64,000 nt of DNA from Syntrophobacterales bacterium. GTDB lineage: Bacteria; Desulfobacterota; Syntrophia; Syntrophales; UBA2192. The notes under the pieces were generated by a model. That model saw only the letters and a list, made by a program, of their open reading frames with translations. It was not told the DNA's origin and searched no databases. This document shows positions 1-64,000 of the stretch, one piece after another. Numbering within the stretch: position 1 is the first letter of the stretch; each line of letters begins with the position of its first letter. Location of the stretch: NCBI GenBank assembly GCA_018053845.1, contig JAGPKU010000001.1, positions 22,252-86,251 on the forward strand. The letters are read 5' to 3'. The translations under genes and the position numbers were made by a program.

Positions 1-1656
1 GACGTGGCGCATCTCCTCGCGGGACTCGCCGATCCGCGCGGCGCGCGACTGGGCGCCGGCCATCGCCCTCTCGAAGGCCCGCAGGTACTCGGGGAAGAAG
101 GTCTCCCAGCCGGCCCTGACGGCGATCCGGCGGGCCTCGCGGCGCTCCTGCAGGACCTCCGCGTCGGTCAGGCCGACGAATTCGCTCAGGATGCCGTAGA
201 GGCCCTCGACGATGGCCGCCGTGTCGAGGCCCCGCCGCCTGAGGACCCGGATGGCCCGGCTCTCGCCGGCCGTGGCGAGCACCCAGGGGCCGAACCCCGC
301 CTGGTCGACGGTGACGGCGGGCACGGCGTAGGCGGCGCACTCGTGGGGCGAGTAGCCCCAGGGCTCGTAGTAGGACGGGAACACCCCCAGGTCGCAGCCC
401 GAAAGGAGCTCGTGGTAGGTCATGTCGAACAGGCCGTCGTGGCCGTCCAGGCAGGCGGGGTTGAAGATAACGCTGACGCGGTTCTGGGCGCCGTTCTTGA
501 GGCCCAGGCGGCTGCAGGTCTCGAGGATCGGGTCCGAGGCCTCGTAGCTCAGGCGGTGCGTCGCGATGGGCACGGGTCCGCCTTCGGTCTTGCCGGAGCC
601 GGCCTGCAGGGACGGCACGAGGTCCATGTGGCCCCCCATGAGGCACAGCAGCGCCAGCACGCTTTGATCGCCGGTCATGTCCCTGTCCAGGCGCCCCAGG
701 GCCTGGAGGAAGACGTCGATGCCCTTGTTGCGGAACTCGTAGCGCCCGGAGGTCATCAGGATCCTCGTGCCCGCGGGCAGCGGCCTGCGAAGGAACCTCG
801 CCGCTGCGGCCAGGATCCGCTCGCGGGCCCTGAGCGCCGGGGCGCGCGATTCGGCCAGGTCGGGAATGCTCGCCACGTCGATGCCGTTGGGCGTCACCAC
901 GTCGGGGGAGCGGCCCAGGAAGTTCTTGGCCTCCAGGGCCGTGATGTCGCTGACCGTCGTGAGGCAGTCGGCCTCGCGGGCGCAGGCGGCCTCCAGGGAG
1001 TAGCGGGCGGCGCAGTTGTGCGCGGCGGCCTCGCGCTGGGGCGAGATGTGCTCCATCTCGGCGTAGATGTCCATGCCCGAGGCGGCCAGCGTCTGCCCCA
1101 AAACGGTCGAATGCAGCGTGAGAACCGTCCCGGCCTCGGGGACCTTTTTCTTCACGCCCAGCAGGCCCGCGCCGCACACCCAGTCGTGGAACAGGGCGAC
1201 GGCCCGCAGCCCCTTCGGCCTGACCTTGAGATTGTGAAGCGTCTCGATGACCTCGCCGCAGGCATATCCGAACATGACCCGCTCGACGTAGTCCCAGCCG
1301 CCCGAGATGGAGTCGACGCCGTAATCCTCCCAGAGATGGAACAGCAGCTGGTCCTTGTTGTACTTCTTCGTGAAGTTCACCAGGATGACCCGCGGCTCGC
1401 CCGGCACCTTCCAGCGGCCGAAGCGGCAGGGGATGTCCTTGATGGCCGTGTTCTCCCGGATGGAGAGCCAGAAGTCCTCCTCGGTCTCCTCGAACTCCGG
1501 GTTGTTCTTCAGGTCCGGCCCCAGCAGGACGTAACGGTCCCCGAAGGCCCGCACCGTGGCGGGGATCTTGCTGCGGACGGAGGCATAGACCTCGCCGACC
1601 TGGTTGCAGGCCTCCCAGCTCACCTCGAAAAGGTAGTCTTTGCGCTCAGTGCTCAT
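1..1656 (-). CDS. Glycogen/alpha-glucan synthase-like glycosyltransferase, eukaryote-type GT3 family (3' end truncated by window edge)
   Basis: Hand translation from ATG at 1656 gives MSTERKDYLFEVSWEACNQVGEVYASVRSKIP..., which matches the N-terminal FEVSWE..N.VGG.Y signature. A later LFHDW motif matches the HEW/HDW block of GT3 glycogen synthases. The frame stays open to base 1. Its ATG overlaps the upstream gene's TGA (ATGA at 1653-1656). The plus ORF 4..1725 is its antisense shadow. Confidence 0.75.
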   Translation of the reverse strand, partial: MSTERKDYLFEVSWEACNQVGEVYASVRSKIPATVRAFGDRYVLLGPDLKNNPEFEETEEDFWLSIRENTAIKDIPCRFGRWKVPGEPRVILVNFTKKYNKDQLLFHLWEDYGVDSISGGWDYVERVMFGYACGEVIETLHNLKVRPKGLRAVALFHDWVCGAGLLGVKKKVPEAGTVLTLHSTVLGQTLAASGMDIYAEMEHISPQREAAAHNCAARYSLEAACAREADCLTTVSDITALEAKNFLGRSPDVVTPNGIDVASIPDLAESRAPALRARERILAAAARFLRRPLPAGTRILMTSGRYEFRNKGIDVFLQALGRLDRDMTGDQSVLALLCLMGGHMDLVPSLQAGSGKTEGGPVPIATHRLSYEASDPILETCSRLGLKNGAQNRVSVIFNPACLDGHDGLFDMTYHELLSGCDLGVFPSYYEPWGYSPHECAAYAVPAVTVDQAGFGPWVLATAGESRAIRVLRRRGLDTAAIVEGLYGILSEFVGLTDAEVLQERREARRIAVRAGWETFFPEYLRAFERAMAGAQSRAARIGESREEMRHV

Positions 1657-2789
1657 GGGCGGACCCCCGACTCCCCCCCGATCCTGACGGAGAAGTCTTT
1701 CAGAATGTTCATGGTATGGATGTAGGCGTCGTAAGGGGAGGCGCAGGGATGGGATGCGCGGGCCGGATCCCCTTCCGACAGGCCTTTTGTGCACATGGCC
1801 TCGAGATAGTCCGACGCCTGGAGCCTGCGCCAGGTATCGAGGTGCCTGCGGCTGCCCGCCCGGCGGACACGCCCCTCCAGCGCGAAGAGCGTTTCGGCGG
1901 CATCCCGCTGCAGGTGGTTCGACAGGAAGGCCTCGCGCCCCGGCCCGGACGGCAGCGGCCGGGCCGTCCGCTCCGGCGCACGGAGGGCCGCCGCCTCGGA
2001 GGGCGTGCAAAAACGCCAGTTGCGGCGCTTGAGCAGCAGGCCGGGAACGGTCTCGAGAAACCGCATCACCGCCCGGCCGCCCGCGTCGTCCCACCCGAAG
2101 CGCCCGCATTCCGTCACGAGGCTGATCACCTCGTCCCCGCCGAAGCCCTCGGCCAGACGCCCCGCGAACGCCCCGGGCTCCTGCCTCACCATCTCGTCGG
2201 AGAGCCGGTCGTGCCGGGGCAGCATCGTCAGCGCCCCGTTTCCCCACGGCCGGCAAAGGGCTCCTTCGCCGCGGTCAAAGGCACCCCCGGCCAGGATCAC
2301 CCGGAAACCCATGGAGCGGGCGATGCGCGCCACGGCCTCGTCGCAGATGCCGGCGGTGTTGTGGAAGACGACCGGCGTCAGGCCGAGAAGCGCCCGGATC
2401 ATCCGTCGGTGCAGGGCGATCTGCCGGCGGAATTCCGCTTCCGAAAAAAGGGAGGCCAGCGAGTGATGGGACGTTGAGCACACCCACTCCACGCAGCCCG
2501 TGTCCGCCAGCCTTCGAAAGCTCTCCAGGAGCGGCTTCTGCCCCTTTTTCAATTGTTCAAGAAGCATGCCAGAGACCGAGAGGGAAACCCGGAACCGCCC
2601 CCGGTGGCGCCGGATGAGCCGGAGCATCAGCGCGGCGGCCGGCAGGGCGAACCCGTCGGCGAATCGCCCGAGGTCCGCGCGGCTCCCCTCCCCGTCGAAA
2701 TAGTCCCCCCCGCGCCCGATGTCGAAGAAGCCGAACTTCCTCAATCGCAGGGGCAGGTGAACATCGAAATGCAACACAACGACCGGCAA
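1653..2789 (-). CDS. Glycoside hydrolase family 57-like protein (catalytic-domain-only, 378 aa)
   Basis: ORF track protein MPVVVLHFDVHLPLRL...GCVEWVCSTSHHS. The layout resembles GH57 region 1 (H.H.P) and the Glu-containing region 3. It is translationally coupled to the GT3 synthase. Confidence 0.7.
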   Translation of the reverse strand: MPVVVLHFDVHLPLRLRKFGFFDIGRGGDYFDGEGSRADLGRFADGFALPAAALMLRLIRRHRGRFRVSLSVSGMLLEQLKKGQKPLLESFRRLADTGCVEWVCSTSHHSLASLFSEAEFRRQIALHRRMIRALLGLTPVVFHNTAGICDEAVARIARSMGFRVILAGGAFDRGEGALCRPWGNGALTMLPRHDRLSDEMVRQEPGAFAGRLAEGFGGDEVISLVTECGRFGWDDAGGRAVMRFLETVPGLLLKRRNWRFCTPSEAAALRAPERTARPLPSGPGREAFLSNHLQRDAAETLFALEGRVRRAGSRRHLDTWRRLQASDYLEAMCTKGLSEGDPARASHPCASPYDAYIHTMNILKDFSVRIGGESGVRP

Positions 2790-2841
2790 TGTTTATCCCT
2801 CAGTCAATCGAGTATAATTCGTCCTGAGCCTTTTCACACTC

Positions 2842-2929
2842 GAGGCAGCAGGTTACAGGTAGCAGGCGGCAGGAAAGAAAAAGCATCCACAGGAGGAACC
2901 TGTCACCTGTCACCTGTCACCTGTCACCT
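2842..2929. repeat. Heptad hairpin element, family A (AGG-phased arm plus perfect (CCTGTCA)x4 arm)
   Basis: The left arm AGGCAGC AGGTTAC AGGTAGC AGGCGGC AGG begins at 2844 within this span. CCTGTCA repeats four times at 2899-2929. The right arm overlaps the GT4 stop codon and last codons (..KVTGDR*). Confidence 0.85.
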
Positions 2930-4142
2930 TCTCGTAGACGTCCTCGATCAGCCGCGCGGCACGCTCCCAGGTGATCGTCTCGAGCTCCTCGCGGCCGCGC
3001 TCGACCATCTCGCGCGCCAAGGCCTCGTAGGTCAGCACCGCGCAGATCTTGCCCGCGAGTTCGTCCACGTCCCAGAAGTCCACCTGCAGGGCGTGGTGGA
3101 GGACCTCGGCGACCCCGGACTGCCTCGAGATGATCACCGGCACATCCGCGCGCATCGCCTCCAGCGGGGCGATCCCGAAAGGCTCGGAAACGCTGGGCAT
3201 GACGTAGAGGTCGCTCAAGGCGTACATCCGCTCCACCTCCTCGCCGCGCAAGAACCCCGTGAAGAGGAACCGGCTTCCCAGGCCGAGTTCGGCCGCGCGC
3301 TCGATCATCCGCGGCATCAGATCGCCGCTGCCCGCCATCACGAACGTGACATCGGGCAGGACGCGAAGGACCTTCGCGGCCGCCTCGACGAAGGCCCCGG
3401 GGCCCTTCTGGTGCGTGATCCGTCCCAGGAACAGGACGATCTTCCCGCCGAACGGTTTCGATTCCCCGGTCGTCCCGGCCGCCTCGCCCCGCGAAACGGC
3501 GTTGTGGACGACGCTGACCTTCCCCGGGTCGATCCCGTAGCGCTCCGCGATCCTGCGCTTCGTGAAGTGGCTCACGGCGATGACGCGGTCCGCCTCGAGG
3601 AGACCCTGCCGCTCGATTGCAGCGATGCGGGCGTCGACGGCGCCGCCGCTGCGGTCGAACTCCAGGGCGTGGACATGCAGGACGAAGGGGCGCCCGCTGA
3701 CGCCGCGGGCGCGAAGGGCCGCCGGCACCGAGAGCCACTCGTGGGCGTGGATGACGTCGAACGGGACCCGCCGGGCGATGAGACCCGCCGCTTCGGCATA
3801 GCGCCCGAGCTCCGAGAACAGATCGGGGCCGTAGGGCCCCGGGCTTGCCAGAAGGCTCTCCCGGAGAAGCCCGTACGCGGGCGGGGCCATGTAGGGCCGC
3901 AGGGGCGACTCGACGGGCCGCACGGCGATCCCCGCAGGGGGCCCGCCCTCGGCTGCGTCGGCGAACCCGGGGGCCGCCATGAGCGACACGTGGGACGGGC
4001 TGCCCGGCTGCGGCAGGAAGGGGACCACGAAGGTGATCCGGTGGCCCCTCTGGGCCAGGGCCTTCGTCATGCCGAAGCACGCCGTCCCGAGACCCCCGCT
4101 GATCACCGGCGGGAATTCCCACCCGAACATCAGGATCCGCAT
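2910..4142 (-). CDS. GT4-family glycosyltransferase (glycogen-synthase-like, group 1)
   Basis: In ORF 2910..4175, the internal start MRILMFGWEFPPVISGGLGTAC (ATG at 4142) is the typical GT4/GT5 N-terminus. The C-terminal half contains PSVSEPFGIAPLEAM (the E-x7-E region). Confidence 0.85.
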   Translation of the reverse strand: MRILMFGWEFPPVISGGLGTACFGMTKALAQRGHRITFVVPFLPQPGSPSHVSLMAAPGFADAAEGGPPAGIAVRPVESPLRPYMAPPAYGLLRESLLASPGPYGPDLFSELGRYAEAAGLIARRVPFDVIHAHEWLSVPAALRARGVSGRPFVLHVHALEFDRSGGAVDARIAAIERQGLLEADRVIAVSHFTKRRIAERYGIDPGKVSVVHNAVSRGEAAGTTGESKPFGGKIVLFLGRITHQKGPGAFVEAAAKVLRVLPDVTFVMAGSGDLMPRMIERAAELGLGSRFLFTGFLRGEEVERMYALSDLYVMPSVSEPFGIAPLEAMRADVPVIISRQSGVAEVLHHALQVDFWDVDELAGKICAVLTYEALAREMVERGREELETITWERAARLIEDVYEKVTGDR

Positions 4143-4223
4143 GGCCTGCGCCCCGCCCTCCCGTTTTCCATCCATTCGATATCCCTATCGGAAAAACCGC
4201 GCGGCGTCAATGCCCCGTTGACG

Positions 4224-4298
4224 AAGGAGCGAGGTTCGAGGCGCGAGGGTCGAGGCCCTTTCTGTATCCTCGGTCCTCGTTCCTCGGACCTTGAACCT
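4224..4298. repeat. Heptad hairpin element, family B
   Basis: AAGGAGCGAGGTTCGAGGCGCGAGGGTCGAGG (4224-4255) faces CCTCGGTCCTCGTTCCTCGGACCTTGAACCT (4268-4298). The right arm is 27/31 identical to 59115-59145. Confidence 0.85.
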
Positions 4299-4310
4299 GC
4301 AAGCCGCCGA

Positions 4311-4326
4311 AGGCCCGATATTTGCA
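4311..4326 (+). promoter_or_regulatory. Sigma-54 (-24/-12) promoter candidate for the small-protein/HDOD/HD-GYP operon
   Basis: AGGCCCGATATTTGCA vs consensus TGGCACG-N4-TTGCA. GG and GC have the correct spacing. 82 nt upstream of ATG 4408. Confidence 0.6.
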
Positions 4327-4407
4327 TGGTGACAGGACGGCTTCCTGCGCCCGACGACCGGGGCAGGCAGGGGCCCTCGGGAAACCACACGGGGGAAGGC
4401 ACCGGCG

Positions 4408-4743
4408 ATGGGTATTCTGAACATCAACGATCTCAAGGAAGGCATGACGCTTGCTGCCGACGTGAAGAACAAGCACGGCAACATCATGATCAAGCAGGGC
4501 ATGACCCTCACCGAGAAGCACATCATGCTCCTGAAGGCCTGGGGCATCCCGGATGCCGACGTGGAGGGCGCCGACCGGGAGCAGCTGCACCAGGAGGAGA
4601 TGAAGACCGTCGCGCCGGAGGTGATCGAGGCTATCGAACGGGAGCTCAGCGGGATCTTTCCGCCCCTCGAGGGCAACGAGCTGATGTCGGAGATCTACCG
4701 CATCTCCAAGAAGATGAAGATCCGGCAGGCCCTGGAGTCGTAG
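4408..4743 (+). CDS. Small (111 aa) protein resembling the N-terminal regulatory module found on HD-GYP proteins
   Basis: MGILNINDLKEGMTLAADVKNKHGNIMIKQGMTLTEKHIMLLKAWGI matches the L.pGM.la.dv....G..l...G..lt...i..L...gi pattern seen N-terminal to many HD-GYP proteins. It is the first gene behind a sigma-54 promoter and has GC3-rich codons. Confidence 0.6.
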   Translation: MGILNINDLKEGMTLAADVKNKHGNIMIKQGMTLTEKHIMLLKAWGIPDADVEGADREQLHQEEMKTVAPEVIEAIERELSGIFPPLEGNELMSEIYRISKKMKIRQALES

Positions 4744-4788
4744 AGACGCCGGCCCGCGGAAACCGCCATCGCAGAGAACCGAGAGACC

Positions 4789-5640
4789 ATGAACGCCAAG
4801 GATATCGAACGGATCGTCAGTTCCCTCGACAGGATCCCCACGCTGCCGGTCATCTACTCCAAGCTCGGCAAGCTGCTGCAGTCCCCCGACGCGACGATCG
4901 CCGCCGTCAGCAACATCATCTCCGAGGACCAGGTCATCGCCGCCAAGGTTCTGAAGTTCGTCAACTCGGCCTTCTACGGCTTCCCCCAGCGTATCGGCAG
5001 CCTCCAGCGCGCCATCGTCATCCTCGGGTTCAACACGATCAAGAACCTCGTCTTCGCCACCTCCGTCTTCGACATGTTCCGGGGCATGGACACGGGAGGG
5101 GCCTTCGACAAGAAGAATTTCTGGAAACACTGCATCGGCTGCGCCGTGGCGGCGCGGGTGCTGGCCGAGGCGGCGGACCTGCGCAACCCCGACGAGGTGT
5201 TCACGGGGGGGCTGCTGCACGACATCGGCAAGCTCGTCACCGCCGTCCACTACCCGGAGAAGTACAGCGTCGTCGTCAACGACGTCCAGGCTACGGGCTT
5301 GCCGATGGTCGAGGCCGAGCGCAAGGTCTTCGGCTACGACCACTGCCAGGTGGGAAGCGCGCTGGCCGTCCAGTGGCGCTTCCCGGCCGAGACGGCCCAG
5401 ATGATCGGCGCCCATCACCTGGCCGACGGGGCCGTCCCCGCCCGCAAGGACATCGCCGCCGTGCACATCGGCAACATCCTGTGCATGGCCCTCGGGCTCG
5501 GATCGGGCGGCGAGAGGAAGCTCGCGGCCGTGAACCCCGGGGCATGGGATCTCCTGGGGCTGAGCCTCAGCAGCCTCGAGCTCGTCATGGACAAGACCTT
5601 GAAACTCTACCGGGAAAACACGGAAATCCTGGAAATGTAG
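4789..5640 (+). CDS. HDOD domain signalling protein
   Basis: LPTLPVIYSKLGKLLQSPDATIAAVSNIISEDQVIAAKVLKFVNSAFYGFPQRIGSLQRAIVILG and GGLLHDIGKLV are canonical HDOD motifs. Confidence 0.9.
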   Translation: MNAKDIERIVSSLDRIPTLPVIYSKLGKLLQSPDATIAAVSNIISEDQVIAAKVLKFVNSAFYGFPQRIGSLQRAIVILGFNTIKNLVFATSVFDMFRGMDTGGAFDKKNFWKHCIGCAVAARVLAEAADLRNPDEVFTGGLLHDIGKLVTAVHYPEKYSVVVNDVQATGLPMVEAERKVFGYDHCQVGSALAVQWRFPAETAQMIGAHHLADGAVPARKDIAAVHIGNILCMALGLGSGGERKLAAVNPGAWDLLGLSLSSLELVMDKTLKLYRENTEILEM

Positions 5641-5657
5641 CGGCGCGCGGGGAGATC

Positions 5658-6809
5658 ATGCAGGAACTCGGCGAGATGGCCGTCGACAGCGGCGACCACC
5701 GGACGATGCAGAAGAGGATCCAGTACCTCGACGAGCAGAACCGCGCCCTCGTGGCGATCCAGGACAAGCTCGAGCGCCTCTCCGACTTCCGCTCCGACAT
5801 GATCCTGTCGCACGACATCCCGGAAATCCTCCAGTCGGGCATCGCCAAGTTCCAGGAGCTCGTCAAGACGGAGGCCTGCTCCGTCTTCCTCGTGGACGAG
5901 AACGGGTTCGAGTTCCGCCACGAGATCTCCATCCCGGATCGCGTCGCCCCGCTGATGGAAAAGGAGATCGACGCCCAGATTCTGTCGGGCACCTTCGGAT
6001 GGATCATCAGCAGCGGAACGCCGGCCTGCGTCCCCGCGGAGGTCTTCGGAAAGGCGGACAGCCGGAAGCTCAGCGTCATGATCGCGCCGCTGTCGAACAA
6101 GGAGCGCACGCTGGGGGCGGCCACCATCGTCTTCGAGCAGGACGAGGACTTCATCCGGCAGCAGACGCTCAAGCTCCTCTACATCCTGTCGGGCTTCTTT
6201 TCGCTGTCCCTCGAAAACGCCTACCTCTTCGCGGACCTCAAGAAGAGCTACTTCGACACGATCCGCGCCGTGGCCAACTCCGTCGAGGCGCGGGACGCCT
6301 ACACCCGGGGCCACTCCAACCGCGTGGCCGCCATCTCCAAGATCATCGCCGCGGAGATGGGCTGGGGCCGACGGGATCTCGAGATGATCGACTGGGGCGG
6401 TGTGCTGCACGACCTCGGCAAGGTGGGCATCAGCGACACCATCCTCAACAAGCCCGGCCGGCTCACCGACGAGGAATTCGCCGTCATGAAGACTCACCCG
6501 TCGATCGGCGCCCAGATCATCGGCGGCATCGCCTTCCTCGAGCCGCTGATGCCCTACATCGCCCAGCACCACGAGCGCTACGACGGGCGGGGCTATCCCG
6601 CCGGGCTCAGGGGCGAGGAGATCGCCATCCAGGGCAGGCTGCTGGCCATCGCCGACACCTATGACGCCATGACATCGGACCGTCCCTACCGAAAGGGGCT
6701 TGCGGCCCAAGTCGCCTACGACGAGATCCTGAAGTGCTCCGGCAGCCAGTTCGACCCCGTGCTGGTCCGGGCTTTCGAGAAGGCTTTCAAGGCGGGGAAG
6801 ATTGTGTAA
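5658..6809 (+). CDS. GAF domain-containing HD-GYP c-di-GMP phosphodiesterase
   Basis: ATG at 5658 (upstream ggggaga), in frame with the tail of ORF 2553..6809. Motifs: HSNRVA, GGVLHDLGK, HHERYDGRGYP (the HD and GYP motifs) and DTYDAMTSDRPYR. Confidence 0.9.
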   Translation: MQELGEMAVDSGDHRTMQKRIQYLDEQNRALVAIQDKLERLSDFRSDMILSHDIPEILQSGIAKFQELVKTEACSVFLVDENGFEFRHEISIPDRVAPLMEKEIDAQILSGTFGWIISSGTPACVPAEVFGKADSRKLSVMIAPLSNKERTLGAATIVFEQDEDFIRQQTLKLLYILSGFFSLSLENAYLFADLKKSYFDTIRAVANSVEARDAYTRGHSNRVAAISKIIAAEMGWGRRDLEMIDWGGVLHDLGKVGISDTILNKPGRLTDEEFAVMKTHPSIGAQIIGGIAFLEPLMPYIAQHHERYDGRGYPAGLRGEEIAIQGRLLAIADTYDAMTSDRPYRKGLAAQVAYDEILKCSGSQFDPVLVRAFEKAFKAGKIV

Positions 6810-6812
6810 AGA

Positions 6813-6952
6813 AAGGCATCAGGCATTGGGTCTCAAAGGAACAAGAAGATTCCGCATCAGGGAGGAATGACTGCAACAGGAGAGAGGAGCGGGGCTTGAG
6901 TTCCGATCCTCTTTTTTCACTCCTGATGCCTGATGCCTGGTGCCTTATGCCT
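6813..6952. repeat. Heptad hairpin element, family C, filling the convergent HD-GYP/lolA spacer
   Basis: The 13-bp perfect inverted repeat AGGCATCAGGCAT (6814-6826) / ATGCCTGATGCCT (6926-6938) flanks a GGA-rich core. The TGATGCC heptads run up to the lolA stop codon. Confidence 0.85.
6883..6918 (+). terminator. Terminator-like hairpin after the HD-GYP gene
   Basis: AGAGGAGCGG-N10-CCGATCCTCT (one mismatch) followed by TTTTTT. It is embedded in repeat family C. Confidence 0.5.
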
Positions 6953-7613
6953 ATCTCTTGATCACCTCCACCCCGGCGGGGGGCTTGAAGGTGAAGAGGC
7001 TGTCGGGCAGGTCGCGGTCGAGCTCGACGGCCGAAAAGGCAAGGGTCGTCACGTTGCCGTAGGGGTCGAAGAGCACGACCCTGACGATCTGGAACGTCTC
7101 GCGGCTCACGGCGATCTGGAGTTTCCGCACTCCCTCCTCCGGTTTCACGGGCACCAGATCGAGCACGTAGCTCCCCGATTTGCCGGCTTCCTTCCCCGGG
7201 GCAAAGGAAATCCTGAAGTCGTCCTTGAGCTTGCCGATCCCGGCGAGGAACCGCACGCTCACGGTGGACCTGAAGATGCCCTCGGCGTCCTGCACGTAGG
7301 CCATCCTGTCGGCGGGGACATAGAGCCAGGCCTTCTCCGGGTTGATCACGAGCTCCTTCGCGGCGGGCTTCGTGTACACCCATCGCATGCGCCTGGGCTT
7401 CTTGAAGTAAAAGACCCCTTCCTCGCGCTCCGTCTTCTTCATGGCCTTCAGGGTCACCGTCTGGGTGAACCGGGCCTTCACCTGGCCGGTCCGCTCGTAG
7501 GTGTCCTGGATCTTGCGGATCACGTCGTCGAGGCTCAGGGCCTCATCCCCCCATGCAGGGGCCGAAAAAAAAATGATCAGCAAAAAAACAAGGGCTGAAA
7601 AGGGGTTTTTCAT
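6951..7613 (-). CDS. lolA: Outer-membrane lipoprotein carrier protein LolA
   Basis: Internal start MKNPFSALVFLLIIFFSAPAWG (signal peptide, ATG at 7613) is followed by the LolA-like pattern F.Q......K..E..G.FYFKKP...RW.Y..P. Confidence 0.8.
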   Translation of the reverse strand: MKNPFSALVFLLIIFFSAPAWGDEALSLDDVIRKIQDTYERTGQVKARFTQTVTLKAMKKTEREEGVFYFKKPRRMRWVYTKPAAKELVINPEKAWLYVPADRMAYVQDAEGIFRSTVSVRFLAGIGKLKDDFRISFAPGKEAGKSGSYVLDLVPVKPEEGVRKLQIAVSRETFQIVRVVLFDPYGNVTTLAFSAVELDRDLPDSLFTFKPPAGVEVIKR

Positions 7614-7832
7614 GGTCCGCTCCACTTCAGGGGGGGAAGGTGATTTCACGACGGGGAAAGTGGCATGATTTTTCAATGTGAACAAGTCCGCGCGGAGAGG
7701 GCCGTCAAAGGCCGGAAAGGACGAAAAAATATCCAATGAATTGAAATCATTGATATTTTTATGTGCTCATTCCCTGGGCAATTTGGTAAAAAACGCCGTG
7801 ATTCTTGAAGTTAACTCTTCCTTCAACAGCTT

Positions 7833-7862
7833 TGTCCACATATCTGTCCACACCGTTGTGGA
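7833..7862. promoter_or_regulatory. Array of TGTCCACA motifs (two direct copies 12 nt apart plus one inverted TGTGGA)
   Basis: TGTCCACA at 7833-7840 and 7845-7852, and TGTGGA at 7857-7862. They lie in a locally AT-rich ~400-nt spacer upstream of lolA. Confidence 0.3.
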
Positions 7863-7960
7863 TGTTCGGATCACCCATCCGTGCCGTCCCCGACTAATCG
7901 GTCTTTCATGGCACAGCGGCCCTGGGAACTGCCAGGGGAAAGGCTTTGACATGCCGCCCC

Positions 7961-8004
7961 GAAGGAAAACCGCAAGGGAGGGGCCCGGCGGAATGCCCCC
8001 TCCC
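7961..8004 (-). terminator. Rho-independent terminator after ilvE
   Basis: Minus strand: GGGAGGGGGC-attccgccgg-GCCCCTCCC followed by TTGCGGTTTTCC. Confidence 0.6.
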
Positions 8005-8017
8005 CGCGGGCTTCTGA

Positions 8018-9091
8018 TCACGCGATTTTCAGCCTCCACCCGAATGGATCCTCGGCCATGCCGTACTGGATCTCGAGGATCTGGTTGTAGAACCTCTCCG
8101 TCACGGGCCCCGTCTTGCCGCCATGGATCAGCAGCTCCTTGCCCCGGCAGAAGATCTGGCCCACGGGGGAGACGATGGCCGCCGTGCCGGAGGCGAAGCA
8201 CTCCTGGAGGGTGCCCTTGGCCCCGGCTTCCAGGATCTCGTCGATCGAGAGCGGCCGCTCGGTGACCTTCATGCCGTTTCGCTTCGCAATCTGGATGACC
8301 GAGTCCCGCGTGATGCCCGGCAGGATGCTTCCCCCGAGCGGCGGGGTGATGAGCTCGTCGCCGATGACGAAGAAGATGTTGCTCGTGCCCACCTCCTCGA
8401 CGTACTTGCGCTCGACGGCATCGAGCCACAGCACCTGGGTGTAGCCCTGGGCGGCCGCCTTCTGGCTGGCCATGAGGCTTGCCGCGTAGTTGCCGGCCGC
8501 CTTGCAGTAGCCGATGCCCCCCCGCACGGCGCGCACGTATTCCTCCTCGACCCAGATCTTCGTGGGGCTGAAGCCCTGCGGGTAGTAGGCACCCACGGGC
8601 CCCACGATGACGAAGTAGAGGTACTCGTTGGCCGGGCGCACGCCGAGGGCCGGCTCCGTGGCAAGCATCGTCGGGCGGATGTACATGGAGGTCCCCAGTC
8701 CCCTGGGGATCCAGTCCTTTTCCAGGACGACGAGCTGCTTGAGCGCCTCGAGGGCGAGCGTCTCGTCGAGGGCGGGCATGCAGAGCCTGACGGCCGACGC
8801 GTTCATCCGCCGGATGTTCTCCCAGGGTCGGAACAGGTACACGGACCCGTCGGCGCCGCGGTAGGCCTTCAGGCCCTCGAAGATCAGCTGACCGTAGTGG
8901 AGGCTCATGGCCGCCGGGTCCAGCTGAAGGGCACGGTACGGCTCGATCTGCGGGTCGAACCAGCCCCGGCCCGTCCTGTACTGCATCGTGAAGAAATGAT
9001 CGGTGAACAGCTGCCCGAACCCCAGCTTCGACTCGTCCGTCGGCTTCGGTTTCATCCTGTCCGCGGGAACCCTCGTGACTTTGATTTCCAT
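8018..9091 (-). CDS. ilvE: Branched-chain amino acid aminotransferase
   Basis: Starts MEIKVTRV at 9091, with aggaaagaggagg upstream. Motifs: FDPQIEPY..L.LDPAAMSLHYGQLIFEGLKAY, GIGYCKAAGNYAASL, GSILPGITRDS. This is the class IV, ~357 aa type. Confidence 0.9.
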   Translation of the reverse strand: MEIKVTRVPADRMKPKPTDESKLGFGQLFTDHFFTMQYRTGRGWFDPQIEPYRALQLDPAAMSLHYGQLIFEGLKAYRGADGSVYLFRPWENIRRMNASAVRLCMPALDETLALEALKQLVVLEKDWIPRGLGTSMYIRPTMLATEPALGVRPANEYLYFVIVGPVGAYYPQGFSPTKIWVEEEYVRAVRGGIGYCKAAGNYAASLMASQKAAAQGYTQVLWLDAVERKYVEEVGTSNIFFVIGDELITPPLGGSILPGITRDSVIQIAKRNGMKVTERPLSIDEILEAGAKGTLQECFASGTAAIVSPVGQIFCRGKELLIHGGKTGPVTERFYNQILEIQYGMAEDPFGWRLKIA

Positions 9092-9170
9092 GGCTCTCGA
9101 TGCGTCCTCCTCTTTCCTGGAATGTTCCTCCCCCCGAAGTACCAAACCTGCAACAGGCGCGATGTCCTCT

Positions 9171-9199
9171 GCCATACGCCTTTGTGCCCTGTTAGTCAA
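9171..9199 (-). promoter_or_regulatory. Sigma-70-like promoter candidate for ilvE (TTGACT-N17-TATGGC)
   Basis: Read on the minus strand, ~80 nt upstream of ATG 9091. Confidence 0.4.
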
Positions 9200-9340
9200 G
9201 ACCGCCCCGGTGATTTCTTCCGGGCTGATCGAGAATGCCCGGACGCAAGGCACCCTCTCATGCAGAGAGTAAGAGGGTTTGAAGGTGAGAAGGTTGGCGA
9301 AGCGGGAAGCAGGAATCCCGCCACCGACTCATCCAACGTT

Positions 9341-9380
9341 CTTACCCTCTCGCCTTCTTGCCTTCTCTGTCAGCGGGATG
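9341..9380. repeat. 3'-flanking repeat with GTCAGCGGGATG core (copy 1, after pdxS stop)
   Basis: CTTACCCTCTCGCCTTCTTGCCTTCTCTGTCAGCGGGATG. 32 of the last 36 positions are identical to copy 2. Confidence 0.75.
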
Positions 9381-9386
9381 CCCCCG

Positions 9387-10271
9387 TCAATTCCCGCGGT
9401 ACTGCAGCAGGTTGTCCTTGCCGATCTTCGAGATCTCCAGGCCCTTCATGGGCTCGCCCAGCGATTTGGACACCTCGGCCAGGATCTCGGGGTTCTTGTA
9501 GTGCGTCACGGCCTTGACGATGGCTGCGGCGCGCCTGGCCGGGTCCTTGGACTTGAAGATCCCGGAGCCCACGAAGACGCCGTCGGCGCCGAGCTGCATC
9601 ATCAGGGCCGCATCGGCCGGGGTGGCGATCCCGCCCGCCGAGAAGTTCACCACGGGGAGCTTGCGGTCCTTCGCAACGAGCCGCACGAGCTCATAGGGCG
9701 CCCCGAGGTTCTTGGCCTCCGTCATGAGCTCCTCCTCGGGCAGCACGGAGAGCCGGGCGATCTCGTCGTGGATCGTCCGCATGTGCCGGACGGCCTCGAT
9801 CACGTTGCCCGTGCCGGCCTCGCCCTTGGTCCGGATCATGGCGGCCCCCTCGCCGAGACGCCGCAGGGCCTCGCCCAGGTTCGTGGCGCCGCAGACGAAG
9901 GGGACCTTGAAGTTCCACTTGTTGATGTGGTGCTTCTCGTCAGCCGGCGTGAGCACCTCGCTCTCGTCGATGTAGTCGATGCCGAGGGCCTCCAGGATCT
10001 GGGCCTCCACGAAGTGGCCGATGCGGCACTTGGCCATGACGGGGATCGTGACGGCCTTCATGATGCCCTCGATGATCGCGGGGTCGGTCATGCGGGCCAC
10101 GCCGCCCTCGGCCCGGATGTCGGCGGGCACCCGCTCCAGGGCCATGACGGAGACGGCGCCGGCGTCCTCGGCGATCTTCGCCTGGTCCGCCGTGGTCACG
10201 TCCATGATCACGCCGCCCTTGAGCATCTCGGCCAGGCCGGCTTTCACGGTTAGGGTTCCAAACTTTTCCAT
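9387..10271 (-). CDS. pdxS: Pyridoxal 5'-phosphate synthase lyase subunit PdxS
   Basis: From start MEKFGT at 10271: [42 protein letters not shown]...[28 protein letters not shown]. Confidence 0.95.
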
Positions 10272-10401
10272 GTAACTCTGTTCCTCCTTGATCAGCGTGC
10301 CCCCTTCTTTATCGGGAGACGACGGTTTTTCTCGAATCACGATTATCGTCTGTGCAGACCGTGCAGTTTCCCAAAGACTGTTCAAACCTTCCCGGATGCA
10401 A

Positions 10402-10441
10402 GGCGCCCTCTCACCTGCTTCCCTTCTCCGTCAGCGGGATG
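10402..10441. repeat. 3'-flanking repeat with GTCAGCGGGATG core (copy 2, after comM stop)
   Basis: GGCGCCCTCTCACCTGCTTCCCTTCTCCGTCAGCGGGATG. Confidence 0.75.
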
Positions 10442-10461
10442 CGCCCCCGGTCGACAGTCCG

Positions 10462-12015
10462 TCACACTGCGGAGCGGTCCAACGCCCTGTACTGGATCGC
10501 CTCGCTGACGTGCTGCGGGCCGATGTCGGCCTCGCCGTCGAGGTCGGCGATGGTCCGCGCCACCTTGAGCACGCGCGTGTAGGCCCGCGCCGAGAGCCCC
10601 AGCCGCTCCACGGCCATCTCCATGAGCCTCTGCGACTCCTCGTCCAGCAGGCAGTACTCGCGGATCTGCCGTCCCGACATCCGCGCGTTGAGCCGGTTGG
10701 GGCCGCCGTCGAACCGCTGCTGCTGGATCTCACGGGCCTTCTGCACCCGCCGGCGCACGGCCGCCGACGATTCCGCGCGCCCGGTCGCCGCCAGCTCCCG
10801 GTAGGGAAGCGACGGCACCTCCACGTGGATGTCGATCCGGTCCAGCAGGGGCCCCGACACCCTGGCGCGGTACTGCCGGATCTGCTGGGCGCTGCAGCGG
10901 CAGCTCCTCCGCGCATCGGCCAGGTACCCGCAGGGGCAGGGGTTCATGGCCGCCACGAGCATGAACTTCGCCGGGTAGGTCGCCGTGACCGCCGAGCGCG
11001 TGATCGTCACCTGCCCGTCTTCGAGGGGCTGCCGGAGCACCTCGAGGACGTTGCGCCTGAACTCGGGCAGCTCGTCAAGGAACAGCACCCCGTTGTGCGC
11101 CAGGCTGATCTCCCCCGGCTTCGGCATGTGGCCGCCCCCCACGAGCCCCGCGTCGGAGATCGTGTGGTGCGGCGCCCGGAAGGGCCTCGCCGCCACGATC
11201 GCCTCGCGCCGGTCGAGAAGCCCCGCCACGGAGTAGATCCTCGTCGTCTCGAGGGCCTCCTCGAAGGAGAGCTCGGGCAGGATCGTCGGGATCCGCTGCG
11301 CGAGCATCGTCTTGCCCGACCCCGGGGGCCCCGTCATCAGGATGTTGTGGCCGCCGGCCGCGGAGACCTCCATGGCGCGTCGGGCCTGTTCCTGGCCCTG
11401 GATCTCGCCGAAGTCGACGGGGTAGCTGACCGCCGAAGCACAGGCCGCCTCGGCCCTGCAGGCCACGGCGGGGATGTCCTTCGCACCGTTGAGGAAGTCC
11501 GCCAGGTCGCTCAGGTACGCCACGGGGATGACCTCGAGCCCCTGGACGAGGGCCGCCTCGCCCGCGTTTTCCGCGGGAACGACGAGGCCCTTGACGCGGT
11601 GCGCGCGGGCCATGAAGGCCGAGGGCAACACCCCCTGCACGCCCTTCACCCGGCCGTCGAGGGAAAGCTCGCCCATGACCACGTAGTCCCTCAGCCGGTC
11701 GCGCCCGACGAGGCCCTCGGCCGCCAGGATCCCCAGGGCGATGGGCAGGTCGAACCCGGTTCCTTCCTTCCGGATGTCCGCCGGGGCGAGATTCACGGTC
11801 ACCCGGTTCTCGGGGAAGCGGTACCCGGAGTTCTTCATGGCCGCCTTGATGCGGTCCCTGCTCTCCTTGACGGCCGCATCGGGAAGGCCCACCGTCGAGA
11901 ACTGGGGAAGGCCCGTCGAGATGTCCACTTCCACGTCGACGGGAAACGAGTCGATACCGACCACAGTGCTGCTCAGGACCTTGACGATCAAGACGGACAA
12001 CCCGGAAGCGATCAA
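10462..12015 (-). CDS. comM: YifB/ComM family Mg-chelatase-like AAA ATPase
   Basis: [43 protein letters not shown], a Walker A motif ([11 protein letters not shown]), FLDELPEF and a C-terminal ChlI-like region. Confidence 0.9.
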
Positions 12016-12150
12016 TTTTCCTTATGTTCCACTTGGTTGCGCATATTATAACACGATTTGAAATTTGCAAGCACTTTCGGCTTCCGTTTTCTCGAGGCCT
12101 GATGTATGAAGAGCGCCTCGATAACGCACGGGAAGTTATCGAAACCAGAA

Positions 12151-12283
12151 CAGGTCAAGGTGTCCGGTCACAGGAGACAGGTGAGAGAAAAGACACAATG
12201 GGGGCGATCCTGATGTGTGAGCAGACCAGCCGGGGCAAGCGGATCGTCTTCCGCCTGTTGCCTGTCACCTGATACCTGTTGCC
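12151..12283. repeat. Heptad hairpin element, family A, in the comM/murI divergent spacer
   Basis: CAGGTCAAGGTGTCCGGTCACAGGAGACAGGTGAGAG (12151-12187) faces CCTGTTGCCTGTCACCTGATACCTGTTGCC (12254-12283). It shares CCTGTCACCT with the other family A copies. Confidence 0.8.
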
Positions 12284-12294
12284 CAGCTGAAGAG

Positions 12295-13107
12295 ATGATT
12301 GGATTCTTCGACTCCGGTTTCGGGGGGCTCACGGTGCTCAAGCGCGTCGTCGAGGCCCTGCCGCAGTACGACTACGTCTACCTGGGCGACAATGCCCGCG
12401 CCCCCTACGGCAGCCGCTCCCAGAGCGTGGTCTACCGGTTCACCCTGGAGGCCGTGGAGTACCTTTTCCGGCTCGGCTGCCCCCTCATCATCATCGCCTG
12501 CAACACCGCCTCGGCCAAGGCCCTGAGGCGCATCCAGCAGGAACACCTGCCCGGCGCCTTCCCCGACCGCCGCGTGCTGGGGGTCGTGCGGCCCCTGGCG
12601 GAGGAAGTGGCCGGGAGAACCACCTTCCGCAGGGTCGGCCTGCTGGCCACGGAGGGGGTTGTCGACTCGGGGGCCTATCTCCGGGAGATCGGCAAGCTGG
12701 ACCCCTCGATCCGGGTCTTTCAGAAGGCCTGCCCGCTGCTCGTGCCCATCATCGAGGCGGGGGAGCAGGACTGGGAGGGGGCGGAAATGATCGTGCAAAG
12801 ATACCTCGGGGAGCTCATGGCCGAGGCGGGCTCGATCGACGCGCTGCTGCTGGCCTGCACCCACTACCCGATCCTCCTCGACACGATCCGGCGCCACCTG
12901 CCGGCGCACGTGGAACTGCTCGAGCAGGGCCCCATCGTCGCCGAAAAGCTCGCCGACTACCTGCGGCGCCACCCCGAGATGGAGCGCAGGCTCTCGAGGG
13001 GCGGCACGCAGGAGTTCATCACGACGGACCGCACCGAGCGGTTCGACCGCCTGGCCCGCACGTTTTACGGCAAGCCGATCCGCTCGAGGATCGTTTCGCT
13101 CGGATAG
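12295..13107 (+). CDS. murI: Glutamate racemase
   Basis: ATG at 12295. Motifs: MIGFFDSGFGGLTVL, YLGDNARAPYG, IIACNTAS, LLACTHYP (both catalytic Cys motifs). Confidence 0.9.
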   Translation: MIGFFDSGFGGLTVLKRVVEALPQYDYVYLGDNARAPYGSRSQSVVYRFTLEAVEYLFRLGCPLIIIACNTASAKALRRIQQEHLPGAFPDRRVLGVVRPLAEEVAGRTTFRRVGLLATEGVVDSGAYLREIGKLDPSIRVFQKACPLLVPIIEAGEQDWEGAEMIVQRYLGELMAEAGSIDALLLACTHYPILLDTIRRHLPAHVELLEQGPIVAEKLADYLRRHPEMERRLSRGGTQEFITTDRTERFDRLARTFYGKPIRSRIVSLG

Positions 13108-13227
13108 CCGGCGATGCAGCGCAGGCGGTGCGTTCCCGAACTGTAACGGCGCGGGCTCAAAAATTATCCAATCATCCCGAGTGGTTGCGTCCCCTTCCCG
13201 TGCCGCTGCGGCCCTGCGGCAAGCGCC

Positions 13228-13256
13228 TTGACGGGCCTTTTCTTCTATGCTAGCTT
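13228..13256 (+). promoter_or_regulatory. Sigma-70-like promoter candidate for moaC (TTGACG-N17-TAGCTT)
   Basis: Read on the plus strand, 47 nt upstream of ATG 13303. Confidence 0.4.
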
Positions 13257-13302
13257 ACGCCATTATTTTTTCGGCGGGCAATCCAGCCGTCGCCGGTGGA
13301 GC

Positions 13303-13782
13303 ATGCCGCAGTTCACGCACCTCGACGAAAAAGGCAAGGCCCGGATGGTCGACGTCTCGGAGAAGCGCACGACCCTCCGCGAGGCCGTGGCCCGGGGCAA
13401 AGTCCTCATGAAGCCTCAGACGGCCCGGGCCATCGAGAGCCAGACGATCGCGAAGGGCGACGTGCTGGCCGTCGCGAAGATCGCCGGCGTCATGGCGGCC
13501 AAGAAGACCAGTGATCTCATCCCCCTGTGCCACCCGCTCGAGATCACGGCCGTCGACGTGAGCTTTCGCCCCGATGCCGGCCGGGGTGAAATCGAGATCG
13601 AGGCCTCGGTCCGGACAAGGGGCCGCACGGGCGTGGAAATGGAGGCCCTCACGGCCGTGAGCGCCGCGGCGCTCACCATCTACGACATGTGCAAGGCCGC
13701 GGACCGGGCCATGACCCTTTCGGACATCCGGCTCGTGCTCAAGCGGGGCGGCAAGAGCGGAACCTTCCGGCGAAAGGATTGA
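13303..13782 (+). CDS. moaC: Cyclic pyranopterin monophosphate synthase MoaC
   Basis: ATG at 13303. Motifs: MPQFTHLDEKGKARMVDVSEK, KGDVLAVAKIAGVMAAKKTSDLIPLCHPL, GVEMEALTAVSAAALTIYDMCKA. Confidence 0.9.
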   Translation: MPQFTHLDEKGKARMVDVSEKRTTLREAVARGKVLMKPQTARAIESQTIAKGDVLAVAKIAGVMAAKKTSDLIPLCHPLEITAVDVSFRPDAGRGEIEIEASVRTRGRTGVEMEALTAVSAAALTIYDMCKAADRAMTLSDIRLVLKRGGKSGTFRRKD

Positions 13783-13808
13783 CGGAAACACCCCCGTCGT
13801 TGGAACCC

Positions 13809-14324
13809 ATGTCAACCCGCATCTACACCATCAACAGGGCGCTCGTCCTGCCGCTGGCCCTGAATGCCGTGCTTTTGCTGACGGTGCTCGCCCTGACGGC
13901 CGTCCGGCCCTCGACGGCGGCCGAGAGGGTGCTGCTGGCGGCGGCGCTCGTCCCGATGGCCGTCATCGCCGTGGAGGCGTCCCTGCGCCGGGTCGCCGTG
14001 GGTGACGCGGGGCTCGTGCTGTCGAAATTCTTCAAGCAGCGCTCGTTGCAATGGGCGGACATCACCCACGTGGGCGCCCTGGCGGTGCGCAGGAAGGTCT
14101 ACCTGGTGCTGACCACCACGAAAGGCTTCCACGTCCTGTCCAACGCCTACGGCCGGTTCGGGGACCTCGTCCGCGACGTGCTGGCCCACGTGGAAGCCCA
14201 ACGGGTCGAGGAAGGCGCGCGGGAGATCCTCGAGGCCGCCGGCGAGAACCGCGCGAATCGATTTGCAGCCTGGCTTGCAGCGGTGCTGCTGCTGGTCGTC
14301 GCGGCCATGAAGATCGCAGCCTGA
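13809..14324 (+). CDS. Membrane protein with bacterial PH-like domain (hypothetical)
   Basis: ATG at 13809. Two N-terminal hydrophobic helices and one C-terminal helix. The central segment GDAGLVLSKFFKQRSLQWADITHVGA...KVYLVLTT resembles bPH-type domains. Confidence 0.55.
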   Translation: MSTRIYTINRALVLPLALNAVLLLTVLALTAVRPSTAAERVLLAAALVPMAVIAVEASLRRVAVGDAGLVLSKFFKQRSLQWADITHVGALAVRRKVYLVLTTTKGFHVLSNAYGRFGDLVRDVLAHVEAQRVEEGAREILEAAGENRANRFAAWLAAVLLLVVAAMKIAA

Positions 14325-14373
14325 AGCCGTGTCGGCCCCCGTGCAACCCGCACCGCGCAGCAGAGGAGAGGAC

Positions 14374-14667
14374 ATGAAAGTCACCAAGGCCCCGCCCACC
14401 CGCAGGACGGCATCGACGCTTCCCGGCATCGACGAGATCTTCGAGAAGAAGCTCGAGGAGCTGATCATCGTCCTGTCGGCCGGCCAGGGCGCCAAGAGCC
14501 AGGTGTACGAAGAGGTCCTCGCCCTGGTGGAGCGCGGCCTGATCCGGATCGCCCTGCAGCGCAACAACCATGTCAAGTCCGCGGCCGCTTCGTTTTTGGG
14601 GATCAACCGCAACACCTTCCAGAAGAAGATGGCCGCGCTGGGCGTCCCCTGCAAGAAATCGAAATAG
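14374..14667 (+). CDS. Fis-type helix-turn-helix DNA-binding protein
   Basis: ATG at 14374 after agaggagagga. The C-terminus VERGLIRIALQRNNHVKSAAASFLGINRNTFQKKM matches the Fis/NtrC-type HTH (...N.s.AA..LGI.R.TL..K...). Confidence 0.7.
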   Translation: MKVTKAPPTRRTASTLPGIDEIFEKKLEELIIVLSAGQGAKSQVYEEVLALVERGLIRIALQRNNHVKSAAASFLGINRNTFQKKMAALGVPCKKSK

Positions 14668-14813
14668 GAATCGTCGGGTCCCATGCCATCCGTCCACACG
14701 ATCAGCACTCCGCGTTCTCTCTGCCCCTCTGCATCCGACCAGAAAGCCGGGCCCACCGGCGCCGGGGGTGTCCCCCCGGCGGGCGGCGGCCCGCGCCAAG
14801 AGGGAACCGCCCC

Positions 14814-15392
14814 ATGAAGGTCGGCGTGCTCGCCCTGCAAGGGGCTTTCCGCGAACATGTCCGGATGCTGCGGGCTCTGGGCGTCGAGGCCGTCGAGATC
14901 CGCCTGCCCGCCGGTCTCGACGAGGTCGACGGGCTGATCCTCCCGGGCGGCGAGAGCACGACGATGCGCAAGCTGATGGCCGAGTACGGGCTGGTCGGCC
15001 CCATCCGGGAATTCGCGGCATCGGGGAAACCCGTGTTCGGCACCTGCGCCGGCCTCATCGTCATGGCCGACCGTCTCAGCGGCCGCAGGCAGGAGCTGCT
15101 GAACCTGATCGACATCGACGTGGAACGAAACGCCTACGGCCGCCAGGTCGACAGCCGGGAGGCGGACATATCCGGCGATGCCCTCGGGCCCGAGCCCTTT
15201 CACGCCGTGTTCATCCGCGCCCCGCAGATCCTGAGCACGGGGCCCGGGGTGGAGCCGCTGGCGCGTTACCGGGGCCAGGTCGTGCTGGCCCGGCAGAAGA
15301 ACATCCTGGTGGCGACCTTCCACCCCGAATTGACGGGCGACACCCGGATCCACGAGCTTTTTTTGCGGATGCTCGACCGCAAGGCACGATAA
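14814..15392 (+). CDS. pdxT: Pyridoxal 5'-phosphate synthase glutaminase subunit PdxT
   Basis: MKVGVLALQGAFREH, LILPGGESTT, GTCAGLI (catalytic Cys), ATFHPELT. Confidence 0.92.
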   Translation: MKVGVLALQGAFREHVRMLRALGVEAVEIRLPAGLDEVDGLILPGGESTTMRKLMAEYGLVGPIREFAASGKPVFGTCAGLIVMADRLSGRRQELLNLIDIDVERNAYGRQVDSREADISGDALGPEPFHAVFIRAPQILSTGPGVEPLARYRGQVVLARQKNILVATFHPELTGDTRIHELFLRMLDRKAR

Positions 15393-15490
15393 TTGAAGGA
15401 TTTCAGGGATTGAGCGCACCCGCTGAGGGTGCGCCCGAGGCTGCCGCCGAAGGGGCATCCCCCGAGGCGGACGGGATCCGACAGGAAACG

Positions 15491-18400
15491 ATGACCGTAC
15501 GAACCCTCTTGAAGACGCTCCTTTCCCCTCTCGCGCGGTGGCATCTCTGTGTCGGCCGCTCGCCCCGAAAGGCGCCCCCGCACTCGATCATCCTCTTCCC
15601 GGCGGACGAGACGCGGCTGTGCTGCGGCATCGCGGGCATCCTCGCCGTCAAGGGCGCCCCTGCGCCGGCCGCCGTCGACGCCGGCTCGAATCTCGCGCGG
15701 TGTTTCGCCGAGATCCGCCGGGCTCCCCTGTCGCAGGTGATCGCCGGCAGGACCCGCCCCGAGGGCTATCTCTCCGGCGAGTCCCCCCTGCGGGAAGCCG
15801 AGCGGGACCTGCTGCTGTTGAAACAGGAGACCCCTTTCCGGACGCTCTTTTTCGATCCCGGCAAGACCTCGGCGCTTCGCGCCCTCGTCTCGGAGACGGC
15901 GGCATTCCTCGCCGCGGAGGAAAGCCTGCTGGAGGCCGAAGCCGGACGCTTCACGACGGCGCAGATGGAGACCATCACGAGCCGCCTGATCCTCCTGAAA
16001 GACATTCTCTGGGGCCTCGAAAAGGACCTGCTCGCCAACATCGAGAAGATCCTGCACCTGGCCGCCGCCGAGCGCGTCGAAGAAATCACCCCCGAGAGCT
16101 TCGTCAAATTCGCCCGGGTCAATGTCCTGCTCAACGCCATCGACCGGCTGGAGGTCAGGGGGCGGGACTCGGCGGGCCTCCAGGTCTCGCTCACGATCAG
16201 AGACCGCGAAACCCTGGGCCGGATCATCGAGGAGATCCGGCGACAGGGGCTTCACGACGAGTTCCGGCGGCGCTCCGTCGAACGCGATCTGATGAACGGG
16301 ACCATCCTCGTGGCCGACCACGTCCACGCCGACGGGGGCATCTGGCTCTCCTTCGTCTACAAGACGGCCTCCATCATCGGCAAGCTCGGCGAGAACGTCT
16401 GCAGGCTCCGCGAGGCGATCCGGGCGGACCGGGTTTTCCATGCCTTCGCCCGGGAGGCCGCGATTTCGGAGTCGGTCTTCGCCCACACGCGCTGGGCCTC
16501 CGTGGGCTCCATCACCGAGGCGAACTGCCACCCCATCAGCGGCTACAGCCTCTGCGCACCGGGCTCCGACGGGCAGATCCCCCCGGCGGGCCTCTGCTCG
16601 ATCCCCGAACCGATCGCGGAGAAACTCGCCGACGGGAGTCCCCCGGGGACGAAGTTCTACCCCGCCTACGGGCCGGGCTGCTGGACGCTGAGCGTGGTCC
16701 TCAACGGCGACATCGACAACTACCCGATGCTGCGGTCCCTGCTCGAGTCGGCCTACGGCTATGCGATCGACCCCGAAGTCACCTCGGACACGAAGATCAT
16801 CCCCCTGCAGGTCGAGCGCCATCTCAAGGCCGGAGCGACCCTCGAGGAGGCCTTCCGGCTGGCCGCAAACGACTTCGAGGGCTCCCACGCCATCGCGCTG
16901 GTGAGCAATCTGGAGCCGGGAAAGATCTTCCTCGCCCTCAAGGGGAGCGGTCAGGCGATCTTCGTGGGCCTGCGCGAGGACCAGTACCTCTTCGCCTCCG
17001 AGCTCTACGGCATCGTGGAGGGAACGTCGCGCTTCATCAAGATGGACGGCGAGAAACCCCGCGACCCCGACAACCCCGACTCCTCCGGCCAGATCTTCGT
17101 GCTCGACCAGCACTCGGCCGGAGGGCTCGAGGGCATCCGGGCCCTCACCTACGACGGGCACCCCGTGAGGCTCACGGAGTCCATGATCCAGAAGGCCGAG
17201 ATCACCACCCGCGACATCGACCGGGGGCCCTTCCCCCATTTCTTCCTCAAGGAGATCACCGAATCGGCCCAGTCGGTCCGCAAGACCCTGCGCGGAAAGT
17301 ACCGCATCGAGCCGAAGAAGGACGGCAAGAAGAGGGTCCGCTTCAACCTCGGCCGGGACATCCTGCCGGAGAGCTTCGTGAAGAACCTCAAGTCGAAAAG
17401 GATCCGCCAGGTCTTCGTCATCGGCCAGGGCACGGCCGCCGTGGCCGGCCAGGCCATCGCCGACGGCCTCGCCCTGTACCTCAAGGGCGCGTCCGTCAAC
17501 ATCCTGGCGAAGAAGGCCACGGAGATGAGCGGGTTCTTCCTCTGCGAGGACCTTTCGGACACGCTCGTCATCGCCGTGACCCAGTCGGGCACGACGACGG
17601 ACACGAACCGCGCCGTGGCCATGGCCGCCGAGCGGGGCGCCACGATCCTCTCCATCGTCAACCGCCGCCAGTCCGACATCACGACGAAGTCCCACGGCGT
17701 CTTCTACACGAGCGACGGCCGCGACATCGAGATGTCCGTGGCCTCCACGAAGGCATTTTACTCGCAGATCGTGGCGGGGTACGTGCTGGCGCTGGCCTTC
17801 GCCCAGATCCTGAAGACCCGGTCCGACGAGTTCATCGCCGGGGAGCTTGCGACCCTCGAGACGACCCCCGGCCTCATGCGACAGGTGCTGGAGAAGAGGG
17901 ACGAGATCCGCCGCTCGGCCGAACAGACGGCCCGGCAGAAGAAATACTGGGCCGTCGTGGGAAGCGGCCCCAACAAGGTCTCGGCCGACGAGATCCGGAT
18001 CAAGCTCTCGGAGCTGTGCTACAAGACGATCTCGTCGGACGTCATCGAGGACAAGAAGCACATCGACCTCTCCTCGGAGCCCCTCATCCTCGTCTGCGCC
18101 GCCGGCAACCCCGAGACCGTGGCGGGCGACGTGGTCAAGGACACGGCCATCTTCAAGGCCCACAAGGCCTCCGTCGTCGTCTTCGCCGAGGAGGGAGAGA
18201 CGCGCTTCGACCGCATCGCCGACTCCGTGATCCGCGTCCCGAGGGCGCCCATGCCGCTGCCGGTCATCCTGAACACGCTGGCCGGGCACCTCTGGGGATA
18301 CTACGCCGCCTCCGCGATCGACGACGATGCGGCCTTCTTCCGCGGCTTCCGCAACGAGCTGAGCCTCGCCGTCGTCGAGCAGGACCGGAAGCACTACACC

Positions 18401-19303
18401 CTCTACCAGCGGCTCCTCGACCGCAACCTCCACCGGGTCCTCAAGGAGTTCTCGCAGCAGTTCACCGAACGCAAGAACCGCGGCAGCTTCAGCCTGCTGA
18501 GCGCCCGCACGATGACGGACATCTCGCTGCTGACGAAATACGCGGCCGGCAAGCTCCCCCTGGAAGACTTCTGGGCGGACTTCGGCGAGGAAGACGGGAA
18601 CGGCTCGCCCATCGACCTCCTGAACGTCGCCTTCGGGCATGCCATCGACGAGCTCTCGCGGCCCATCGACGCCATCCGCCACCAGGCCAAGACGGTGACC
18701 GTCGGCACGAGCCGCAAGGAGGAGATGCCCCGGGGCGTGCTGTTCGACCTGCTGGCCGGCCTCAAGATCACCGCCAAGAACCTGAAGGCCGACAACCTCC
18801 TGGCCCTGGACCGCATCCAGAAGGCCGTCGCCGGTGTCCGGGGGTACACCCTCTACGAGATCGACAACCTCGACGCGGAGGGGCATCCCACCGACGACAC
18901 GACGATCTCCGTCGTGAACCGGGGGGGGATATCCGTCGGGATGGTTTCCCGCACCGAGACGTCGAAGAGCCTCATCGGCACGAAGCGCACGCTCGTCCGG
19001 ACGGGGGAGCTCTACGTGGGACGCGGGCGGGTGGACGGCAGTCCGCTCGTCATCGTCCCCCTGCTCAAGGGGGCCGCGGGCGTCAGAGGGCTGCTGCTGG
19101 CCCACGTGGAATTCCACCCGGCCCTGTCGCCCGAAGACAAGGCGGAGGTCCTGGGCGACCGATACCGCGACATCCGCAACCTGATCAACGAGTACAACCT
19201 CCCCTGGGACGACCGGTATCTCGAGCCCCTTTCCCTGGAATCCCTCTTCGGCGAATCCGTTGAAACCATCGTCGAGCGGATTCGGTTGACACTGAGTGGA
19301 TGA
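15491..19303 (+). CDS. Giant GlmS-like glutamine--fructose-6-phosphate aminotransferase homologue (class II amidotransferase plus two SIS domains, with large insertions; 1270 aa)
   Basis: ATG at 15491, in frame with ORF 14570..19303, whose upstream part overlaps pdxT. Matches to GlmS: CCGIAG (Ntn Cys), RGRDSAGLQV, HTRWASVGSITEANCHP, VVLNGDIDNY, SDTKIIP. SIS1: VTQSGTTTDT...SVASTKAFYSQI. SIS2: VVGSGPNKVSADEIRIKLSELCY. An AKTVTVG tail-like motif is followed by about 210 more residues. Confidence 0.8.
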   Translation: MTVRTLLKTLLSPLARWHLCVGRSPRKAPPHSIILFPADETRLCCGIAGILAVKGAPAPAAVDAGSNLARCFAEIRRAPLSQVIAGRTRPEGYLSGESPLREAERDLLLLKQETPFRTLFFDPGKTSALRALVSETAAFLAAEESLLEAEAGRFTTAQMETITSRLILLKDILWGLEKDLLANIEKILHLAAAERVEEITPESFVKFARVNVLLNAIDRLEVRGRDSAGLQVSLTIRDRETLGRIIEEIRRQGLHDEFRRRSVERDLMNGTILVADHVHADGGIWLSFVYKTASIIGKLGENVCRLREAIRADRVFHAFAREAAISESVFAHTRWASVGSITEANCHPISGYSLCAPGSDGQIPPAGLCSIPEPIAEKLADGSPPGTKFYPAYGPGCWTLSVVLNGDIDNYPMLRSLLESAYGYAIDPEVTSDTKIIPLQVERHLKAGATLEEAFRLAANDFEGSHAIALVSNLEPGKIFLALKGSGQAIFVGLREDQYLFASELYGIVEGTSRFIKMDGEKPRDPDNPDSSGQIFVLDQHSAGGLEGIRALTYDGHPVRLTESMIQKAEITTRDIDRGPFPHFFLKEITESAQSVRKTLRGKYRIEPKKDGKKRVRFNLGRDILPESFVKNLKSKRIRQVFVIGQGTAAVAGQAIADGLALYLKGASVNILAKKATEMSGFFLCEDLSDTLVIAVTQSGTTTDTNRAVAMAAERGATILSIVNRRQSDITTKSHGVFYTSDGRDIEMSVASTKAFYSQIVAGYVLALAFAQILKTRSDEFIAGELATLETTPGLMRQVLEKRDEIRRSAEQTARQKKYWAVVGSGPNKVSADEIRIKLSELCYKTISSDVIEDKKHIDLSSEPLILVCAAGNPETVAGDVVKDTAIFKAHKASVVVFAEEGETRFDRIADSVIRVPRAPMPLPVILNTLAGHLWGYYAASAIDDDAAFFRGFRNELSLAVVEQDRKHYTLYQRLLDRNLHRVLKEFSQQFTERKNRGSFSLLSARTMTDISLLTKYAAGKLPLEDFWADFGEEDGNGSPIDLLNVAFGHAIDELSRPIDAIRHQAKTVTVGTSRKEEMPRGVLFDLLAGLKITAKNLKADNLLALDRIQKAVAGVRGYTLYEIDNLDAEGHPTDDTTISVVNRGGISVGMVSRTETSKSLIGTKRTLVRTGELYVGRGRVDGSPLVIVPLLKGAAGVRGLLLAHVEFHPALSPEDKAEVLGDRYRDIRNLINEYNLPWDDRYLEPLSLESLFGESVETIVERIRLTLSG

Positions 19304-19354
19304 AGAACCATTTCCCCGGCCGGCCTTGCGGAAACGAAAAACCCGTTGACCTTC

Positions 19355-20674
19355 ATGGTTCCGATCGCAGATGATGAAACCGTTGCGTCCGCCGGCAGGG
19401 CGCGACCGGGAGGTCCGGTGGCATTGAAGCCGAGAGCTGAAGCGAAGATCGCTCAACTGCTGAAAAAGGGGGTGGACATCCCCAACCCGCTGACCCTGGA
19501 CATCGGGGATGACGTCCCGATCGACCGGATCTCCGCACGGGGCGTCACCCTCTACCCGGGCTGCAGGATCTACGGGGAGAAGACGGTGATCTCGGCGGGC
19601 TGCAGGATCGGCTACGAGGGCCCGGCGACCGTCGAGAACTGCCGGCTCGGGACCGGCGTGGAGCTCAAGGGCGGTTTCTTCAGCCGGTCCGTCTTCCTGG
19701 GAAAGGCCAGCATGGGCCTGGGCGCCCACGTCCGCGAAGGCTCCATCCTCGAAGAGGAAGCCGGGGGCGCCCACTGCGTCGGCCTGAAGCAGACCATCCT
19801 GTTCCCGTTCGTGACGCTGGGGAGCCTGATCAACTTCTGCGACTGCCTGATGGCGGGGGGCACGAGCCGCCGGAATCACAGCGAGGTCGGCAGCTCCTAC
19901 ATCCACTTCAACTTCACGCCCGACGCCGACAAGGCGACGCCCTCCCTGATCGGCGACGTGCCGCGGGGCGTCATGCTGAACCAGCCCCCGATTTTTCTGG
20001 GCGGCCAGGGGGGCCTCGTCGGCCCGTTGCGGCTGGGATACGGCAATGTCGTGGCGGCCGGATGCGTGCTGAGACACGATCACCCGGAAGGCAACCGGCT
20101 GATCCGCGAGGCCGACGCCGCCGCGGGCGAGAGAGATTTCGTGCCGGGGGCATACCCCCGCTTCGGGCGCATCGTGGAGAACAACCTGCTCTACCTGGCC
20201 AATCTGGCGGCCCTGGAGGCGTGGTACCGCGACGTGCGGAAGCCCTTCCTGGAGGCTCAGGAATTCGGCGCGCTCCTCTATGCCGGCGTCATGGAGCAGC
20301 TGGCCGCGGCCCGAACGGAGCGCCTCGAGCGGCTCGAGGCCATGGCGGAAAAGGCCGCCTCCGCCGTCACCTCGGGCCGGCCCGCGAAAGCGGCCCGAGC
20401 CAGGCGGGAATTCCATGCGCGCTTCGAGGCCGTCGAGGCCGCCCTCCGGGAGCCGGTGCCGGGCGACGAGACGGAACGATCCCGAGAGGCATTCCTCGAG
20501 GCCTTTCAGCGCGCGGCGGGCCGGGACCGCTCGAATTACATCGCGGCGATCCAGGGCCTCCCGGCGGAGGTCTCTTCAATAGGCGTTCGATGGCTCGGCC
20601 GCCTGGTCGATGACCTCTGCGCAGGGGCCGCCGCGGCGGTGCCGTCCCTGGGGTTGTTCAACGATCCGGCATGA
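19355..20674 (+). CDS. Left-handed beta-helix (LbH) protein, GlmU C-terminal-like acyl/acetyltransferase without a nucleotidyltransferase domain
   Basis: Hexapeptide-type periodicity: GVTLYPGCRIYGEKTVISAGCRIG...VENCRLGTGVELKGGFF...LGKASMGLGAHVREGSIL. The C-terminal ~170 aa are helical. The start is ambiguous (TTG 19346 or ATG 19355). Confidence 0.65.
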   Translation: MVPIADDETVASAGRARPGGPVALKPRAEAKIAQLLKKGVDIPNPLTLDIGDDVPIDRISARGVTLYPGCRIYGEKTVISAGCRIGYEGPATVENCRLGTGVELKGGFFSRSVFLGKASMGLGAHVREGSILEEEAGGAHCVGLKQTILFPFVTLGSLINFCDCLMAGGTSRRNHSEVGSSYIHFNFTPDADKATPSLIGDVPRGVMLNQPPIFLGGQGGLVGPLRLGYGNVVAAGCVLRHDHPEGNRLIREADAAAGERDFVPGAYPRFGRIVENNLLYLANLAALEAWYRDVRKPFLEAQEFGALLYAGVMEQLAAARTERLERLEAMAEKAASAVTSGRPAKAARARREFHARFEAVEAALREPVPGDETERSREAFLEAFQRAAGRDRSNYIAAIQGLPAEVSSIGVRWLGRLVDDLCAGAAAAVPSLGLFNDPA

Positions 20675-20698
20675 ATCACAGGACGAACGAGATTGCGG

Positions 20699-22075
20699 AT
20701 GGGTAAGCTGTTCGGGACAGACGGGATCCGGGGAGAGGCGAACCGGTATCCCATGAACGCGGAGACCGCCTTCGCGGTCGGTCAGGCCGTGGCGCACGTG
20801 TTCAAGAAGGACGGGCACCGCGCCCGGGTGATCATCGGCAAGGACACCCGGATTTCCGGGTACATGCTGGAAAGCTCCCTCGAGGCGGGAATCACCTCCA
20901 TGGGCGGGCACCCGTACCTGGTGGGCGTGCTGCCGACCCCCGGGATCGCCTTCATCACCCAGAGCATGCGCGCCGATGCCGGCGTCGTGATCTCCGCATC
21001 CCACAACCCCTTCCAGGACAACGGCCTGAAGATCTTCGGGGGCAACGGGTACAAGCTGACCGACGCCGAGGAGGAGCACATCGAAGAGCTCATCCTCAAC
21101 AAGAAGCTCACCGACCTGCTGCCCACGGCGAAGGGCATGGGGAAGGCCTTTCGCATCGACGACGTCCACGGCCGCTACATCGTGTTCCTGAAAAACACCT
21201 TTCCGCGCCGGCTCTCCATGGAGGGGATGAAGATCGTGATGGACACGGCCAACGGCGCCGCCTACCGGGTCGCCCCCGAGGCCTTCATCGAGCTGGGCGC
21301 CGACGTGGAGGTGATCCACAACACGCCCAACGGCATCAACATCAACGACCGGTGCGGCTCCCAGCACACGGCGGACCTGCGGAAAAAGGTGGTGGAGTCC
21401 GGGGCGGCCGTCGGCCTGGCCTTTGACGGGGACGGAGACCGCCTCATCGCCGTCGATGAAAAGGGCAGGGAGATCACGGGCGACCAGGTCCTCGTCATTT
21501 GCGCCGACCGGCTCAAGAAAGAAGGGAAGTTGAAGAACGACCTCCTCGTCACCACCGTGATGAGCAACCTGGGCCTGAGGGTCGCCTGCCGGAAGTACGG
21601 ATTCCGGCACCACGCCTCCCAGGTGGGGGACCGTTACGTTCTGGAGGACATGCTGCGCCTCGGGGCCGTCATCGGCGGCGAGGACGCGGGGCACATGATC
21701 TTCCTGGAGCATCACACGACGGGCGACGGCATCATCGCCGCCATGCAGCTGGTGGCCGCGATGGTCCGGGAGGGGAAGCCCCTGTCCGAGATGGCCGCCA
21801 TGATGGACATCTACCCGCAGAAACTGATCAACGTGGACGTGCAGCGCAAGCCCGCGATCGAGACCGTCCCCCGGCTCATGGAGGCCATCCGGCAGGCGGA
21901 GCGCGAGCTCGGCGACGAGGGGCGCGTCCTGGTCCGTTACTCCGGAACCCAGCAGATGTGCCGGGTGATGGTGGAGGGGCCGTCCGCCGAGGTCACGGAA
22001 AAGTACTGCACCCGGATCGCCGACATCGTACGCAGCGAACTCGGCGGAACGACCGGAGAGGAGGGAGCCGGGTAA
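20699..22075 (+). CDS. glmM: Phosphoglucosamine mutase
   Basis: MGKLFGTDGIRG, VISASHNPFQDNGLK (phosphoserine loop), FDGDGDR, GGEDAGH. The start is ATG 20699 or TTG 20693. Confidence 0.92.
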   Translation: MGKLFGTDGIRGEANRYPMNAETAFAVGQAVAHVFKKDGHRARVIIGKDTRISGYMLESSLEAGITSMGGHPYLVGVLPTPGIAFITQSMRADAGVVISASHNPFQDNGLKIFGGNGYKLTDAEEEHIEELILNKKLTDLLPTAKGMGKAFRIDDVHGRYIVFLKNTFPRRLSMEGMKIVMDTANGAAYRVAPEAFIELGADVEVIHNTPNGININDRCGSQHTADLRKKVVESGAAVGLAFDGDGDRLIAVDEKGREITGDQVLVICADRLKKEGKLKNDLLVTTVMSNLGLRVACRKYGFRHHASQVGDRYVLEDMLRLGAVIGGEDAGHMIFLEHHTTGDGIIAAMQLVAAMVREGKPLSEMAAMMDIYPQKLINVDVQRKPAIETVPRLMEAIRQAERELGDEGRVLVRYSGTQQMCRVMVEGPSAEVTEKYCTRIADIVRSELGGTTGEEGAG

Positions 22076-22189
22076 GGACAAGGGCAGGGCGAAGCTCCCC
22101 GCCCCCGGGGCGCGTCCGCCCGGTGCTCCCGTCGAGTGCATCGCCCCCGGCTCCGCAAGACCCAGAACCCCGGCAAGGAGAGATCCCCC

Positions 22190-23728
22190 ATGATCGCCAT
22201 TCTCGATTTCGGATCCCAGTACAACCAGCTCATCGCCCGGCGCGTCCGCGAGTGCCGGGTCTACTGCGAGATCCTGCCCCACGACATCTCTCCTGAAACG
22301 CTGAGAGCGAAGCCGGTGGAAGGAATCATCCTCTCCGGGGGGCCCGCCAGCATCTTCGACCGGGGCGTCCCGACCTGCGATGCGGGGATCTTCGAGATGG
22401 ACGTCCCCGTCCTCGGGATCTGTTACGGCGTGCAGCTCATGGCGCACACGCTGGGCGGGACGGTCACGGCCTCGCCGCTGCGCGAGTACGGGCCCGCCGA
22501 GCTCGAGCTCAACGACCGGGGGAAGCGGTCCCTGCTGTTCGCCGGCCTCGAGGGGCGCCAGCGGATCTGGATGAGCCACGGCGACCGGGTCACGAAGCTG
22601 CCGAAGGGGTTCAGCGTGACCGGCACGACGGCCAACTGCCCCGTGGCCGTCATGGAGAACCCCGGGCGCAGGCTCTACGGCGTGCAGTTCCACCCCGAAG
22701 TGCACCACACGGTCAACGGCATCGCCCTCATCCAGAACTTCCTGTTCCGCATCTGCGGCTGCCGCCCCACGTGGACCATGGGCTCCTTCATCGAGGAGAA
22801 CGTCCGGCGCATCCGCGAGCAGGTGGGCGACGAGCGCGTGCTCTGCGCCCTCTCGGGCGGCGTGGACTCGTCGGTGCTGGCCGTGCTCCTCCACAAGGCC
22901 ATCGGGAAGCGGCTCGTCTCCATCTTCGTCGACAACGGCCTGCTGCGGGAAAACGAGGTGGAGGAGGTCGTCTCCACCTTCCGGGACCAGTACCACCTGA
23001 ACTTCCGTCTCGTGCGGGCGGGCGAGCGCTTCCTCAAGAGGCTCGCCGGCGTCGCCGACCCCGAGCGCAAGCGCAAGATCATCGGCCGTGAGTTCATCGC
23101 CGTCTTCGAGGAGGAGGCGAAAAAGCTGGGACGCGTCCGTTATCTCGCCCAGGGGACCCTCTACCCCGACGTCATCGAGAGCACCTCCTCCTTCGGCGGG
23201 CCCTCGGTGGTCATCAAGAGCCATCACAACGTGGGCGGCCTGCCGGCGAGGCTCAAGATGTCGCTCGTCGAGCCGCTGCGGGTTCTCTTCAAGGACGAGG
23301 TCCGGGAGCTGGGCCGCGAGCTGGGCCTGCCCGAGTCCCTCGTGGGGCGTCACCCCTTCCCGGGTCCGGGGCTGGCGGTGCGCATCCTCGGCCCCGTCAC
23401 GAAGGAGAAGCTCGCCGTCGTGCGCCGCGCCGACGCCATCCTGCGCGAGGAGGTCTGGAAGGCCGGCCTCTTCAACCACGTCTGGCAGGAGCTGGCGGTG
23501 CTGCTGCCCGTCAAGACCGTCGGGGTCATGGGCGACGGGCGGACCTACGAGAACGTGATCGCCCTGCGGGCCGTCACGAGCACCGACGGGATGACGGCCG
23601 ACTGGGTGAGGTTCCCCCACGACGTGCTCGAGAAGATCTCGAGCCGCATCGTCAACGAGGTCAAGGGCGTCAACCGCGTCGTCTACGACGTGAGCACCAA
23701 GCCGCCCAGCACGATCGAGTGGGAGTGA
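22190..23728 (+). CDS. guaA: GMP synthase (glutamine-hydrolysing)
   Basis: ATG at 22190. Motifs: [39 protein letters not shown] (PP-loop), and a C-terminus ending PPSTIEWE. Confidence 0.95.
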
Positions 23729-23884
23729 CGGACCGCCGAAGGACACAGCGGTCTGCGTTATGAGAGTTGAGTGTTGAATAAGGATGGATCGATGCAGGCG
23801 AAAAGAATGAATCCGAACCTTCAATACGAAATTCAAAACTCATCACTTGACAGGGTCCGCTGAAGCGGACACAGATAGACCTGA

Positions 23885-25531
<1,647 letters not shown>

Positions 25532-25532
25532 T

Positions 25533-25636
25533 AGAGGACAGGGTCCAGGGTACGAACGACAGGGGATAGGGGACAGGGCAGAAACGACGAGGTTCAGACG
25601 CCAAGGTACAGGGTCCAGGGAAGACAAGGCATAAGA
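25533..25636. repeat. AGG-phased low-complexity tract with 13-nt direct repeat (family E)
   Basis: ACAGGGTCCAGGG at 25538-25550 and 25608-25620, directly after the pyrG stop and before its terminator. Confidence 0.7.
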
Positions 25637-25637
25637 A

Positions 25638-25682
25638 AGAGGGCAGGGCCGGAATTCGGCTCTGCCCTCTTCTGCGTTTTTT
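25638..25682 (+). terminator. Rho-independent terminator after pyrG
   Basis: AGAGGGCAG-N15-CTGCCCTCT followed by TCTGCGTTTTTT. Confidence 0.75.
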
Positions 25683-25703
25683 GGTCACGGGCCTGGAAAA
25701 GAC

Positions 25704-25805
25704 GGAAGTCAGGAAGCTGGGAAGTTGTGAAGAGCGGAATGGAAGGTAGAACTTCTTGTCCGCTCTTCCTCACTTCTGCTCTTCCGCTCTTCGCAAGCTT
25801 CCTGT
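25704..25805. repeat. Heptad hairpin element, family D
   Basis: GGAAGTCAGGAAGCTGGGAAGTTGTGAAGAGCGG faces CCGCTCTTCCTCACTTCTGCTCTTCCGCTCTTCGCAAGCTTCC. 25704-25718 is the reverse complement of AGCTTCCTGACTTCC at 47444-47458. It overlaps the 3' end of ORF 25709..26305. Confidence 0.8.
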
Positions 25806-26305
25806 TCACAGGCGAACGCAGAGCCATCAGCCTGTTGCCCGGTAAGCCTTGGTGAATCGACCTGGTGTGCTTCCAGGGACATCGCCTTCTCCAGCGAGTT
25901 GAAGAAGTTCTGATAGGGCTTGGCCTCCGTGACGGGGCTCCGCTGGTATTCCGCGCTGGCCCGCACGAGGAGTTGCCTCTCGCCCCGGGGCCGCACCGTC
26001 ACGGTGATTCTCAGGCTGGCATAGACCTGCATCTGCATGGAATCGGCCCGCGCCTTGCTGGCTGTGACGACGCCGAGGGTGGAGTCGGCCCGGTCGAGCA
26101 TGAAGCCGAGATCCTGCAGGGTGGCGATGATGGCCCGCATCGTCTTCTCCTTGTCCGCCGTGTCGAGGCGCCTCGTCTGCATCTGCCTCCGGGCGAACAT
26201 TTCCGGCGTCAGGTTCAAGTCCCTGTCGAGCGTGACGGCGTAACACCCCGTCATCAGCAGCAGTGCCGCCAGAGCAGCGCACCCGAAGCGAAAAGGCAGC
26301 CTCAT
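25709..26305 (-). CDS. Lipoprotein, function unknown
   Basis: Signal peptide with a lipobox (ALLLMTGC). The last ~30 codons and the stop lie inside repeat family D, so the true C-terminus is uncertain. Confidence 0.55.
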   Translation of the reverse strand: MRLPFRFGCAALAALLLMTGCYAVTLDRDLNLTPEMFARRQMQTRRLDTADKEKTMRAIIATLQDLGFMLDRADSTLGVVTASKARADSMQMQVYASLRITVTVRPRGERQLLVRASAEYQRSPVTEAKPYQNFFNSLEKAMSLEAHQVDSPRLTGQQADGSAFACEQEACEERKSRSEEERTRSSTFHSALHNFPAS

Positions 26306-26310
26306 GGGAA

Positions 26311-26745
26311 TCAGAACGTAGAAGACCGGTAGGCGAAGTCGCGCACCTTCTTCTGCTCGTCGAACTTGACGATCACCGTGAGAGACTTCTGCGTCGAGGA
26401 GCTGGCGCCCGAACTCTGCCCGGCCAGGCCGCCTCCCCCGCCGGAGCCGCCCGTGAGGATGCCGAGGATCAGGGCCGAACTCGACGAGTAGACGTTCTCC
26501 GTCGAGATCCGGTCGCAGACCCAGACCTCCCTGCCCTTCTCGTCCGTCGTGAAGACGTTCGGGGAGCCGAGGGCCTCCACCACCTGGGCGCCCGACATCC
26601 CCACGCGGATCTCGCGCTGCACCGTCCCGACGGTGAGCTTGTCGCCCTCGCGGGCCTTCTGCACGTCCGCCGCGTGCATGGAAGCACAGCCTGTCAGCAG
26701 GGCAATCGACAGAACGATCAGCACAGCCGGATTCCCGTGTCGCAT
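26311..26745 (-). CDS. Lipoprotein with BamE/SmpA_OmlA-like domain and Gly/Ser-rich linker
   Basis: Internal start MRHGNPAVLIVLSIALLTGC (ATG 26745, GGAGG upstream). REIRVGMSGAQVVEALGSPN is BamE-like. Confidence 0.6.
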   Translation of the reverse strand: MRHGNPAVLIVLSIALLTGCASMHAADVQKAREGDKLTVGTVQREIRVGMSGAQVVEALGSPNVFTTDEKGREVWVCDRISTENVYSSSSALILGILTGGSGGGGGLAGQSSGASSSTQKSLTVIVKFDEQKKVRDFAYRSSTF

Positions 26746-26911
26746 GGTTCCTCCCCTGGTGCGGCGTCCCGTCATCCGGGACGACCGGCCGTTTGGGGCT
26801 GTTTTGACTCCGGACGTTTTTTGTCAGGACCTTTTGCGGGATGCCGCAAATTCCCTGTGGCCCCCCGGGCCCGCTGCGTATAAAATATGAGAAAAGCCGC
26901 CCGGAGATGCC

Positions 26912-27205
26912 ATGAAGGCGCCCCCCTGTGCATTCAGCGAGATGGTCGGCAAGATCCAGGTGCTGACCCTGGAGGTGCGGACGGCACTGTCCGCGGAAGA
27001 GCTCGACGCACGGATGAGAGCCTGCTTCGGGGCCGGGGGCCTCGGGCTGAACCTCGAGGAGGAACCGACCGACCGCCTAACCTTCACGGGCGGCGGGGGG
27101 CACGTGTCGGCGACTTTACGCCCGGATGGCGGGGGGACGCTTTTGCGGATCGTGACAAGCGGGTGGGCCGTCCAGGTGAAGCGATTCGTCAACGAGCTGC
27201 CCTGA
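26912..27205 (+). CDS. Hypothetical small protein (97 aa)
   Basis: GC3-rich open frame with no recognisable motifs. The start may instead be the internal Met at 26942. Confidence 0.4.
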   Translation: MKAPPCAFSEMVGKIQVLTLEVRTALSAEELDARMRACFGAGGLGLNLEEEPTDRLTFTGGGGHVSATLRPDGGGTLLRIVTSGWAVQVKRFVNELP

Positions 27206-27281
27206 ACCGCCGTCCGCCCCGGGGCACGGGGATCCTCCCGCGAGCGGGGACGGGGGCGAAAAAAGACAGGAGGGAACGGTG

Positions 27282-27689
27282 ATGAAGATTCGAACCGGGT
27301 TGTCGCTCTGCGCGGCTGGGCTGGCCCTCTGCACATTCGCGGCCCTGACGCCCGCCTCCGGGCAGGACCTGCAGAAGACCATGACCTACGACGGCTACGC
27401 CGCCCTGCCGAAGCTCGAGATCGTGACCGAGGAGGTCGGGGGCACCTTCGCGGCGGCCCGGATCGAGCACGTCTCTCTCAAGGACGTGGAGGGCATCGAC
27501 CGCTACCACTTGACGGGCATCACCGCCAAGGGCAGGGCGTCGGGCATGAAGCCCCTCGTGCAGGACGACAAGAAGGTCCGCCTCGCTGCGAAGGGCCTGA
27601 TGGCCCGGCTGTGCGGAAAGAAAAAGCCCGTTGTGGAATCGGACCTGCTCTACCCCGACCACTTCACGACGCAGTTCCGGTGCCGGTAG
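27282..27689 (+). CDS. Hypothetical secreted protein (135 aa)
   Basis: aggaggga lies 6 nt before ATG 27282. N-terminal signal peptide MKIRTGLSLCAAGLALCTFAALTPASG. GC3-rich codons. Confidence 0.55.
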   Translation: MKIRTGLSLCAAGLALCTFAALTPASGQDLQKTMTYDGYAALPKLEIVTEEVGGTFAAARIEHVSLKDVEGIDRYHLTGITAKGRASGMKPLVQDDKKVRLAAKGLMARLCGKKKPVVESDLLYPDHFTTQFRCR

Positions 27690-27716
27690 AAACCCGGATC
27701 GGATCCATGACGCTCC

Positions 27717-27744
27717 GGGATCGGGCAGTCACCTGCCCGATCCC
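27717..27744. terminator. Perfect 12-bp stem hairpin between convergent genes (no U-tract)
   Basis: GGGATCGGGCAG-tcac-CTGCCCGATCCC, between stop 27689 (+) and stop 27765 (-). Confidence 0.4.
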
Positions 27745-27764
27745 TACACCCCGCCCCCCGTCTT

Positions 27765-28766
27765 TCAGGCCCTCAGGCCGACGACGAGACGCCCGCGGAT
27801 TTTGCCGGCCAGCAGATCGACCGCGTACTTCGGAACGTCACCGAGCGGGATGATCCCCGGCGTGATCTTTTCGAGCGCGGCGGCCGGAAGGTCCCTGACC
27901 AGCCGCGACCAGGCCGCCTTGCGGCGCGGGATCGGGCACATGACGGAGTCGACGCCGCGAAGGCTCACGGCTCTCAGGATGAAAGGCATGACCGTCGTCG
28001 GCAGATCGGAGCTTCCTGCGAGGCCGCAGCTCGCCACGCAGCCCCCGTAGTTCATCTCGGCCAGCACCCGGGCGAGGACCCTGCCCCCCACCGTGTCGAT
28101 CGCGCCGGCCCATCGCTGGGCCTCCAGCGGCCGGGGCGTTTCCGCCCACTCCGGCCCTGCGACGAAGTCCGTGGCGCCGAGATCCTGCAAATACTCGTGC
28201 GTGTCCTCCTGGCCGGGGGCCGTCAGCACGGCGACCCGGTATCCCAGGTTGGCCAGGACCGCCACGGCCACGCTCCCCACACCGCCCGCCGCCCCCGTCA
28301 CGAGGACCGTTCCCCCGCCGGGCTTGACCCCCGCCTCCTCGAGCGTCATGACGCAGAGCATGGCCGTGAAGCCGGCCGTCCCGATGGCCATGGCCCCATG
28401 CGTGCTCAAGCCTTCGGGCAGCGGGACGAGCCAGTTGGACTTCACGCGGGCCCTCTGGGTGTAGCCGCCCCAGTGGCGCTCCCCCACGCTCCAGCCCGTC
28501 AGGACGACCCGGTCGCCCTCCTTGTAGAAGGGCGACTTCGACTCCAGGACGGTGCCCGCCAAATCGATGCCCGGCACCATGGGGTACTCGCGGACGATCT
28601 TGCCCGTTCCGGTGACGGCCATGGCGTCCTTGTAATTCAAAGACGAATACTCGACGGCCACGAGCACGTCGCCCTCGGGCAGATCGTCCGCCGTGAGCTG
28701 CTCGACGGCATGCCGGACCGTTTCGCCATCCTGCCTCAGCACCAGCGCCTTGAACGTGTCGGCCAT
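27765..28766 (-). CDS. YhdH/AcuI-family NADPH-dependent (acrylyl-CoA/quinone) oxidoreductase, MDR superfamily
   Basis: MADTFKALVL...VEYSSLNYKDAMAVTG...PMVPGIDLAG...VLVTGAAGGVGS, with a C-terminus ending GRLVV. This is the typical YhdH subfamily layout. Confidence 0.8.
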   Translation of the reverse strand: MADTFKALVLRQDGETVRHAVEQLTADDLPEGDVLVAVEYSSLNYKDAMAVTGTGKIVREYPMVPGIDLAGTVLESKSPFYKEGDRVVLTGWSVGERHWGGYTQRARVKSNWLVPLPEGLSTHGAMAIGTAGFTAMLCVMTLEEAGVKPGGGTVLVTGAAGGVGSVAVAVLANLGYRVAVLTAPGQEDTHEYLQDLGATDFVAGPEWAETPRPLEAQRWAGAIDTVGGRVLARVLAEMNYGGCVASCGLAGSSDLPTTVMPFILRAVSLRGVDSVMCPIPRRKAAWSRLVRDLPAAALEKITPGIIPLGDVPKYAVDLLAGKIRGRLVVGLRA

Positions 28767-28794
28767 CGTCTTTCTCCCCCCACTCGTTCCCTTT

Positions 28795-28828
28795 ACCTGT
28801 TACCTGTTACCTGTTACCTGTCACCTCC
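28795..28828. repeat. Tandem heptads (ACCTGTT x3, ACCTGTC, ACCTCC), family A, single arm
   Basis: Fills most of the 63-nt purQ-acuI spacer. On the mRNA strand it reads GGAGGT GACAGGT AACAGGT AACAGGT AACAGGT. Confidence 0.85.
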
Positions 28829-28829
28829 A

Positions 28830-29690
28830 TTATCCCGCTTCCGCGATCCTCACCGGCTTCTGCTCGAACTCGTCGCTGCGGATGAACTCTACCGCGTTCT
28901 TGAAAAATGCCAGGCCCATCCCCTCCTCGGGGAGATCCTCACGGGTCCAGCGGGGGTGGTTGGTGAAGTGGGTGTAGGCCTCGGGGTGCGGCATCAGGCC
29001 GAAGAGCCGCCCCGTCTCGTTGCAGATCCCGGCGATGGCGTCGACGGCGCCGTTGGGGTTGGCGGGGTATTCCATGGTGGGCTCGTCGCCGTCGGGCGAG
29101 CAGTAGCGCATGACCACTTGCTGCTGCCTGTGCAGTCGCCTGAGGATCGCGGCGCTCTTGGCCATGAACTTCCCCTCGCCGTGGCGCACGGGGAGGTAGA
29201 CCTTTTTCAGCCCGCGCGTGAAGACGCAGGGCGACTCGGCGTTGACCGCAAGCCAGACCCAGCGGTCCTCGAAGCGCCCCGAGTCGTTGAAGGAGAGCGT
29301 CACCGTCTGCCGGAAGCACTCGCCGTCGAAGGCGGGCAGGATGCCCAGTTTCACCATGAGCTGAAAGCCGTTGCAGACGCCGAGGATGAGCTTGCCCTCG
29401 CCGATGAATCGCAGGAACTGCTCGCGCAGGGGCTCGCCGCTCCCCTTCACCCTGGCGTGGACGATCCGGTTGGCGGCCGCCTTGGCCGAGCCCAGGTCGT
29501 CGCCGTCGAGGAACCCGCCGGGCAGGTTCAGGAAGTGATAATCGTCGAGGCGCTTCTCGCCGTTGAGGATCTCGTGGATGTAGACGATGTCCACCTCGTC
29601 CGACCCCGCCAGCCGGCAGGCGTGGGCCATCTCCCGCTCGCAGTTCGTCCCGTTGCCCGTCAAGACAATCGATTTTACAATTCTCGGCAT
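28830..29690 (-). CDS. purQ: Phosphoribosylformylglycinamidine synthase glutaminase subunit (PurQ-like, long form)
   Basis: LTGNGTNCEREMAHA, LPGGFLDGDDLG, GVCNGFQLM (catalytic Cys), MPHPE. Confidence 0.8.
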   Translation of the reverse strand: MPRIVKSIVLTGNGTNCEREMAHACRLAGSDEVDIVYIHEILNGEKRLDDYHFLNLPGGFLDGDDLGSAKAAANRIVHARVKGSGEPLREQFLRFIGEGKLILGVCNGFQLMVKLGILPAFDGECFRQTVTLSFNDSGRFEDRWVWLAVNAESPCVFTRGLKKVYLPVRHGEGKFMAKSAAILRRLHRQQQVVMRYCSPDGDEPTMEYPANPNGAVDAIAGICNETGRLFGLMPHPEAYTHFTNHPRWTREDLPEEGMGLAFFKNAVEFIRSDEFEQKPVRIAEAG

Positions 29691-29894
29691 TCTCTTCCTT
29701 CCCTGATTTGCAGTTGAGATTCGAAGGTTCCGTAGCCCGAGTTACGGCTTTTTCGGGCACCGCACTCATCGAAGCGGAGCGGCCGCAGCGCAAGCTGTTT
29801 GAGCCCGAAGGCGAGTTTTTGCGTCTGCAGCGCAGCGGGATGCAGTACGGTCGAACAAGCCGTATCGGGCGAGGAACGCTTTCAATCGAAATCG

Positions 29895-32867
29895 CTAAAA
29901 TCGAAGCGTCCTCTGCCACGCTTCCTTCAGATCCCCGATCGTCTCCTCGAGGATCACGCCGCCCTTGAGGCCCTTGACGCGGAAGAGGCCCTCGCCCGTC
30001 ACGGCGCCGACGCAGGCCAGCGTGTTGCCCGCCATCACCGCCTCGAAGGCCGCCTTCTTTTCCGGGCGCACGGTCACGACGAACCGGCTCTGGGACTCGG
30101 AGAAGAGCATCTCGTCGTCCCGGGAGATCCCGGTCGCGGGGACCGCCGCCAGGTCGACGTCCATGCCGAGGCCCCCCGAGAAGGCCGTCTCGGCCAGGGC
30201 CACCCCGAGGCCCCCGTCGGAGCAGTCGTGGCAGGAGGCCACGAGCCCCTCGGGGATGACCTTCGCAAGGGCCCGGTAGAGCGTCAGGGCGCGCTCGCCG
30301 TCCACCTTCGGCACGTCGTTGCCGATGAAGCCGTGCAGGGCGTACCACTCGGAGCCGCCCAGCTCCCGTTTCGTCTCGCCGAGCACGTAGACCAGATCCC
30401 CCGCGCGTTTGGCGTCCATCGTCACGGCCCTGCGCACGTCCTCGATGCGGCCGATGACCGAGAAGAGCAGTGTGGGCGGGATGGAGATCTTCGTCTCGCC
30501 GATCTGGTAGTCGTTCTTCATGCTGTCCTTGCCCGAGATGCAGGGCACGCCGTAGAGGCGGGTGAGCTCGTAGAGGGCGAGGTTGGCCCGCACGAGCTGG
30601 GCGAGCTTGTAATGGCCGTCGGGCGTCTTCTCCGACTGGACGGGATCGCACCAGCAGAAGTTGTCGAGGCCCGCGAGCCTCTCGAGCGAGGCGCCCACGG
30701 CGACGGCGTTGCGCACCGCCTCGTCGATGGCGCAGGACGCCATGTGCCAGGTGTCGATGTCGCTGTAGCGCGGGCAGATGCCGTTGGCCACGACGACCCC
30801 CTCGAAGGACTCCAGCACCGGGCGGATGACGGCGGCGTCACTGGGACCGTCGTTGGCGATGCCCACGAGCGGCTTGATGACGCTGCCGCCCTGGACCTCG
30901 TGGTCGTACTGGCGCACGACATACTCCTTGCTGCAGATGTTGAGGCGCGAAAGCATGGCTTTGAGGGCCCTGCCGTAATCGGCGGGCTCGGGAAAATCGG
31001 GCTCGGGGTGGCGCGGGGGCGCCCACTTGGCCGTGAGCTTCATCTGGGGCACACCCTCGTGCAGGAACTTCATGTCGAGACAGGCCGCCGTCCTGCCCCC
31101 GTAGCGGACGCGGAACTTGCCCGTGTCGGTGAAGGTGCCCAGGACGGTGGCCTCCACCTCCATCTTGCGGGCCAGGGCCATGAACTCGTCGATCTTCTCC
31201 GGCGGGACGGCCAGGCTCATGCGCTCCTGCGCCTCGGAGAGCAGGATCTCCCAGGGGGCGAGACCCGCGTACTTCAGGGGCGCGTGGATCAGGTCCAGCT
31301 CCGCGCCGCCCGACATGCACGCCATCTCGCCCACGGAGGACGAGAGACCGCCGGCGCCGTTGTCGGTGATGGCCCGGTACAGGCCCCGGTCCCTGGCCAT
31401 GAGCAGGAAGTCCGTCATCTTCTTCTGCGTGATGGGGTCCCCGATCTGGACGGCCGAGACGGGCGAGTCCTCGTGGAGCTCCTCCGAGGAGAACGTCGCG
31501 CCGTGGATCCCGTCCTTGCCGATGCGGCCCCCGGTCATGACGACGAGGTCCCCGGGCCGGATCGACTTCACGTGGCTCGGCTCGCCGAGGATCTCGGCGG
31601 GCATGATCCCCGCCGTGCCGCAGTAGACCAGCGGCTTGCCGAGGTAGCGGTCGTCGAAGACGATGCAGCCGTTCACCGTGGGGATGCCGCTCTTGTTGCC
31701 GCCGTGCTCGACGCCCTCGCGCACGCCCTCGAAGATGCGCCGCGGGTGCAGGATCCGCTTCGGCAGCGGCTTGTCGTAGAAGGGGTCGGCGAAACAGAAG
31801 ACGTCGGTGTTGAAGATGAGCCGCGCGCCCTTGCCGGTGCCGAAGGGGTCGCGGTTGACGCCCACGATGCCCGTGAGCGCCCCGCCGTAGGGGTCGAGGG
31901 CCGAGGGCGAGTTGTGGGTCTCCACCTTGAAGACGAGATTCCAGTCGTCGTTGAACTTGATCACGCCGGCGTTGTCCACGAAGACCGAGAGGCACCAGTC
32001 CGCCGCGCCGAGGCGCTCGCGGATCTCCTGTGTCGAGCGCTTGATGCAGGTCGCAAAGAGCGAGTCGATCTCGAGCCGCCGGCCGCCCTCCTCCTCGTAG
32101 GTGATGAAGCTGTTGAAGATCTTGTGCTTGCAGTGCTCCGACCAGGTCTGGGCGAGCACCTCGAGCTCCATGTCGGTGATCCTGGCGCCGAGCCCCACGG
32201 TCCGGCGGGCCTCGATGACGGCCGGATCGTTCAGGTAGGCCTGGATGGCCTTCATCTCCTCGAGAGACAGGGCGAGCGTCCCCCGGCTGCTGATGGCCAT
32301 CAGCTCCGCGTCGGGGACGTTGAGGTCGATCTCCGCGATGCGCGGGTCGTCCGAGCCTGTCACCTTGGGCACGGTGGGCTTCATGCCCTGCTTCGGATCC
32401 CAGCCCCTGCCGTCGACGATCTCGTAGCGCTCGATGAGGTCGTTGGCGAGCACGCCCGAGGCAATCCGCTCCGCCTCGTCGCGGCTGATCCTGCCGCGGA
32501 TCACGTACTGCCGGGACGTGTAGACCTTCAGGGGCGTGCGCCTGCCGATGAGCAGCTCGATGGCCTCGGTGGCCGTCTTGCCCACATTGTCCGTCACGCC
32601 GGGGCGGAAGCCCACCTCGATGAGCCAGTCGAAGTTCTCGGCCAGGCCGCGGTTGACGGCGTGGCGCTGGATCACGGGGTCCGACAGGGGGCCCGCGGCG
32701 GCCTGCCGCAGCTCCGCTTTCGTCAGGGCGCCCTCGATGGTGAAGACGTCGATCGTGCCGACCTGCTCCACGTCGAGCCGGAGGTTCTCGACGATGCGAC
32801 GCCTGACCTTTTCGCCCAGGGCGTCGCGGATGTTCTTCCTGAAACCGATTTCGATCCGGTTGACCAT
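29895..32867 (-). CDS. purL: Phosphoribosylformylglycinamidine synthase PurL with N-terminal PurS-like extension (991 aa)
   Basis: ATG at 32867 (MVNRIEIGF...). Motifs: SEHCKHKIF, VETHNSPSALDPYGGA, DNGAGGLSS, SGKDSM. Confidence 0.9.
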   Translation of the reverse strand: MVNRIEIGFRKNIRDALGEKVRRRIVENLRLDVEQVGTIDVFTIEGALTKAELRQAAAGPLSDPVIQRHAVNRGLAENFDWLIEVGFRPGVTDNVGKTATEAIELLIGRRTPLKVYTSRQYVIRGRISRDEAERIASGVLANDLIERYEIVDGRGWDPKQGMKPTVPKVTGSDDPRIAEIDLNVPDAELMAISSRGTLALSLEEMKAIQAYLNDPAVIEARRTVGLGARITDMELEVLAQTWSEHCKHKIFNSFITYEEEGGRRLEIDSLFATCIKRSTQEIRERLGAADWCLSVFVDNAGVIKFNDDWNLVFKVETHNSPSALDPYGGALTGIVGVNRDPFGTGKGARLIFNTDVFCFADPFYDKPLPKRILHPRRIFEGVREGVEHGGNKSGIPTVNGCIVFDDRYLGKPLVYCGTAGIMPAEILGEPSHVKSIRPGDLVVMTGGRIGKDGIHGATFSSEELHEDSPVSAVQIGDPITQKKMTDFLLMARDRGLYRAITDNGAGGLSSSVGEMACMSGGAELDLIHAPLKYAGLAPWEILLSEAQERMSLAVPPEKIDEFMALARKMEVEATVLGTFTDTGKFRVRYGGRTAACLDMKFLHEGVPQMKLTAKWAPPRHPEPDFPEPADYGRALKAMLSRLNICSKEYVVRQYDHEVQGGSVIKPLVGIANDGPSDAAVIRPVLESFEGVVVANGICPRYSDIDTWHMASCAIDEAVRNAVAVGASLERLAGLDNFCWCDPVQSEKTPDGHYKLAQLVRANLALYELTRLYGVPCISGKDSMKNDYQIGETKISIPPTLLFSVIGRIEDVRRAVTMDAKRAGDLVYVLGETKRELGGSEWYALHGFIGNDVPKVDGERALTLYRALAKVIPEGLVASCHDCSDGGLGVALAETAFSGGLGMDVDLAAVPATGISRDDEMLFSESQSRFVVTVRPEKKAAFEAVMAGNTLACVGAVTGEGLFRVKGLKGGVILEETIGDLKEAWQRTLRF

Positions 32868-32887
32868 GGTCTCTCTTCCTTCCGCGC

Positions 32888-34279
32888 TCAGCGGAGACTG
32901 TATTTTGCCAGCTTCAGATGCAGGCCCCGGCGGCTGAGGCCCAGCTGCCGGGCCGCTTTCGAGATGTTGCCCTCGCACTCCTCGAGCACCCGGATGATCA
33001 TCTGCTTCTCGATGTCCTCCGTTTTCTCCCGGATGAGCTCCTTGATGGACCGCTTCTCGTCCGGCGTTCCGGCCTGCGTCCGGGCCTCGACGGCCTCGAT
33101 GAGCTCGGCGGGGACGTCGCCCATGACGATCGTCTCGCCCCGGGCCATGAGAACGAGCCGTTCGGCGAGGTTCTCCAGCTCCCGGATGTTGCCGGGCCAG
33201 TCGTGATCCATCAGGAGATCCACGACCTCGGGGTCCGCCCCGGCGATGCGGCGGCCGAGCTTGCGGTTGAACTTCCCGATGAAGTAGTCGAGCAGGGCCG
33301 GGATGTCCTCCTTGCGCTCCCGCAGGGGCGGGACGTGGATCGGCATGACGTTGAGCCGGTAGAACAGATCCTCCCGGAAGCGGCCCTCCCGGACGTCCTG
33401 CTGGAGGTTGCGGTTCGTGGCGGCCACGAGCCGCACGTCCACCTTGATCGTCTGGATGCCGCCGACGCGCTCGAACTCCTGATCCTGGATCACCCGCAGG
33501 AGCTTGACCTGCATCTCCCGGGGCAGGTCGCCGATCTCGTCGAGGAATAGCGTCCCCTTGTGCGCCAGCTCGAAGCGCCCGGGCTTGCTGGCAACGGCCC
33601 CCGTGAAGGCGCCCTTCTCGTAGCCGAACAGCTCGCTCTCGATGAGGTTCTCGGCGATGGCCGAGCAGTTGATCTTGATGAAGGGGTTGTGCTTCCGGGG
33701 GCTGCCGGCGTGGATCGCGTTGGCCACGAGCTCCTTCCCGGTCCCCGTCTCGCCGGTGATGAGGATCGTCGTCGTCGTGGGGGCCACCTTCCGGATGATC
33801 TCGAAGATCTTCGCCATCTGCGCGCCGGACCCCACGATCTCGCTGCGGTCGATCTCGGCCGGGGCCAGCTGGATTTCCTCGTCGCTCAGCACCCTCGTCT
33901 TGACGGCCTTGCCGATGACGCGCTTGAGCTCCTCCTGGTCGAAGGGCTTGGTGATGTAGTCGAAGGCCCCCTTCTTGAGGGCGTCCACGGCCGTGGCCAC
34001 GGTCCCGTGGGCCGTGATGAGGATGACGGGGACGGCCGGGTACTCCTCGGCCATGCGGCTCAGGAGGCCCATGCCGTCGAGCTTCGGCATCTTGAGGTCG
34101 GTCACGCAGGCCGTCACGTCGTGGCGCTTCAGCAGGGCGAGGGCCTCGAGGCCGTCGGCCGCCGATTCGACCTCGTAGCCCTCCTTGGTGAGCATCGCCT
34201 TGAGCACGAGGCGCATGTTGACCTCGTCATCGACGATGAGGATTTTTTTCGGCGGGATTTTCGACACGCGAGTTTCCAT
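32888..34279 (-). CDS. Sigma-54-dependent response regulator (NtrC family: REC, AAA+, Fis HTH)
   Basis: KILIVDDE...DLKMP (REC), [14 protein letters not shown] (the GAFTGA loop), [20 protein letters not shown], and a C-terminal [20 protein letters not shown]. Confidence 0.92.
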
Positions 34280-34300
34280 GGACGGGAGATTGAGAGTCAG

Positions 34301-34329
34301 ACTTTAGTGTACTTTGCCCCGGTCGTCAA
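34301..34329 (-). promoter_or_regulatory. Sigma-70-like promoter candidate (TTGACG-N17-TAAAGT) upstream of the response-regulator gene
   Basis: Read on the minus strand. It would give a leader of only ~15 nt. Confidence 0.35.
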
Positions 34330-34440
34330 GGCCCTTTCAGGATGCGGTCTTCGGGACAAGTTCGTCACGAATTCAACTTGCCGTGGTGTTCACCGCGGAT
34401 AGTCGGAGACCCTGCATATTCCTGAATGCCATCGGAGAAC

Positions 34441-34501
34441 GTCATTCCCGCGAAAGCGGGAATCCACAAAGAACGGGATGCCGGATCGGGTCCGGCATGA
34501 C
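34441..34501. repeat. 61-bp palindromic MITE/REP-like element with two hairpins
   Basis: GTCATTCCCGCGAAAGCGGGAATCC...GGATGCCGGATCGGGTCCGGCATGAC. Termini GTCAT/ATGAC are inverted. Stems are TCCCGC/GCGGGA and ATGCCGGA/TCCGGCAT. Confidence 0.7.
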
Positions 34502-34529
34502 ATGCAATGATGGTTGCCGACGGAGCAGC

Positions 34530-36056
34530 TCATGCCGAAGGCAAATTCAGCCGGATGTAAAAGATCGACCCGTAGCCGGGGATGGACTTCGCCCGGATGG
34601 AGCCGTTGTTGTTCTGGACGATCCGCCGGCAGATGGCCAGCCCCAGGCCCACGCCCCGCTCCTTCGTCGTGAAGAACGGCTTGAAGATGTTCTGGAGGTC
34701 CTCCTTCGACATCCCTCTGCCCGTGTCCCGGACGGAGATCCCCACGGCCCCTCCCTCCTCGCTCTCGATGCGGGTCGTGCGGATCGTGAGGGTTCCCCCG
34801 TCGGGCATGGCCTCGATGCCGTTGAAGGCGATGTTGAGGATCACCTGCTTCATCTGCTCGCCGTCGACGAAGACCTGGGGCAGGTCGGGGTGGAGCTCCG
34901 TCGCGACGGTGACGCCCTCGGGCAGACCGCTCACCCGGATGACCTCGACCGCCTTCTCGATGATCCCGTTGACGTCATAGAGCTTCGGGCTCACCGCGTA
35001 GGGCTTCGCGTAGTTCATGAACTGCGTCACCACGTTGTTGAGGCGGTCGGCCTCCTCGACGATCACGTCGAGGAGCTTGCGGCTCTCGGGGTTGTCCGTC
35101 TCGGAGCGCAGGTACTGGCCGGCGCCCTTGATGGAGCCCAGGGGGTTGCGGATCTCGTGGGCCAGGGCCGTGGCCATCTCCTCGAGCAGCTGCGATTTCT
35201 CCTTTTCCAGTTCCTGGTCGAAGCCGTAGATCGACGAGAAGATGTCCTTCGCCTCGGGGAAGAAATAGTTGAAGACCTTCTTCATGATGAACCGGAAGGG
35301 GTCGTAGGAGATGACGATGATGAAGGAGGCCGTCAGCACGTGGGTGAAGTAGACCGGCGTGATCGTGCCGAAGAGGCCCAGGATGAAGAAGAAGACGCTC
35401 GTGGCGAAGAGCGTGACGACCGAAACGACGAGGCCGCGCACCATGATCTCGTAGAGCTCGGGGAGGCGCGGGTGCAGGATGATGATGAGCACGAAGTACA
35501 GCAGGCCCGCCAGGGCCAGGTTGGAGACCGGGGGGAACCGGAAGCCCAGGTAGTGGAAGACGTCCAGCAGGCTCACGGCCGCCGTGACGGCGCAGGCCAT
35601 GGTCACGTAGACCATCCGGGTGCGCTCCACGCCGGGGGCGCGCCGGCGGATGAACAGCAGCAGGGCGCCGAGGCAGTAGAGGATCGCCAGGCCGAGGTAC
35701 GCCTGGAGCGCCGGCTCGAACCACGTGGCCCGGGCAAAGGGCGTGAAGAGCCCGGCGGCCCAGAGCACGCTCATGACCGACGCGGCGGCGACCTCCTTGC
35801 GGGACAGGAAGCTCTTTCCGCGGAGCAGGCTGCGGGAAAACTCGAGCAGGCAGGGCGGCAGGCACAGCAGCCCCGCGCTGCTCACGACGCGCCATAGAGG
35901 ATCCGCGAAGAGGCCGTCGAAGAAGGTGCCCCCCTTCTGGAGGAAGAGGGCCAGGCACACGAGCGCAAAGGAGACCTGGACGGCGTCCTTTTCCTTCTTG
36001 AGGAGCAGGGAGACGGCGATGGTGAGGCTCACCGCCGCCAGGATGAAGAGTTCCAT
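34530..36056 (-). CDS. Membrane sensor histidine kinase
   Basis: About 7 predicted TM helices, then an H-box (LAHEIRNPL) and N/G boxes (NIAFNGIEAM, DTGRGM, GLGLAI). Confidence 0.85.
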   Translation of the reverse strand: MELFILAAVSLTIAVSLLLKKEKDAVQVSFALVCLALFLQKGGTFFDGLFADPLWRVVSSAGLLCLPPCLLEFSRSLLRGKSFLSRKEVAAASVMSVLWAAGLFTPFARATWFEPALQAYLGLAILYCLGALLLFIRRRAPGVERTRMVYVTMACAVTAAVSLLDVFHYLGFRFPPVSNLALAGLLYFVLIIILHPRLPELYEIMVRGLVVSVVTLFATSVFFFILGLFGTITPVYFTHVLTASFIIVISYDPFRFIMKKVFNYFFPEAKDIFSSIYGFDQELEKEKSQLLEEMATALAHEIRNPLGSIKGAGQYLRSETDNPESRKLLDVIVEEADRLNNVVTQFMNYAKPYAVSPKLYDVNGIIEKAVEVIRVSGLPEGVTVATELHPDLPQVFVDGEQMKQVILNIAFNGIEAMPDGGTLTIRTTRIESEEGGAVGISVRDTGRGMSKEDLQNIFKPFFTTKERGVGLGLAICRRIVQNNNGSIRAKSIPGYGSIFYIRLNLPSA

Positions 36057-36340
36057 AAGGAGCCCCGGCCGGGGTTAACGAAAAAAGACCATCCCCGCGA
36101 GCTCACTCGGATGAGGCTGCGGCATGGCCCCAGGACAAGGGCCCCGGTTCACGCATGATTCCGGGGGCTTGCTTTTCCGGCATCATACCGGCAACGGCGG
36201 GCCAAGTCAATACCGCGGATCTTTCTTCCAGTCCCCATAGAACCGCCTTATCTATTTTTCCTACGATCCCCCTACATTGATTTTCACGCCGGGACCGGCA
36301 AGAATAGGCCGTGTTCTGTGCCAACCTTTTTCCGCGTTCC

Positions 36341-36381
36341 GGTTGTGCAGGATGCCTCTCAAAATTTCATCCTGCACAACC
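36341..36381. promoter_or_regulatory. Perfect 14-bp inverted repeat (GGTTGTGCAGGATG-N13-CATCCTGCACAACC), a candidate regulator site or RNA hairpin
   Basis: Seen directly in the 555-nt non-coding region between the histidine kinase and the satP-like gene. No U-tract on either strand. Confidence 0.4.
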
Positions 36382-36611
36382 GAAACAGGCTTGGGGCGGC
36401 GTATTCCCGTCCCGTCGCATCCCGATAAAAGCAACCGCAGGGTTTCAGGGGTATTTTGCAGACAAGGGAAATCCAGTCGAAAGGAGGTGAAAGAACGGAT
36501 TGTTGGAGCGGGAGGGCTCGAATGGGAGAGGCCTTCCACCGCTTCGGTTTCAGGCAGCTATTGTTTCCATTCATCGCTTCATGATCATCACCAAAAGGAG
36601 GACTCGTAATC

Positions 36612-37205
36612 ATGGCACAAGAGCATACCTTCGCATCTCCCGGACCTGCCGGTCTGGGCGCCCTTGCTGTTGCTTGCTTTGGTTTTGGCGCAGTATTTAT
36701 GGGCTGGGTAAAGGTAGAAGGCCTTCCCATCCTGTTTGCATGGCTCGTCGGCGGCGGCGTCGTCCAATACACCGTGGCCGTCATGGAATTGAAGGATCAT
36801 AACATCACCGGCGGCAACGTCTTCCTGTTCTTTTCGGCCTTCTTCATGTTCGGCGCCTCGCTGAGCGTACTCGCTAAATTCTTCATGATCAAGTTCGGCA
36901 TGGCGCCCCATGGCTACGTCGAGGGATGGACCTGGATGGCCGGGGCCGGCTTCCTCACCGTCGTGACCCCCGCGTACCTGAAGTCCAACAAACTCCTCTT
37001 CCTGCTCGTCGTCCTCATCGACATCGCCCTGTGGTGCATCGTCGGTCTGGACCTGGGCAAGATGGATCCCAATGTCGGCAAGCCCATCGTGGGATGGTGC
37101 CTGATCATCTCCGGCTGGCTCGGCGTCTACATCGCCGGCGCGGTGGTCTGCAACACCGTGTTCGGGCGCGTGATCTACCCGCTCCCTGCCCCATTTGTGA
37201 AATAG
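36612..37205 (+). CDS. GPR1/FUN34/YaaH (SatP-like) family acetate/succinate channel
   Basis: Six hydrophobic helices and an N-terminal ASPGPAGLGALA resembling the NPAPLGL signature. Preceded by aaaggagga. Confidence 0.75.
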   Translation: MAQEHTFASPGPAGLGALAVACFGFGAVFMGWVKVEGLPILFAWLVGGGVVQYTVAVMELKDHNITGGNVFLFFSAFFMFGASLSVLAKFFMIKFGMAPHGYVEGWTWMAGAGFLTVVTPAYLKSNKLLFLLVVLIDIALWCIVGLDLGKMDPNVGKPIVGWCLIISGWLGVYIAGAVVCNTVFGRVIYPLPAPFVK

Positions 37206-37250
37206 CGGAATGCCGGGTGATACCGGTTCGCGTTTGTCGCTGAAAAGCAA

Positions 37251-37282
37251 AAGGGCAGGCTCATCGGGCCTGCCCTTTTTTT
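37251..37282. terminator. Bidirectional Rho-independent terminator between satP-like and PAS-LuxR genes
   Basis: AAGGGCAGGC-tcatcgg-GCCTGCCCTT followed by TTTTTTT on the plus strand. The minus-strand equivalent is followed by TTTTGCTTTT. Confidence 0.8.
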
Positions 37283-37306
37283 CGTCGCGTTCATGGAATC
37301 GTCGCT

Positions 37307-38308
37307 TCAGAACTGGTTCGCGAGGTACTCTTGGAGACTGACCTTCTTCCCCCGCAGGTTCAGCTTCCTGCGGATCCGGTTCCGGTGGAAGTCGACGGTG
37401 CCCGGGGAGAGCCGCATGAGGGAACCGATCTGCTTGGAGCTTTTCCCCTTTTTGATGTAATCGGCAATCTGAAGCTCTCTTGCGGTCAGGTGCGCGTTTT
37501 CCTTGATCCGGATCAGGAAGGGGGAGGTGAGCGCACGCAGGTTCTCCTGCAGATGCTGGATGTGCGCCTGCGCCTGCTTTGTAAGCGCCGTGCCCTTGAG
37601 CCGTTCGACGCCGGGCATGATCAGGTCGTCGATGTTGGCCAGGATGCACCGCTCGATCTCTTTCCGATCGGCTTCCCGCTGTTCCAACAGTGTGCGCAGG
37701 GTGATATTGAAGGCCTCGAGTTTGACGGCCCGCCGCTGCAGCTCCTTCTCGCGGGTCCGCAATTCCTTTTCTGCCTTCTTGCGCTGCGCGATGTCCGCGG
37801 CGAGTTCCCGGTTGAGCTCGGCGATCTTCCGTGTCCGCTCGACGACACGCTGCTCGAGGAGGTCGCGCGATGCCTGCAGTTGCTCCTCCAGTTCCTTGTG
37901 CGCCGTCATGTCGACGAAGAACCCCTCGTAGTAGGCGGTCTTCCCCGCGGCATTGCGCACGGCGTGCATGCTCACGTAGCCCCAGCCCTGGCTCTTGTCC
38001 TTCCGGAGGAACCGGAACTCGAATTTCGCATGCCCCTCGGCCTCGACCCGGCGCAGGATCTTCTCCCGCAGGCTCCGGTCTGCATAGATCTGCCGGTATG
38101 TCGCCCTGATGTTCCGCTTCATCTCCTCAGGCGAGCGGTAGCCGAACAGCCGCGCGAGAGCCGGGTTGACGTTGAGGATCCTCCCCGACACGGACGTCTG
38201 GAAAATTCCCTCGCCTGCGTTTTCGAACAGGCTGTCGTAGCGTTCTTCGAAGCTGATCGGGACGGACGGGCCGTTCCTCTTCACGCCGCGTTTGCTCATC
38301 GAGTTCAC
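37307..38308 (-). CDS. PAS, coiled-coil and LuxR-type HTH transcriptional regulator
   Basis: PAS: YDSLFENAGEGIFQTSVSGRILNVNPALARLFGY. A long heptad-rich linker follows. C-terminus: LTARELQIADYIKKGKSSKQIGSLMRLSPGTVDFHRNRIRRKL. Confidence 0.8.
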   Translation of the reverse strand: MNSMSKRGVKRNGPSVPISFEERYDSLFENAGEGIFQTSVSGRILNVNPALARLFGYRSPEEMKRNIRATYRQIYADRSLREKILRRVEAEGHAKFEFRFLRKDKSQGWGYVSMHAVRNAAGKTAYYEGFFVDMTAHKELEEQLQASRDLLEQRVVERTRKIAELNRELAADIAQRKKAEKELRTREKELQRRAVKLEAFNITLRTLLEQREADRKEIERCILANIDDLIMPGVERLKGTALTKQAQAHIQHLQENLRALTSPFLIRIKENAHLTARELQIADYIKKGKSSKQIGSLMRLSPGTVDFHRNRIRRKLNLRGKKVSLQEYLANQF

Positions 38309-38318
38309 CTGCCACGAG

Positions 38319-39719
38319 TCAAAGCGCGCCTCCTCCCAGCACCCTGTAGAGCGTCACCAGGTTGGTGAGCCGCGCCAGTCTGACGGCAATGAGTCCCTGC
38401 TGTGCACTGTACAGAGAGCGCTGCGCATCCAGGACGCGCAGGTAACTGTCGATCCCCCTCGTGTAGCGCGCATCGGAGAGGCGATAGCTCACCTCGGAGG
38501 CCTCCACGAGCGACCGCTGGGCCTCGAGCTGTTCCCCGAGGGTTGCGCGCTGGGCCAGGGTATCGGCCACTTCCCGGAATCCCGCCTGGATCGCCTTCTC
38601 GTACTGGGCCAGGGCGATCTCCCGGTCCACCTTCGTCACGTCGTAGGCCGCCCACGTGCGGGCATCGAAGATCGGCACGACGATCTGTGGGATGAAGGCC
38701 CAGGTCTCGCTGCCGGACTTGAAGAGCCCGGAGAGCTGGTCGCTCGTGGTGCCGATGCTCGAGGTGAGCGTGATGCGGGGGAAGAAGGCCGCCCGGGCGG
38801 CGCCGATGTTCGCATGGGCCGCGCGGAGCTGATGCTCGGCCGCCGCGATGTCCGGGCGGCGCTGCAGCGCCTCGGAGGGCAGTCCGGGCGTAAAGTCCCG
38901 GGGCGCCGTCACTTCGCTCAGCGCGTCCGCCAGAAGCTCGGCCGGGACGGGCGAGCCGACCAGGAGCGTCAGGGCGTTCTCGTCGAGGGCCACCTGGCTC
39001 GTGTACCGGGCGATGTCGACCCGCGCCGCGTCGAGGCGGGTCTGCGCCTGGCGCAGGTCGAGATCGGAGGAGGCGCCGACCTCGGCGCGCCGCCGGATCA
39101 TCTCGTATGTCGCCTGCTGGGTCTCGAGGGTCGATTGGGCAAGCCTCAGATTCTCCCGGTCCGCGGCAAGGGCGAGGTAGACGTTGGCCACCTCGGCCAC
39201 CAGCGCGATCTGCGCGCCCGCGCGGGCCTGCTCCGTGGCCAGGTACTGCTCGAGTGCGGCATCCTTCAGGTTACGCAAACGACCGAAAAGATCGATCTCC
39301 CATTGGCTGACACCCACGTTGACGTTGTAGAGCTCCGTCGTTTTCGGCTGCCCGCTCTGCGAAAGAATGCCGGGCACCCGCTCCTTGCTGAACGTCGCGC
39401 CGGCGTTCACGGACGGGAGTAACTCGGCGCGCTGGATGCGGTAGAGGGCCTGCGTCCGCTCGACATTCAGGGCGGCCACGCGCAGGTCGCGGTTGTTGGA
39501 GAGCGCGAGGCCGATGACCTTCTGCAGTTTCCCGTCGACGAAGAAGTCCTTCCAGGGAACATCGGCGGGCACCTCCCCCGGCTTGGCCGCCTCATGCACG
39601 GGCGGGACGCCGCCCGGCCAGGCGGCGGGTACGGGGGCCTCCGGGCGCGTGTACGTCGGCGCCAGGCTGCAGCCTCCCAGGAGCGCAACGAACAGGAAAG
39701 GGAGAACGATCCTTCTCAT
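38319..39719 (-). CDS. RND efflux outer-membrane factor lipoprotein (NodT/OprM family)
   Basis: MRRIVLPFLFVALLGGC lipobox (ATG 39719, one nt after the RND stop). PTYTRPEAP...WP and WW/DLFGR-like motifs. Confidence 0.85.
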   Translation of the reverse strand: MRRIVLPFLFVALLGGCSLAPTYTRPEAPVPAAWPGGVPPVHEAAKPGEVPADVPWKDFFVDGKLQKVIGLALSNNRDLRVAALNVERTQALYRIQRAELLPSVNAGATFSKERVPGILSQSGQPKTTELYNVNVGVSQWEIDLFGRLRNLKDAALEQYLATEQARAGAQIALVAEVANVYLALAADRENLRLAQSTLETQQATYEMIRRRAEVGASSDLDLRQAQTRLDAARVDIARYTSQVALDENALTLLVGSPVPAELLADALSEVTAPRDFTPGLPSEALQRRPDIAAAEHQLRAAHANIGAARAAFFPRITLTSSIGTTSDQLSGLFKSGSETWAFIPQIVVPIFDARTWAAYDVTKVDREIALAQYEKAIQAGFREVADTLAQRATLGEQLEAQRSLVEASEVSYRLSDARYTRGIDSYLRVLDAQRSLYSAQQGLIAVRLARLTNLVTLYRVLGGGAL

Positions 39720-39720
39720 A

Positions 39721-42700
39721 TCACCGATCCTCTGATGGGGTTGCGTCATCCGGCCCGGCCGATTCCGGTCTTCCCCGCTTTCCGGAAAGGCGCTCCCGGA
39801 TCCCCGAGAGTCTCTCTTTCAGAGCTGCCAGGGTCGGGTTGGGGCCTCCCGCAGCGGCGGCGGGCCCTTTGCGGCCCTTGCCGATAAAGGTCTCGACGAG
39901 CACGAAGAAGAGGGGTGCAAAGAGAATCACCAGGACGGTGGCCGTGACCATCCCCCCCAAGACGCCCGTGCCGATGGCATTCATGGCCCCCGCCCCGGCG
40001 CCGGTCGCCACGGCCAGGGGCAAAACGCCGAACCCGAAGGCCAGCGAGGTCATGATGATGGGGCGGAAGCGCAGCCTCGCCCCCTCCAGGGTCGCCTCGA
40101 CCAGCCCCATCCCCTGTTCCACGCCCGCCTTGGCGAACTGGACGATCAGGATGGCGTTCTTGGTCGTCAGGCCCAGCGTGGTCAGAAGGCCGATCTGGAA
40201 GTAGACGTCATTGGGCAGCCCGCGCAGGGTCGAGGCGATGACGCCGCCGACCGCCCCCAAGGGAAGGACCAGCAGGACCGAGATGGGGATGGGCCAGCTC
40301 TCGTAGAGCGCCGCCAGGCACAGGAAGATCACGAAGATGGAGAAGGCGTACAGCAGGGGCGCCTGGGAACTCGACATCCGCTCCTGGTAGGATACTCCTT
40401 GCCAGTCGTACCCGATGCCCTGCGGCAGATCCTTTATGAACCGTTCCATGGCCAGCATGGTCTCGCCGGAACTGCTTCCCGGCGCCGCCTCGCCCACGAT
40501 GTTGATGGACGGGAACCCGTTGAACCGCTCCAGCTTCGGGGAACCGGAGGTCCATCGTCCGGATGCGAAGGAAGAAAAGGGAACCATTTTGCCCGTGTTG
40601 TTGCGGACGTAGAGCCTCTCCAGGTCGTTAGGCAGCATACGGTAAAGCGAGTCGGCCTGGACGTAGACGCGCTTGACGCGGCCTGCCTGGATGAAGTCGT
40701 TGACGTAGGCGCTCCCGAAGGCCGCCGCGATCGTGTTGTGGATAGAGGTGATGGGCACTCCCAGGACGCCGGCCTTGTCCCAGTCGATGTCCACCCGGTA
40801 CTCGGGAACGTCCTCGAGGCCGTTGGGGCGGACCTTCGTCATCACCGGGTCCCTGGCCGCCATGCCGAGGAGCCGGTTGCGAGCCTCCATGAGCCCGGCA
40901 TGTCCCAGGCCGCCCCGGTCCAGCAGCTGGAAGTCGAACCCCCTGGCCTGCCCCAGTTCGACGACCGCGGGGGGCGCGAAGGCGAACACCATGGCGCCGC
41001 GGATTTTCGAGAATTCGCCCATGGCCCTGCCCGCCACGGCGCCGACCTTCAGGTGGGACCCGCTGCGCAGATGCCAGTCTTTCATCTTGACGAAAGCCAG
41101 CCCCGCGTTCTGGCCCCGGCCGGCAAACGCGGTGCCGGAGACAGCCATGACGGACTCGACGGCATCCTTCTCCTGCTCGAGAAAATAGTCCCTCACCCGT
41201 CCCATCACCTCATCGGTCTGCTCCAGCGTCGAGTTGGCCGGGAGCAGCGCCTGCACCAGCACGATCCCCTGGTCCTCGTCCGGCAGGTACGCCGTGGGCA
41301 TGCGAACGAACAGGATGCCCATGGCCGCAACGATCACGGCAAACACGGCGATGTAGCGCGCCTTGTCGGCGACGGATCGCTTGACCAGCCGCATGTAAAG
41401 GTCCCGGCTCTGGAAGAACCGGCGGTCGAACCACAGAAAGAACGGGCGCAGAAACCAGATGGAGCTCTCCGCCGGCTCGTGGCCCTTGGGGACCGGCTTG
41501 AGGAGCGACGCGCAGAGCACCGGCGTCAGGATCAGGGCCACCAGCACCGACAGCAGCATGGCGGATATGACGGTGATGGAAAACTGGCGGTAGATGACTC
41601 CCGTCGATCCGGGGAAGAAGGCCATGGGCCCGAAGACGGCCGAGAGCACGAGCCCGATGCCGATCAGCGCACTCGTGATCTGGTCCATGGACTTCGCCGT
41701 GGCCTCCCGGGGCGAGAGGCCCTCCTCGCCCATGATCCGCTCCACGTTCTCGACAACGACGATGGCATCGTCGACCAGCAGGCCGATGGCCAGCACCATG
41801 GCGAACATGGTCAGCATGTTGATGGAGAACCCGAAGAGCCCCAGGACCCCGAAGGTCCCCAGGATGACGACGGGCACGGCGATGGTCGGAATCAGGGTCG
41901 CCCGCAGGTTCCCCATGAAGAGGTACATGACCAGGAACACGAGGACGATCGCCTCGAAGAGCGTCTTGACCACCTCGTTGATGGCCACCCGGACGAATGG
42001 GGTTGTGTCGTAGGGGTAGATGACCTTCATTCCCGGGGGGAAGAACCGGCTCATCTCGTCCATCTTGTTCCGGACGTTTTCGGCCGTCTGCAGGGCGTTG
42101 GCCCCCGCGGCCTGGCGGACGGCCAGCGCGGCGGCGGGCTTGCCGTTGTACTCGGCCTGGATGTCGTAGGTCTCGGTCCCCAGCTCAGTCCGCCCCACGT
42201 CGCTGATGCGGACGACGGAGCCGTCGGGGTTGGTGCGCAGGGGAATCGCGGCAAACTCCTCCGGCGTCTTGAGCAGGCTCTGGACGATGATCGCCGCATT
42301 GAGGCGCTGCCCTTTCACGGCAGGCGCACCGCCGAACTGCCCTGCCGAGACTTCCACGTTGTAGGCCCGGAGCGACGCGATCACGTCCTGAATCGTCATC
42401 CCGTAATTGGTGAGCTTGTCGGGATTGAGCCAGATACGCATGGCGTATTGCGACCCGAAGAACTCCACCTCGCCGACGCCGGGAACCCTCGAGAGCACTT
42501 TTTCCAGATTGGACTGGGCGTAGTCGCGCAGGTCGTTGCCGTCCATGCTCCCGTCTTCCGAGATCAGGCCCACGATCATCAGCCAGTTCCGGGTGGACTT
42601 GCTGACCTTGACGCCCTGGGCGGCGACGACCTCCGGAAGATTCGCCATGGCGAGCTGCAGCTTGTTCTGCACCTGCGCCCACGCCAGGTCCGGGTCGGTC

Positions 42701-42993
42701 CCCGGGGCGAAGGTCAGCTCGATGCGGGACTGTCCGGACGAGTCGCTCACGGCGGAGAGGTAAAGCAGTCGGTCGAAGCCCGTCATCTTCTGCTCGATGA
42801 TCTGCGTCACGCTGTTCTCGACGGTCTCCGCCGAGGCGCCCGGGTAGAAGGCCGTGATGGCGATGGACGGCGGGGCGATGGGGGGGTACTGCGAGACGGG
42901 CAGATTGTAGATCGCAAGCCCGCCCCCCGCCATCGTCATAATGGCAATGACCCAAGCGAAGACGGGGCGATCCAGAAAGAATCTCGACAGCAT
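39721..42993 (-). CDS. RND multidrug efflux permease (AcrB/MexB family)
   Basis: [18 protein letters not shown]...[12 protein letters not shown]; 1090 aa with the 12-TM architecture. Confidence 0.95.
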
Positions 42994-43005
42994 CGGGCGC
43001 CTCCC

Positions 43006-44208
43006 TCAGTTCGACTTCGCGGCCGGTGGCGCTGCGGTCTTGCGGTCTCCCGCCTTCGCCTCCGTAAAGGGGACGGCCCTGACGGTGCTGCCGGGCCTGA
43101 CCTTCTGCACGCCCTCGACGATGACCCGGTCGCCCGGCGCAAGTCCCGCCGAGACGAGCCACTTGTCGCCGATCGTGCGTTCCAGAGTGAGCACTCGCTG
43201 CTGGACTTTGCTCTCGGCGTCGACGACCAGGGCAAGGGGATTGCCTTTCGGATCGCGGCTGACGCCCTGCTGCGGGACGAGCAGGGCCTTCTCGTTGACG
43301 CCTTCCTCCAGGACGGCTCGAGCGAACATGCCGGGAAGCAGGATGCGCTTCGGGTTGGGGAAAATCGCCCTCAGGATCAATGACCCGGTCGTAGGATCCA
43401 CAGTGACGTCCCGGAATTGAAGTGTCCCCTCCAGGGGATAGGGCGTGCCGTCTTCCAGGATGAGTTTGGCCCGCGCCCGGTTTTCGCGGTCCCTCTTGAG
43501 AGTGCCTTTCGCAAAGCTTTCCTGCAGCCGCAACAGGCTGGCGCTCGACTGGGTGACGTCGACATAGACCGGGTCGATCTGCTGAATGGTCGCGAGGGGC
43601 ACCGGCTGGTTGGCCGTCACCAGCGCACCCTCGGTGACCGACGATTTGCCGATGCGACCGGTGATCGGCGCGGTCACGCGTGTGTAGGCCAGGTTGATCC
43701 GGGCGGCCTCCACGGCCGCATTGCCGGCCTCGATCTCGGCCTCGGCCTGCTTGAGCGCAGCGACGGCATCGTCGTATTCCTGGCGGCTTACCGCCTTGAT
43801 TTCCACCAGCTCCTTGTACCGCTCCGCCCGGAAGCGGATGGAGGTCACGTTGGCCTCCGCCCGGGCGAGTGCCGCCCTGGCGCTGTCGTAGGCGGCCTGG
43901 TAGGTGGAGGGGTCGATCTGGTAGAGCACCTCGCCCGCCTTCACGTCGGAGCCCTCCTTGAAGAGCCTCTGCTGGATGATGCCGCTCACCTGGGGCCGCA
44001 CCTCGGCGATCAGGAAAGCCGAAACCCGTCCCGGGAGTTCCGTCTTGATCGCAACCCGCTCGGGCTTCATCTCCACAAAGGCCACTTCCGGCGGTCCGGC
44101 CTGCCCCTGCGCCTTTCCCGCGGAACCCTGGCCGCAGCCGGCCGGAATCCACGCAGCGGCCAGAAGCCCCGCAATCGCGATCAACCGGTATCCTCGACGG
44201 ATCTGCAT
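43006..44208 (-). CDS. RND efflux periplasmic adaptor (AcrA/MexA family MFP)
   Basis: Internal start MQIRRGY...AGC (lipobox). RVSAFLIAEVRPQVSGII and coiled-coil hairpin motifs. Confidence 0.9.
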   Translation of the reverse strand: MQIRRGYRLIAIAGLLAAAWIPAGCGQGSAGKAQGQAGPPEVAFVEMKPERVAIKTELPGRVSAFLIAEVRPQVSGIIQQRLFKEGSDVKAGEVLYQIDPSTYQAAYDSARAALARAEANVTSIRFRAERYKELVEIKAVSRQEYDDAVAALKQAEAEIEAGNAAVEAARINLAYTRVTAPITGRIGKSSVTEGALVTANQPVPLATIQQIDPVYVDVTQSSASLLRLQESFAKGTLKRDRENRARAKLILEDGTPYPLEGTLQFRDVTVDPTTGSLILRAIFPNPKRILLPGMFARAVLEEGVNEKALLVPQQGVSRDPKGNPLALVVDAESKVQQRVLTLERTIGDKWLVSAGLAPGDRVIVEGVQKVRPGSTVRAVPFTEAKAGDRKTAAPPAAKSN

Positions 44209-44219
44209 GCAACACCTCT

Positions 44220-44825
44220 TCAATTTGATGGGATCCCTGCGGCCCCTGTTCTCCTGACCCCGTCCCAACAGGCCTCGATGACCTGCGCGATCCCCGCGTC
44301 ATCCAGGGAAAGAAGACCCAGAATGTGATCCCGGATCAGGACGATCAGGGGACCGAAGCTCAGCGCGAAATGCATGAAAATGGGCAATTCCTTCAGGACC
44401 TCCTGCGCCATCCCCTCCTCGAAGATGCTCTGGAAGAACAGACTGCCCTCGTCCGCCTGGCCGATCAGGCGTTCCCTCTTGAGGGCAATCCCGAAGGGGG
44501 AGTTCATGTACTGCTCCATGTAGCGGAAATGCAGGGGGTTGGCGATGAAATAGCGCATCACCGCGGCACCGACATGGAGAAACCGCACCCGGATGGGGTC
44601 CGCATCGGAGTACCCCTCCCTCAGGCAGGAAAGGAGCCTGCCCTCCAGCTCCCGATACAGCTCGGTAATGAGCGCCTCCTTGCTCTCGAAATAGCGATAG
44701 ATCGTGCCGGCGCCCACGCCTGCCCGGTCGGCGATCATGGACATCGGCGCCCCGTGAAACCCGTGCTCCGCGATGAGCAGCAGGGCCGCCTGCAAGATCT
44801 CCTTTCTCTTGTCCGAGTTTCTCAT
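44220..44825 (-). CDS. TetR/AcrR family transcriptional repressor
   Basis: ATG at 44825. KRKEILQAALLLIAEHGFHGAPMSMIADRAGVGAGTIYRYFESKEAL is the TetR HTH. An 18-bp perfect palindrome lies 27 nt upstream. Confidence 0.9.
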   Translation of the reverse strand: MRNSDKRKEILQAALLLIAEHGFHGAPMSMIADRAGVGAGTIYRYFESKEALITELYRELEGRLLSCLREGYSDADPIRVRFLHVGAAVMRYFIANPLHFRYMEQYMNSPFGIALKRERLIGQADEGSLFFQSIFEEGMAQEVLKELPIFMHFALSFGPLIVLIRDHILGLLSLDDAGIAQVIEACWDGVRRTGAAGIPSN

Positions 44826-44851
44826 GGCCCGGTCTGTATGCCACCCATTTC

Positions 44852-44869
44852 GGAATGAACGTTCATTCC
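44852..44869. promoter_or_regulatory. 18-bp perfect palindrome, probable TetR operator
   Basis: GGAATGAACGTTCATTCC, 27 nt upstream of the tetR start in the tetR/FAS-like divergent region. Confidence 0.6.
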
Positions 44870-45053
44870 CTATACGCTCACTTTCCCCACCTGTAAAGGA
44901 TTTTTTTAGCCCTTTTGCTGTATACCCCCCTTCCCAGTGTGAAGCGAAGTACACACCCCCGAACCCCCTCCCTTGCCCCCGGCCACTGGCCAATTTGATG
45001 ATTTCAAAATATATTCCAAATAGTTACATTCATCTTCACGGATCGCAATTCCC

Positions 45054-45069
45054 TGGCACAACGGTTGCT
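45054..45069 (+). promoter_or_regulatory. Sigma-54 (-24/-12) promoter for the FAS-like locus
   Basis: TGGCACAACGGTTGCT is an exact match to TGGCAC-N5-TTGCW. 78 nt upstream of ATG 45147. Confidence 0.75.
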
Positions 45070-45146
45070 CATACACGGCCGGGTTGCCGGGAGGCGGCTC
45101 GATGTTCGAAGAGAGAAGAGAAGAAGCATCGAAGGAGACGACAGGA

Positions 45147-46091
45147 ATGGCTGACGGCAAGACCGCCATCGTATTTCCGGGACAGGGTTCCCAGCGACAC
45201 GGGATGGGCAGGGACTTCTACGAGAGCATCCCCGAATGCCGCCGGGTCTACGAGCAGGCCTCCGACGCCCTGGGGTGGGACGTGGCGGCGCTGTGCTTCG
45301 GAGAGGACGAGAGGCTCAACCTGACCGCCTACGCCCAGCCGAGCATCGTGGCGACGGAGATCGCCATGCTGAAGGCCGTCATCGAGAAGTACGGCATCAC
45401 CCCCGACGTGTTCGGCGGGCACAGCCTCGGCGAGTACACGGCCCTGGTGGCCGCGGGCGTGCTGCCGCTCGAGACGGTGCTGCGCATCGTCCACATCCGC
45501 GGCAGCCTCATGCAGGAAGCCGTCCCGGCGGGAGAGGGAGCGATGGCCGCCGTCATCCGCAAGGACCTCAACACCCGGATGATCCGCGAGCTGCTCGCCG
45601 ATCTGCCCATCGACGTGGCGAACATCAACTCGCCCAACCAGATCGTCATCAGCGGCCGCTCCAAGGCCATGCCCGAGGCCGAGGAGCGCCTCGCGAAGGC
45701 CCTGGCCGACGAGAACCCGACGCGGTTCGTGGCCCTCAACGTGAGCGCCCCCTTCCACAGCCGCTTCATGCAAACCATCGAGGAGCCCTTCGAGGGGGAG
45801 CTGGCCTGCGTGCGCAGGCAGATGAAGGCCGAAAACGCCGTAAGGGTGACCTCCAACTTCACGGGCGGCTTCCACTCCCCCGACAGGGAAGAGGTGATCG
45901 AGCGTCTCGTGGCGCAGCTCTCGGGCACCGTCCAGTGGTGCGACAACATGAGGGCCATCGCCTCGCAGGCGGACACCGTCTACGAAATCGGCCCCAACCG
46001 TCCCCTCCGGGACTTCTTCAAAACGATCGGCGTGACCTGCATCTCGCTGACCACACTCTCCTCCGCCGAGAGGACCTTCGCCGGCAACTGA
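45147..46091 (+). CDS. Malonyl-CoA:ACP transacylase-like acyltransferase (FabD-like)
   Basis: ATG 45147 after gaaggaga. Motifs: FPGQGSQ, GHSLGEY (Ser nucleophile), APFHS. Confidence 0.85.
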   Translation: MADGKTAIVFPGQGSQRHGMGRDFYESIPECRRVYEQASDALGWDVAALCFGEDERLNLTAYAQPSIVATEIAMLKAVIEKYGITPDVFGGHSLGEYTALVAAGVLPLETVLRIVHIRGSLMQEAVPAGEGAMAAVIRKDLNTRMIRELLADLPIDVANINSPNQIVISGRSKAMPEAEERLAKALADENPTRFVALNVSAPFHSRFMQTIEEPFEGELACVRRQMKAENAVRVTSNFTGGFHSPDREEVIERLVAQLSGTVQWCDNMRAIASQADTVYEIGPNRPLRDFFKTIGVTCISLTTLSSAERTFAGN

Positions 46092-46152
46092 CCGGGAAGG
46101 CGCCGCCCCCTGCGGGGATCATCCGAACACGCACACACGCAAGGAGAACGCC

Positions 46153-47355
46153 ATGGATTTCCGCCTCAGTGAAGACCAGCAGATGTACGTCGACACGGTC
46201 CGGCGATTCGTGAAAAACGAGATCCTCCCGAACATCCTGCAGATCGACAAGTCGCACGAGTTCCCCTACGGGATCATCGCCAAGGCCTGGGAGCTGGGCA
46301 TCCTCAACCTGAGCGTGCCCAGGGAGGTGAAGGGGTTCGAGATCGACGCCGTCTCCTCGGCCCTCATCATCAAGGAGCTCTCCTACGGCGACACGGGCAT
46401 CTCCACCTCGGCGATGTGCAACGACCTGGCCAACACGGTCATCGCCCAGCACGGCAGCGAGAAGCAGAAGCAGGACTTTCTGGGGCCCTTCGTCCAGGCG
46501 CCCCTGCTGGCCTCGTTCTGCCTCACCGAGCCCGGCGCCGGGTCGGACAACTCCTCCATGAGCACCTTCATCGCCAAGGGCGCCGACGGCCGGTACGTCC
46601 TCAACGGCGCCAAGTGCTTCATCACCAACGCCTCCTACGCCGGCCAGTTCACCGTCTTCTGCAAGGTCGGCAAGCCCACGGCGCAGCTGCTGGCCTGCTG
46701 CATCGTGCCGACGGAGGAGATGTTCCGCGACGGCAGGCCCAACCTGCCCGCGAAGCCCCAGACGGAGCTCACGGCCCGGGGCGGCGGCCGGATCGTCCTC
46801 GGCAAACCCGAGGAAAAGCTCGGCCAGCACCTCTCCAACACGGCCACGGTCACCTTCGAGGACGTGATCGTCGACGAGAGCCAGATCATCGGCGACCGCC
46901 GCCGGGGCTTCAAGTACCTCATCGACGTGCTCGACTACGCCCGGCCCATGGTGGCCGCCATCGGCGTGGGCCTGGCCCGCCGGGCCCTCGACCTGACCCT
47001 GCAGTACACCCGCGAGCGCAAGCAGTTCGGGCAGCGGATCTGCGACATGCCCGTGGCGAGGGAGACGCTCGTCGCCATGTGGAAGAAGGTGGAGCTGGCG
47101 GAGCTGGCCCTCATGAAGGCGGCCGTGAAGGTCCAGGAGCGCGACGAGGACCGCGGGATGTACTCGTCGCTGGCGAAGAACACCGCCGCCGAGGCGGCCC
47201 TGTTCTGTGCCAACGAGGGGCTGCACCTGCACGGCGGCTACGGCTTCATGCAGGAGTACGAGATCTCGAAGCTCGTGCGCGACGCCCACATCATCGACAT
47301 CTACGAAGGCGTGCGCGAGGTGCAGCACATGATCATCGGCAGGGAACTGGTCTAG
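46153..47355 (+). CDS. Acyl-CoA (or acyl-ACP) dehydrogenase family flavoprotein
   Basis: CLTEPGAGSD, FITNA, and IYEGVREVQ (catalytic Glu region). Contains a ~40-aa insertion (PTEEMFRDGRPNLPAKPQTELTARGGGRIVLGKPEEKLG). Confidence 0.88.
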   Translation: MDFRLSEDQQMYVDTVRRFVKNEILPNILQIDKSHEFPYGIIAKAWELGILNLSVPREVKGFEIDAVSSALIIKELSYGDTGISTSAMCNDLANTVIAQHGSEKQKQDFLGPFVQAPLLASFCLTEPGAGSDNSSMSTFIAKGADGRYVLNGAKCFITNASYAGQFTVFCKVGKPTAQLLACCIVPTEEMFRDGRPNLPAKPQTELTARGGGRIVLGKPEEKLGQHLSNTATVTFEDVIVDESQIIGDRRRGFKYLIDVLDYARPMVAAIGVGLARRALDLTLQYTRERKQFGQRICDMPVARETLVAMWKKVELAELALMKAAVKVQERDEDRGMYSSLAKNTAAEAALFCANEGLHLHGGYGFMQEYEISKLVRDAHIIDIYEGVREVQHMIIGRELV

Positions 47356-47398
47356 GCGCGAAGCGCCGGGCGCAGGAGAAAAAAACAGGGTGCGCCCG

Positions 47399-47473
47399 AC
47401 GGAGCGAGGAAGAGCGGAGCACCCCGAATCATTGCGTTATCCGAGCTTCCTGACTTCCCGACTTCCTGGCTTC
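47399..47473. repeat. Heptad hairpin element, family D, in the ACAD/KAS III spacer
   Basis: ACGGAGCGAGGAAGAGCGGAGC faces CCGAGCTTCCTGACTTCCCGACTTCCTGGCTTC. A 17-nt exact match (CCGAGCTTCCTGACTTC) to 52080-52096. Confidence 0.85.
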
Positions 47474-47525
47474 ACGCACGGCCGTCACTGGCTGTCACAA
47501 CAGGCGAAGGATCATCAAGAAGGCA

Positions 47526-48515
47526 ATGCTGTACTTACACGGACTGGGGCACTTCTACCCGGAAAACGTGATCACCAACCGCTTCCTGAGCGACCTGGAC
47601 ATCGGCTCGAGCGAGGAGTGGATCGAGGAGCGCGTGGGGATCCGCGAACGCCGCACGGTGCTGCCCCTGGACTACATCCGGGCCACGAAGAACCGCGACG
47701 TCCGCGCCGCCCAGGAGGCGAGCCTCTACACCAACGGCCGGACGGCGGCGGCCGCCGCCCGCATGGCCCTCGAGCGCGCGGGGCTCGCCGCCGGGGATAT
47801 CGGCATGGTGATCTCCGGCAGCTCGGCCCCCGACGTGGCCTCGCCGGCCGAGGCCTCCACGGTGGCCGCCGAGCTGGGGATCGACGTGCCCGCCTTCGAC
47901 ATGAACTCGGCCTGCACGAGCTTCGCGCTGCAGGTCCATTTCCTCTCGAACCTGAACCCGGGGGCCCTCCCCCCGTACATCCTGATCACGCAGCCCGAGA
48001 ACCTGACGCGCTGCCTCGACTACTCGGATCGCCGCTCGGCATGCCTCTTCGGCGACGGGAGCACCGCCGCCGTCGTGTCGCCGACCGTGCCGTCCGACAA
48101 GGTCCTCGACGCCACGCACTTCGACGCCAAGCCCTCCTGCTGGGACAAGGTGTCGATCCGCCGAACAGGCCACTTCGGCCAGGACGGCAACGCCGTGCAG
48201 GGGTTCGCCATCCGCAAGACCACCGATGCCCTGCGCGTCATCCAGGCGGTCAACCCCTCGCTCAACGGGCACCTGAAGTTCATCGGACACCAGGCCAACC
48301 TCGGCATGCTGAAAACCGTCTGCGAGCGATGCGGGATCGGCCCCGAGAACCACTGGCACAACGTCGAGCTCTTCGGAAACACGGCCACGGCCGGGGCCCC
48401 GGGGTCGCTGAGCCTTCATTGGCGGGATCTCAGGCCCGGCGACCACGTGGCCCTCGTGCAGGTGGGCGCGGGGCTGTCCTGGGGCCACATGATGCTGACG
48501 GTCAAGGAGCGCTGA
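47526..48515 (+). CDS. 3-oxoacyl-ACP synthase III (FabH-like KAS III)
   Basis: NSACTSF (Cys), IGHQANLGM (His-x-x-Asn region), GNTATAG (Asn). Confidence 0.85.
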   Translation: MLYLHGLGHFYPENVITNRFLSDLDIGSSEEWIEERVGIRERRTVLPLDYIRATKNRDVRAAQEASLYTNGRTAAAAARMALERAGLAAGDIGMVISGSSAPDVASPAEASTVAAELGIDVPAFDMNSACTSFALQVHFLSNLNPGALPPYILITQPENLTRCLDYSDRRSACLFGDGSTAAVVSPTVPSDKVLDATHFDAKPSCWDKVSIRRTGHFGQDGNAVQGFAIRKTTDALRVIQAVNPSLNGHLKFIGHQANLGMLKTVCERCGIGPENHWHNVELFGNTATAGAPGSLSLHWRDLRPGDHVALVQVGAGLSWGHMMLTVKER

Positions 48516-49114
48516 TGACCTACCGGGAATTCATGGACAGGGACCATTTCGATCTGACGGAGATCCTCGCGATCGTCTACGGCAACCTCGTTTCCGATGC
48601 GCCCCAGGGCATGGACGCGAAGCTGCCCGCGCCGCCGCTTCTCATGGTCGACCGGATCCTCTCCATCACGAAGGACAACCGCCACGGGGCGATCGTGGCC
48701 GAGCAGGACGTCCGGCTCGACGCCTGGTACTTCCAGTGCCACCTGCCGGGCGACCCGGTCCAGCCGGGCTGCCTCTGCGTGGACGCCGTCTGGCAGCTTT
48801 TGGGCTTCTACTGCCTCTGGCGCGGGGCCCTGGGAACCGGCAGGGCCCTGGGCTGCGGCGAGGTCTTCTTCAGCGGCCAGATCCGGCCCTACAACAGGGT
48901 GGTGCGCCATGAAATCGCCGTCAAGCGCTTCCAGCACCTGAAAGACTCCGGGGCCAGCATCGTCATCGCCGACGCGAACATCCTCGTCGACGGCGATCTC
49001 ATCATGACCGTGAAGGACGCCCGCACGGGTGTCTTCCACGGGATCGCCTACCCGGACTACCCCCACAAATCCAAAAACGCCGTCGGCGGCATCATGATGA
49101 AGGAGAAGCCATGA
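48515..49114 (+). CDS. FabA-like 3-hydroxyacyl-ACP dehydratase/isomerase
   Basis: ATG 48515 overlaps the KAS III stop (TGATG). LPAPPLLMVDRI, WYFQCHLPGDPVQPGCLCVDAVWQL (FabA His and Asp), GEVFFSGQIRP. Confidence 0.85.
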   Translation: MTYREFMDRDHFDLTEILAIVYGNLVSDAPQGMDAKLPAPPLLMVDRILSITKDNRHGAIVAEQDVRLDAWYFQCHLPGDPVQPGCLCVDAVWQLLGFYCLWRGALGTGRALGCGEVFFSGQIRPYNRVVRHEIAVKRFQHLKDSGASIVIADANILVDGDLIMTVKDARTGVFHGIAYPDYPHKSKNAVGGIMMKEKP

Positions 49115-49839
49115 GCGACAAACCGGTTGCCATCGTGACGGGAAGCGGCACGGGGATCGGCGCGGCCTGCGCGCGGGCCCTGGCGAAGGAAGGCTTCCGC
49201 GTGGGGCTGCACTACCGCAAGAGCGCCGGGGGCGCCACGTCCCTCCAGGCGGAGCTGGGCGACGCCTTCCTGCTGCAGGCCGACCTGGCCGAGATCGACC
49301 AGGTGGAGGCCCTGGTGAACCGGATCAGGGAAGAGGCCGGTCGCGCCGACGTCCTCGTCAACAACGCGGGCCTCTCCATCAACGCCGACATCAACGCCAT
49401 GAAGGTGGAGCAGTTCGACGAGCAGCGGGCCCTCACGAGGGGGATCTGGTATCTCACGAAACGGGTGCTTCGCCAGTTCATGCTTCGGAAGGGGAGCGGA
49501 CGGATCATCAACATCTCGAGCGTCGTGGGGCACACGGGAAACGCGGGGCAGATCCCCTACACGATGGAGAAGGCGGCCCTCGATGTCTTCACGAAGTCGC
49601 TCTGCCGGGAGCTGGCGGGACGCAACATCCTCGTCAACTCCGTGGCGCCGGGATTCATCGACACGGAGATGACGGCGGTGCTGCCCGGGGAGATCCGGGA
49701 GCGGCTCCTGGCCGGCGTGCCGCTGGGCCGCATGGGCAGGCCGGAGGAAGTGGCCGAGGCGGTGGCCTTTCTCGCGACGAAGGGATCCTACATCACGGGA
49801 ACCGTCATCCACGTCAACGGGGGGCTCTATGGCGGCTGA
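49111..49839 (+). CDS. 3-oxoacyl-ACP reductase (FabG-like SDR)
   Basis: TGSGTGIG, NNAG, S...YxxxK (IPYTMEKAA), PGFIDT. ATGA overlap with the FabA-like gene. Confidence 0.9.
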   Translation: MSDKPVAIVTGSGTGIGAACARALAKEGFRVGLHYRKSAGGATSLQAELGDAFLLQADLAEIDQVEALVNRIREEAGRADVLVNNAGLSINADINAMKVEQFDEQRALTRGIWYLTKRVLRQFMLRKGSGRIINISSVVGHTGNAGQIPYTMEKAALDVFTKSLCRELAGRNILVNSVAPGFIDTEMTAVLPGEIRERLLAGVPLGRMGRPEEVAEAVAFLATKGSYITGTVIHVNGGLYGG

Positions 49840-50302
49840 TCGCGAAACACGGCAGAAGGTCCTGGCGGCGGTTCCGCAGCAGGCCCCCTTCCGCTTCGTC
49901 GACGAGATCCTGGAGCTGGACACGGAGCACGTCGTCGGCGCCTATCGGTTCCGGGAGGACGAATGGTTCTACCGGGGGCACTTTCCCGGCCATCCCGTCA
50001 CGCCGGGGGTCATTCTCGTGGAGGCCATGGCGCAGACGGGCGTCGTCGCCTTCGGTCTCTACCTCGTCATGGCGCAGGGCCGGGAGGAAGAGCTCAAGAG
50101 AGGCAACCTGACGACGCTTTTCACGGTCATCGAGGCCATGGAGTTCACGGGCATGGTGGTGCCGGGTGAGCGCGTCATCATCCGGGGGGAAAAGGTCTAT
50201 TTCCGCAAGGGCAGCCTCAAGGCGAAGGTCAGCATGGAGAGGGAGAACGGGGAGCCCGTCGCCTCGGGCGTGCTGGCCGGCATGGGAGTCAACCTGCAAT
50301 GA
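49829..50302 (+). CDS. FabZ-like hotdog-fold 3-hydroxyacyl-ACP dehydratase
   Basis: PFRFVDEILE, FYRGHFPGHPVTPGVILVEAMAQ (FabZ His/Glu). 11-nt overlap with the FabG-like gene. Confidence 0.8.
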   Translation: MAADRETRQKVLAAVPQQAPFRFVDEILELDTEHVVGAYRFREDEWFYRGHFPGHPVTPGVILVEAMAQTGVVAFGLYLVMAQGREEELKRGNLTTLFTVIEAMEFTGMVVPGERVIIRGEKVYFRKGSLKAKVSMERENGEPVASGVLAGMGVNLQ

Positions 50303-51576
50303 GAACGAGGATCGTGATCACGGGTCTGGGGATCATGGCCCCCAACGGCCATGGCCTTGCCGAGTACGAGGCGGCCCTGCGGGAGGGGCGGTCGGGCATC
50401 CGCTTCATCCCGCGGCTCAAGGAGCTGGGGTTCGCCTGCCAGGTGGGCGGCGTCCCGCAGGGATTCGACGATCTCTGCCGGCGGTACTTCGACGCCGAGG
50501 ACATGCTCTCGGTCAACGACAACATCGGCTATGCCTGCATCGCCGCGATCGACGCGTGGCGCGACGCGGGCTTCACCGTGCCGAAGCCGGACAGCACGGA
50601 GGTGGACTGGGACACGGGGGCCATCATGGGCTCGGGGATCGGCGGCATGGACACGATCGCCGGACAGGTCGTCCCGAAGGTCAACGAGCACCAGATCCGG
50701 CGCCTGGGCAGCACCGTCGTCCAGATGGTCATGAACAGCTCCACGAGCGCCAAGATCGCCGGAATGCTGGCCCTGGGAAACCAGGTGACATCCAACTCGT
50801 CGGCCTGCAGCACCGGCAACGAGGCCATCATCGACGCCATGCTGCGAATCCGAAACGGGCTGGCGAAGCGGATGATCGCGGGGGGCTCCGAGGGGTCCTC
50901 ACCCTACATCTGGGCGGGGTTCGACGCCATGCGGGTGCTTTGCCGGAAGTTCAACGACGCCCCCGACAGGGCCTCGCGGCCCATGAGTGCGACGGCTGCG
51001 GGCTTCGTGCCCGGCTCCGGCGCCGGCGCCCTGGTCCTCGAGGACCTCGAGACGGCGCAACGGCGAGGGGCGAAGATCTACGCCGAGCTGCTCGGCGGGG
51101 CCGTCAACTGCGGCGGGCACCGCAACGGCGGCTCCATGACGGCACCCAACCCCGAAAGCGTCCGGCGCTGCATCCGCGCGGCCGCGGCCGACGCGGGGAT
51201 CTCGCCGGCCGATGTGGACGCCGTCAACGGTCACCTGACGGCCACCTTCGCCGACCCCTACGAGGTGAAGAACTGGGCCGCGGCCCTCGAGCGCTCTCCG
51301 GCGAACTTCCCCTGGATCAACTCGACCAAGTCGCTCGTGGGGCACTGCCTGGGCGGCGCCGGGGCCGTCGAGTCCGTGGGCGTCGTGCTGCAGCTCCACA
51401 GGGGGTTCATCCACCCCTCGGCCAACTGCGAAGACGTCCACCCCGAGATCTCGGCCTTCGCCCCGCGCATCCCGCAGTCGGCAATCGAGGACCCCGGGGT
51501 GAAGATCATCGCCAAGGCCGGCTTCGGCTTCGGCGACGTGAACAGCTGTATGATATTCAAACGATGGGACGGCTGA
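50299..51576 (+). CDS. 3-oxoacyl-ACP synthase I/II (FabB/FabF-like)
   Basis: MRTRIVITGLG, SSACSTG (Cys), NGHLTAT (His), LVGHCLGGAGAVE (His). ATGA overlap with the FabZ-like gene. Confidence 0.9.
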   Translation: MRTRIVITGLGIMAPNGHGLAEYEAALREGRSGIRFIPRLKELGFACQVGGVPQGFDDLCRRYFDAEDMLSVNDNIGYACIAAIDAWRDAGFTVPKPDSTEVDWDTGAIMGSGIGGMDTIAGQVVPKVNEHQIRRLGSTVVQMVMNSSTSAKIAGMLALGNQVTSNSSACSTGNEAIIDAMLRIRNGLAKRMIAGGSEGSSPYIWAGFDAMRVLCRKFNDAPDRASRPMSATAAGFVPGSGAGALVLEDLETAQRRGAKIYAELLGGAVNCGGHRNGGSMTAPNPESVRRCIRAAAADAGISPADVDAVNGHLTATFADPYEVKNWAAALERSPANFPWINSTKSLVGHCLGGAGAVESVGVVLQLHRGFIHPSANCEDVHPEISAFAPRIPQSAIEDPGVKIIAKAGFGFGDVNSCMIFKRWDG

Positions 51577-51707
51577 GGGCTTAAGGCAAAAGGCTTAAGG
51601 CAAAAACAAAGTACAAAACGGCGTGAGGCGTAAGGCATAAGGCGCAGGGCAAAGGAAGGAAACATTCTTCGTAGTTGCCTTAAGCCATGAGCCCTAAGCC
51701 CTGAGCC
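51571..51707. repeat. Heptad hairpin element, family C, in the KAS/ACP spacer
   Basis: GGCTGAGGGCTTAAGGCAAAAGGCTTAAGGCAAAAAC...TGAGGCGTAAGGCATAAGGCGCAGGGCAAAGG faces TTGCCTTAAGCCATGAGCCCTAAGCCCTGAGCC. It begins inside the KAS stop codon. Confidence 0.85.
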
Positions 51708-51729
51708 AATCACCGCAAAGGAGTGTGAA

Positions 51730-51978
51730 ATGGACGAGAAGAAGATTTTCCAGGAGCTGTGCAACATCCTCAAGCTGTACACGAAGAACCCCGAGCTTCT
51801 CGACACGGCGACCAAGGAAACCCATATCCTCAACGACCTGAAGGTCAACTCCGCGCGCCTCGTGGACGTGGTCATCAAGTGCGAGGACGTCTTCGGCATC
51901 TCCATCGACGACGACGAGGCGGACAAGATCCGCACCATCGGCGACGCCGTCGAGATCATCTTGAAGAAAGCGGCGTAG
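51730..51978 (+). CDS. Acyl carrier protein (dedicated)
   Basis: 82 aa, acidic. DLKVNSARLVDVV aligns with the ACP DSL phosphopantetheine-Ser helix II motif. Confidence 0.8.
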   Translation: MDEKKIFQELCNILKLYTKNPELLDTATKETHILNDLKVNSARLVDVVIKCEDVFGISIDDDEADKIRTIGDAVEIILKKAA

Positions 51979-52008
51979 CCTGTTGACCGGGGCCCATCCC
52001 GCGTGGAT

Positions 52009-52122
52009 GCGGAAGCTTGGAGGTTGGGAAGGGGTGAAGCTTGGAGAGGCCGAAAGCCCATCTCACGGTTTCCGCTTTTCCGAGCTTCCTGACTTCATCG
52101 CTTCGTAACCTCTGCCTTCTCT
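52009..52122. repeat. Heptad hairpin element, family D, in the ACP/acyltransferase spacer
   Basis: GCGGAAGCTTGGAGGTTGGGAAGGGGTGAAGCTTGGAGAGG faces CCGCTTTTCCGAGCTTCCTGACTTCATCGCTTCGTAACCTCTGCCTTCTC. Confidence 0.8.
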
Positions 52123-52334
52123 ACAGGCGCGTTGCATCCAGGCACTTTCGAAGAGACTGGGAAGAGGCGGGAACCGGTATCGGGGTCGGGTCAAGAAAGC
52201 GCGGGCAGTCAGTAAGCCATTCCCGATTGCCGCGAAGCGGCATGGCTCACCTTCTGAACTTCTCGCCTTTCCAACTTCGCCGGGTCAGGGGCATCGGCGA
52301 GGTTGGGGGAGAAAAAGCGCGGGCAGAACGGAAC

Positions 52335-53156
52335 ATGAACCAGAGCAATCAGAGGTGGCTGGCGGTTCAGGATGTGCTGAGCCGCCTGGCCGCCTTCCTC
52401 TATATCCCCCTCGTCGCCGTCGTCATCCGGCTGATGGGCTATCGGTTCCGGGACCTGAAGGCCTTCCGGCATCGGTGCCTGGAGGCGATGCGCAGCCACA
52501 ACGGGGGATGGCTCGTCTGCGCAAACCACCTGACGCTCGTTGACTCGGCCTTCATCGCCTATGCCATGCTGCCGCCCTGGCGCTACCTGTTCCGTTACCG
52601 TTGGCTCCCCTGGAACCTCCCGGAGCGGCGCAACTTCAACCGCAACCCCCTCGACACGACCGTCTGCTACCTGACGAAGTGCATCCCCGTCACGCGGGGC
52701 GGCGATCGCGAGGAGGTGAGGCGGACGCTCGAGAAGTGCGATCACCTGCTGAACACGGGGCATACGATCCTGGTGTTCCCCGAGGGCGGCCGCTCCCGGA
52801 CGGGACGGATCGACACGGAGAATTTCGCCTACGGCGTCGGCCGGTTCGTGAAAAACCTCGGCCGGTTGAAGATCCTGTGCATTTACTTCAGAGGTGATTG
52901 TCAGGCGACGTGGAGCTCTGTCCCGAGACCGGGCGACACCTTCACCATGGCCGCCGAGGTCTTCGAACCGGAGGGTGTCGCGTACAACGGTCTCAAGGCC
53001 CAGAGGGACTATGCCGGGCAGATCATCCGGCAGCTGGCCCGGATGGAGGAGAGGTACTTTGAGAGTAGGCAACGACATCGTGGATTTGACGGACCCCAAC
53101 AACAGGGGAAAGAGCAGGGACTCCCGGTACGTCAGCCGGGTGTTCACCCCGGCTGA
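52335..53156 (+). CDS. Lysophospholipid/1-acyl-glycerol-3-phosphate acyltransferase family (PlsC-like, HX4D)
   Basis: ATG 52335. CANHLTLVDS (HX4D) and VFPEGGRSRTG (FPEGTRS block). The 3' 98 nt overlap the next gene. Confidence 0.8.
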   Translation: MNQSNQRWLAVQDVLSRLAAFLYIPLVAVVIRLMGYRFRDLKAFRHRCLEAMRSHNGGWLVCANHLTLVDSAFIAYAMLPPWRYLFRYRWLPWNLPERRNFNRNPLDTTVCYLTKCIPVTRGGDREEVRRTLEKCDHLLNTGHTILVFPEGGRSRTGRIDTENFAYGVGRFVKNLGRLKILCIYFRGDCQATWSSVPRPGDTFTMAAEVFEPEGVAYNGLKAQRDYAGQIIRQLARMEERYFESRQRHRGFDGPQQQGKEQGLPVRQPGVHPG

Positions 53157-53793
53157 GCGGAAGCGGATCGAGAGCTTCCCGGAACCCGACGTGCTGCTCT
53201 GGTCGCTATGGGCCGGCAAAGAGGCCGCCTTCAAGGTGCTCGCGAAGAAGGACCCGGCCCTGCCCTTCGTCCCCCGAAATTACGAGGTGCACCTGGATGA
53301 ATACGGACTCCGGGGGACCTCGACGGACGCGGGGACCTGCAACCCCCACGTCGAGGGTGCCGTGCGGACCCCCGAGGGGACGGTTCCCCTGCGGACCTAC
53401 AGGCGCTGCACCTACATCCACGCCCTTGCCCTGTCAGAGGGCGAGGAGTGCTTCGACTACGTCTTCTGGCGGGTGGAAGTTCTGCCCGAGCTGAAGGGCG
53501 TCGACTCCCTCGAGGTGGAATCGCGCATCGTCCGCGAAGCCCTCAAACGCTGCGTGGCCACGCACCTGGGATGGAACCGGAAGGAGATGGAGATCCGGCG
53601 CACCGAGTCGGGCGGCCGTCCCGGCCCGCCCCGCCTGTACTACCAGGGCAAGCGCACCACCCTGGATCTGAGCCTCAGCCACGACGGCCACTTCGGGGCC
53701 TATGCCGTGCTGATGCCCAGTCCCGACGACAGGCCGCCGAAGTCCGATCATCCGGACCTTACCTGCCAGGCGGAGGACGCAGCCCTGCGGTGA
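53059..53793 (+). CDS. 4'-phosphopantetheinyl transferase
   Basis: TTG 53059, 4 nt after ggaggagagg, gives (M)RVGNDIVDL. WAGKEAAFK is the W..KEA..K motif. An alternative ATG lies at 53011. Confidence 0.7.
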   Translation: MRVGNDIVDLTDPNNRGKSRDSRYVSRVFTPAERKRIESFPEPDVLLWSLWAGKEAAFKVLAKKDPALPFVPRNYEVHLDEYGLRGTSTDAGTCNPHVEGAVRTPEGTVPLRTYRRCTYIHALALSEGEECFDYVFWRVEVLPELKGVDSLEVESRIVREALKRCVATHLGWNRKEMEIRRTESGGRPGPPRLYYQGKRTTLDLSLSHDGHFGAYAVLMPSPDDRPPKSDHPDLTCQAEDAALR

Positions 53794-53831
53794 TGCCGCC
53801 GGCCGGCTCGGCAACGGCGGCGCGGGAGGGC

Positions 53832-54719
53832 CTAGCGGGATTTTTCCTCGGGGTCGCCGGCGCTGAGGATTCGCATGATCTCGCTGCCGTAGATCTTCGC
53901 CTTCTTGGGCGAAAGGCCGCCGCAACGGACCAGCCCGTCGAGGGAGAGGGAATCGGTCTTCGCGATGTCGAAGAGGTCCTGGTCCGAGAGGATCATGAAG
54001 CGGGCCGTGTTGGTCTCCTGGGCCTTGCGGAACCGCCAGCGGTAGAGGTCGCGCAGTCTCCTCTTCTTCTCGGCCGGGAGGGTGTCGTAGCCCGGAATGC
54101 CCCGGTAGCCGCGGAGGTTGAACTTCTTCTCGGCCCACCGTACGGCGGCGATCCCTTCGAAGGCCCGCGCCGCCTGCCACTGCAGGCCCTTGGCCTCGAT
54201 CTCCGCGTTGAGCCGGCGGTACAGCGGGATGAGGTACCGGGTGTCCTCGACGGCGTAGTGGAGCTGCTCCTCCGTCAGGGGCCGCTTCTCCCAGCGGGAG
54301 CGCTGCATCTTCTTGGGTTTCTCGAGGCGTACCCCCAGGTACTGCTCGATGACGGAGGAAAGGGACAGGTGGTTGGAGCCCAGCAGGGCGGCGGCCCGGT
54401 GGGTGTCGAAGACGTTGGCGAACTCGAAGCCGTAGTCGCGGTTCAGGATCCGGATGTCGTTGTCGCCGGCGTGGATGACCTTGACCCGGTCCGGGTTCGC
54501 GAAGACCCCGCCGAGGAAGGACAGGTCGGTGGCCGTGTCGAGGGGGTCGATGAGGTAGATGCGCTGCTCCGTCCCGATCTGCAGCAGGCAGAGCTTCTCC
54601 CGGAAATAGCGGAACGAGTCGTACTCGGTGTCGATGGCGACGACGGGGGCGCCCTCGATATCATCGCGGACTCTCGACAGTTTCTGCCGCCCGTCCACCC
54701 ACAGCCACTTGCCCTTCAT
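53832..54719 (-). CDS. rnd: Ribonuclease D (DEDD 3'-5' exonuclease plus HRDC)
   Basis: VAIDTEYDS, LLQIGT, HAGDNDIRIL, YAVEDTRYL, and a C-terminal HRDC-like segment. Confidence 0.9.
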   Translation of the reverse strand: MKGKWLWVDGRQKLSRVRDDIEGAPVVAIDTEYDSFRYFREKLCLLQIGTEQRIYLIDPLDTATDLSFLGGVFANPDRVKVIHAGDNDIRILNRDYGFEFANVFDTHRAAALLGSNHLSLSSVIEQYLGVRLEKPKKMQRSRWEKRPLTEEQLHYAVEDTRYLIPLYRRLNAEIEAKGLQWQAARAFEGIAAVRWAEKKFNLRGYRGIPGYDTLPAEKKRRLRDLYRWRFRKAQETNTARFMILSDQDLFDIAKTDSLSLDGLVRCGGLSPKKAKIYGSEIMRILSAGDPEEKSR

Positions 54720-54750
54720 GCAGTCCGCCCGACAGGTTTATTCGCGCTTG

Positions 54751-54779
54751 TATATAAACCTCTTTTGCGCGGACTGCAA
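54751..54779 (-). promoter_or_regulatory. Sigma-70-like promoter of rnd (TTGCAG-N17-TATATA)
   Basis: Minus-strand hexamers at 54779-54774 and 54756-54751, embedded in nested inverted repeats (AGTCCGC...GCGGACT, AGGTTTAT...ATAAACCT). Confidence 0.5.
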
Positions 54780-54849
54780 CCAAAGATACCGGATCGCCGG
54801 GGGGACCGAAGGGGTCGGGGACGGCCGGCGAGAAAAGCGCGGGACCCGA

Positions 54850-55641
54850 TCAGAGGGTCAGGAAGCGGATCGCCTCCACCCCGGACAGGAAGGCCGCAAC
54901 CGCCAGCAGGGTTGCACAATCGGTCCGGGTGAAGTGCAGCTCGCGCAGGTACGTGCGGGGACCCCGGTGATAGCCGCGGCCCTCCATGGCCAGGGCCAGC
55001 TCGTCGGCCCGGCGGAACGTGCAGAGGATCAGGGGGATGACGAGGGTGGCCGTCTTCCGGAGCCGCCCCACGGGGCCGCCGGCCCTGAAATCGGCGCCCC
55101 GCGCCTCCTGAGCCTCCCGCATGCGCTCCACCTCCTCGAGCAGGGTGGGTACGAACCGCAGCGCCACGGAAACCATGAGGGCGATGTCGTGGGAGGGAAC
55201 ACCGATGCGGTTGAAGGGCCTGAGCAGCCTCTCGAGGCCCCCCACGATCTCCGAGGGGGCCGTCGTCATGGTGAGGATCGCGGCGCTCACGACGAGGGCG
55301 GCGAATTGCCAGGTCACACCGGCCCCGCGCCGGAGCCCCTCCCAGCTGACCGCGGGGAGAGCGGCGGCGATCGGCCGCCCTTCGGTCAGAAACAGGTGGA
55401 GGCCGAACAGGATCGCGAAGAACCACGCCAGGGGCCTGAGCGCCCCCGCGATGCGGCCGGCGGAGAGGCCGGCGAGCGCCGCGGCCGCCAGCAGGAACGA
55501 CGTGACGGCGAGACTTTCGGCGGCGCCGGCGTCCAGGATGACGACGCTCGTCAGCACGGCGGCGGCGATCTTCACCCGAGGGTCGAGCCGATGGACGAAA
55601 GAGTCCCCGGGCACGTACTGACCGAGGTGGAGGGCCTTCAT
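54850..55641 (-). CDS. ecfT: ECF transporter transmembrane (T) component EcfT/CbiQ
   Basis: Internal start MKALHLGQYVPGDSFVHRLDPRVK (ATG 55641, ATGA overlap with ecfA). C-terminal ARG/AMEGRGY motifs. Confidence 0.85.
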   Translation of the reverse strand: MKALHLGQYVPGDSFVHRLDPRVKIAAAVLTSVVILDAGAAESLAVTSFLLAAAALAGLSAGRIAGALRPLAWFFAILFGLHLFLTEGRPIAAALPAVSWEGLRRGAGVTWQFAALVVSAAILTMTTAPSEIVGGLERLLRPFNRIGVPSHDIALMVSVALRFVPTLLEEVERMREAQEARGADFRAGGPVGRLRKTATLVIPLILCTFRRADELALAMEGRGYHRGPRTYLRELHFTRTDCATLLAVAAFLSGVEAIRFLTL

Positions 55642-56480
55642 CGGCCGCCTCCCTTCGCCTGTCCGAGGAGGGCGGAGATCTCGCGCAAGGCCTCGTCCAC
55701 GGAGAGGACATCGGGCCGCACCCCGCAGCCCTGCGCCCGCAGGCGCCCCATGAGCTCCGTGATCTGCGGCGTCGCGAGGCCGAGGGACCGCAGGGCATCG
55801 GCCTCCCGGAAGACGTCCCTCGGGGCGCCTTCGCTCAGGATCGTGCCGCCGCTCATGACGACGACGCGGTCGGCCTCGGCGATCTCCTCCATGCTGTGGG
55901 TCACGTGGATGATTGAGATGCCCTCCCCCCTCAGGTCCTGGAGGACATTGAGGACCCGCTCGCGCCCCGCCGGGTCGAGATAGGAGGTCGGCTCGTCGAG
56001 TACGACATAGGCCGGCCTCATGGCGAGCACGCCGGCGATGGCCACGAGGCGCTTCTCGCCGCCCGAGAGCGAGTGGGGTGCGCGCTTGGCGAGCCTCAGC
56101 ATCCCCACCGTCTCGAGGGCCACGCCGACCCGCCCCCGGATCTCGGCGGGCGCCAGTCCGAGGTTGCCCGGCCCGAAGGCCACGTCCTCCTCGACGCTCA
56201 TCCCCACGATCTGGTTGTCGGGGTTCTGGAAGACCATCCCCACGCGGCGGCGGATCTCGCGGTGGGCCTTCGGGTCCCTCGTGCTGAGACCGTCGACCAG
56301 GACCTCCCCCTCCTGCGGGACGAGAAGGGCGTTGAAGTGCTTCACCAGGGTTGTCTTCCCGCAGCCGTTGGGGCCGATGACGGCCAGGTACTGCCCCTCG
56401 GGGATCTCGAGGCTCACGCCCTGAAGCACGGGGGGACCCTCCGGGTCGTATCGGGTTGTCAGCCGATTGGCCTGGATCAT
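55638..56480 (-). CDS. ecfA: ECF transporter ATP-binding component
   Basis: GPNGCGKTT (Walker A), LSGGEKRLVAIAG (signature), VVLDEPTS (Walker B), THSMEE. Confidence 0.9.
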   Translation of the reverse strand: MIQANRLTTRYDPEGPPVLQGVSLEIPEGQYLAVIGPNGCGKTTLVKHFNALLVPQEGEVLVDGLSTRDPKAHREIRRRVGMVFQNPDNQIVGMSVEEDVAFGPGNLGLAPAEIRGRVGVALETVGMLRLAKRAPHSLSGGEKRLVAIAGVLAMRPAYVVLDEPTSYLDPAGRERVLNVLQDLRGEGISIIHVTHSMEEIAEADRVVVMSGGTILSEGAPRDVFREADALRSLGLATPQITELMGRLRAQGCGVRPDVLSVDEALREISALLGQAKGGGR

Positions 56481-57013
56481 ATCCGGATGCGGTCCCTGAC
56501 CTTGAGGGTGATGACCGAAGCGGCGGCGATCTTGAGCGCATCGCCCGGCAGAAAGGGCAGCACGCCGACGGCGGCGGCCTTTTCCACGGAGAGCCTGCCG
56601 ATCAGGACGAGCTGGAGAACACCCAGGGCGTAGACGACGGCCGTGCCGGCCAGCATGGCGAACACGATCCAGACAAGCCCCGGCTTTTCACGCAACCGGA
56701 CGAACGTTCCCGTCACGAAGGCGCCGGCGACGAACCCGATGAGGTAGCCGCCCGTGGGGCCTATGAAGACGCCGAGGCCGGCCTTGCCGCCCGAGAAGAC
56801 CGGAAGGCCGATCACGCCCAGGACGATGTAGATGAGCTGGCTGAGCGCCCCGAGGCCCCCCCCGAGAAGCGAGCCCGCCAGGTAGAGAAACAGCGTCTGG
56901 AGCGTCACGGGGACGGGCTGCAGGGGAATCGAGACGAGCGCCCCGATCGCCGTGAGCGCCCCGAACAGGGAGGCGTAGATCATGCCGCGCGTCGATACAC
57001 TTTCAGTGGTCAT
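56477..57013 (-). CDS. bioY: Biotin transporter substrate-specific (S) component BioY
   Basis: PVPVTLQTLFLYLAGSLLG, GPTGGYLIGF, PFLPGDALK are BioY motifs. Confidence 0.85.
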   Translation of the reverse strand: MTTESVSTRGMIYASLFGALTAIGALVSIPLQPVPVTLQTLFLYLAGSLLGGGLGALSQLIYIVLGVIGLPVFSGGKAGLGVFIGPTGGYLIGFVAGAFVTGTFVRLREKPGLVWIVFAMLAGTAVVYALGVLQLVLIGRLSVEKAAAVGVLPFLPGDALKIAAASVITLKVRDRIRI

Positions 57014-57030
57014 TGGCGACTGTCCTCAGT

Positions 57031-57113
57031 GGCAAAGGGCCGTTTTGTATTTTGCTTTTCGCCTTGAGCCCGTTTCGTTTTGCCCTTAGCCTCATGCCTT
57101 TAGCCTTTAGCCT
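57031..57113. repeat. Family C element filling the birA/bioY spacer
   Basis: The reverse complement of 57039-57070 (GGCTCAAGGCGAAAAGCAAAATACAAAACGGC) aligns to 51592-51623 with 3 mismatches and 1 gap. The TAGCCTT heptads overlap the birA stop and last codons. Confidence 0.8.
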
Positions 57114-58095
57114 GTTCCATATATTCCACATCCCCCGCGATCACGCGCTCGACGGTGCCGTCCGCCCCGGTCAGCAGGAGCACGCCGTCATCGTCGATGC
57201 CCGAGATGACGCCCTCCAGGTGCCGGTCGAACGAGCGCACCCGGACCCGCCTGCCCGCCATGTCGGAGAGTTCCCTCCAGCGCCGGATCACGGGCCCGAA
57301 GCCCTCGCGTCCGACCCGGCGGTAGTGGCGCTCGAAGCGCCCGAGAAAGTCGGCAAGGATGTCCACGCGGGCCACGGGGCGGCCGGCCTCGGCTGCAAGG
57401 GACGTCGCCCGGTCCCGCAGCTCTGCCGGGAAGCGCCGGATGGGGGTGTTCACGTTGATCCCCACGCCGATGATGAGATAATCGATGGCGTCGATCTCCG
57501 CGGCGGCCTCGACCAGGATGCCGGCGACCTTCTTCCCCCCTGCCAGGACGTCATTGGGCCACTTGATGCTCACGGGTGTCGGGACGACCGGGATGAGCGT
57601 CTCCGCCAGGGCGACGCCGGCCAGCAGGGTCGTCTTCGGCGCCTCGGCCGGCTGGAAACGGGGCCTGAGCACCAGCGACAGGTAGATTCCCGCCCCCGGC
57701 GGAGAGAACCAGCTGCGCCCCATTCTGCCCCGCCCCGCCTTCTGGGACTCGGCAACGACGAGCGTCCCCTCGGCGGCCCCCGCGATCGCCAGGTCCCTGG
57801 CCAGGCGGTTCGTCGAGTCCACCTCGCTCTCGAACACGATCGGGCGGCCGAGGCGCTCCGACCGCAGGGCGGACTCGATCTCGGCCGGGCGGATCCGGTC
57901 CAGGGCCTCGCGGAGCAGATAGCCCTTGCGCGTCGAGGATTCGATGACGTGGCCCTCCGCCCTCAGGCTGCCGACGTGCTTCCAGACGGCGGTCCGCGAG
58001 ATCCTCAGCTCGCGGCTCAGGTCCTCCCCGGACACCCATCCGCCCCCCGACTCCTTGAGGCGGCCGAGCACATGCTGTCTTGCGTTGGGTTTCAT
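57100..58095 (-). CDS. birA: Bifunctional biotin--[acetyl-CoA-carboxylase] ligase / biotin operon repressor
   Basis: ATG 58095. N-terminal wHTH (SGEDLSRELRISRTAVWKHVGSLRAEG), QKAGRGRMGRSWFSP (GRGRxGR), KWPNDV. Confidence 0.9.
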   Translation of the reverse strand: MKPNARQHVLGRLKESGGGWVSGEDLSRELRISRTAVWKHVGSLRAEGHVIESSTRKGYLLREALDRIRPAEIESALRSERLGRPIVFESEVDSTNRLARDLAIAGAAEGTLVVAESQKAGRGRMGRSWFSPPGAGIYLSLVLRPRFQPAEAPKTTLLAGVALAETLIPVVPTPVSIKWPNDVLAGGKKVAGILVEAAAEIDAIDYLIIGVGINVNTPIRRFPAELRDRATSLAAEAGRPVARVDILADFLGRFERHYRRVGREGFGPVIRRWRELSDMAGRRVRVRSFDRHLEGVISGIDDDGVLLLTGADGTVERVIAGDVEYMEQAKG

Positions 58096-58128
58096 AACCG
58101 GCGACGCCCCGTCGCGCAGGGGCGATAT

Positions 58129-58157
58129 GCCATACCATCCGCCGCCGTGATTGTCAA
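58129..58157 (-). promoter_or_regulatory. Sigma-70-like promoter of birA operon (TTGACA-N17-TATGGC)
   Basis: The minus-strand -35 TTGACA (58157-58152) is part of the operator half-site. The -10 TATGGC is at 58134-58129. Confidence 0.5.
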
Positions 58158-58183
58158 CCAGAAAAATCTTTTCAGTTGACAAT
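58150..58183. promoter_or_regulatory. BirA operator (bioO-like inverted repeat)
   Basis: ATTGTCAAC-N16-GTTGACAAT has the same architecture as E. coli bioO (TTGTAAACC-N16-GGTTTACAA). It overlaps the predicted -35 of the birA-bioY-ecfAT operon. Confidence 0.8.
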
Positions 58184-58227
58184 CGCGGCCGTCCCCGGGG
58201 CCATGGGCTGCGAAACGCGATAGGGAC

Positions 58228-58256
58228 TTGCCCGGATCGGTGATTTCGAGTATGAT
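58228..58256 (+). promoter_or_regulatory. Sigma-70-like promoter (TTGCCC-N17-TATGAT) for the small basic ORF
   Basis: Spacing and hexamers read directly from the sequence. 33 nt upstream of ATG 58289. Confidence 0.5.
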
Positions 58257-58288
58257 TCCCGACTCATGAAAGAAAACGGAGGTCACCC

Positions 58289-58420
58289 ATGGGAAGCCAC
58301 AAGAAGCACGAGAGGAAGAAGGAACTGCAGCGAAAGCGCAAGCGCCGGGAGAAGAGGCAGAAGCTGATCGCCAAGGGCCTCAACCCCGACGAGAGCAACA
58401 AGATCCGGAAGATGGCCTGA
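58289..58420 (+). CDS. Small highly basic protein (43 aa), hypothetical
   Basis: Too short for the ORF track. ggagg lies 5-9 nt before ATG 58289. Translates MGSHKKHERKKELQRKRKRREKRQKLIAKGLNPDESNKIRKMA. A TTGCCC-N17-TATGAT promoter lies at 58228-58256. Confidence 0.45.
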   Translation: MGSHKKHERKKELQRKRKRREKRQKLIAKGLNPDESNKIRKMA

Positions 58421-58455
58421 TCGACCCCCCGCCGACTCAGGGCCGGCGCCCCTTT

Positions 58456-59052
58456 TCACGGCGGTGTCGGCACTGCCTGCAAGAGCATGATCACCCCCTT
58501 GCGGACCATCATGACGGCGATGGCCGCAAGGAGGATTCCCGCAAGCTTCGACAGGGTCCGCGAGCCGGAGCGGCCCAGGATCCGGTGAATGGGCTCGGAG
58601 AGCCAGAACACGGCGCCGGCGATCCCGATGTTGACCACCGTGGCCGCCACGGTGGGCACGATGCCGTACTCGCCCACCAGGACGAAGATCGTCGTCAGCA
58701 CCGCCGGCCCCACGATCAGCGGCACCCCGATGGGGACGGCGCCGAGGCTGTCGGCGTCCACCTGGGCGACCCTCTTCTCCACGGCGATCACGTCGCTCAG
58801 CGAGATCGTGAAGAGCAGGATCCCCCCGGCGATCAGAAAATCCGCGACGGTGATCCCCAGGTAGTGGAAGACCCACTGCCCCACGGCGAGAAACGCCAGG
58901 GCCACGGCGAGCGCCGTGACCATGGACTGGACGATGACCCGCCGGACCACCCGGGGCTCGACCCCTTCGGTCAGGTGCATGAACAGCGGCAGGATGCCCA
59001 CGGCATCGACGGCGACGAACATGGGGAAGAAGCAGAGCCAGAAGGCTTCCAT
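58456..59052 (-). CDS. marC: MarC family (UPF0056) integral membrane protein
   Basis: FFPMFVAVDAVGILPLF..., six hydrophobic segments, GAVPIGVPLIVGPA. Confidence 0.8.
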   Translation of the reverse strand: MEAFWLCFFPMFVAVDAVGILPLFMHLTEGVEPRVVRRVIVQSMVTALAVALAFLAVGQWVFHYLGITVADFLIAGGILLFTISLSDVIAVEKRVAQVDADSLGAVPIGVPLIVGPAVLTTIFVLVGEYGIVPTVAATVVNIGIAGAVFWLSEPIHRILGRSGSRTLSKLAGILLAAIAVMMVRKGVIMLLQAVPTPP

Positions 59053-59090
59053 CGTTCCAACGCTCTCAGAGGTTGACCGCCTTCAGGGCC

Positions 59091-59145
59091 GAGACGCGAG
59101 GTTCGAGGATTTGTCCTCGGTCCTCATGCCCCGGACCTCGAACCT
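59091..59145. repeat. Heptad hairpin element, family B, in the wrbA/marC spacer
   Basis: GAGACGCGAGGTTCGAGGAT faces CCTCGGTCCTCATGCCCCGGACCTCGAACCT. It ends one nt before the wrbA stop codon. Confidence 0.85.
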
Positions 59146-59757
59146 TTATTTCGCCAGCTTGGCGGCGATCCGGGCCACGTGCCTCCCCTGCCAGCGGGCG
59201 GCGGCCAGCTCGTTTTCGCTGGGCATGCGTTCGCCCTTCCCGCCCGCGATCGTCGAGGCGCCGTAGGGCGAGCCGCCGGAGATCTCGTCGATCCGCATCT
59301 GCCCCGCAAAGGCGTAGGGCAGCCCGACGACGACCATCCCGTGGTGGAGCAGGTTGATGTGGAAGCTCAGGATCGTCGACTCCTGGCCGCCGTGCTGGGT
59401 GGCCGAGCTCGTGAAGACGCTGCCCACCTTCCCCGCCAGCGACCCCTTCGCCCAGAGCCCGCCCGTGGCGTCGAGGAACTGCCGCATCTGGCCGCACATG
59501 TTGCCGAACCGGGTCGGGGTGCCGAAGATCACGGCATCGGCCCCGGCCAGCTCGTCGACCGTGCAGACCGGGATGTGGGCCATGGACTTCTGGGCCTCGA
59601 GGGCGCCCATCTTCGCGAGGACGTCCTCCGGGAGCGTCTCGGGGACCCGGCGCAGCACCGCGTCCGCACCGGGAACCTCCTTCACCCCTTCGGCGATCGC
59701 CTGGGCCATTTTATAGGTGTGGCCGTACATGGAATAGAAGACGACGAGCACTTTCAT
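59146..59757 (-). CDS. wrbA: NAD(P)H:quinone oxidoreductase, WrbA-type flavodoxin-like
   Basis: ATG 59757. [38 protein letters not shown]. Confidence 0.9.
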
Positions 59758-59798
59758 GGTTTTTCTCCTTTCGTCGAAAGAACGGGCTGACGGCACAA

Positions 59799-59817
59799 GG
59801 CTGAGGGCTTACGGCAA
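59799..59817. repeat. Family C fragment
   Basis: GGCTGAGGGCTTACGGCAA is 18/19 identical to 51571-51589. Confidence 0.7.
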
Positions 59818-59901
59818 TTTACATCTCAAGACCCCTATCCGCGCCGGCATGCCCAAATCATGGAGAGGCGGGGTTTCAAATGCAGTTTTCGGTGAGACCC
59901 A

Positions 59902-61047
59902 TCATTCCATCGTTGCGGTTCTCAGCCGCTGAACGGCACGGGCGATGATCTCGACGGCGCGATCCGCCTCCCCCTCGGTCGTGTACTTTCCCGTCGAGAG
60001 GCGGATCGTCCCGCGCGCCCACTCGAGGGGGACCGCCATGGCCCGAAGCGTTCTCGACACCTCCAGGGACGCCCCGTGGCAGGCGGCCCCGGCCGATGCG
60101 GCAAGCCCGTCCATCGCCGCGAGCAGGGCCCCCGCATCGAGCCCCCGGAAGCTCACGCTGAGCGTGTTCGGGAGACGACGGTCGGGGTGCCCGTTGACCC
60201 TCACCTCATCAACGGCCTTGAGCAGCCCCTCCTCGACCCGGTCCCGGGTGTGCTTCATGCGATCCCTGTTCGCCGCCAGGTCGCGCCGGGCGGCCTCGCA
60301 GGCCGCCCCCAGGCCCGCGATCCCGATGACATTCTCCGTGCCGGCCCTTCTGCCCGTCTCGTGCCCTGCGCCGTGCATGAACTTCTCCAGCTGCACACCG
60401 TCGCGCACATAGAGGACCCCCACCCCCTTCGGGGCGTAGAGCTTGTGCCCGGCCAGGGTCAGCAGATCGACGCCGAGGGCGGCCACGTCCACGGGGATCT
60501 TCCCGACGGTCTGCGCCGCGTCGGTGTGAACCAGGACGCCCCTCCGGCGGGCCATGCGGACGATCTCGCCGATCGGCTGGATCGTCCCCACCTCGTTGTT
60601 GGCATGCATGACGCTGATCAGGATGGTTTTCCCGGTAATCGATTGATCGAGCGCCGCCAGGTCGATGATCCCCTGCGCATCGACGGGAACATAGGTGATG
60701 TCGAATCCGTCGGCGGCGAGGGACTCGCAGACCTCGGTCACGGCGGGGTGTTCGAAGGCCGAGGTGATGATGTGATTTCCCTTGCCGCGATGAGCCCGCG
60801 CGGCACCCTTGACGGCGTGGTTGTTCGATTCCGTCCCGCCGCTCGTGAAGAGGATCTCGGAAGGCCTGCCGTTGAGCAGGGCCGCCACCTGTTCGCGTGC
60901 CCTCTCGACGCCCTTGCGGGCCGCGGCACCGTAGGCGTGGCTGCTCGAGGGGTTCCCGAAATGCTCCCGGATGTAGGGGAGCATGGCGGCGGCGACCTCC
61001 GGGTCGACGGGTGTCGTGGCGTTGTAGTCGAGGTAGATGGGTCTCAT
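59902..61047 (-). CDS. Cysteine desulfurase (NifS/IscS class V aminotransferase)
   Basis: IYLDYNATTP, FTSGGTESNN, AGHKLYAPKG (PLP Lys), SAGAACH (active-site Cys). Confidence 0.9.
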   Translation of the reverse strand: MRPIYLDYNATTPVDPEVAAAMLPYIREHFGNPSSSHAYGAAARKGVERAREQVAALLNGRPSEILFTSGGTESNNHAVKGAARAHRGKGNHIITSAFEHPAVTEVCESLAADGFDITYVPVDAQGIIDLAALDQSITGKTILISVMHANNEVGTIQPIGEIVRMARRRGVLVHTDAAQTVGKIPVDVAALGVDLLTLAGHKLYAPKGVGVLYVRDGVQLEKFMHGAGHETGRRAGTENVIGIAGLGAACEAARRDLAANRDRMKHTRDRVEEGLLKAVDEVRVNGHPDRRLPNTLSVSFRGLDAGALLAAMDGLAASAGAACHGASLEVSRTLRAMAVPLEWARGTIRLSTGKYTTEGEADRAVEIIARAVQRLRTATME

Positions 61048-61113
61048 ATCGGCCAGGGGCCCGAGGCAAAGGGCTTACGGTTATGGCGCAAGTGCCCGGG
61101 CAGACATGGCTGA

Positions 61114-61141
61114 AAGCCTCGAGGCCTGCTGGTCGAGGCTT
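61114..61141 (-). terminator. 9-bp stem hairpin immediately after the membrane-protein stop
   Basis: AAGCCTCGA-N10-TCGAGGCTT abuts the stop codon at 61142-61144. No clear U-tract. Confidence 0.35.
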
Positions 61142-61555
61142 CTAGAATGATCGCACATCGGGGAGGATCCCCGCAAGCACCAATCCCGAGAGGATGTTGA
61201 GAAAAAGGAGGATCAGCGTCATGGCGCCGGCCCGGCGGTGAGCCTTCCGGATCTCCGCGCGCCGCGCCGGCAGGACGAACTGCAGACCGCCCAGAACGGG
61301 TGTCGAGACGGCGGCGGACACCGCCAGGGCCCCCACCCAGGCGTGCAGCACCTCGAAGTGCGGGCCGCCGAACCCGGCCACGAAGGCGACGGCCGCCGCG
61401 AGGCCGCCCGCAACCGACAGGACCCCGCAGGCCCCCAGCGCCCTGTGGGCGCGGAGCCACCAGGGTTTTCCTCTCATGCGGCGGGCGATGGCAACGCCCG
61501 CCGCCATGAGCGAAAGACCGGTGATCATCAATCCGGCGTGGAGGTACAGGAGCAC
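61142..61555 (-). CDS. Four-helix His-containing membrane protein (possible b-type cytochrome-like), hypothetical
   Basis: 137 aa, four hydrophobic helices, with conserved-looking His residues in YLHAGL, LRAHRALG, PHFEVLHAWVG. Co-directional with the SOR-like gene 72 nt upstream. Confidence 0.5.
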   Translation of the reverse strand: MLLYLHAGLMITGLSLMAAGVAIARRMRGKPWWLRAHRALGACGVLSVAGGLAAAVAFVAGFGGPHFEVLHAWVGALAVSAAVSTPVLGGLQFVLPARRAEIRKAHRRAGAMTLILLFLNILSGLVLAGILPDVRSF

Positions 61556-61627
61556 GATTCCCCTCCGTGGTGCGCTCCAGGGCCCCGCATCGCTGCGGGC
61601 GGCAGGGCCGGGCCTCCCGTCCGCGTT

Positions 61628-61990
61628 CTACACGCCCGGGGAATACTTCACGGTGATGGACCCCCGGATGTTGCAGACGGCGGTGATCTCGAAGGTGTCG
61701 GCGCCCGTGGCGGCCACCTGGAAGGTGTAGACGAAGGTGTCGCCGGGCTGCTTGGTGTACTCGCCCCGCGCGACGACCTGGCCGTTCTTCTTCACGATCA
61801 CCTCCTTGACGTAGTGCCTGTCGGGGTTGTTCGAGGGGTGGGTGATCTTCACGGAAAGCGTCTGGGCCTTGATGTCGTAGGCCGCCTCCATCCTGTCGGG
61901 GCTGTGCGCCAGGCCCGCGCAGGGCAGGCTGAGGATCAGGAGGGCGGATACCAGGACGACCGGCAGGCATGTGGAAACCGTTTTCTTCAT
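61628..61990 (-). CDS. Secreted superoxide-reductase-like (desulfoferrodoxin Fe-binding domain-like) protein
   Basis: Sec signal MKKTVSTCLPVVLVSALLILSLPCAGLA. The mature part aligns by eye to 1Fe-SOR: HSP (vs KHVP), THPSNNPDRHYV (vs HPNTTEHHI), AVCNIRG (vs YCNIHG). Confidence 0.55.
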   Translation of the reverse strand: MKKTVSTCLPVVLVSALLILSLPCAGLAHSPDRMEAAYDIKAQTLSVKITHPSNNPDRHYVKEVIVKKNGQVVARGEYTKQPGDTFVYTFQVAATGADTFEITAVCNIRGSITVKYSPGV

Positions 61991-62024
61991 GGGGCACTCC
62001 TTTCAAGCATGTTGGGTTGTTCTA

Positions 62025-64000
62025 TCACGGGGCCTCGAGCAGCCCCAGCATTTCCTTCACCGTGAACACCGGTTTTGAGCACGCGCAATTCCGGCAGACA
62101 TACGCCGCGGCCCGTCCCCTGCCGGCCTTCATGTCCCGCGTGAACGGCGCGAGGTCCGTGATCGGGACCGACGCAGCCCCCTCGGGCCGGAAGAGCAGGA
62201 CCCGGTTGGGCAGGAAGGATCGCCGCACGGCATCGAGCATCTCCTTCGTGTCCTGCGACCCGGGCTTGCCGGCGACCACGATCTCAACGGGGGGCGCCGC
62301 CAGGAACTCGAGGGCAACCATGAGATGGGAATAGGCCGAGGGGATCTGCCCGATATTGCGGGCAAAGGCGCGGGAGACGCCGATCGCCTTCTGCTCCAGG
62401 TCCGGCCTGCCCGTGATCCGCGCCAGGCGCAGGAGGTTGAGCATCATCACCGAGTTGCCCGAGGGGATCGCCCCGTCGTAACCGTCCTTCTGCCTCAAGA
62501 GGACCTGCTCGCCGTCGTCGGCCGTGAAGAAAAACCCCCCGTCCCGGTCATCGCGGAAGTGATCGTTCGTACTATCGGCAAGTTCGAGGGCCGTCTTTAG
62601 GAAGCCGGCATCGAAGGTCGCCTCGTAGAGTTCCAGCAGCCCCCAGATCAGGAAGGCATGGTCATCCAGCATCCCGGCCACGGAGGCCTCGCCGTCCCGC
62701 CAGCGGTGCAGGAGCCGTCCCCGGCCGTCCCGCAGTCTCTCGAGGATGAAACGGGCCGTCCGTGCCGCCGCATCGGCCCACTGCCGCCGGCCGAGCGCCG
62801 CCGCCCCCTTTGCCAGGGCGGCGATCATCAGGCCGTTCCAGTCCGTGAGGACCTTGTCGTCCCTGCCGGGCCGCACGCGGCGCCCCCGCCGCCGCAGGAG
62901 CTTCTCCCGGGCGGCCTGCCACCCCGCGCGGGTCCCGCCGGGGGGAGGGTCCGCCCCGGCGGCCCCCTCCTCGATCGGCCGGGCCAGGAACAGGACGTTC
63001 CGTCCCGTCCTCTCCCGCGTGGCCTCCTCGAGGTAGTTGCCCTCCTTCGCGATGCCGCAGGTCTCGATGACGAGGGCCGCCTCGTCCGGGTCGAGCGCTT
63101 CCCGGATCTCCGACTCGGTCCACAGGTAGAACTTCCCCTCCTCGCCTTCGCTGTCGGCGTCCTCGGCGCAGCAGAACCCGCCGCCCGGGGCCTCGAGGTC
63201 CCGCAGGACGTAGGTGAAGATCTCCTCGGCCGTCCGGGCGTAGAGCGTCTTGCCCGTCGCCTGGAAGGCCTCGATGTAGGCCATGGAGAGCATGGCCTGG
63301 TCGTAGAGCATCTTCTCGAAGTGCGGCAGAAGCCACCGCGCGTCGGTGGAGTACCGGTGAAAGCCGCCGCCGAGCTGGTCGTAGACGCCGCCGCGGCGCA
63401 TGGCCGCGAGACTCGTCTCGACCATCCCGAGGGCCTTGGTCTCGCCCGTGCGTCTCCAGTAGCGCAGCAGAAACAGGTAGTGGTGAGGCGTGGGGAACTT
63501 GGGGGCGCCGCCGAAGCCCCCGTGGCTCGCGTCGAACTGCCCGGCGAGCGCGCCGAAGGCCGCGCGGCAGGCCGCCTCTCCCGGGGGGTCTGCCGCCGGC
63601 GCCTCGGCGGAGAGATTCCTCAGGGCCGTCATGACCTGTTCGGCCGACGCGCGCACATCGCCGCGCCGTGTGTTCCAGACGCGCTGGACCCCCGGGATCA
63701 GCTCCATCATCCCGATCCTGCCGTGACGGCCCTCCTTCGGGATGTAGGTGCCCGCAAAGAACGGTTCCCGGTCGGGGGTCAGGAGAACGGTCAGCGGCCA
63801 GCCTCCGCTGCCCGTCATGAGCTGGCAGACGGTCATGTAGACGCCGTCCACGTCGGGCCGCTCCTCGCGGTCGACCTTGATGCAGACGAAGGCCTCGTTC
63901 ATGAGCCGGGCCACCTCGGCATCCTCGAAGGACTCGCGGGCCATCACGTGGCACCAGTGGCACGTGGAGTAGCCCACGGAGAGGAAGATCGGCCGGTTCT
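62025..64000 (-). CDS. Thioredoxin-domain protein YyaL/DUF255 family (N-terminus beyond window edge)
   Basis: The reverse translation at the edge reads NRPIFLSVGYSTCHWCHVM. The downstream six-hairpin glycosidase-like region is typical of YyaL. The frame is open to base 64000. Confidence 0.85.
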   Translation of the reverse strand, partial: NRPIFLSVGYSTCHWCHVMARESFEDAEVARLMNEAFVCIKVDREERPDVDGVYMTVCQLMTGSGGWPLTVLLTPDREPFFAGTYIPKEGRHGRIGMMELIPGVQRVWNTRRGDVRASAEQVMTALRNLSAEAPAADPPGEAACRAAFGALAGQFDASHGGFGGAPKFPTPHHYLFLLRYWRRTGETKALGMVETSLAAMRRGGVYDQLGGGFHRYSTDARWLLPHFEKMLYDQAMLSMAYIEAFQATGKTLYARTAEEIFTYVLRDLEAPGGGFCCAEDADSEGEEGKFYLWTESEIREALDPDEAALVIETCGIAKEGNYLEEATRERTGRNVLFLARPIEEGAAGADPPPGGTRAGWQAAREKLLRRRGRRVRPGRDDKVLTDWNGLMIAALAKGAAALGRRQWADAAARTARFILERLRDGRGRLLHRWRDGEASVAGMLDDHAFLIWGLLELYEATFDAGFLKTALELADSTNDHFRDDRDGGFFFTADDGEQVLLRQKDGYDGAIPSGNSVMMLNLLRLARITGRPDLEQKAIGVSRAFARNIGQIPSAYSHLMVALEFLAAPPVEIVVAGKPGSQDTKEMLDAVRRSFLPNRVLLFRPEGAASVPITDLAPFTRDMKAGRGRAAAYVCRNCACSKPVFTVKEMLGLLEAP

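Follow-up and report, generated by a model that had tools for sequence, protein, structure and literature searches.

Paired arrays of heptameric and octameric repeats in the intergenic spacers of a Syntrophales bacterium

Introduction

The architecture considered here, in which arrays of short tandem units are set as convergent inverted pairs in intergenic DNA, has already been described in Xanthomonas, Geobacter metallireducens and cyanobacteria (STRR repeats). In Xanthomonas, GGGAATC heptamer arrays form 70-75 convergent pairs per genome, intergenic and near the upstream ORF (Rehm et al., 2015, PMC4692102). Our elements resemble these arrays, and the GGGGA(C/T)T arrays of Nostoc, in several respects: the units are tandem and 7 nt long, mostly four per array; 89-93% of the published arrays are intergenic; the upstream ORF lies at 28 nt, as against 160 nt for the downstream ORF; the arrays differ in length and sequence from one close species to another; and the Xanthomonas pairs converge, G-rich strand first, and are capable of forming a stem-loop (PMC4692102). 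They differ in that the core here is AGG, with two Gs only, so that the G-quadruplexes on which Rehm et al. focused are not expected, and in that several unrelated heptad and period-8 families occur within one genome, that of an uncultured Syntrophales bacterium of 66% GC.

A second precedent comes from a host that likewise falls within the Desulfobacterota. The multicopy sites of G. metallireducens (classes 1-3; Aklujkar et al., 2009, PMC2700814, Figs S3-S5) are, like ours, pairs of opposite-strand arrays at variable distance, with 3-5 tandem units of 7-9 nt (GTTGCTYN, TCTCCGTS[Y], MTYCTGA) and purine-first polarity. One class pairs arrays of five MTYCTGA heptads (suppl. Fig. S5), and the unit CTCCTGA resembles both CTCCTGA/TGCCTGA of our element E3 and the octad CTTCCTGA of our family D. 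These pairs were read, as a proposal only, as sites for an IHF/HU-type global regulator (PMC2700814). The original statement that no described class is known with this architecture falls to the paired heptamer arrays published for Xanthomonas (PMC4692102) and G. metallireducens (PMC2700814).

The STRR repeats of cyanobacteria (Mazel et al., 1990, as reported in PMC4692102) and the TAACTGA repeats of Beggiatoaceae, which sit immediately 5' of start codons (MacGregor, 2015, PMC4679880), are also many-copy intergenic tandem heptamers. Unlike our elements, they have been described for the most part as direct arrays, many of them long (up to 19-43 units), and neighbouring arrays often have non-complementary arms. 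REP/BIME elements and MITEs are dispersed intergenic imperfect palindromes that lie immediately past stop codons and within operons, fall into lineage-specific families whose presence and composition differ between strains, and are expected to act as an mRNA stem-loop. Our elements share these features; they differ in having arms made of tandem 7- or 8-nt units, and they have neither the conserved GTAG head nor a known RAYT partner. No target-site duplication was found at them.

Results

The window, by which we mean the whole stretch of 64,000 nucleotides that was analysed, is 88.7% coding and ~11% non-coding. Thirty 28-nt segments match themselves at a period of 7 in at least 22 of 28 positions, and none do so at periods of 4-6 or 8-12. 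There are 8 phased runs of AGG or CCT with at least four units at period 7, as opposed to 0-1 at the other periods from 5 to 11 and a mean of 0.02 in local shuffles, bearing out the heptad phasing on AGG/CCT first noted. Period-7 arrays are called by TRF at 2898, 4267, 6922, 12253, 25558, 28793, 51583/51620/51677 and 57078. Their confinement to spacers, likewise noted at first, was also found: of the 12 non-redundant period-7/8 arrays, every one is either within a spacer or runs over the final codons of an ORF call, and ~95 nt of one weak ORF call (25709-26254) are overlapped by such an array. The heptad repeats in spacers are thus real and non-random. We recognise ~16 elements, 10 with paired arms and six with single arms (E5a, E6, E10, E12, E14 and E15), which are unstranded unless a strand is given below (z, fold relative to shuffles):

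E1, 2842-2929: family A pair between a GT4 glycosyltransferase gene (minus strand) and a GH57 gene (minus strand); 5' arm AGGCAGC AGGTTAC AGGTAGC AGGCGGC AGGAAAG, A-rich loop, 3' arm (CCTGTCA)x4.6; the GT4 stop codon (2910-2912) falls within the array; MFE -42.4, z -5.1
E2, 4225-4298: family B pair of 5+5 heptads, CGAGGNN ... CCTCGNN, in a divergent spacer, directly 5' of a sigma-54-like promoter motif; z -4.6
E3, 6813-6952: pair, AGGCATC ... CCTGATG x4.4, occupying all of the DNA from one of two convergent stop codons to the other and surrounding a canonical hairpin with a T-tract (~6876-6915); z -4.9
E13, 9246-9386: period-8 pair, GAAGGTGA-type ... TTCTTGCC, adjoining the stop codon of pdxS (minus strand); z -5.3
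E14, 10398-10452: short single arm related to E13, 10 nt from the stop of a YifB-like gene (minus strand)
E4, 12150-12283: family A-like pair, ACAGGNN ... CCTGTTG CCTGTCA CCTGATA CCTGTTG, in a divergent spacer, ending ~10 nt ahead of the ATG of a racemase gene; z -2.8
E5a, 25540-25630, plus strand: single-arm array of ~13 CAGGGNN heptads, beginning 9 nt past the pyrG stop codon, with a canonical terminator (25638-25685) downstream
E5b, 25700-25800: family D period-8 pair, GGAAGTCA GGAAGCTG ... TCCGCTCT x4.2; z -3.8/-5.5
E6, 28793-28826, minus strand: family A single arm, (CCTGTTA)x4.9 on the plus strand, that is, AGGTAAC repeats in the mRNA sense, filling the 63-nt purQ-ADH spacer
E7, 47395-47473: family D, period 8, with a weak 5' arm and CTTCCTGA x3.5 (47441-47473), between acyl-CoA dehydrogenase and KASIII genes
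E8, 51571-51707: complex pair of family C, with AGGCNNN arrays of 4 and of 5 units opposite GCCCTAA x4.4 (by TRF a G-type array, then a C-type array); the KAS stop codon (51574-51576) lies within the first heptad; z -6.2/-7.6
E9, 52041-52104: family D period-8 pair, GGAAGCTT GGAGGTTG ... CCGAGCTT CCTGACTT; z -4.1
E10, 57031-57113, minus strand: array, essentially one arm, between birA and bioY, reading AGGCTAA AGGCTAA AGGCATG AGGCTAA GGGCAAA and onwards in the mRNA sense, with the birA stop codon within a heptad
E11, 59096-59145: family B pair, 5' arm truncated (2 units), 3' arm 5 units, beginning immediately past the stop codon of a flavodoxin-like gene (minus strand); z -2.4/-2.7
E12, 59799-59820: short fragment of family C, GCTGAGGGCTTACGGCAA, matching the start of E8 at 18/19 positions
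E15, 61060-61085: weak family C-like fragment, GAGGCAAAGGGCTTACGG, without statistical support

Each arm has 3-5 tandem units (rarely up to 13), with a preference for 4-5, each unit of 7 or 8 nt, with a purine core of AGG or GGAAG in the 5' arm and the complement in the 3' arm. The strict 7-nt period that had been claimed holds for the period-7 arrays but not for family D (E5b, E7 and E9) or for two or three further elements, including E13 and E14, all of which have a period of 8. Most elements do lie at gene 3' ends or in co-directional spacers, as first described, but E2 and E4 lie between divergent genes.

The four families originally proposed stand. BLAST recovers the links E1-E6-E4 (family A), E8-E12 (family C) and E5b-E7-E9 (family D), and E11 is 27/31 identical to E2 (family B). 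The 17-mer of family D, exact at 47441 and 52080 and reverse-complemented with 1 mismatch at 25705, gives 4 matches where 0.34 are expected. Families B, C and D also occur at non-orthologous sites of other Syntrophales or delta-proteobacterial MAGs; near-identical arms and loop of family B lie in a non-orthologous spacer of another Syntrophales species (L207, guaA-pyrG; also L052), and an E5b-like element is present at a delta-proteobacterial MAG locus (L076).

Comparison of strains and relatives shows that the arrays gain and lose units, and that, between unchanged flanks, whole elements are gained, lost or exchanged for those of a different heptad family. E6 is shorter by exactly one unit (7 nt) in strain L002, which places slippage among the processes at work, as had been supposed; strain L001 has one homogenising T>C substitution in E5a, and E7 is invariant across 10 strains. 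At the E10 spacer, strains that are 99.7-99.98% identical carry three different heptad alleles, one of them belonging to the heptad family found at the E2 site in L127. In this relative, ~90% identical (89-94%) and used for the comparison of orthologous spacers, E4 (~150 nt), E13 and E14 are missing. Together with the recurrence of family B at a non-orthologous spacer, these absences sustain the original reading of dispersed, copied families that go beyond local slippage. The E2 site of L127 is 39% identical, against 72-82% for its flanks, and holds a GCAAGG/CCTTGC heptad pair instead, whereas the E3 family and its inner terminator are present there too. At the site orthologous to E1, L127 has the same family with other units and L128 a different pair, GGGTATC/CCCGATA. 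A heptad hairpin is thus retained at the E1 spacer in three species and at those of E2 and E3 in two. No such spacer element was found at distant homologous GT4-GH57 loci, and E1 is an insertion in an otherwise compact junction. Within the window, E14 corresponds to E13, with both termini in common, minus a 92-nt segment whose ends carry the direct repeat RCCCTCTCR.

The arms are complementary enough for an imperfect stem of 25-70 bp, and hairpin potential outlasts the turnover of sequence, in relatives as in the window. Long imperfect hairpins are obtained for most pairs (z -2.4 to -7.6 against shuffles). Not every locus folds in this way, in contrast to the first description: the six single arms cannot form such a hairpin on their own, and E7 (z 0.2) and E10 (z ~0) fold no better than shuffles. 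Among 46 pairs, the sense RNA is the more stable in 18 and the antisense in 27 (p = 0.16), and no selection on the sense strand at the RNA level is detectable in this comparison.

In sequence from many phyla the G-rich arm comes first without exception (69:0). The same polarity holds in cyanobacterial repeats, where a scan for CCTGTYA matched many Nostocales loci, and is kept even by some cyanobacterial pairs whose arms are non-complementary; ordinary intergenic hairpins are weakly biased in the same direction. Whichever way the genes are oriented, the median distance from the upstream stop codon to the start of a pair is 5-6 nt. The next start codon lies 26-34 nt beyond the pair, and pairs fill the unconstrained part of the spacer between the stop and ~30 nt before the next start. 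Per spacer, arrays are about half as frequent in divergent spacers as in the other classes, a depletion seen in both GC classes, and convergent spacers are enriched in low-GC genomes.

These regularities could reflect adaptive RNA structures, namely bidirectional hairpins at transcript boundaries that serve as U-tract-independent terminators or attenuators, or as barriers to 3'-5' exonucleases. The purine-first polarity would then be selected, for a pyrimidine-rich 3' arm would give a weak RNA:DNA hybrid and a C-poor 5' arm would expose no Rho-loading site until the stem had closed. The placement past stop codons in both orientations, the convergent enrichment and divergent depletion, the strongly negative folds, the extension of a canonical terminator by the arms of E3, the weaker purine-first bias that the same data show for terminator-like hairpins, and the survival of a heptad hairpin at one junction in three species with wholly changed sequence are all consistent with such a role. 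Yet G:U pairs give the sense transcript no advantage, most elements have no T-tract, and many lie within operons, where only ~30 nt separate them from the next start codon and full termination is implausible. Most homologous operons have no E1, divergent promoter spacers carry elements as well, and polarity survives where the arms cannot pair. We therefore regard this account as possible but unlikely. The terminator role first suggested fares poorly, since E3 is the sole element to surround a T-tract hairpin, the apex of E1 bears a weak one, and several elements lie inside functional operons that need read-through.

The omega repressor of pSM19035 reads heptad operators and MetJ reads 8-bp metboxes, one protein dimer to each unit. 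Our arrays are like these operators in that units of 7 or 8 bp follow one another without gaps, both directly repeated and convergent, and they could be double-stranded DNA sites for an oligomerising protein, one unit per 7-8 bp, with inverted arrays that would allow bridging or looping; the ribbon-helix-helix omega repressor, MetJ and the IHF/HU idea (PMC2700814) are known analogues. A protein reading duplex DNA would account for an AGG/CCT phase that is conserved while the other four positions differ by family, for polarity without complementarity, for the usual 4-5 units per array and for the lack of preference for either RNA strand, and a sigma-54-type promoter does lie immediately 3' of E2. 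However, the omega and MetJ operators are promoter sites with one conserved unit, whereas units here vary by locus and most sites lie past stop codons within operons. The many unrelated heptads in one genome, with others across phyla, all of one polarity, count against a single sequence-specific protein, and wholesale allele replacement between constant flanks is hard to square with a conserved operator. We consider such sites improbable.

A role in translation or RNA-protein recognition seems to us more doubtful still, and very improbable overall. The AGG heptads would be Shine-Dalgarno-like or CsrA-type motifs, with CCU arms as anti-Shine-Dalgarno mimics that would sequester ribosome-binding sites, or a HutP/TRAP-type ring protein would read NAG-N4 triplets. 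The HutP site, UAG-N4 x3, does have a 7-nt period; AGGUGA (family A), GAGG (family B) and AAGG (family C) look like Shine-Dalgarno sequences; the strong single arms E5a, E6, E10 and E14 are AGG-type in the mRNA sense, directly past stops; and single arrays are more often G-type (67) than C-type (38) on the sense strand. This excess is, however, accounted for by pair geometry with one arm degenerate, and period-8 families exist. The suggested CsrA decoy is at odds with AGG motifs that are base-paired in stems instead of exposed in loops, and an Rfam search of the elements matched no family, CsrB/Rsm-like ones included. Anti-Shine-Dalgarno sequestration cannot be a general role because, in the other lineages analysed here and in PMC4692102, the same architecture uses heptads unlike Shine-Dalgarno (GGGAATC, AATTGGT, ATTTTGG, ACTGGGG). 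The CsrA, anti-Shine-Dalgarno and simple-terminator roles are thus not supported.

Discussion

The explanation that we favour, with about even confidence, is that the elements belong to the known class of intergenic heptameric or octameric microsatellites in convergent inverted pairs, REP/MITE-like and renewed at the DNA level, and that they act at most as intercistronic stem-loops. Creation and renewal would both take place in DNA: slipped-strand mispairing would make and homogenise the units inside an arm, and fold-back (quasi-palindrome) template switching, or a putative mobilising activity, would copy one arm into the other and seed new sites. Selection would only filter where elements are tolerated. 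Transcription from either side would yield a purine-arm-first stem-loop immediately past a stop codon, whose likeliest effect would be that of a REP-like intercistronic or 3' structural barrier, through partial attenuation of read-through or protection from exonucleases; a dedicated signal for protein binding or translation is less probable.

In favour of renewal at the DNA level we count the periodicity, spacer confinement and hairpin potential that outlast turnover; the slippage polymorphism of E6, the presence or absence of E4, E13 and E14, and the replacement of E1 (L128) and E2 (L127) by other complementary pairs; the E10 alleles, the non-orthologous copies of families B, C and D, the insertion of E1 and the derivation of E14 from E13; and the sense RNA that is not the stabler, the distances to stops and starts, the read-through operons and the architecture published for Xanthomonas and G. 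metallireducens. Against it stands the 69:0 polarity, which slippage and template switching do not predict and which therefore needs a polar mechanism or selection, and in which ordinary intergenic hairpins share only weakly. Arms of 4-5 units and hairpin persistence at the E1, E2 and E3 spacers could also indicate functional selection, and the scarcity of arrays in divergent spacers fits a 3'-end role as well as it fits promoter constraint.

New here are the gain and loss of elements between species ~90% identical, the three heptad alleles at one spacer in near-identical strains, the same families at non-orthologous sites in related species, the absolute G-rich-arm-first polarity across many phyla, the adjacency of pairs to the upstream stop codon and a sense RNA strand that is not the stabler one. 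By extrapolation from ~16 elements per 64 kb, the genome would hold several hundred, compared with the 8-24 pairs per class in G. metallireducens (PMC2700814).

Heptad and octad arrays in intergenic spacers

The window is a chromosomal stretch of 66% GC, with a coding share of 88.7% on a gene map derived from a codon log-likelihood model, and several metagenome assemblies from JGI, ENA and NCBI contain its DNA at an identity of 99.3-99.98%. The PyrG encoded in it is identical to MBP8694856.1, a protein of an uncultured Syntrophobacterales/Syntrophales MAG. The housekeeping genes of the window include glmM, guaA, pyrG, purL/purQ, an RND efflux pump, sigma-54 regulators, pdxS and birA-bioY, beside which stand a GT4-GH57 glycogen pair and a fatty-acid or aryl-polyene-like cluster; a tRNA/tmRNA scan of the window found none. 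When every spacer was read, about 16 elements built of tandem 7- or 8-nt units were found in the 64 kb, of which 10 are pairs, with a G-type array facing a C-type array. Those discussed by name are as follows.

E1 (between the GT4 and GH57 genes), E4 (12150-12283) and E6 (28793-28826): family A
E2 (4225-4298) and E11: family B
E8 and E12: family C
E5b, E7 and E9: family D
E13 (9246-9386) and E14 (10398-10452): a separate family
E3 (6813-6952), E5a (after pyrG) and E10 (57031-57113, birA-bioY spacer): further elements

The heptad periodicity claimed in the original prediction is real, and self-similarity, phased runs, TRF calls and confinement to spacers all agree on it. A shift of 7 nt yields 30 positions with at least 22 matches per 28-nt window, against 0 for shifts of 4-6 and 8-12 nt, and there are eight phased 7-nt runs of at least four CCT or AGG, against 0-1 at other periods and 0.02 in local shuffles. 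By TRF there are nine arrays of period 7, and periods 8, 9 and 6 have four, two and one; once redundancy is removed, 12 arrays of period 7 or 8 remain, and each of them either falls in a spacer or runs into the final codons of a called ORF. In 2.0 Mb of fetched DNA, 435 of 472 TRF arrays are intergenic, and at loci picked without regard to repeats the commonest tandem period is 7 (27 arrays, vs 12 for period 8, 10 for period 9 and 5 for period 6). The period is not strictly 7 nt, as had been stated: four to five elements have a period of 8, namely family D (47441-47473, 25700-25800, 52041-52104) and E13/E14.

The grouping into dispersed families had been seen correctly, and the families recur at unrelated spacers of other MAGs. 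The two family B copies are identical at 27 of 31 positions and match in their other arm too, the family D 17-mer occurs exactly twice and with one mismatch in reverse complement (4 matches vs 0.34 expected), and links within families A, C and D were recovered by BLAST between elements. To these we add E13/E14, which have both termini in common. The arms are complementary, and nine of the eleven elements folded give long imperfect hairpins (z -2.4 to -7.6); the proposal that every locus is a hairpin holds for these nine and fails elsewhere, since E7 and E10 fold no better than shuffles and six loci are single arms.

Three heptad/octad elements (E7, E8, E9) lie in a cluster that resembles the aryl-polyene type and whose FabA-like dehydratases have ApeI/ApeP-like Pfam matches (on strain contigs). 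Its genes are:

About 45200-53800: FabD-like acyltransferase, acyl-CoA dehydrogenase, KASIII, two FabA-like dehydratases, ketoreductase
About 45200-53800, remaining genes: KAS, 82-aa ACP-like protein, acyltransferase, phosphopantetheinyl transferase

Position relative to genes

Pairs between co-directional genes start a median of 5-6 nt past the upstream stop and end 26-34 nt ahead of the next start in three of the four strand-by-GC classes (minus-strand pairs of both GC classes and plus-strand pairs of high GC), the low-GC plus-strand pairs being less clear (40 nt from the stop vs 56 nt from the start). The elements are placed in the unconstrained part of the spacer. It had been proposed that they lie at gene 3' ends or between co-directional genes; the stop codons of GT4, KAS and birA do fall inside the first heptads of the adjoining elements, but E2 and E4 lie between divergent genes, and per spacer the window elements are about equally frequent in co-directional, convergent and divergent spacers. 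Arrays that TRF reports as single follow the geometry of pairs, with G-type arrays at the left edge of the spacer and C-type arrays at the right edge, so that many probably have a degenerate partner, as E1 does. Because their positions follow this geometry, the 67:38 excess of G-type over C-type single arrays is weak evidence, and we rejected single-arm arrays as a sign of an mRNA-sense function.

At 2899-2929, 51571-51600 and 57078-57113 the heptads contain a stop triplet (AGGTGAC, GGCTGAG/TAAGGCA, AGGCTAA) and, as 7 is coprime to 3, they supply stops in all three frames within 21 nt; the natural stops of GT4, KAS and birA are such heptad stops. As a general explanation three-frame stop supply was set aside, since it holds for families A and C and fails for B, D and other lineages. 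Directly downstream of E2, at 4303-4327, comes AGGCCCGATATTTGCAT, a promoter motif of the sigma-54 type in which GG and GC stand 12 nt apart; it lies upstream of a 111-aa ORF (4408-4743; no Pfam match) and is kept in the relative L127.

Turnover among strains and relatives

Strains at least 99.3% identical show slippage, with exactly 7 nt deleted from E6 in one; in E5a one strain has a substitution that homogenises the array. Whole cassettes are also replaced. In ten strains that are 99.7-99.98% identical, E7, E8, E9, E11 and E12 are unchanged, and the birA-bioY spacer (E10) has three alleles of different heptads, one of which is the heptad family found at the E2 site of L127. The flanks of these alleles are otherwise near-identical (>99.6% overall), and the differences extend into the last birA codons and the first ~10 bioY codons (L217:11170-11360 and L218:11170-11258, two of the fetched loci), so that repeat turnover rewrites protein termini.

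L127, which is 89-94% identical to the window, has E1 and E3 at the same sites and from the same families, with different units and copy numbers; it has a different complementary heptad pair at the E2 site, where identity is 39% in the element vs 72-82% in the flanks, and lacks E4, E13 and E14. A GGGTATC/CCCGATA pair occupies the E1 site in L128, a more distant relative. Strong hairpin potential is kept in all variants found in relatives. At more distant homologous loci GT4 and GH57 are 10-30 nt apart and have no element between them, which marks E1 as an insertion specific to the lineage, made into a compact operon. E14 equals E13 minus a 92-nt segment (5' arm and loop) bounded by a 9-nt direct repeat, RCCCTCTCR.

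Family B, with nearly the same arms and loop, recurs in the unrelated guaA-pyrG spacer of another Syntrophales species (L207) and likewise in the fetched locus L052. L076 has elements that resemble families C and D, and several MAGs have family A elements whose A-rich loop is also the same. A match to the whole of E1 in L095 (79%) was discarded as conservation; its flanks are not orthologous, and it therefore shows dispersal.

Polarity of the pairs

All 10 pairs in the window are convergent, with the G-rich strand first. In the 2.0 Mb of fetched DNA, drawn from many phyla and with various heptads, neighbouring intergenic arrays (at most 200 nt apart) run G-type then C-type in 69 cases and C-type then G-type in none. 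A scan for (CCTGTYA)x3-CCT in one genome per species found at least 120 loci; the matches listed include Nostocales, Gemmatimonadota, Acidobacteriota, Planctomycetota, Syntrophales, other Desulfobacterota, Chromatiales, Flavobacteriales and Cloacimonadota, and among them three or more phased AGG heptads lie upstream of 28 of 125 CCT-oriented arrays, no farther off than 150 nt, and downstream of none. The pairs published for Xanthomonas and Geobacter run in this order too. We considered whether this is a general property of intergenic hairpins and rejected it, as ordinary ones are biased only weakly in this direction (55% purine-rich 5' arms vs 29-38%).

Two canonical intrinsic terminators in the window, at 25638-25685 (AGAGGGCAGGGCCGG...CCGGCTCTGCCCTCT, then T6) and about 37250-37290 (AAAGGGCAGGC...GCCTGCCCTTTTTTT), have a G-rich 5' arm and a C-rich 3' arm, which is the polarity of the heptad pairs. 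An AT-rich pair of period 7-8 in the purQ-purL spacer of Syntrophales SMAG_U14909 (L207:7060-7183; TAAGTAAT TAAGTAAC TGAGTAAT TGGTAAT ... CCAATTACC ... CCAGTTAC) keeps the purine-first polarity without an AGG/CCT core.

Action at the level of RNA or DNA

Selection for the stems as sense-strand RNA should leave that strand the more stable one, owing to G:U pairs. Of 11 window elements, 8 are more stable as the plus strand irrespective of gene direction; among 46 co-directional pairs stability is higher for the sense strand in 18 cases and for the antisense strand in 27 (Wilcoxon p = 0.16), which amounts to no sense bias. A model in which the elements are adaptive RNA boundaries would suit their position just past stop codons, and in view of this strand comparison we think it unlikely. 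The suggested terminator role finds a GC-rich hairpin and U-tract nowhere beyond the E3 inner hairpin and a small hairpin at the E1 apex, the only two flagged by a terminator scan; no T-tracts follow the 3' arms, most elements being without T-tracts. Several elements lie within functional operons (birA-bioY, GT4-GH57, KAS-ACP-acyltransferase), where the room for a promoter before the next gene is too small, so that transcription must read through them.

The proposed decoy role for CsrA is not supported. CsrA/RsmA-titrating RNAs expose GGA in loops or single strands, whereas the AGG motifs of the window are base-paired in stems, and Rfam gave 0 matches to the elements at the gathering score and none relevant at E <= 1, with none of the CsrB/RsmY/RsmZ type. 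Translational or CsrA-type roles appear extremely doubtful.

Relation to known repeats

The architecture had been thought undescribed; it is already published for Xanthomonas and G. metallireducens. In two Xanthomonas genomes Rehm et al. (2015; PMC4692102) found 186 and 183 GGGAATC heptamer arrays, mostly of four units, 89-93% intergenic and at mean distances of 28 nt (upstream ORF) and 160 nt (downstream ORF), with 70-75 cases of two facing arrays, one per strand, in 'convergent orientation', and no function was found. Aklujkar et al. (2009; PMC2700814) described paired sites of G. metallireducens on opposite strands at variable spacing, each of 3-5 tandem 7-9-nt units, class 3 having five heptads of consensus MTYCTGA. 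For the over-representation of heptamers in bacteria and for the STRR repeats of cyanobacteria, this literature cites Mrazek (2007) and Mazel (1990), respectively; the TAACTGA repeats of Beggiatoaceae are a further case (PMC4679880), and in a Nostoc preprint heptamer repeats are reported to affect reporters modestly, with no mechanism given.

With the intergenic heptameric repeats of Mrazek, Rehm and the STRR literature the window shares 7-nt tandems of at least three copies, over-represented vs other periods, strong confinement to non-coding DNA, convergent opposite-strand arrays with the G-rich strand first, and nearness to the upstream ORF end over the downstream start. It does not share the G-tracts of at least three Gs per unit that would allow a G-quadruplex and that mark the subtype of Rehm et al.: in most families the core is AGG, and GGG or GGGG occurs in E5a alone. 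G-quadruplexes were rejected as an explanation, as most units have GG only. With G. metallireducens classes 1-3 it shares multicopy paired arrays on opposite strands, of 3-5 units of 7-9 nt at variable spacing; of the units themselves (MTYCTGA, GTTGCTYN, TCTCCGTS), E3 (CTCCTGA TGCCTGA) and family D (CTTCCTGA) have similar ones and families A, B and C do not. The authors' guess for the Geobacter sites was IHF/HU binding. An array of sites for a DNA-binding protein would accord with tandem units, and we judge it improbable for the window, where units at one site differ between relatives.

REP/BIME elements have a 5' GT(A/G)G head on a 20-40-nt imperfect palindrome; the window elements have no conserved tetranucleotide at their bases, and no RAYT (TnpA-REP) gene was found among the proteins scanned within the 64 kb. 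MITEs have terminal inverted repeats, a target-site duplication and insertion polymorphism; in the window elements inverted arms and presence/absence polymorphism were found, and no target-site duplication is recognisable at the E4, E13 and E14 junctions, nor a conserved target sequence at insertion junctions. The observation is a real and statistically strong feature and not a new class; the window elements are a further case of known, still unexplained intergenic heptamer-repeat pairs, and ordinary for that class.

Origin and polarity

The elements behave as REP/MITE-like dispersed hairpin repeats with microsatellite arms. We suggest that slipped-strand mispairing would both supply the units and homogenise them, that template switching of the fold-back or quasi-palindrome kind, or else some unknown mobilising activity, may keep the arms alike, and that selection would mainly decide where elements are tolerated. 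Once transcribed, they must fold as a stem-loop directly past the stop, and the physiological effect that we consider most likely is one on read-through or mRNA decay, as with REP.

This model does not account for the absolute polarity. It could result from selection, through the weak RNA:DNA hybrid of a pyrimidine-rich 3' arm or the avoidance of a naked C-rich Rho-loading arm, or alternatively from a polar DNA process. The 69:0 polarity, the replacement of cassettes between strains at unchanged flanks and the lack of a preferred RNA strand leave room for a conserved, polar, unrecognised DNA-level process that writes 7-8-nt arrays into bacterial spacers, which we regard as a long shot. Such a process might be reiterative 3'-end or fold-back synthesis at breaks made at hairpins, which, if true, would produce a head-to-head G-strand/C-strand layout like that of a telomere-telomere fusion; another possible candidate is selection for a Chi-like, RecA-loading polarity facing a central break.

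The over-representation of heptamers in bacterial spacers has been known since 1990 and 2007 and never explained. The window extends this to a Desulfobacterota lineage of high GC, in which 64 kb contain about 16 elements, and the cross-phylum polarity rule together with cassette replacement between strains sharpens the old question. Any explanation has to account for absolute pair polarity, placement flush with stop codons, arms of four to five units, strain-level turnover of whole cassettes and the lack of sense-strand bias, rules that are open to testing in the cultured carriers Xanthomonas, Geobacter metallireducens and Anabaena.

Annotation and other features

The elements corrupt ORF ends and start/stop calls, with stops inside arrays and birA/bioY termini that vary by allele. 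An ORF of 181-198 aa on the minus strand (25709-26305) has a weak coding score (log-likelihood 22) and no Pfam match; its 3' end is overlapped for ~95 nt by the period-8 element E5b, and the end of this ORF, or the call as a whole, may be mistaken. At about 36341-36382, in a 642-nt divergent spacer (36057-36698), there is a perfect 14-bp inverted repeat, GGTTGTGCAGGATG ... CATCCTGCACAACC, which is not built of heptads; it may be a site for a regulator or else fold as an RNA hairpin.

What the first reader, a model, noticed from the sequence alone, without database searches (positions are those of the whole stretch)
15491..22075. Giant GlmS-like enzyme with a ~150-aa insertion inside the Ntn amidotransferase domain, in an operon with an LbH-only GlmU-like protein and GlmM
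All landmark GlmS motifs are present: CGIAG, RGRDSAG, HTRWAS...NCHP, VLNGDIDNY, two SIS domains with S-G-T-T-x-D-T and ASTKAF, and an AKTVTVG tail-like motif. But the protein is 1270 aa against ~610 for GlmS.

Three differences stand out:
- The nucleophile Cys is at residues 44/45 of the longest ATG-initiated frame. That implies a propeptide or an unannotated non-ATG start.
- About 178 residues separate CGIAG from RGRDSAG, against ~25 in E. coli GlmS. The inserted segment looks helical.
- About 210 residues follow the normally C-terminal tail motif.

The next gene has only the left-handed beta-helix part of GlmU (no uridylyltransferase domain) plus a helical C-terminal domain. glmM follows. 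Together this looks like a variant UDP-GlcNAc entry pathway, or a pathway to a different amino sugar.
Basis: partly seen in the sequence, partly recalled or inferred. Interest (0 to 1): 0.62.

Follow-up and report, generated by a model that had tools for sequence, protein, structure and literature searches.

The report
Double-length GlmS family with extra domains
This is a real, expressed, double-length version of GlmS, the enzyme that makes the first amino-sugar building block of the bacterial cell wall; the family is large but undescribed, keeps every catalytic residue, and adds three modules of unknown, probably regulatory, role.

Summary

- **Not an artefact.** Four independent metagenome assemblies show no indels. 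At least 591 species genomes and 415 protein clusters (50% identity) carry the same architecture.
- **Catalytic core intact.** All GlmS catalytic and substrate-binding residues are invariant. The AlphaFold model matches GlmS/GFAT1 at E about 5e-24.
- **Family-wide extras.** These are a ~150-aa helical insert after strand 1 of the glutaminase domain, a ~100-aa helical insert before the "C-tail", and a ~195-aa C-terminal alpha/beta domain. That domain has no Pfam or PDB sequence match and only a weak PAS/GAF-like fold match.
- **N-terminal extension.** The 44 residues before the nucleophile Cys are conserved only in a Desulfobacterota-type subclade. About two thirds of 61 sampled representatives start Met-Cys, so it is most likely a cleaved propeptide.
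- **Housekeeping role.** In three actinobacteria-style genomes the long form sits in the glmS slot (rplM-rpsI-glmM-[long glmS]-acpS-alr).

NCBI's models score it below cutoff and name it "SIS domain-containing protein". I found no paper on it. Absence of a canonical glmS/glmU genome-wide could not be tested.

The parts
15491..19303 (+). Long-form glmS gene (1270 aa plus stop)
   Evidence: ORF. GlmS models match but below cutoff: TIGR01135 216 bits against 418. Foldseek to GFAT1/GlmS at E about 5e-24. All catalytic residues are invariant. No indels in 4 independent assemblies. RNA contigs cover it.
15491..15622 (+). N-terminal extension, aa 1-44; probable propeptide ending just before Cys45
   Evidence: The motif W.I..G.DP...P..SIIxFPL....L.CG is conserved in the Desulfobacterota-type subclade. 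It is absent in about 40 of 61 sampled representatives, which start Met-Cys, and in two Syntrophales members with in-frame stops upstream. pLDDT is 55-68.
15623..15625 (+). Codon of Cys45, equivalent to the Cys1 nucleophile of GlmS
   Evidence: Invariant in 117 of 117 close and 61 of 61 broad family members. The preceding Cys44 is variable: C/F/S/P/A/Y/H/T.
15653..16120 (+). Insert A, aa 55-210: helical domain in the loop between strand 1 and helix 1 of the Ntn glutaminase domain
   Evidence: 4 residues in E. coli against 120-176 in all 61 family members. Helices 64-218 have pLDDT about 90. Only D171 and W174 are conserved family-wide. No Pfam hit.
16121..17215 (+). Remainder of the glutaminase (Ntn) domain plus linker, aa 211-575. 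Contains R223, R334, W335, N405, G406 and D433, and the lineage-specific loop aa 349-398 (16535-16684)
   Evidence: Residue mapping to E. coli R26, R73, W74, N98, G99 and D123, all invariant. Pfam GATase_6 at 400-504. The loop at 356-374 has pLDDT below 50 and varies from 6 to 51 aa across the family.
17216..18322 (+). Isomerase domain (two SIS subdomains), aa 576-944, with T648, Q698, S699, T702, S752, K838, E841 and H857
   Evidence: Pfam SIS at 639-769. Alignment to GFAT1/GlmS. Residues equal to E. coli T302, Q348, S349, T352, S401, K485, E488 and H504 are invariant. Foldseek TM about 0.8 to isolated isomerase domains.
18323..18655 (+). Insert E, aa 945-1055: helical insert between SIS2 and the tail motif
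   Evidence: 9 residues in E. coli against 91-131 in the family. Long helices 923-966 and 1040-1065. No residue conserved at 90% or more.
18656..18715 (+). Internalised "C-tail", aa 1056-1075 (RPIDAIRHQAKTVTVGTSRK), with K1067 equal to E. coli Lys603
   Evidence: The most conserved segment of the protein: 15 of 25 positions of aa 1056-1080 are conserved at 90% or more. Aligns to E. coli AKSVTVE. Followed by a linker with pLDDT below 50 at 1072-1078.
18716..19300 (+). C-terminal alpha/beta domain plus terminal helices, aa 1076-1270; function unknown, proposed ligand sensor
   Evidence: AlphaFold pLDDT about 90. Foldseek gives only weak PAS/GAF/Cache-like hits, E 0.008-0.1. No Pfam or PDB sequence match even with a profile. 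Found only at the C-terminal end of 1100-1280-aa proteins, in 415 clusters. Conserved polar residues: S1153, R1154, K1165, D1182, H1205, E1234.
19346..20674 (+). GlmU-like left-handed beta-helix protein without a nucleotidyltransferase domain (442 aa). GlmU-like arm plus beta-helix at about aa 32-255 (19439-20110); extra C-terminal half at aa 256-442
   Evidence: No Pfam hit. NCBIfam GlmU models at E about 1e-11, far below cutoff, matching only profile positions about 231-447. PDB profile hit to GlmU residues 245-452 at E 1e-4. Adjacent to the long glmS in 28 of 79 loci. The family is large, with members about 400-465 aa.
20693..22075 (+). glmM (phosphoglucosamine mutase)
   Evidence: TIGR01455 580.8 bits against a cutoff of 447.55; four PGM/PMM Pfam domains.
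14814..15392 (+). pdxT, the upstream co-directional gene (context)
   Evidence: Identified by eye from the ORF translation. tblastn with this ORF finds 77-80% identical genes in L002 and L003. RNA contigs 15324-15501 and 15377-15604 bridge its 3' end into the long glmS.
22136..25531 (+). guaA (22136-23728) and pyrG (23897-25531), downstream co-directional genes (context)
   Evidence: ORFs. pyrG lies next to the long glmS in 38 of 79 related loci.
25637..25671 (+). Strong terminator-like hairpin after pyrG: 16-bp stem, then a T-rich tail. Likely end of the gene string
   Evidence: No comparable terminator was found between pdxT and pyrG on the + strand.

Best explanation
**What it is.** window:15491-19303 encodes a functional glutamine:fructose-6-phosphate amidotransferase (GlcN-6-P synthase). 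It belongs to a large, undescribed "long-form GlmS" family of about 1120-1280 aa. This family most likely serves as the housekeeping GlmS in Syntrophales, Desulfobacterales and several other lineages.

**Shown.**
- The complete GlmS catalytic machinery is present and invariant: the Ntn Cys, the glutamine site, Trp74, the Fru-6-P phosphate and sugar site, Glu488, His504 and Lys603.
- The fold is that of GlmS/GFAT.
- The gene is transcribed.
- It is linked to glmM and other envelope and housekeeping genes.

**Inferred.**
1. The 44 residues before Cys45 are a propeptide that must be removed, probably autocatalytically as in PurF and GltS, to free the alpha-amino group of Cys45. Probability about 0.6.
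2. Three modules form a regulatory or assembly superstructure: helical insert A, helical insert E and the C-terminal alpha/beta domain. In canonical GlmS the C-tail carrying Lys603 is free and closes over the sugar site and ammonia channel. Here it is tethered on both sides. Ligand binding or movement of the C-terminal domain could therefore gate tail closure and give allosteric (feedback) control. Probability about 0.3-0.4.
3. The downstream beta-helix protein is a GlmU-derived partner. It is either the GlcN-1-P N-acetyltransferase acting after GlmM or a sugar-phosphate-binding regulator. Low confidence.
For: **Catalytic core.**
- E. coli residues C1, R26, R73, W74, N98, G99, D123, T302, Q348, S349, T352, S401, K485, E488, H504 and K603 map to invariant residues in 117 of 117 homologues. 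The same columns stay conserved at 90% or more in 61 representatives, some as low as about 30% identical to the window protein in the C-terminal region.
- Foldseek of the 1-1200 model (pLDDT 80.8, pTM 0.72) hits whole GFAT1 and GlmS at E about 5e-24, with TM about 0.6-0.68 normalised to the target. Isomerase domains give TM about 0.8.

**Real gene.**
- At least 591 species genomes carry it, and 415 clusters at 50% identity.
- No indels in 4 assemblies. Metatranscriptome contigs cover it.

**Housekeeping role.**
- glmM lies 2 genes downstream here. glmM is near in 14 of 79 loci and pyrG in 38 of 79. A penicillin-binding-protein transpeptidase gene is a recurrent upstream neighbour in 15 loci, and in the one annotated Desulfobacterales-type locus (L083) kdsB lies between it and the long glmS.
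- In three near-complete genomes the long form sits at rplM-rpsI-glmM-[long glmS]-acpS-nnr-alr-tsaE...groES/EL. From my own knowledge, this is the canonical glmS position in Actinobacteria.
- No canonical glmS or GlmU N-terminal domain was found in the 64-kb window or within 10 kb in 80 loci.

**Propeptide.**
- Cys45 is invariant, and Ntn chemistry needs a free N-terminus (established knowledge).
- About 40 of 61 representatives start M-C-G.
- Two Syntrophales members with the same synteny start ATG-TGY behind a Shine-Dalgarno sequence, with in-frame stops upstream.

**Sensor idea.**
- The C-terminal domain is confidently folded.
- Its only structural neighbours are PAS/GAF/Cache sensor domains.
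- It keeps conserved polar residues, while the helical inserts keep almost none.
- The tail is the most conserved segment and is followed by a low-pLDDT linker.
Against: - No biochemical data exist.
- The protein scores only 216 bits on TIGR01135 (cutoff 418), and NCBI calls it merely "SIS domain-containing protein".
- Absence of a canonical glmS/glmU in the same genomes was not tested genome-wide.
- The N-extension is itself conserved. This fits a functional prosequence, but also a retained regulatory segment.
- PAS/GAF similarity of the C-terminal domain is weak: E at least 0.008, TM at most 0.45. There is no sequence support.
- Model coordinates could not be inspected, so contacts between the inserts, the tail and the ammonia channel are unknown.
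- The beta-helix protein lacks an obvious equivalent of GlmU His363 and Ser405.
- The beta-helix protein is not linked to the long GlmS outside Syntrophales-type loci.
Confidence: 0.72

Rival explanations
1. It is a specialised paralogue, making a different amino sugar or acting mainly as a deaminase or isomerase. An ordinary glmS/glmU pair elsewhere in the genome does the housekeeping job.
For: It scores below the curated GlmS cutoffs and gives a weak secondary hit to NagB-II. It shows a few substitutions at GlmS positions: S303A, S347T, H77V, H97L, H493T. The genome outside the 64-kb window was not searched.
Against: All catalytic and Fru-6-P/glutamine-binding residues are invariant. Linkage to glmM is tight, and the gene sits in the glmS slot of actinobacteria-type genomes. 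It is single-copy and present in at least 591 species, in housekeeping neighbourhoods. No second GlmS-like hit appears in any fetched locus.
Confidence: 0.12
2. The N-terminal 44 residues are not removed. They stay attached as an autoinhibitory or regulatory segment, so the glutaminase is silent or works differently (for example ammonia-dependent synthesis) until some signal arrives.
For: The extension is conserved in sequence across the subclade (G22, F36, P37, the SIIxFPL motif). AlphaFold places short strands in it. No processing data exist.
Against: Most family members, and two close Syntrophales relatives, lack it entirely and start Met-Cys. It is therefore dispensable for function. All glutamine-site residues remain invariant in proteins that carry it. 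Known Ntn amidotransferases with N-terminal extensions (PurF, GltS) remove them (established knowledge). pLDDT is only 55-68.
Confidence: 0.12
3. The start codon is mis-called, and translation really begins at or next to Cys45.
For: In canonical GlmS, Cys follows the initiator Met directly.
Against: Codons 43-44 are CTG and TGC, with no ATG, GTG or TTG and no Shine-Dalgarno sequence there. The upstream 30 or so residues are conserved at protein level across homologues of 55-83% identity. RNA contigs span 15324-15604.
Confidence: 0.03
4. The giant ORF is a frameshift or assembly artefact fusing two or more genes.
For: None found.
Against: The same architecture occurs in hundreds of independent genomes. 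There are no indels or alternative joints of substance in four independent assemblies. The inserts lie inside domains, not between genes.
Confidence: 0.01

Closest known systems
GlmS / GFAT (glutamine-fructose-6-phosphate aminotransferase, EC 2.6.1.16; E. coli GlmS, PDB 2j6h/4amv; human GFAT1, 6r4e)
   Same: Same domain order: Ntn glutaminase, then two SIS subdomains, then the Lys603 tail. All catalytic and substrate residues are the same. The fold is the same (Foldseek E about 5e-24). It is linked to glmM.
   Different: Twice the length. It has a ~150-aa helical domain in the loop between strand 1 and helix 1, and a ~100-aa helical insert before the tail. The tail is internal, not C-terminal. 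A new ~195-aa C-terminal domain is added. In this lineage there is a 44-aa N-terminal extension and an extra loop at 349-398. It scores below the curated GlmS HMM cutoffs.
Ntn (class II) amidotransferases with propeptides: B. subtilis PurF (11-aa propeptide) and glutamate synthase GltS/GltB (own knowledge)
   Same: An N-terminal peptide precedes the conserved Cys-Gly nucleophile, which must become residue 1.
   Different: To my knowledge no propeptide has been reported for GlmS. This one is longer (about 43 aa), has its own conserved motif, and is present only in one subclade of the family. Cleavage is not demonstrated.
GlmU (bifunctional GlcN-1-P acetyltransferase / GlcNAc-1-P uridylyltransferase), compared with the downstream 442-aa protein
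   Same: Homologous to the GlmU helical arm plus left-handed beta-helix. Equivalents of the GlcN-1-P phosphate and sugar ligands R333, K351, N386 and K392 are invariant (R130, K148, N189, K196).
   Different: It has no nucleotidyltransferase domain. There is no clear equivalent of the catalytic His363 (it aligns with Ser160 or Phe164), and Ser405 becomes Gly. It has an insertion, GGTSRxNHSEVGSS, and an extra ~185-aa C-terminal half. It scores far below the GlmU cutoffs. The database name "UDP-GlcNAc pyrophosphorylase" is not justified by its domains.
Known controls of GlmS: the glmS ribozyme, the GlmY/GlmZ sRNAs, the GlmR (YvcK) activator, and UDP-GlcNAc feedback on eukaryotic GFAT (own knowledge)
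   Same: The proposed role of the extra domains is control of hexosamine flux.
   Different: No glmS ribozyme or other Rfam family is present in the window. Here the putative control element would be built into the enzyme itself. This is a hypothesis only.
PAS/GAF/Cache small-molecule sensor domains (for example KinD 4jgo, WalK 4ywz, NreA 6izj)
   Same: The C-terminal domain has a 5-stranded antiparallel sheet with helices between strands 2 and 3. These domains are its only Foldseek neighbours.
   Different: Similarity is weak (E 0.008-0.1; TM at most 0.45). There is no sequence-profile match to any Pfam or PDB entry. Three or four extra C-terminal helices are present.

Membership tests
GlmS (TIGR01135 / EC 2.6.1.16) | Conserved Cys nucleophile in a C-G-[IVLF]-x-G strand | tested here: met
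   C45-G46 are invariant in 117 of 117 and 61 of 61 family members and align to E. coli Cys1.
GlmS (TIGR01135 / EC 2.6.1.16) | The Cys is the N-terminal residue of the mature protein | not testable with these tools
   The ORF encodes 44 residues before it. Most relatives start Met-Cys. Processing needs protein-level data.
GlmS (TIGR01135 / EC 2.6.1.16) | Glutamine-site and channel residues R26, R73, W74, N98, G99, D123 | tested here: met
   R223, R334, W335, N405, G406 and D433 are all invariant.
GlmS (TIGR01135 / EC 2.6.1.16) | Two SIS subdomains with Fru-6-P ligands and catalytic residues K485, E488, H504 | tested here: met
   T648, Q698, S699, T702, S752, K838, E841 and H857 are invariant. 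S303 becomes A and S347 becomes T. Foldseek TM about 0.8 to isomerase domains.
GlmS (TIGR01135 / EC 2.6.1.16) | C-terminal tail bearing Lys603 at the very C-terminus | tested here: not met
   The motif HQAKTVTVG (K1067) is invariant, but it is internal: 198 more residues follow it.
GlmS (TIGR01135 / EC 2.6.1.16) | Score at or above the curated HMM cutoff | tested here: not met
   TIGR01135 gives 216 bits against 418; NF001484 gives 240 against 381. The actinobacteria-type member gives 198 bits.
GlmS (TIGR01135 / EC 2.6.1.16) | GlcN-6-P synthase activity, or complementation of a glmS mutant | not testable with these tools
   Needs an experiment.
GlmS (TIGR01135 / EC 2.6.1.16) | Genomic role as the glmS of the organism: linkage to glmM/glmU, and being the only copy | tested here: inconclusive
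   Linked to glmM here and in 14 of 79 loci. It occupies the rplM-rpsI-glmM-glmS-acpS-alr slot in 3 genomes. A whole-genome check for a second glmS was not possible.
GlmU (TIGR01173), for the 442-aa downstream protein | N-terminal nucleotidyl (uridylyl) transferase domain | tested here: not met
   Matches cover only GlmU profile positions about 231-447. There is no tblastn hit of the E. coli GlmU N-terminal domain in the window or in 80 loci.
GlmU (TIGR01173), for the 442-aa downstream protein | Left-handed beta-helix acetyltransferase domain with catalytic His363 and GlcN-1-P ligands | tested here: inconclusive
   The arm plus beta-helix is homologous at E 1e-4 to 1e-11. R333, K351, N386 and K392 equivalents are invariant (R130, K148, N189, K196). 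His363 aligns to Ser160 or Phe164, and Ser405 to Gly220.
GlmM (TIGR01455) | Score above the equivalog cutoff, and four PGM/PMM domains | tested here: met
   580.8 bits against 447.55; PF02878, PF02879, PF02880 and PF00408 all present.
Propeptide-bearing Ntn amidotransferases (PurF/GltS type) | A peptide directly precedes the nucleophile Cys and is dispensable in relatives | tested here: met
   There are 44 aa before Cys45. About 40 of 61 representatives and two close relatives lack it.
Propeptide-bearing Ntn amidotransferases (PurF/GltS type) | The peptide is actually cleaved | not testable with these tools
   Needs N-terminal sequencing or intact-mass measurement.
PAS/GAF-like sensor domains, for aa 1076-1270 | Significant fold or profile similarity to PAS/GAF/Cache | tested here: inconclusive
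   Foldseek's best hits are all of this class, but with E 0.008-0.1 and TM at most 0.45. Pfam and PDB profile searches are negative.

The most novel reading that the evidence does not exclude
The long-form GlmS is a self-regulating enzyme. Its C-terminal alpha/beta domain binds a pathway metabolite such as UDP-GlcNAc, GlcN-6-P or GlcN-1-P. Through the two helical inserts it pulls the internalised Lys-bearing tail on or off the sugar site and ammonia channel. This would be a protein-built feedback switch, standing in for the glmS ribozyme or the GlmY/Z and GlmR systems in Desulfobacterota and several uncultivated phyla. In one subclade a conserved ~43-aa propeptide would add zymogen-like activation, and in Syntrophales a GlmU-derived beta-helix protein would act as a partner.
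Probability: 0.25. Interest if true: 0.78.

Novelty: new variant of a known kind. Interest (0 to 1): 0.64.

Why it matters
GlmS is the committed step to UDP-GlcNAc, which feeds peptidoglycan, LPS and other envelope polymers. It is a classic model for ammonia channelling and for metabolite-sensing regulation.

A double-length form is conserved in at least 591 species across several phyla and has no literature that I could find. This implies three things.

1. **Annotation gap.** Current NCBI annotation hides the glmS of many environmentally important anaerobes (Syntrophales, Smithella, Desulfobacterales) and of some actinobacteria-type sludge organisms under the name "SIS domain-containing protein". 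That leaves an apparent gap in metabolic reconstructions.
2. **New domains to study.** There is an unstudied domain set grafted onto a textbook enzyme, including a domain with no Pfam family. It may reveal a new mode of control of amino-sugar synthesis.
3. **A natural experiment.** GlmS can tolerate an internal tail and, apparently, a propeptide. That tests current ideas on how the C-tail and N-terminal Cys operate.

Tried and rejected
- **Canonical glmS/glmU nearby.** tblastn of E. coli GlmS and GlmU against the window found only the long gene and the beta-helix gene. The same search over 80 related loci found no canonical glmS and no GlmU N-terminal domain. A whole-genome check was not possible.
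- **Riboswitch or ribozyme.** Rfam at gathering cutoffs over the whole window found nothing, so there is no glmS ribozyme.
- **Pfam on the extra regions.** Searches at E up to 10 on aa 1-330, aa 952-1270 and the beta-helix protein gave no hits. Scanning 36 C-terminal domains one by one gave only scattered single chance hits.
- **PDB sequence profile of the C-terminal domain.** Nothing meaningful.
- **Foldseek of the C-terminal region.** Only weak PAS/GAF-like hits, so I do not file the domain as PAS or GAF.
- **Literature.** Six full-text searches combined glmS or GlcN-6-P synthase with Syntrophus, Desulfobacter(ales), Deltaproteobacteria, propeptide/Ntn, or C-terminal extension. None returned a paper on a long GlmS.
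- **kdsB neighbour.** The nucleotidyltransferase gene overlapping the long glmS start in L083 might have been the missing GlmU half. It is kdsB.
- **Second beta-helix copy.** I looked for one in the window and in the loci; none was found.
- **Insert position relative to the ammonia channel.** I could not determine this, because model coordinates are not exposed.

Full report
**1. What is at the coordinates**

The longest ATG-started frame, 15491-19303(+), gives a 1270-aa protein.
- It follows pdxT (14814-15392) after a 98-nt gap.
- A 442-aa gene (19346-20674) comes next, then glmM (20693-22075), guaA and pyrG.
- The only strong terminator-like hairpin on this strand lies after pyrG, at 25637-25671.

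Database models see only part of the protein.
- Pfam finds one SIS domain (639-769) and a partial GATase_6 (400-504).
- NCBIfam glmS (TIGR01135) gives 216 bits against a cutoff of 418, matching only residues 400-945.
- glmM is unambiguous: TIGR01455 gives 580.8 bits against 447.55.

**2. Not an artefact, and not rare**

- A protein search returned more than 100 full-length homologues of 1220-1300 aa at 55-83% identity. NCBI names them "SIS domain-containing protein"; IMG names them GlmS.
They are Syntrophales, Smithella, Desulfomonilia, many Desulfobacterales and others.
- The region is held nearly identically in 20 sludge, wastewater and digester metagenomes. Contigs from four independent runs tile the gene with no insertions or deletions.
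- Metatranscriptome contigs cover patches of the long gene, the 442-aa gene and glmM. Two of them, 15324-15501 and 15377-15604, run from the end of pdxT into the N-terminal extension. DNA carry-over in those libraries cannot be excluded.

**3. It is a GlmS in every catalytic respect**

I aligned 116 homologues, the window protein and E. coli GlmS (taken from NC_000913). Every residue I know to define the enzyme maps to an invariant column.

| E. coli GlmS | Window protein |
|---|---|
| Cys1 | C45 |
| Arg26 | R223 |
| Arg73 / Trp74 | R334 / W335 |
| Asn98 / Gly99 | N405 / G406 |
| Asp123 | D433 |
| Thr302 | T648 |
| Gln348 / Ser349 / Thr352 | Q698 / S699 / T702 |
| Ser401 | S752 |
| Lys485 | K838 |
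| Glu488 | E841 |
| His504 | H857 |
| Lys603 | K1067 |

Only S303A, S347T, H77V, H97L and H493T differ.

An AlphaFold model of residues 1-1200 has mean pLDDT 80.8 and pTM 0.72. It matches whole human GFAT1 and E. coli GlmS at Foldseek E about 5e-24, with TM 0.6-0.68 normalised to the target. Isolated isomerase domains give TM about 0.8.

**4. What is extra**

| Segment | Residues | E. coli length | Family length | Notes |
|---|---|---|---|---|
| N-terminal extension | 1-44 | 1 | 1-72 | subclade only |
| Insert A | about 55-210 | 4 | 120-176 | all helical, pLDDT about 90 |
| Between RGRDSAG and HTRW | 237-330 | 33 | 52-99 | about +55 aa |
| Loop | 349-398 | 4 | 6-51 | low confidence, variable |
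| Linker region | 520-570 | 30 | 34-81 | about +20 aa |
| Insert E | 945-1055 | 9 | 91-131 | helical, between SIS2 and tail |
| C-terminal region | 1076-1270 | 1 | 184-205 | after the tail motif |

A separate model of residues 952-1270 has pLDDT 87. It shows helices, then a five-stranded alpha/beta domain, then terminal helices.
- Its Foldseek neighbours are all PAS/GAF/Cache-type sensor domains (KinD, WalK, LOV, GAF, NreA). The statistics are weak: E 0.008-0.1, TM at most 0.45.
- Neither Pfam (E up to 10, and 36 members scanned one by one) nor a PDB profile search finds any sequence relative.

**5. How wide the architecture is, and which parts are ancestral**

An exhaustive HMMER search with residues 952-1270 against 1.84 billion cluster representatives found 415 clusters at E up to 1e-3, and 230 at E up to 1e-10.
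- Every full-length hit is 1100-1280 aa, with the match at its C-terminal end.
- The short hits look like gene fragments.
- The C-terminal region therefore appears confined to this family.

Named members include Ca. Schekmanbacteria and Ca. Xenobia.

I aligned 61 representatives, some only about 30% identical to the window protein in the C-terminal region.
- Insert A, insert E, the tail and the C-terminal domain are universal.
- The N-extension and the long 349-398 loop belong to a Desulfobacterota-type subclade.

Conservation is informative.
- The tail R-P-x-D-x-I-x-H-Q-A-K-T-V-T-V-G-x-S-R is the most conserved stretch of the whole protein.
- The helical inserts keep almost nothing; only D171 and W174 are conserved.
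- The C-terminal domain keeps a set of polar residues: S1153, R1154, K1165, D1182, H1205 and E1234.

**6. The N-terminal extension**

- Cys45 is invariant, while Cys44 varies (C/F/S/P/A/Y/H/T). The preceding 30 or so residues carry a conserved motif, W.I..G.DP...P..SIIxFPL....L.CG.
- Codons 43 and 44 are CTG and TGC, so no standard start codon lies next to Cys45.
- About two thirds of the sampled representatives start directly with M-C-G.
- Two Syntrophales members with the same local gene order (moaC, a Fis-type HTH gene, the beta-helix gene, then the long glmS) start ATG-TGY. They have a good Shine-Dalgarno sequence and in-frame stop codons just upstream.

Ntn amidotransferases need the free alpha-amine of the N-terminal Cys, and PurF and GltS remove such peptides (established knowledge). 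The most economical reading is a propeptide acquired in one subclade. Cleavage itself is inferred, not shown.

**7. Genomic role**

No canonical glmS or glmU lies in the 64-kb window. None lies within 10 kb of the long gene in 80 related loci.

Conserved neighbours are housekeeping or envelope genes.
- pyrG in 38 of 79 loci.
- The beta-helix gene in 28.
- moaC and a small membrane protein with weak bacterial-PH/DUF6585 matches in 24 each.
- A Fis-type HTH gene in 17.
- A penicillin-binding-protein transpeptidase gene in 15.
- glmM in 14.
- In the one annotated Desulfobacterales-type locus (L083), the order just upstream is transpeptidase, kdsB, long glmS.

Three divergent members lie on 2.1-4.2-Mb contigs, and this is the most telling evidence. 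Their gene order is ...rplM-rpsI-glmM-[long glmS]-acpS-nnr-alr-tsaE-tsaB-rimI-tsaD-groES-groEL, or the corresponding part of it within the 8-kb flanks. From my own knowledge, this is the conserved actinobacterial neighbourhood in which the ordinary glmS sits. That is positional orthology, and it argues that the long form is the glmS of those organisms. The member in that slot also scores below NCBI's GlmS cutoff, so standard annotation would miss it.

**8. The 442-aa neighbour**

- It has no Pfam hit.
- A profile of 29 family members hits only GlmU structures, at E 1e-4. The hit covers the GlmU helical arm and the whole left-handed beta-helix, GlmU residues 245-452.
- Equivalents of the GlmU GlcN-1-P ligands R333, K351, N386 and K392 are invariant: R130, K148, N189 and K196.
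- The catalytic His363 aligns with Ser160 or Phe164, depending on the aligner, and Ser405 aligns with Gly.
- There is no nucleotidyltransferase domain. The database name "UDP-N-acetylglucosamine pyrophosphorylase" is therefore not supported by the domain content.
- Copies upstream of the long glmS are 44-53% identical to the window protein. Copies downstream, most of them followed by glmM, are 47-76% identical, mostly 59% or more. No locus holds both.

Its function remains open. It may be a GlcN-1-P N-acetyltransferase with a different catalytic base, or a sugar-phosphate-binding partner or regulator.

**9. Most likely mechanism**

*Shown.* The enzyme has the complete GlmS active sites and fold.

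*Inferred.*
- After removal of residues 1-44, Cys45 hydrolyses glutamine. Ammonia passes the Trp335 gate to the isomerase site, where Lys1067, Glu841 and His857 convert Fru-6-P to GlcN-6-P. GlmM then makes GlcN-1-P.
- In canonical GlmS the free C-terminal tail closes over the sugar site and completes the channel (established knowledge). Here the same, extremely conserved tail is tethered between helical insert E and a flexible linker to the C-terminal domain.
- I therefore propose that the C-terminal domain, perhaps together with insert A, controls tail closure in response to a ligand or partner. The probability is about 0.3-0.4. It rests on architecture, on the conservation pattern and on a weak fold resemblance. 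Coordinates could not be inspected.

**10. Comparison with known families, novelty and verdict**

It works like GlmS/GFAT and is best filed as a divergent GlmS subfamily. It fails two formal membership criteria: the curated HMM cutoff and a truly C-terminal tail. Its mature N-terminus is untested.

Six literature searches found nothing on a long GlmS. I rate it a new variant of a known kind.

The "variant UDP-GlcNAc entry" reading is supported and the propeptide reading is favoured. The "different amino sugar" and artefact readings are not supported.

Noticed in passing
window 14814-33000: Glutamine-dependent amidotransferase genes are unusually dense here. pdxT (14814-15392), the long glmS, guaA (22136-23728) and pyrG (23897-25531) lie in one co-directional string. 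A purQ-like GATase_5 gene (28830-29690, -) and purL (29895-32978, -) lie close by. pyrG is also next to the long glmS in 38 of 79 related loci. This may reflect co-regulation by nitrogen or glutamine status.
   Followed up: partly
window 29895-32978 (-): The purL product is 1027 aa. It carries a PurS-like segment (PF02700, residues 120-187) in front of the FGAR-AT linker and AIRS domains. This looks like a PurS-PurL fusion with about 120 extra N-terminal residues.
   Followed up: no
window 13689-14667 (+), and loci L082 and L089: Two small genes lie just upstream of the long glmS or beta-helix gene in many Syntrophales loci: in 24 and 17 of 79 loci respectively. One is a ~170-210-aa membrane protein with weak bacterial-PH/DUF6585 matches. 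The other is a ~110-aa Fis-type HTH_8 protein. The HTH protein could be a local regulator. The 13689 start overlaps moaC by about 90 nt and is probably called too early.
   Followed up: partly
L082:5150-5205 and L089:2540-2595: The two Syntrophales relatives whose long glmS lacks the N-extension both carry short tandem 7-nt repeats (ACTTATG/ACTTACG and ACTCATA/ACTTGTA types) in the intergenic region just upstream of the Shine-Dalgarno sequence.
   Followed up: no
window 15266-20416 (-): A 1716-aa open frame runs antisense to the long glmS and the beta-helix gene. Many other long ORFs lie on the opposite strand. They are the usual stop-free frames of 66% G+C DNA, not genes. They also displaced the true genes in a naive longest-ORF filter.
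   Followed up: yes
window 9387-10385 (-) and 14814-15392 (+): pdxS and pdxT, the two subunits of PLP synthase, are not adjacent. They lie 4.4 kb apart on opposite strands, with comM/yifB, murI, moaC and two small genes between them.
   Followed up: no
L083:9240-10004: In a divergent (Desulfobacterales-type) member, kdsB (CMP-Kdo synthetase; NF003952, 306 bits) overlaps the long glmS start by 4 nt. A penicillin-binding-protein transpeptidase gene lies just upstream. This links the gene to envelope synthesis there.
   Followed up: yes
loci L002-L081 (beta-helix genes): The GlmU-like beta-helix gene occurs in two positions. Upstream of the long glmS it is 44-53% identical to the window copy. Downstream, mostly followed by glmM, it is 47-76% identical. 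L003's long GlmS is 81% identical to the window's, yet its upstream beta-helix gene is only 53% identical. This suggests two paralogous lineages rather than one gene that moved.
   Followed up: partly
window 38319-44993 (-): An ordinary RND efflux operon: a TetR regulator, a membrane-fusion protein, an AcrB-type pump and an outer-membrane factor. It is unrelated to the finding.
   Followed up: no

Follow-up and report, generated by a model that had tools for sequence, protein, structure and literature searches.

The ten co-directional genes at 45147-53793 (+ strand) of the window (the whole 64,000-nt stretch of DNA analyzed) form an operon that is conserved in Syntrophales and that we interpret, with moderate confidence, as encoding an orthogonal, accessory type II fatty acid synthase for signal-dependent remodeling of membrane lipids. 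A Pfam search returned the claimed domain for each of the ten proteins, and the catalytic motifs were present in the translations (Table 1), so that the gene inventory of an earlier sequence-only reading is borne out; the four short overlaps that it listed (48513-17, 49111-14, 49829-39, and 50299-302) likewise agree with the ORF coordinates. The order in the window is FabD, ACAD, KASIII, FabA, FabG, FabZ, KAS, ACP, acyltransferase, and PPTase. A fifth overlap, 98 nt long and out of frame, between the 3′ end of the acyltransferase gene and the start of the PPTase gene, is kept in 57 of 58 loci. Because the conserved GNDIVD motif is encoded within the 3′-terminal part of the acyltransferase ORF, we place the PPTase start at TTG 53059 rather than at 53140, the position used by gene callers; an ortholog alignment places the acyltransferase start at ATG 52335. 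A literature search found no paper on the ten-gene cluster.

Table 1. Coordinates of the operon genes, upstream elements, and candidate regulators in the window.
Feature	Position	Strand	Basis
NtrC-type sigma-54 enhancer-binding response regulator	32888..34279	-	Pfam Response_reg, Sigma54_activat, AAA_lid_14, HTH_8
Membrane histidine kinase	34530..36056	-	HisKA + HATPase_c, C-terminal half only; hydropathy profile
Tandem activator-type palindromes	44918..44956	none	conserved upstream of the -24 element across loci
Sigma-54 -24/-12 promoter TGGCACAACGGTTGCT	45054..45069	+	unique in window; conserved across loci
FabD-like malonyl-CoA:ACP transacylase	45147..46091	+	PF00698 (Acyl_transf_1); GHSLGE, PFHS
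ACAD-family flavoenzyme, MCAD/Bcd-like	46153..47355	+	three ACAD Pfam domains
KAS III (FabH-like), initiating condensing enzyme	47526..48515	+	PF08545 (ACP_syn_III), PF08541 (ACP_syn_III_C)
FabA-family dehydratase/isomerase	48515..49114	+	FabA Pfam domain; NF003509
FabG-like 3-oxoacyl-ACP reductase	49111..49839	+	PF13561, PF00106 (adh_short); Tyr-x3-Lys
FabZ-like dehydratase	49829..50302	+	PF07977 (FabA Pfam family)
KAS I/II elongating condensing enzyme	50299..51576	+	PF00109, PF02801 (ketoacyl-synt N and C)
Divergent acyl carrier protein	51730..51978	+	PF00550 (PP-binding)
GPAT/AGPAT-superfamily acyltransferase	52335..53156	+	PF01553 (Acyltransferase); H-x4-D, FPEGGRS
4'-phosphopantetheinyl transferase	53059..53793	+	PF01648 (ACPS); GNDIVD, W..KEA..K motifs

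The element TGGCACAACGGTTGCT matches TGGCAC-N5-TTGCW exactly, and no other sequence in the 64 kb window does so (0.01 matches expected by chance), in agreement with the sigma-54 promoter first read from the sequence. In 37 of 52 loci (0.03 expected), an equivalent -24/-12 element, called at 9/11 or better plus GG/GC, precedes the FabD-like start by 34-90 nt. Palindromes with the family consensus GTGCGAA-N6-TTCGCAC, counted as present at a match of at least 10/14, occur 113-150 nt 5′ of the -24 element in 42 of 44 loci (background 0.066 per 200 nt), frequently as a pair spaced by 19-20 nt; of the two sites in the window, the one at 44918-44937 is weak and the one at 44937-44956 (GTGTGAAGCGAAGTACACAC) is strong. 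Across loci, the commonest neighbors of the operon are a divergent membrane histidine kinase, which adjoins it in 18-22 loci, and an NtrC-type sigma-54 activator, orthologs of which flank it in ~19-20 loci and also in Syntrophus gentianae. The corresponding pair in the window sits 9 kb upstream, an inserted TetR/RND efflux operon having displaced it; its activator is 84% identical to the operon-adjacent activator of the sister locus L013, and its kinase shares 83% identity with the operon-adjacent L013 kinase over 507 aa. The activator consists of a receiver, an AAA+ domain with GAFTGA at residue 223, and a Fis-type HTH, and by hydropathy the kinase has ~8 hydrophobic segments and lacks a periplasmic domain; the sensor part of the kinase gave no Pfam match. 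We infer that these two proteins are the activator of the operon and the sensor of the system, respectively. The promoter, the predicted upstream palindrome, and the kinase/activator pair are all kept across loci, which supports the conditional sigma-54 expression proposed earlier, and expression of the operon is apparently conditional and sigma-54 dependent, via a dedicated membrane sensor. These regulatory assignments rest on comparative sequence evidence.

Comparison of gene neighborhoods across Desulfobacterota (~85 related loci, with ~20 kb of DNA fetched per genome) yielded a conserved module with kinase and activator neighbors. A genome scan detected 327 relatives, of which the best 80 loci all came from Syntrophales-type MAGs, and Syntrophus gentianae also carries the operon. 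Gene order is constant across contigs whose flanks differ. The FabA-like gene is absent in 20 loci, the KASIII gene is absent from four Smithella-type loci, and most of the operon is missing from locus L052. By these sequence comparisons, the operon is a conserved Syntrophales module with orthologous versions in Desulfobacterales and Dissulfuribacterales.

All operon proteins except the FabA-like protein scored below NCBIfam equivalog cut-offs. The FabD-like protein fell narrowly short of its cut-off (TIGR00128, 253.7 bits; cut-off 260.9), the FabG-like protein scored 237 bits (TIGR01830; cut-off 298), and the FabZ-like protein scored 76 bits (TIGR01750; cut-off 155). KAS I/II, which keeps Cys-His-His and is equidistant from FabF and FabB, scored 299 bits with the FabF model (cut-off 494) and 248 bits with the FabB model (cut-off 630), and was matched by FabF and FabB structures at ~170-200 bits. 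KASIII keeps its Cys, HQAN, and GNT motifs, is below the FabH cut-offs, and was matched by FabH structures at 100-119 bits. The FabA-like protein exceeded the NF003509 cut-off (188.5 bits; cut-off 124), and its alignment with E. coli FabA shows ~50% identity over the core and retention of the His and Asp. The cluster ACP reaches none of the NCBIfam ACP cut-offs, shares only 29-35% identity with E. coli AcpP, and carries its Ser in DLKVNSA, the DSL motif being absent; the motif DLKVNSARLVDV was identical in five of the five cluster ACPs displayed. Paralogy to a housekeeping fab set, as suggested earlier, is supported by the sub-cut-off scores (the FabA-like protein excepted) and by the low identity of the ACP to AcpP.

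Sigma-54 promoters of this type are silent without an activator. The activator-dependent promoter, together with the sub-cut-off scores, the divergent ACP, and the lineage losses, leads us to regard the synthase as accessory. If the operon were instead the housekeeping synthase of Syntrophales, the cell would rely on the divergent ACP as its main ACP and on the ACAD as its only enoyl-ACP reductase. Order-wide conservation with high sequence identity, a complete encoded cycle plus PPTase, and the scores of the FabD-like protein (nearly at the equivalog cut-off) and the FabA-like protein (passing one FabA model) would fit this explanation, as would the lack of canonical fab genes in the window or any fetched locus; with ~20 kb fetched per genome, however, their absence there says little. 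A predicted promoter that is strictly activator-dependent and served by a dedicated two-component system, an ACP that fails all ACP equivalog models and has no DSL motif, the absence of FabA, KASIII, or most of the operon from some lineages, and the absence of acc and plsX genes from the operon make a housekeeping role quite improbable.

Searches with Pfam and NCBIfam found no FabI/K/L/V homolog in the operon, as the sequence-only reading had reported. Its suggestion that the ACAD replaces the missing enoyl reductase gains comparative support from other Desulfobacterota, as the slot after the FabD-like gene in loci L061, L070, L078, L088, L090, L091, and L092 encodes not an ACAD but an SDR of ~311-313 aa. 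This SDR matches PF13561 and PF12241, has FabL as its best NCBIfam match, and carries GYAA(I/V)SAAK, a Tyr-x6-Lys enoyl-reductase motif as in FabL/FabI; in L091 and L092, the rest of the operon is orthologous to that of the window (33-69% identity). Because of this positional gene displacement in orthologous operons, the ACAD is probably the enoyl-thioester reductase of the pathway, although displacement of this kind is suggestive of equal function and not proof of it. The ACAD retains its catalytic Glu, in IYEG, and its best PDB match is MCAD (238 bits; Bcd, 197; CarC, 174). Its AF2 model gives TM values of 0.85-0.89 to MCAD and Bcd, the predicted fold matching reductive Bcd (Megasphaera, Acidaminococcus) nearly as well as MCAD. 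An insertion previously put at ~40 aa is present but amounts to a net ~21 aa relative to MCAD; this loop is lineage-wide, variable in sequence, and of low confidence in the AF2 model. No other protein of the operon is as conserved as the ACAD, which shows 68-81% identity among Syntrophales species other than those of the window's own clade and could have a role beyond the operon pathway.

ACADs are normally oxidative and act on CoA thioesters, which weighs against a reductive, ACP-directed role. Neither an etf gene nor any other gene for an electron donor is linked to the operon in the window or the compared neighborhoods, and a reductive ACAD would therefore need a partner encoded elsewhere. 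Were the ACAD oxidative, the operon would draw on saturated chains already present to make unsaturated or special lipids, with a housekeeping enzyme reducing the enoyl intermediate: either a saturated medium-chain acyl-ACP would be 'backtracked' to trans-2-enoyl-ACP, which FabA would isomerize to cis-3, or a beta-oxidation acyl-CoA would be processed into a KASIII primer. Syntrophales are fatty-acid and benzoate oxidizers with abundant acyl-CoA pools, and backtracking of decanoyl-ACP is the mechanism of H. pylori FabX, both of which count in favor of an oxidative ACAD, as do the closeness to medium-chain acyl-CoA dehydrogenase with the catalytic Glu kept and the position of the gene, in most loci, between the FabD-like and KASIII genes and near the FabA-like gene. 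As a precedent for the first route, FabX differs in performing both steps in one protein, described as a bifunctional dehydrogenase/isomerase (PMC8626469). The ACAD is, however, retained in 20 loci without FabA, four of which also lack KASIII; FabA can itself produce trans-2-decenoyl-ACP, and ACAD backtracking would therefore be redundant; the orthologous slot holds a Tyr-x6-Lys SDR of the one-way, NAD(P)H-dependent enoyl reductase type; and the operon would have private copies of all steps except the reductase. On balance, we regard an oxidative ACAD as unlikely.

The acyltransferase had been called PlsC-type. Its H-x4-D (NHLTLVD) and FPEGGRS motifs are invariant in the ortholog alignment, and it has an N-terminal hydrophobic helix; the only significant PDB fold match of its AF2 model (pLDDT 80) was GPAT1 (8E4Y), not PlsC. 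Of 1.84 billion representatives, only 132 matched it at E<=1e-30, and the family is, judged from this search, a small, distinct subfamily of the GPAT/AGPAT superfamily. PlsY-like and thioesterase genes head the operon in L078, and MlaE/MlaD-type lipid transporter genes lie downstream of it in four Syntrophus-clade loci. The GPAT1-like fold, the invariant motifs, and these neighbors point to a lipid destination, and the enzyme probably performs the off-loading step, in which a lipid acceptor receives the acyl chain.

An aryl-polyene or flexirubin-type pathway would use the KS, KR, and two dehydratases to build an unreduced conjugated chain, lipid-anchored by the acyltransferase. The ACP, KS, KR, two hot-dog dehydratases, and PF01553 acyltransferase together resemble APE clusters, weak precomputed ApeI-/ApeP-like matches exist for the FabZ-like protein, and the FabG-like protein has a sub-threshold match to the flexirubin FlxB model. 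Nevertheless, a chain-length-factor partner KS, adenylating starter enzyme, thioesterase, glycosyltransferase, and methyltransferase are all missing from the operon and its conserved flanks; LolA/MMPL export genes are not operon-linked; the fixed gene set includes a reductase-type enzyme, either the ACAD or the Tyr-x6-Lys SDR; and the FabA-like protein is close to FabA, unlike ApeI/ApeP. We consider such a pathway very improbable. A LolA-family gene lies 37 kb away within the window.

Almost no credence remains for a supply of pimeloyl-ACP for biotin synthesis, which had been proposed as an alternative by likeness to Desulfovibrio bio loci with embedded ACP/FabF/FabG/FabZ-type genes. The birA, bioY, and ECF genes do lie 1-4 kb downstream in the window, but birA-bioY-ECF is on the opposite strand and convergent, with an RNase D-like gene between it and the operon, and this neighborhood is limited to eight loci of the window's own clade. 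In L023, the cluster is directly adjoined by a bioF gene that comes with KAS and hot-dog genes of its own; that KAS is a different protein, only 31% identical, and the bio-associated set is therefore a separate entity. The membrane acyltransferase, FabA-like gene, and sigma-54/two-component control are alien to pimelate synthesis, and no bioC, bioH, bioW, or bioI gene is linked. The earlier interpretation is partly supported: conditional sigma-54 expression and paralogy gain in strength, the ACAD as a probable reductase has comparative support, and the biotin alternative is disfavored.

In the accessory pathway that we favor, the multi-pass membrane histidine kinase would phosphorylate the NtrC-type activator, which would bind the tandem GTGCGAA-N6-TTCGCAC sites and open the sigma-54 promoter. 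The PPTase would prime the private, highly divergent ACP, the FabD-like enzyme would load malonate, and KASIII and KAS I/II would carry out condensation, followed by reduction of the 3-oxo group by the FabG-like enzyme and dehydration by the FabZ-like enzyme; where present, the FabA-like enzyme would dehydrate and add a cis double bond. Enoyl reduction would fall to the ACAD-family flavoenzyme, taking the part of the Tyr-x6-Lys SDR, with electrons presumably from ETF or another reduced carrier encoded elsewhere. The GPAT/AGPAT-type acyltransferase would then take the finished chain off the private ACP and attach it to a glycerolipid-type acceptor. The net effect, if this scheme is true, would be signal-dependent remodeling of membrane lipids.

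Pfam searches placed the proteins encoded by ten co-directional genes, in order, in the families Acyl_transf_1 (FabD-like), the three ACAD domains of an acyl-CoA-dehydrogenase-type flavoenzyme (the ACAD), ACP_syn_III (KASIII), FabA, adh_short (FabG-like), FabA again (FabZ-like), the N- and C-terminal ketoacyl-synt domains (KAS), PP-binding (ACP), Acyltransferase, and ACPS (PPTase). A sequence-only reading had listed catalytic motifs for these proteins, all of which are present in the translations, and four short gene overlaps, which match; the ACAD insertion that it put at ~40 aa is ~21 aa net. The FabA-like protein is ~50% identical to E. coli FabA, and the catalytic His and Asp are conserved in the alignment. 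The PPTase falls within the 4'-phosphopantetheinyl transferase superfamily, for which we looked for an ACPS domain with G-x-D and W/F-x-x-KE-x-x-x-K motifs: it matched PF01648 (E=2.6e-11) and has GNDIVD and WAGKEAAFK, both conserved in orthologs, and a sequence search against solved structures gave no informative match. The acyltransferase and PPTase coding regions share ~98 nt (median) in different frames, an arrangement kept in 57 of 58 loci, and the catalytic GNDIVD is encoded within the disordered C-terminal tail of the acyltransferase. Automated gene calls place the PPTase start too late, at 53140, and lose this motif.

Positions of features in the window and in related loci from other genomes (L-numbers)
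Sequence	Feature	Position	Strand	Remarks
Window	Ten co-directional genes of the operon	45147-53793	+	Pfam
Window	Acyltransferase start	52335
Window	PPTase start (TTG)	53059		Within acyltransferase ORF
Window	Acyltransferase/PPTase overlap	53059-53156		Out of frame
Window	Sigma-54 consensus TGGCACAACGGTTGCT	45054-45069
Window	Candidate activator sites	44918-44956
Window	Histidine kinase	34530-36056	-	~8 hydrophobic segments; no periplasmic domain; sensor half without Pfam match
Window	NtrC-type activator	32888-34279	-	Receiver-AAA+-HTH (Pfam domains); GAFTGA
Window	TetR-MFP-RND-OMF efflux operon	38319-44869	-	Window's clade only (L001, L010-L012); absent from L013
Window	Perfect 18-bp palindrome GGAATGAACGTTCATTCC	44852-44869		Just upstream of TetR start; candidate operator
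Window	KAS-ACP spacer with inverted repeat	51571-51707
Window	17-mer CCGAGCTTCCTGACTTC	47441-47457; 52080-52096		Two unusually long operon spacers
Window	17-mer CCGAGCTTCCTGACTTC	25705-25721	-
Window	Three CTTCCYGRCTTC repeats	47446-47476		Spaced 8 nt; in a CCGAGCTTCCTGACTTC region
Window	1577-aa ORF	14570-19303		GATase_6 and SIS (GlmS-like) Pfam matches in middle third only
Window	442-aa ORF	19346-20674		No Pfam match
L023	bioF, then hot-dog protein and separate 408-aa KAS	11535-14315	-	Convergent with cluster
L038	255-aa classical Tyr-x3-Lys SDR	11485-12252		Just 3' of PPTase
L052	Decayed remnant of the operon	7917-10753
L078	YbgC/FadM-type thioesterase and PlsY-like acyltransferase	2315-3403		SDR-type locus
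L090	SDR-type operon	7317-15225		D. aliphaticivorans, AUCT01000020.1
L093	MlaE- and MlaD-type genes and putative lipoprotein	11541-14434		S. gentianae

The window is chromosomal DNA of ~66% G+C. The KAS-ACP spacer contains a 41-nt imperfect inverted repeat of AAGGC-type units that folds at -64.6 kcal/mol (z = -5.5); similar repeat hairpins fill this spacer in two related loci (L011 and L015), and the spacer is short in most loci. Lying 5' of the ACP gene, this hairpin is probably a REP-like element restricted to the lineage, and it possibly affects ACP mRNA stability. Rfam searches of the long spacers in the operon found no known RNA elements. The 17-mer CCGAGCTTCCTGACTTC has four matches in the window at ≤3 mismatches, compared to 0.34 expected.

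The sigma-54 promoter proposed in the sequence-only reading was upheld: TGGCACAACGGTTGCT is the sole exact match to the consensus in the 64 kb window (0.01 expected). Scored as at least 9 of 11 consensus positions plus GG and GC, a -24/-12 element preceded the start of the FabD-like gene by 34-90 nt in 37 of 52 loci (background of 0.03 per equal stretch). The palindrome GTGCGAA-N6-TTCGCAC, frequently present as two sites 19-20 nt apart, was found 113-150 nt upstream of this element in 42 of 44 loci (background of 0.066). The commonest neighbours of the operon were a divergent histidine kinase (about 18-22 loci) and an NtrC-type sigma-54 activator (about 19-20 loci), a layout that also occurs in Syntrophus gentianae. 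In the window's clade, the TetR-MFP-RND-OMF efflux operon and two other genes are inserted between the two-component pair and the FAS operon; the window nevertheless retains candidate activator sites, and its kinase/activator pair shares 83-84% identity with the one directly beside the operon in the sister locus L013. With a conserved promoter at the right spacing, a linked GAFTGA activator and kinase, and upstream sites, the locus amounts to a full predicted sigma-54 circuit (kinase, activator, putative binding sites, and promoter) with comparative support. Its parts are those of NtrC-family regulons, namely an activator of receiver-AAA+(GAFTGA)-HTH architecture with its partner kinase, and palindromes in tandem upstream of a -24/-12 promoter; unlike those regulons, it has a kinase whose sensor is a multi-pass membrane domain without a Pfam match. 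To our knowledge, no FAS-type target operon has been described for such an NtrC/two-component system. We also considered the TetR/RND operon as part of the system and rejected it, as it is an insertion confined to the window's clade.

The exact ACAD sequence was present on many contigs from anaerobic-digester metagenomes, and the six shown have the window's neighbourhood. Orthologs of the ACAD (71-81% identical) and of the acyltransferase (49-89%) came from Syntrophales, Syntrophaceae, Smithella, and Syntrophus MAGs and from Syntrophus gentianae. A scan with one genome per species returned 327 acyltransferase relatives; the best 80 of these 327 loci all belong to the Syntrophales-type group, except for a few MAGs of doubtful label, and the closest among those 80 is from Syntrophaceae bacterium UBA5744. 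We mapped the ten proteins onto 82 non-redundant loci. Gene order was the same on contigs with unrelated flanks. The FabA-like gene was missing from 20 of the 82 loci, mostly labelled Smithella/Smithellaceae, and four of these 20 also lacked KASIII. One locus (L052) is a decayed remnant in which only the FabA-like, KAS, ACP, and acyltransferase genes are kept.

Several flanking genes were seen in individual loci. By eye, the L052 remnant is preceded by unrelated ORFs that look toxin-antitoxin- or partition-like and followed by a 1438-aa ORF resembling a BadF/BcrA-type activase, with ATPase-like sequence at its N-terminus; a distant relative of this ORF, with BcrAD_BadFG and DUF2229 matches, follows the cluster in L091. 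A large BadF/BcrA-type activase, found beside L052, L048, and L091, was rejected as part of the system because it is not a consistent neighbour. In 15 loci (L022-L055 type, mostly labelled Smithella/Smithellaceae), a 255-aa classical Tyr-x3-Lys SDR, as in L038, lies just 3' of the PPTase gene, and in six loci a GGDEF-domain protein comes after this SDR.

We asked how the operon compares with housekeeping type II FAS. Like the canonical cluster (plsX-fabH-fabD-fabG-acpP-fabF, with fabZ/fabA/fabI elsewhere), it encodes enzyme families for loading, condensation, keto-reduction, and dehydration with the same chemistry, and the catalytic residues shared with canonical type II FAS enzymes are intact. 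Its organisation nonetheless differs, as had been proposed from the presence of the ACAD, acyltransferase, PPTase, and sigma-54 promoter: it has a private divergent ACP with its own PPTase, an ACAD instead of FabI/K/L/V, a dedicated acyltransferase, and sigma-54 plus two-component control. Against equivalog cut-offs, the proteins scored 253.7 vs 260.9 (FabD), 148.5 vs 292.1 (FabH), 237.2 vs 297.75 (FabG), 76.2 vs 155.15 (FabZ), and 299.3 vs 493.75 (FabF), and the sole pass was for FabA model NF003509 (188.5 vs 124). We took a canonical AcpP to have a DSL motif and a score above the TIGR00517 or NF00215x cut-offs. The operon ACP is not of this kind: its best model scores are 53.6 bits vs a cut-off of 70 and 41.8 vs 70.45, it has NSA where AcpP has DSL, and it is 29-35% identical to E. 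coli AcpP. Using E. coli AcpP and the ten proteins as tblastn queries, we found no canonical fab or acpP genes in the window and fetched loci (~20 kb per genome); this search matched only the cluster's own genes and a bioF-linked KAS in L023. That the operon is itself the housekeeping FAS is quite unlikely, given a promoter class that is inactive without an activator and an operon whose parts have been repeatedly lost, down to the L052 remnant. The same features speak indirectly against its being the genome's only fab/acpP set. Together, the sub-cut-off scores, divergent ACP, activator-dependent promoter class, repeated losses, and remnant favour a putative accessory role.

Elsewhere in the window, the DNA is of an ordinary housekeeping kind, and neither fab nor etf genes occur there. 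The 1577-aa ORF in this region is probably artefactual, caused by high-G+C read-through on either side of a glmS-type gene, and the 442-aa ORF lies beyond it.

Pfam and NCBIfam searches detected no FabI/K/L/V homologs in the operon. The ACAD is a member of its family by matches to PF02771, PF02770, and PF00441 and by an IYEG Glu that aligns with Glu376 of MCAD. Its AF2 model (pLDDT of 79) matched ACAD structures at TM scores of 0.85-0.89: it fits MCAD and, almost equally, the reductive Bcd of Megasphaera/Acidaminococcus (1buc, 4l1f; about 0.84-0.89). The best NCBIfam match was the clostridial acryloyl-CoA reductase AcrC at 262.6 bits, far under the cut-off of 640, and the CarC match scored 174 bits; all scores in this comparison fall well short of family cut-offs. 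Among the scanned loci, four (L061, L070, L078, and L088) lack the ACAD, and a 313-aa SDR occupies the slot after the FabD-like gene. This SDR carries GYAA(I/V)SAAK, in which Tyr and Lys are spaced as in FabI/FabL-type enoyl reductases (Tyr-x6-Lys, not Tyr-x3-Lys); FabL is its top NCBIfam match, there are further matches to PF13561 and, weakly, to PF12241 (the trans-2-enoyl-CoA reductase family), and its second-best solved relative is B. subtilis FabL. The best 120 matches to the SDR were 63-100% identical, and the named sources among them were Desulfobacterales (Desulfosalsimonas, Desulfatibacillum aliphaticivorans), Dissulfuribacterales, and related MAGs. Two SDR-type operons (L091 and L092) have the order FabD-SDR-FabA-FabG-FabZ-KAS-ACP-acyltransferase-PPTase-KASIII, and every protein that they share with the window is orthologous (33-69% identity). 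The operon of D. aliphaticivorans (L090), a cultured sulfate reducer, encodes FabD, the Tyr-x6-Lys SDR, KASIII, FabZ-like, KAS, ACP, and a PPTase-like ORF, lacks the FabA, FabG, and acyltransferase genes, and adjoins a receiver-less sigma-54 activator. Because orthologous SDR-type versions occur in Desulfobacterales and Dissulfuribacterales, the operon is, as judged from sequence comparison, older than Syntrophales. No strict sigma-54 consensus was found upstream of the SDR-type operons L090-L092; by eye, TGGCA(C/T)-N5-TTGT-like elements are present there, including CGGCAC-N5-TTGT in L090.

Mainly because a reductase-type SDR holds its slot in other orders, we infer that the ACAD would perform the operon's enoyl reduction, and positional replacement by the Tyr-x6-Lys SDR is the sole evidence for enoyl-ACP reductase function. 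FabL/FabI-type SDRs, which occupy the equivalent slot in the Desulfobacterales/Dissulfuribacterales versions and define the step proposed for the ACAD, have an NAD(P)H-dependent SDR fold unrelated to that of the FAD-dependent ACAD. The reductive ACAD/ETF enzymes Bcd-EtfAB, AcrC, and CarC share the ACAD fold and physiologically reduce a 2-enoyl thioester, but they act on CoA esters beside etfAB, whereas the ACAD here belongs to an ACP-based operon. Counting against a reductase are the lack of a linked etf gene, a still hypothetical ACP specificity, and a lineage-wide insertion that is variable and poorly modelled. We considered a conserved docking role for this insertion and rejected it: all orthologs have the insertion, but its sequence varies and model confidence is low. 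Alternatively, the ACAD might work oxidatively, in FabX-like backtracking or a beta-oxidation shunt. This appears unlikely, as it is weakened by retention of the ACAD where FabA has been lost and by the SDR that fills the ACAD slot in other orders. Returning to the reductive role, we tentatively suggest, while regarding it as more doubtful than probable, that the ACAD flavoprotein may represent an enoyl-ACP reductase class not recognised before in type II FAS, which replaced an ancestral NAD(P)H-dependent SDR in Syntrophales. ETF or a bifurcating Etf system would probably serve as its electron source, and a syntroph short of energy would thereby tie lipid synthesis, at its most exergonic step, to its own flavin-based electron economy.

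Two readings assign the operon to known pathways. Supply of pimelate to the biotin pathway had been raised because birA-bioY lies downstream; these genes are indeed nearby, but they are convergent and sit behind an RNase D-like gene. This synteny is clade-specific, the operon is not embedded in, co-transcribed with, or conserved together with bioB/F/D/A, and L023 has a separate bioF-linked KAS set, so that we regard a biotin role as extremely improbable and rejected the birA/bioY link, convergent and found in one clade only, as lineage-specific synteny. The bioF-linked KAS of L023 is a distinct gene, 31% identical to the operon KAS, and the set looks like the Desulfovibrio-type biotin-associated FAS-like genes, distinct from the operon. 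An aryl-polyene-like pathway is suggested by shared components, as APE clusters also have an ACP, KS, KR, two hot-dog dehydratases, and a PF01553 acyltransferase, and the FabZ-like protein weakly matches ApeI/ApeP. This assignment is very unlikely, and we rejected it for want of the accessory genes that define such clusters: among the ten genes and conserved neighbours we found no KS-CLF partner, aryl-acid adenylating enzyme, thioesterase, or LolA/MMPL export. Unlike APE clusters, the operon has no KS/CLF pair, aryl-starter ligase, thioesterase, transferases, or linked exporter, and it has a reductase-type enzyme and a true FabA homolog.

The acyltransferase had been called PlsC-type. Its H-x4-D and FPEGGRS motifs are present and invariant, and it matches PF01553 (E=5e-12), but assignment to PlsC specifically fails: the TIGR00530 score is 33 bits vs a cut-off of 103, and T. 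maritima PlsC (5KYM) is at E=0.18 by sequence and absent among the 50 structural matches listed. The sequence search against solved structures gave no informative match. The model begins with a long helix and ends in a disordered tail, and it matches the fold of human GPAT1 (8E4Y, E=1.7e-5), the sole significant hit among those 50. The family is small and discrete, with 132 representatives at E≤1e-30 among 1.84 billion. From motifs and predicted fold, the protein is best described as a putative GPAT/AGPAT-superfamily enzyme. Two neighbour-gene pointers are weak hints of a glycerolipid destination for the acyl chain. In L078, genes for a YbgC/FadM-type thioesterase and a PlsY-like glycerol-3-phosphate acyltransferase precede the operon on the same strand, and in the Syntrophus-clade loci L093, L020, L025, and L073, MlaE- and MlaD-type lipid-transport genes and a putative lipoprotein gene lie 3' of the PPTase gene on the same strand.

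Private FAS modules are already known. The rhizobial acpXL-fabZXL-fabF2XL-fabF1XL-adh-lpxXL cluster makes the very-long-chain fatty acid of lipid A. It follows the logic proposed for our operon, in which one acyl chain reaches one lipid acceptor through an ACP reserved for it, condensing and dehydrating enzymes of its own, and a dedicated acyltransferase, though nothing found here points to lipid A as the acceptor. The acyltransferase of our operon is of the PF01553 (GPAT/AGPAT) rather than LpxL type, and the operon adds its own FabD, KASIII, FabG, reductase, and PPTase under sigma-54 and two-component regulation. E. faecalis fabI-fabN-fabO with the auxiliary AcpB (PMC9671860, PMC6509188) is a second, partial FAS set that resembles ours in having its own enoyl reductase, in serving a single class of product (unsaturated fatty acids), and in using a second ACP that is atypical; it differs in reductase/isomerase families, regulation, and phylum and has no acyltransferase or PPTase. 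Thus, private-ACP FAS-like clusters with a dedicated acyltransferase and second, reductase-containing FAS modules have precedents. A full-text literature search found no publication on this cluster; new are the order-wide Syntrophales operon, the kinase/activator/predicted-site/sigma-54 circuit, the ACAD in the reductase slot, and the conserved 98-nt overlap.

Enoyl reduction is the step of bacterial FAS with the most enzyme diversity (FabI, FabL, FabV, FabK) and a major antibiotic target. If the proposed role is correct, an ACAD-type enoyl reductase would be a new class and would tie lipid synthesis to ETF-based electron transfer in organisms at the thermodynamic limit. The predictions are testable in cultured variants, Syntrophus gentianae and Desulfatibacillum aliphaticivorans. 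Independently of the role of the ACAD, the locus provides a complete, testable regulatory circuit predicted to drive a private ACP-based lipid pathway in hundreds of species of Syntrophales, which are key players in anaerobic digesters and in methanogenic hydrocarbon degradation.
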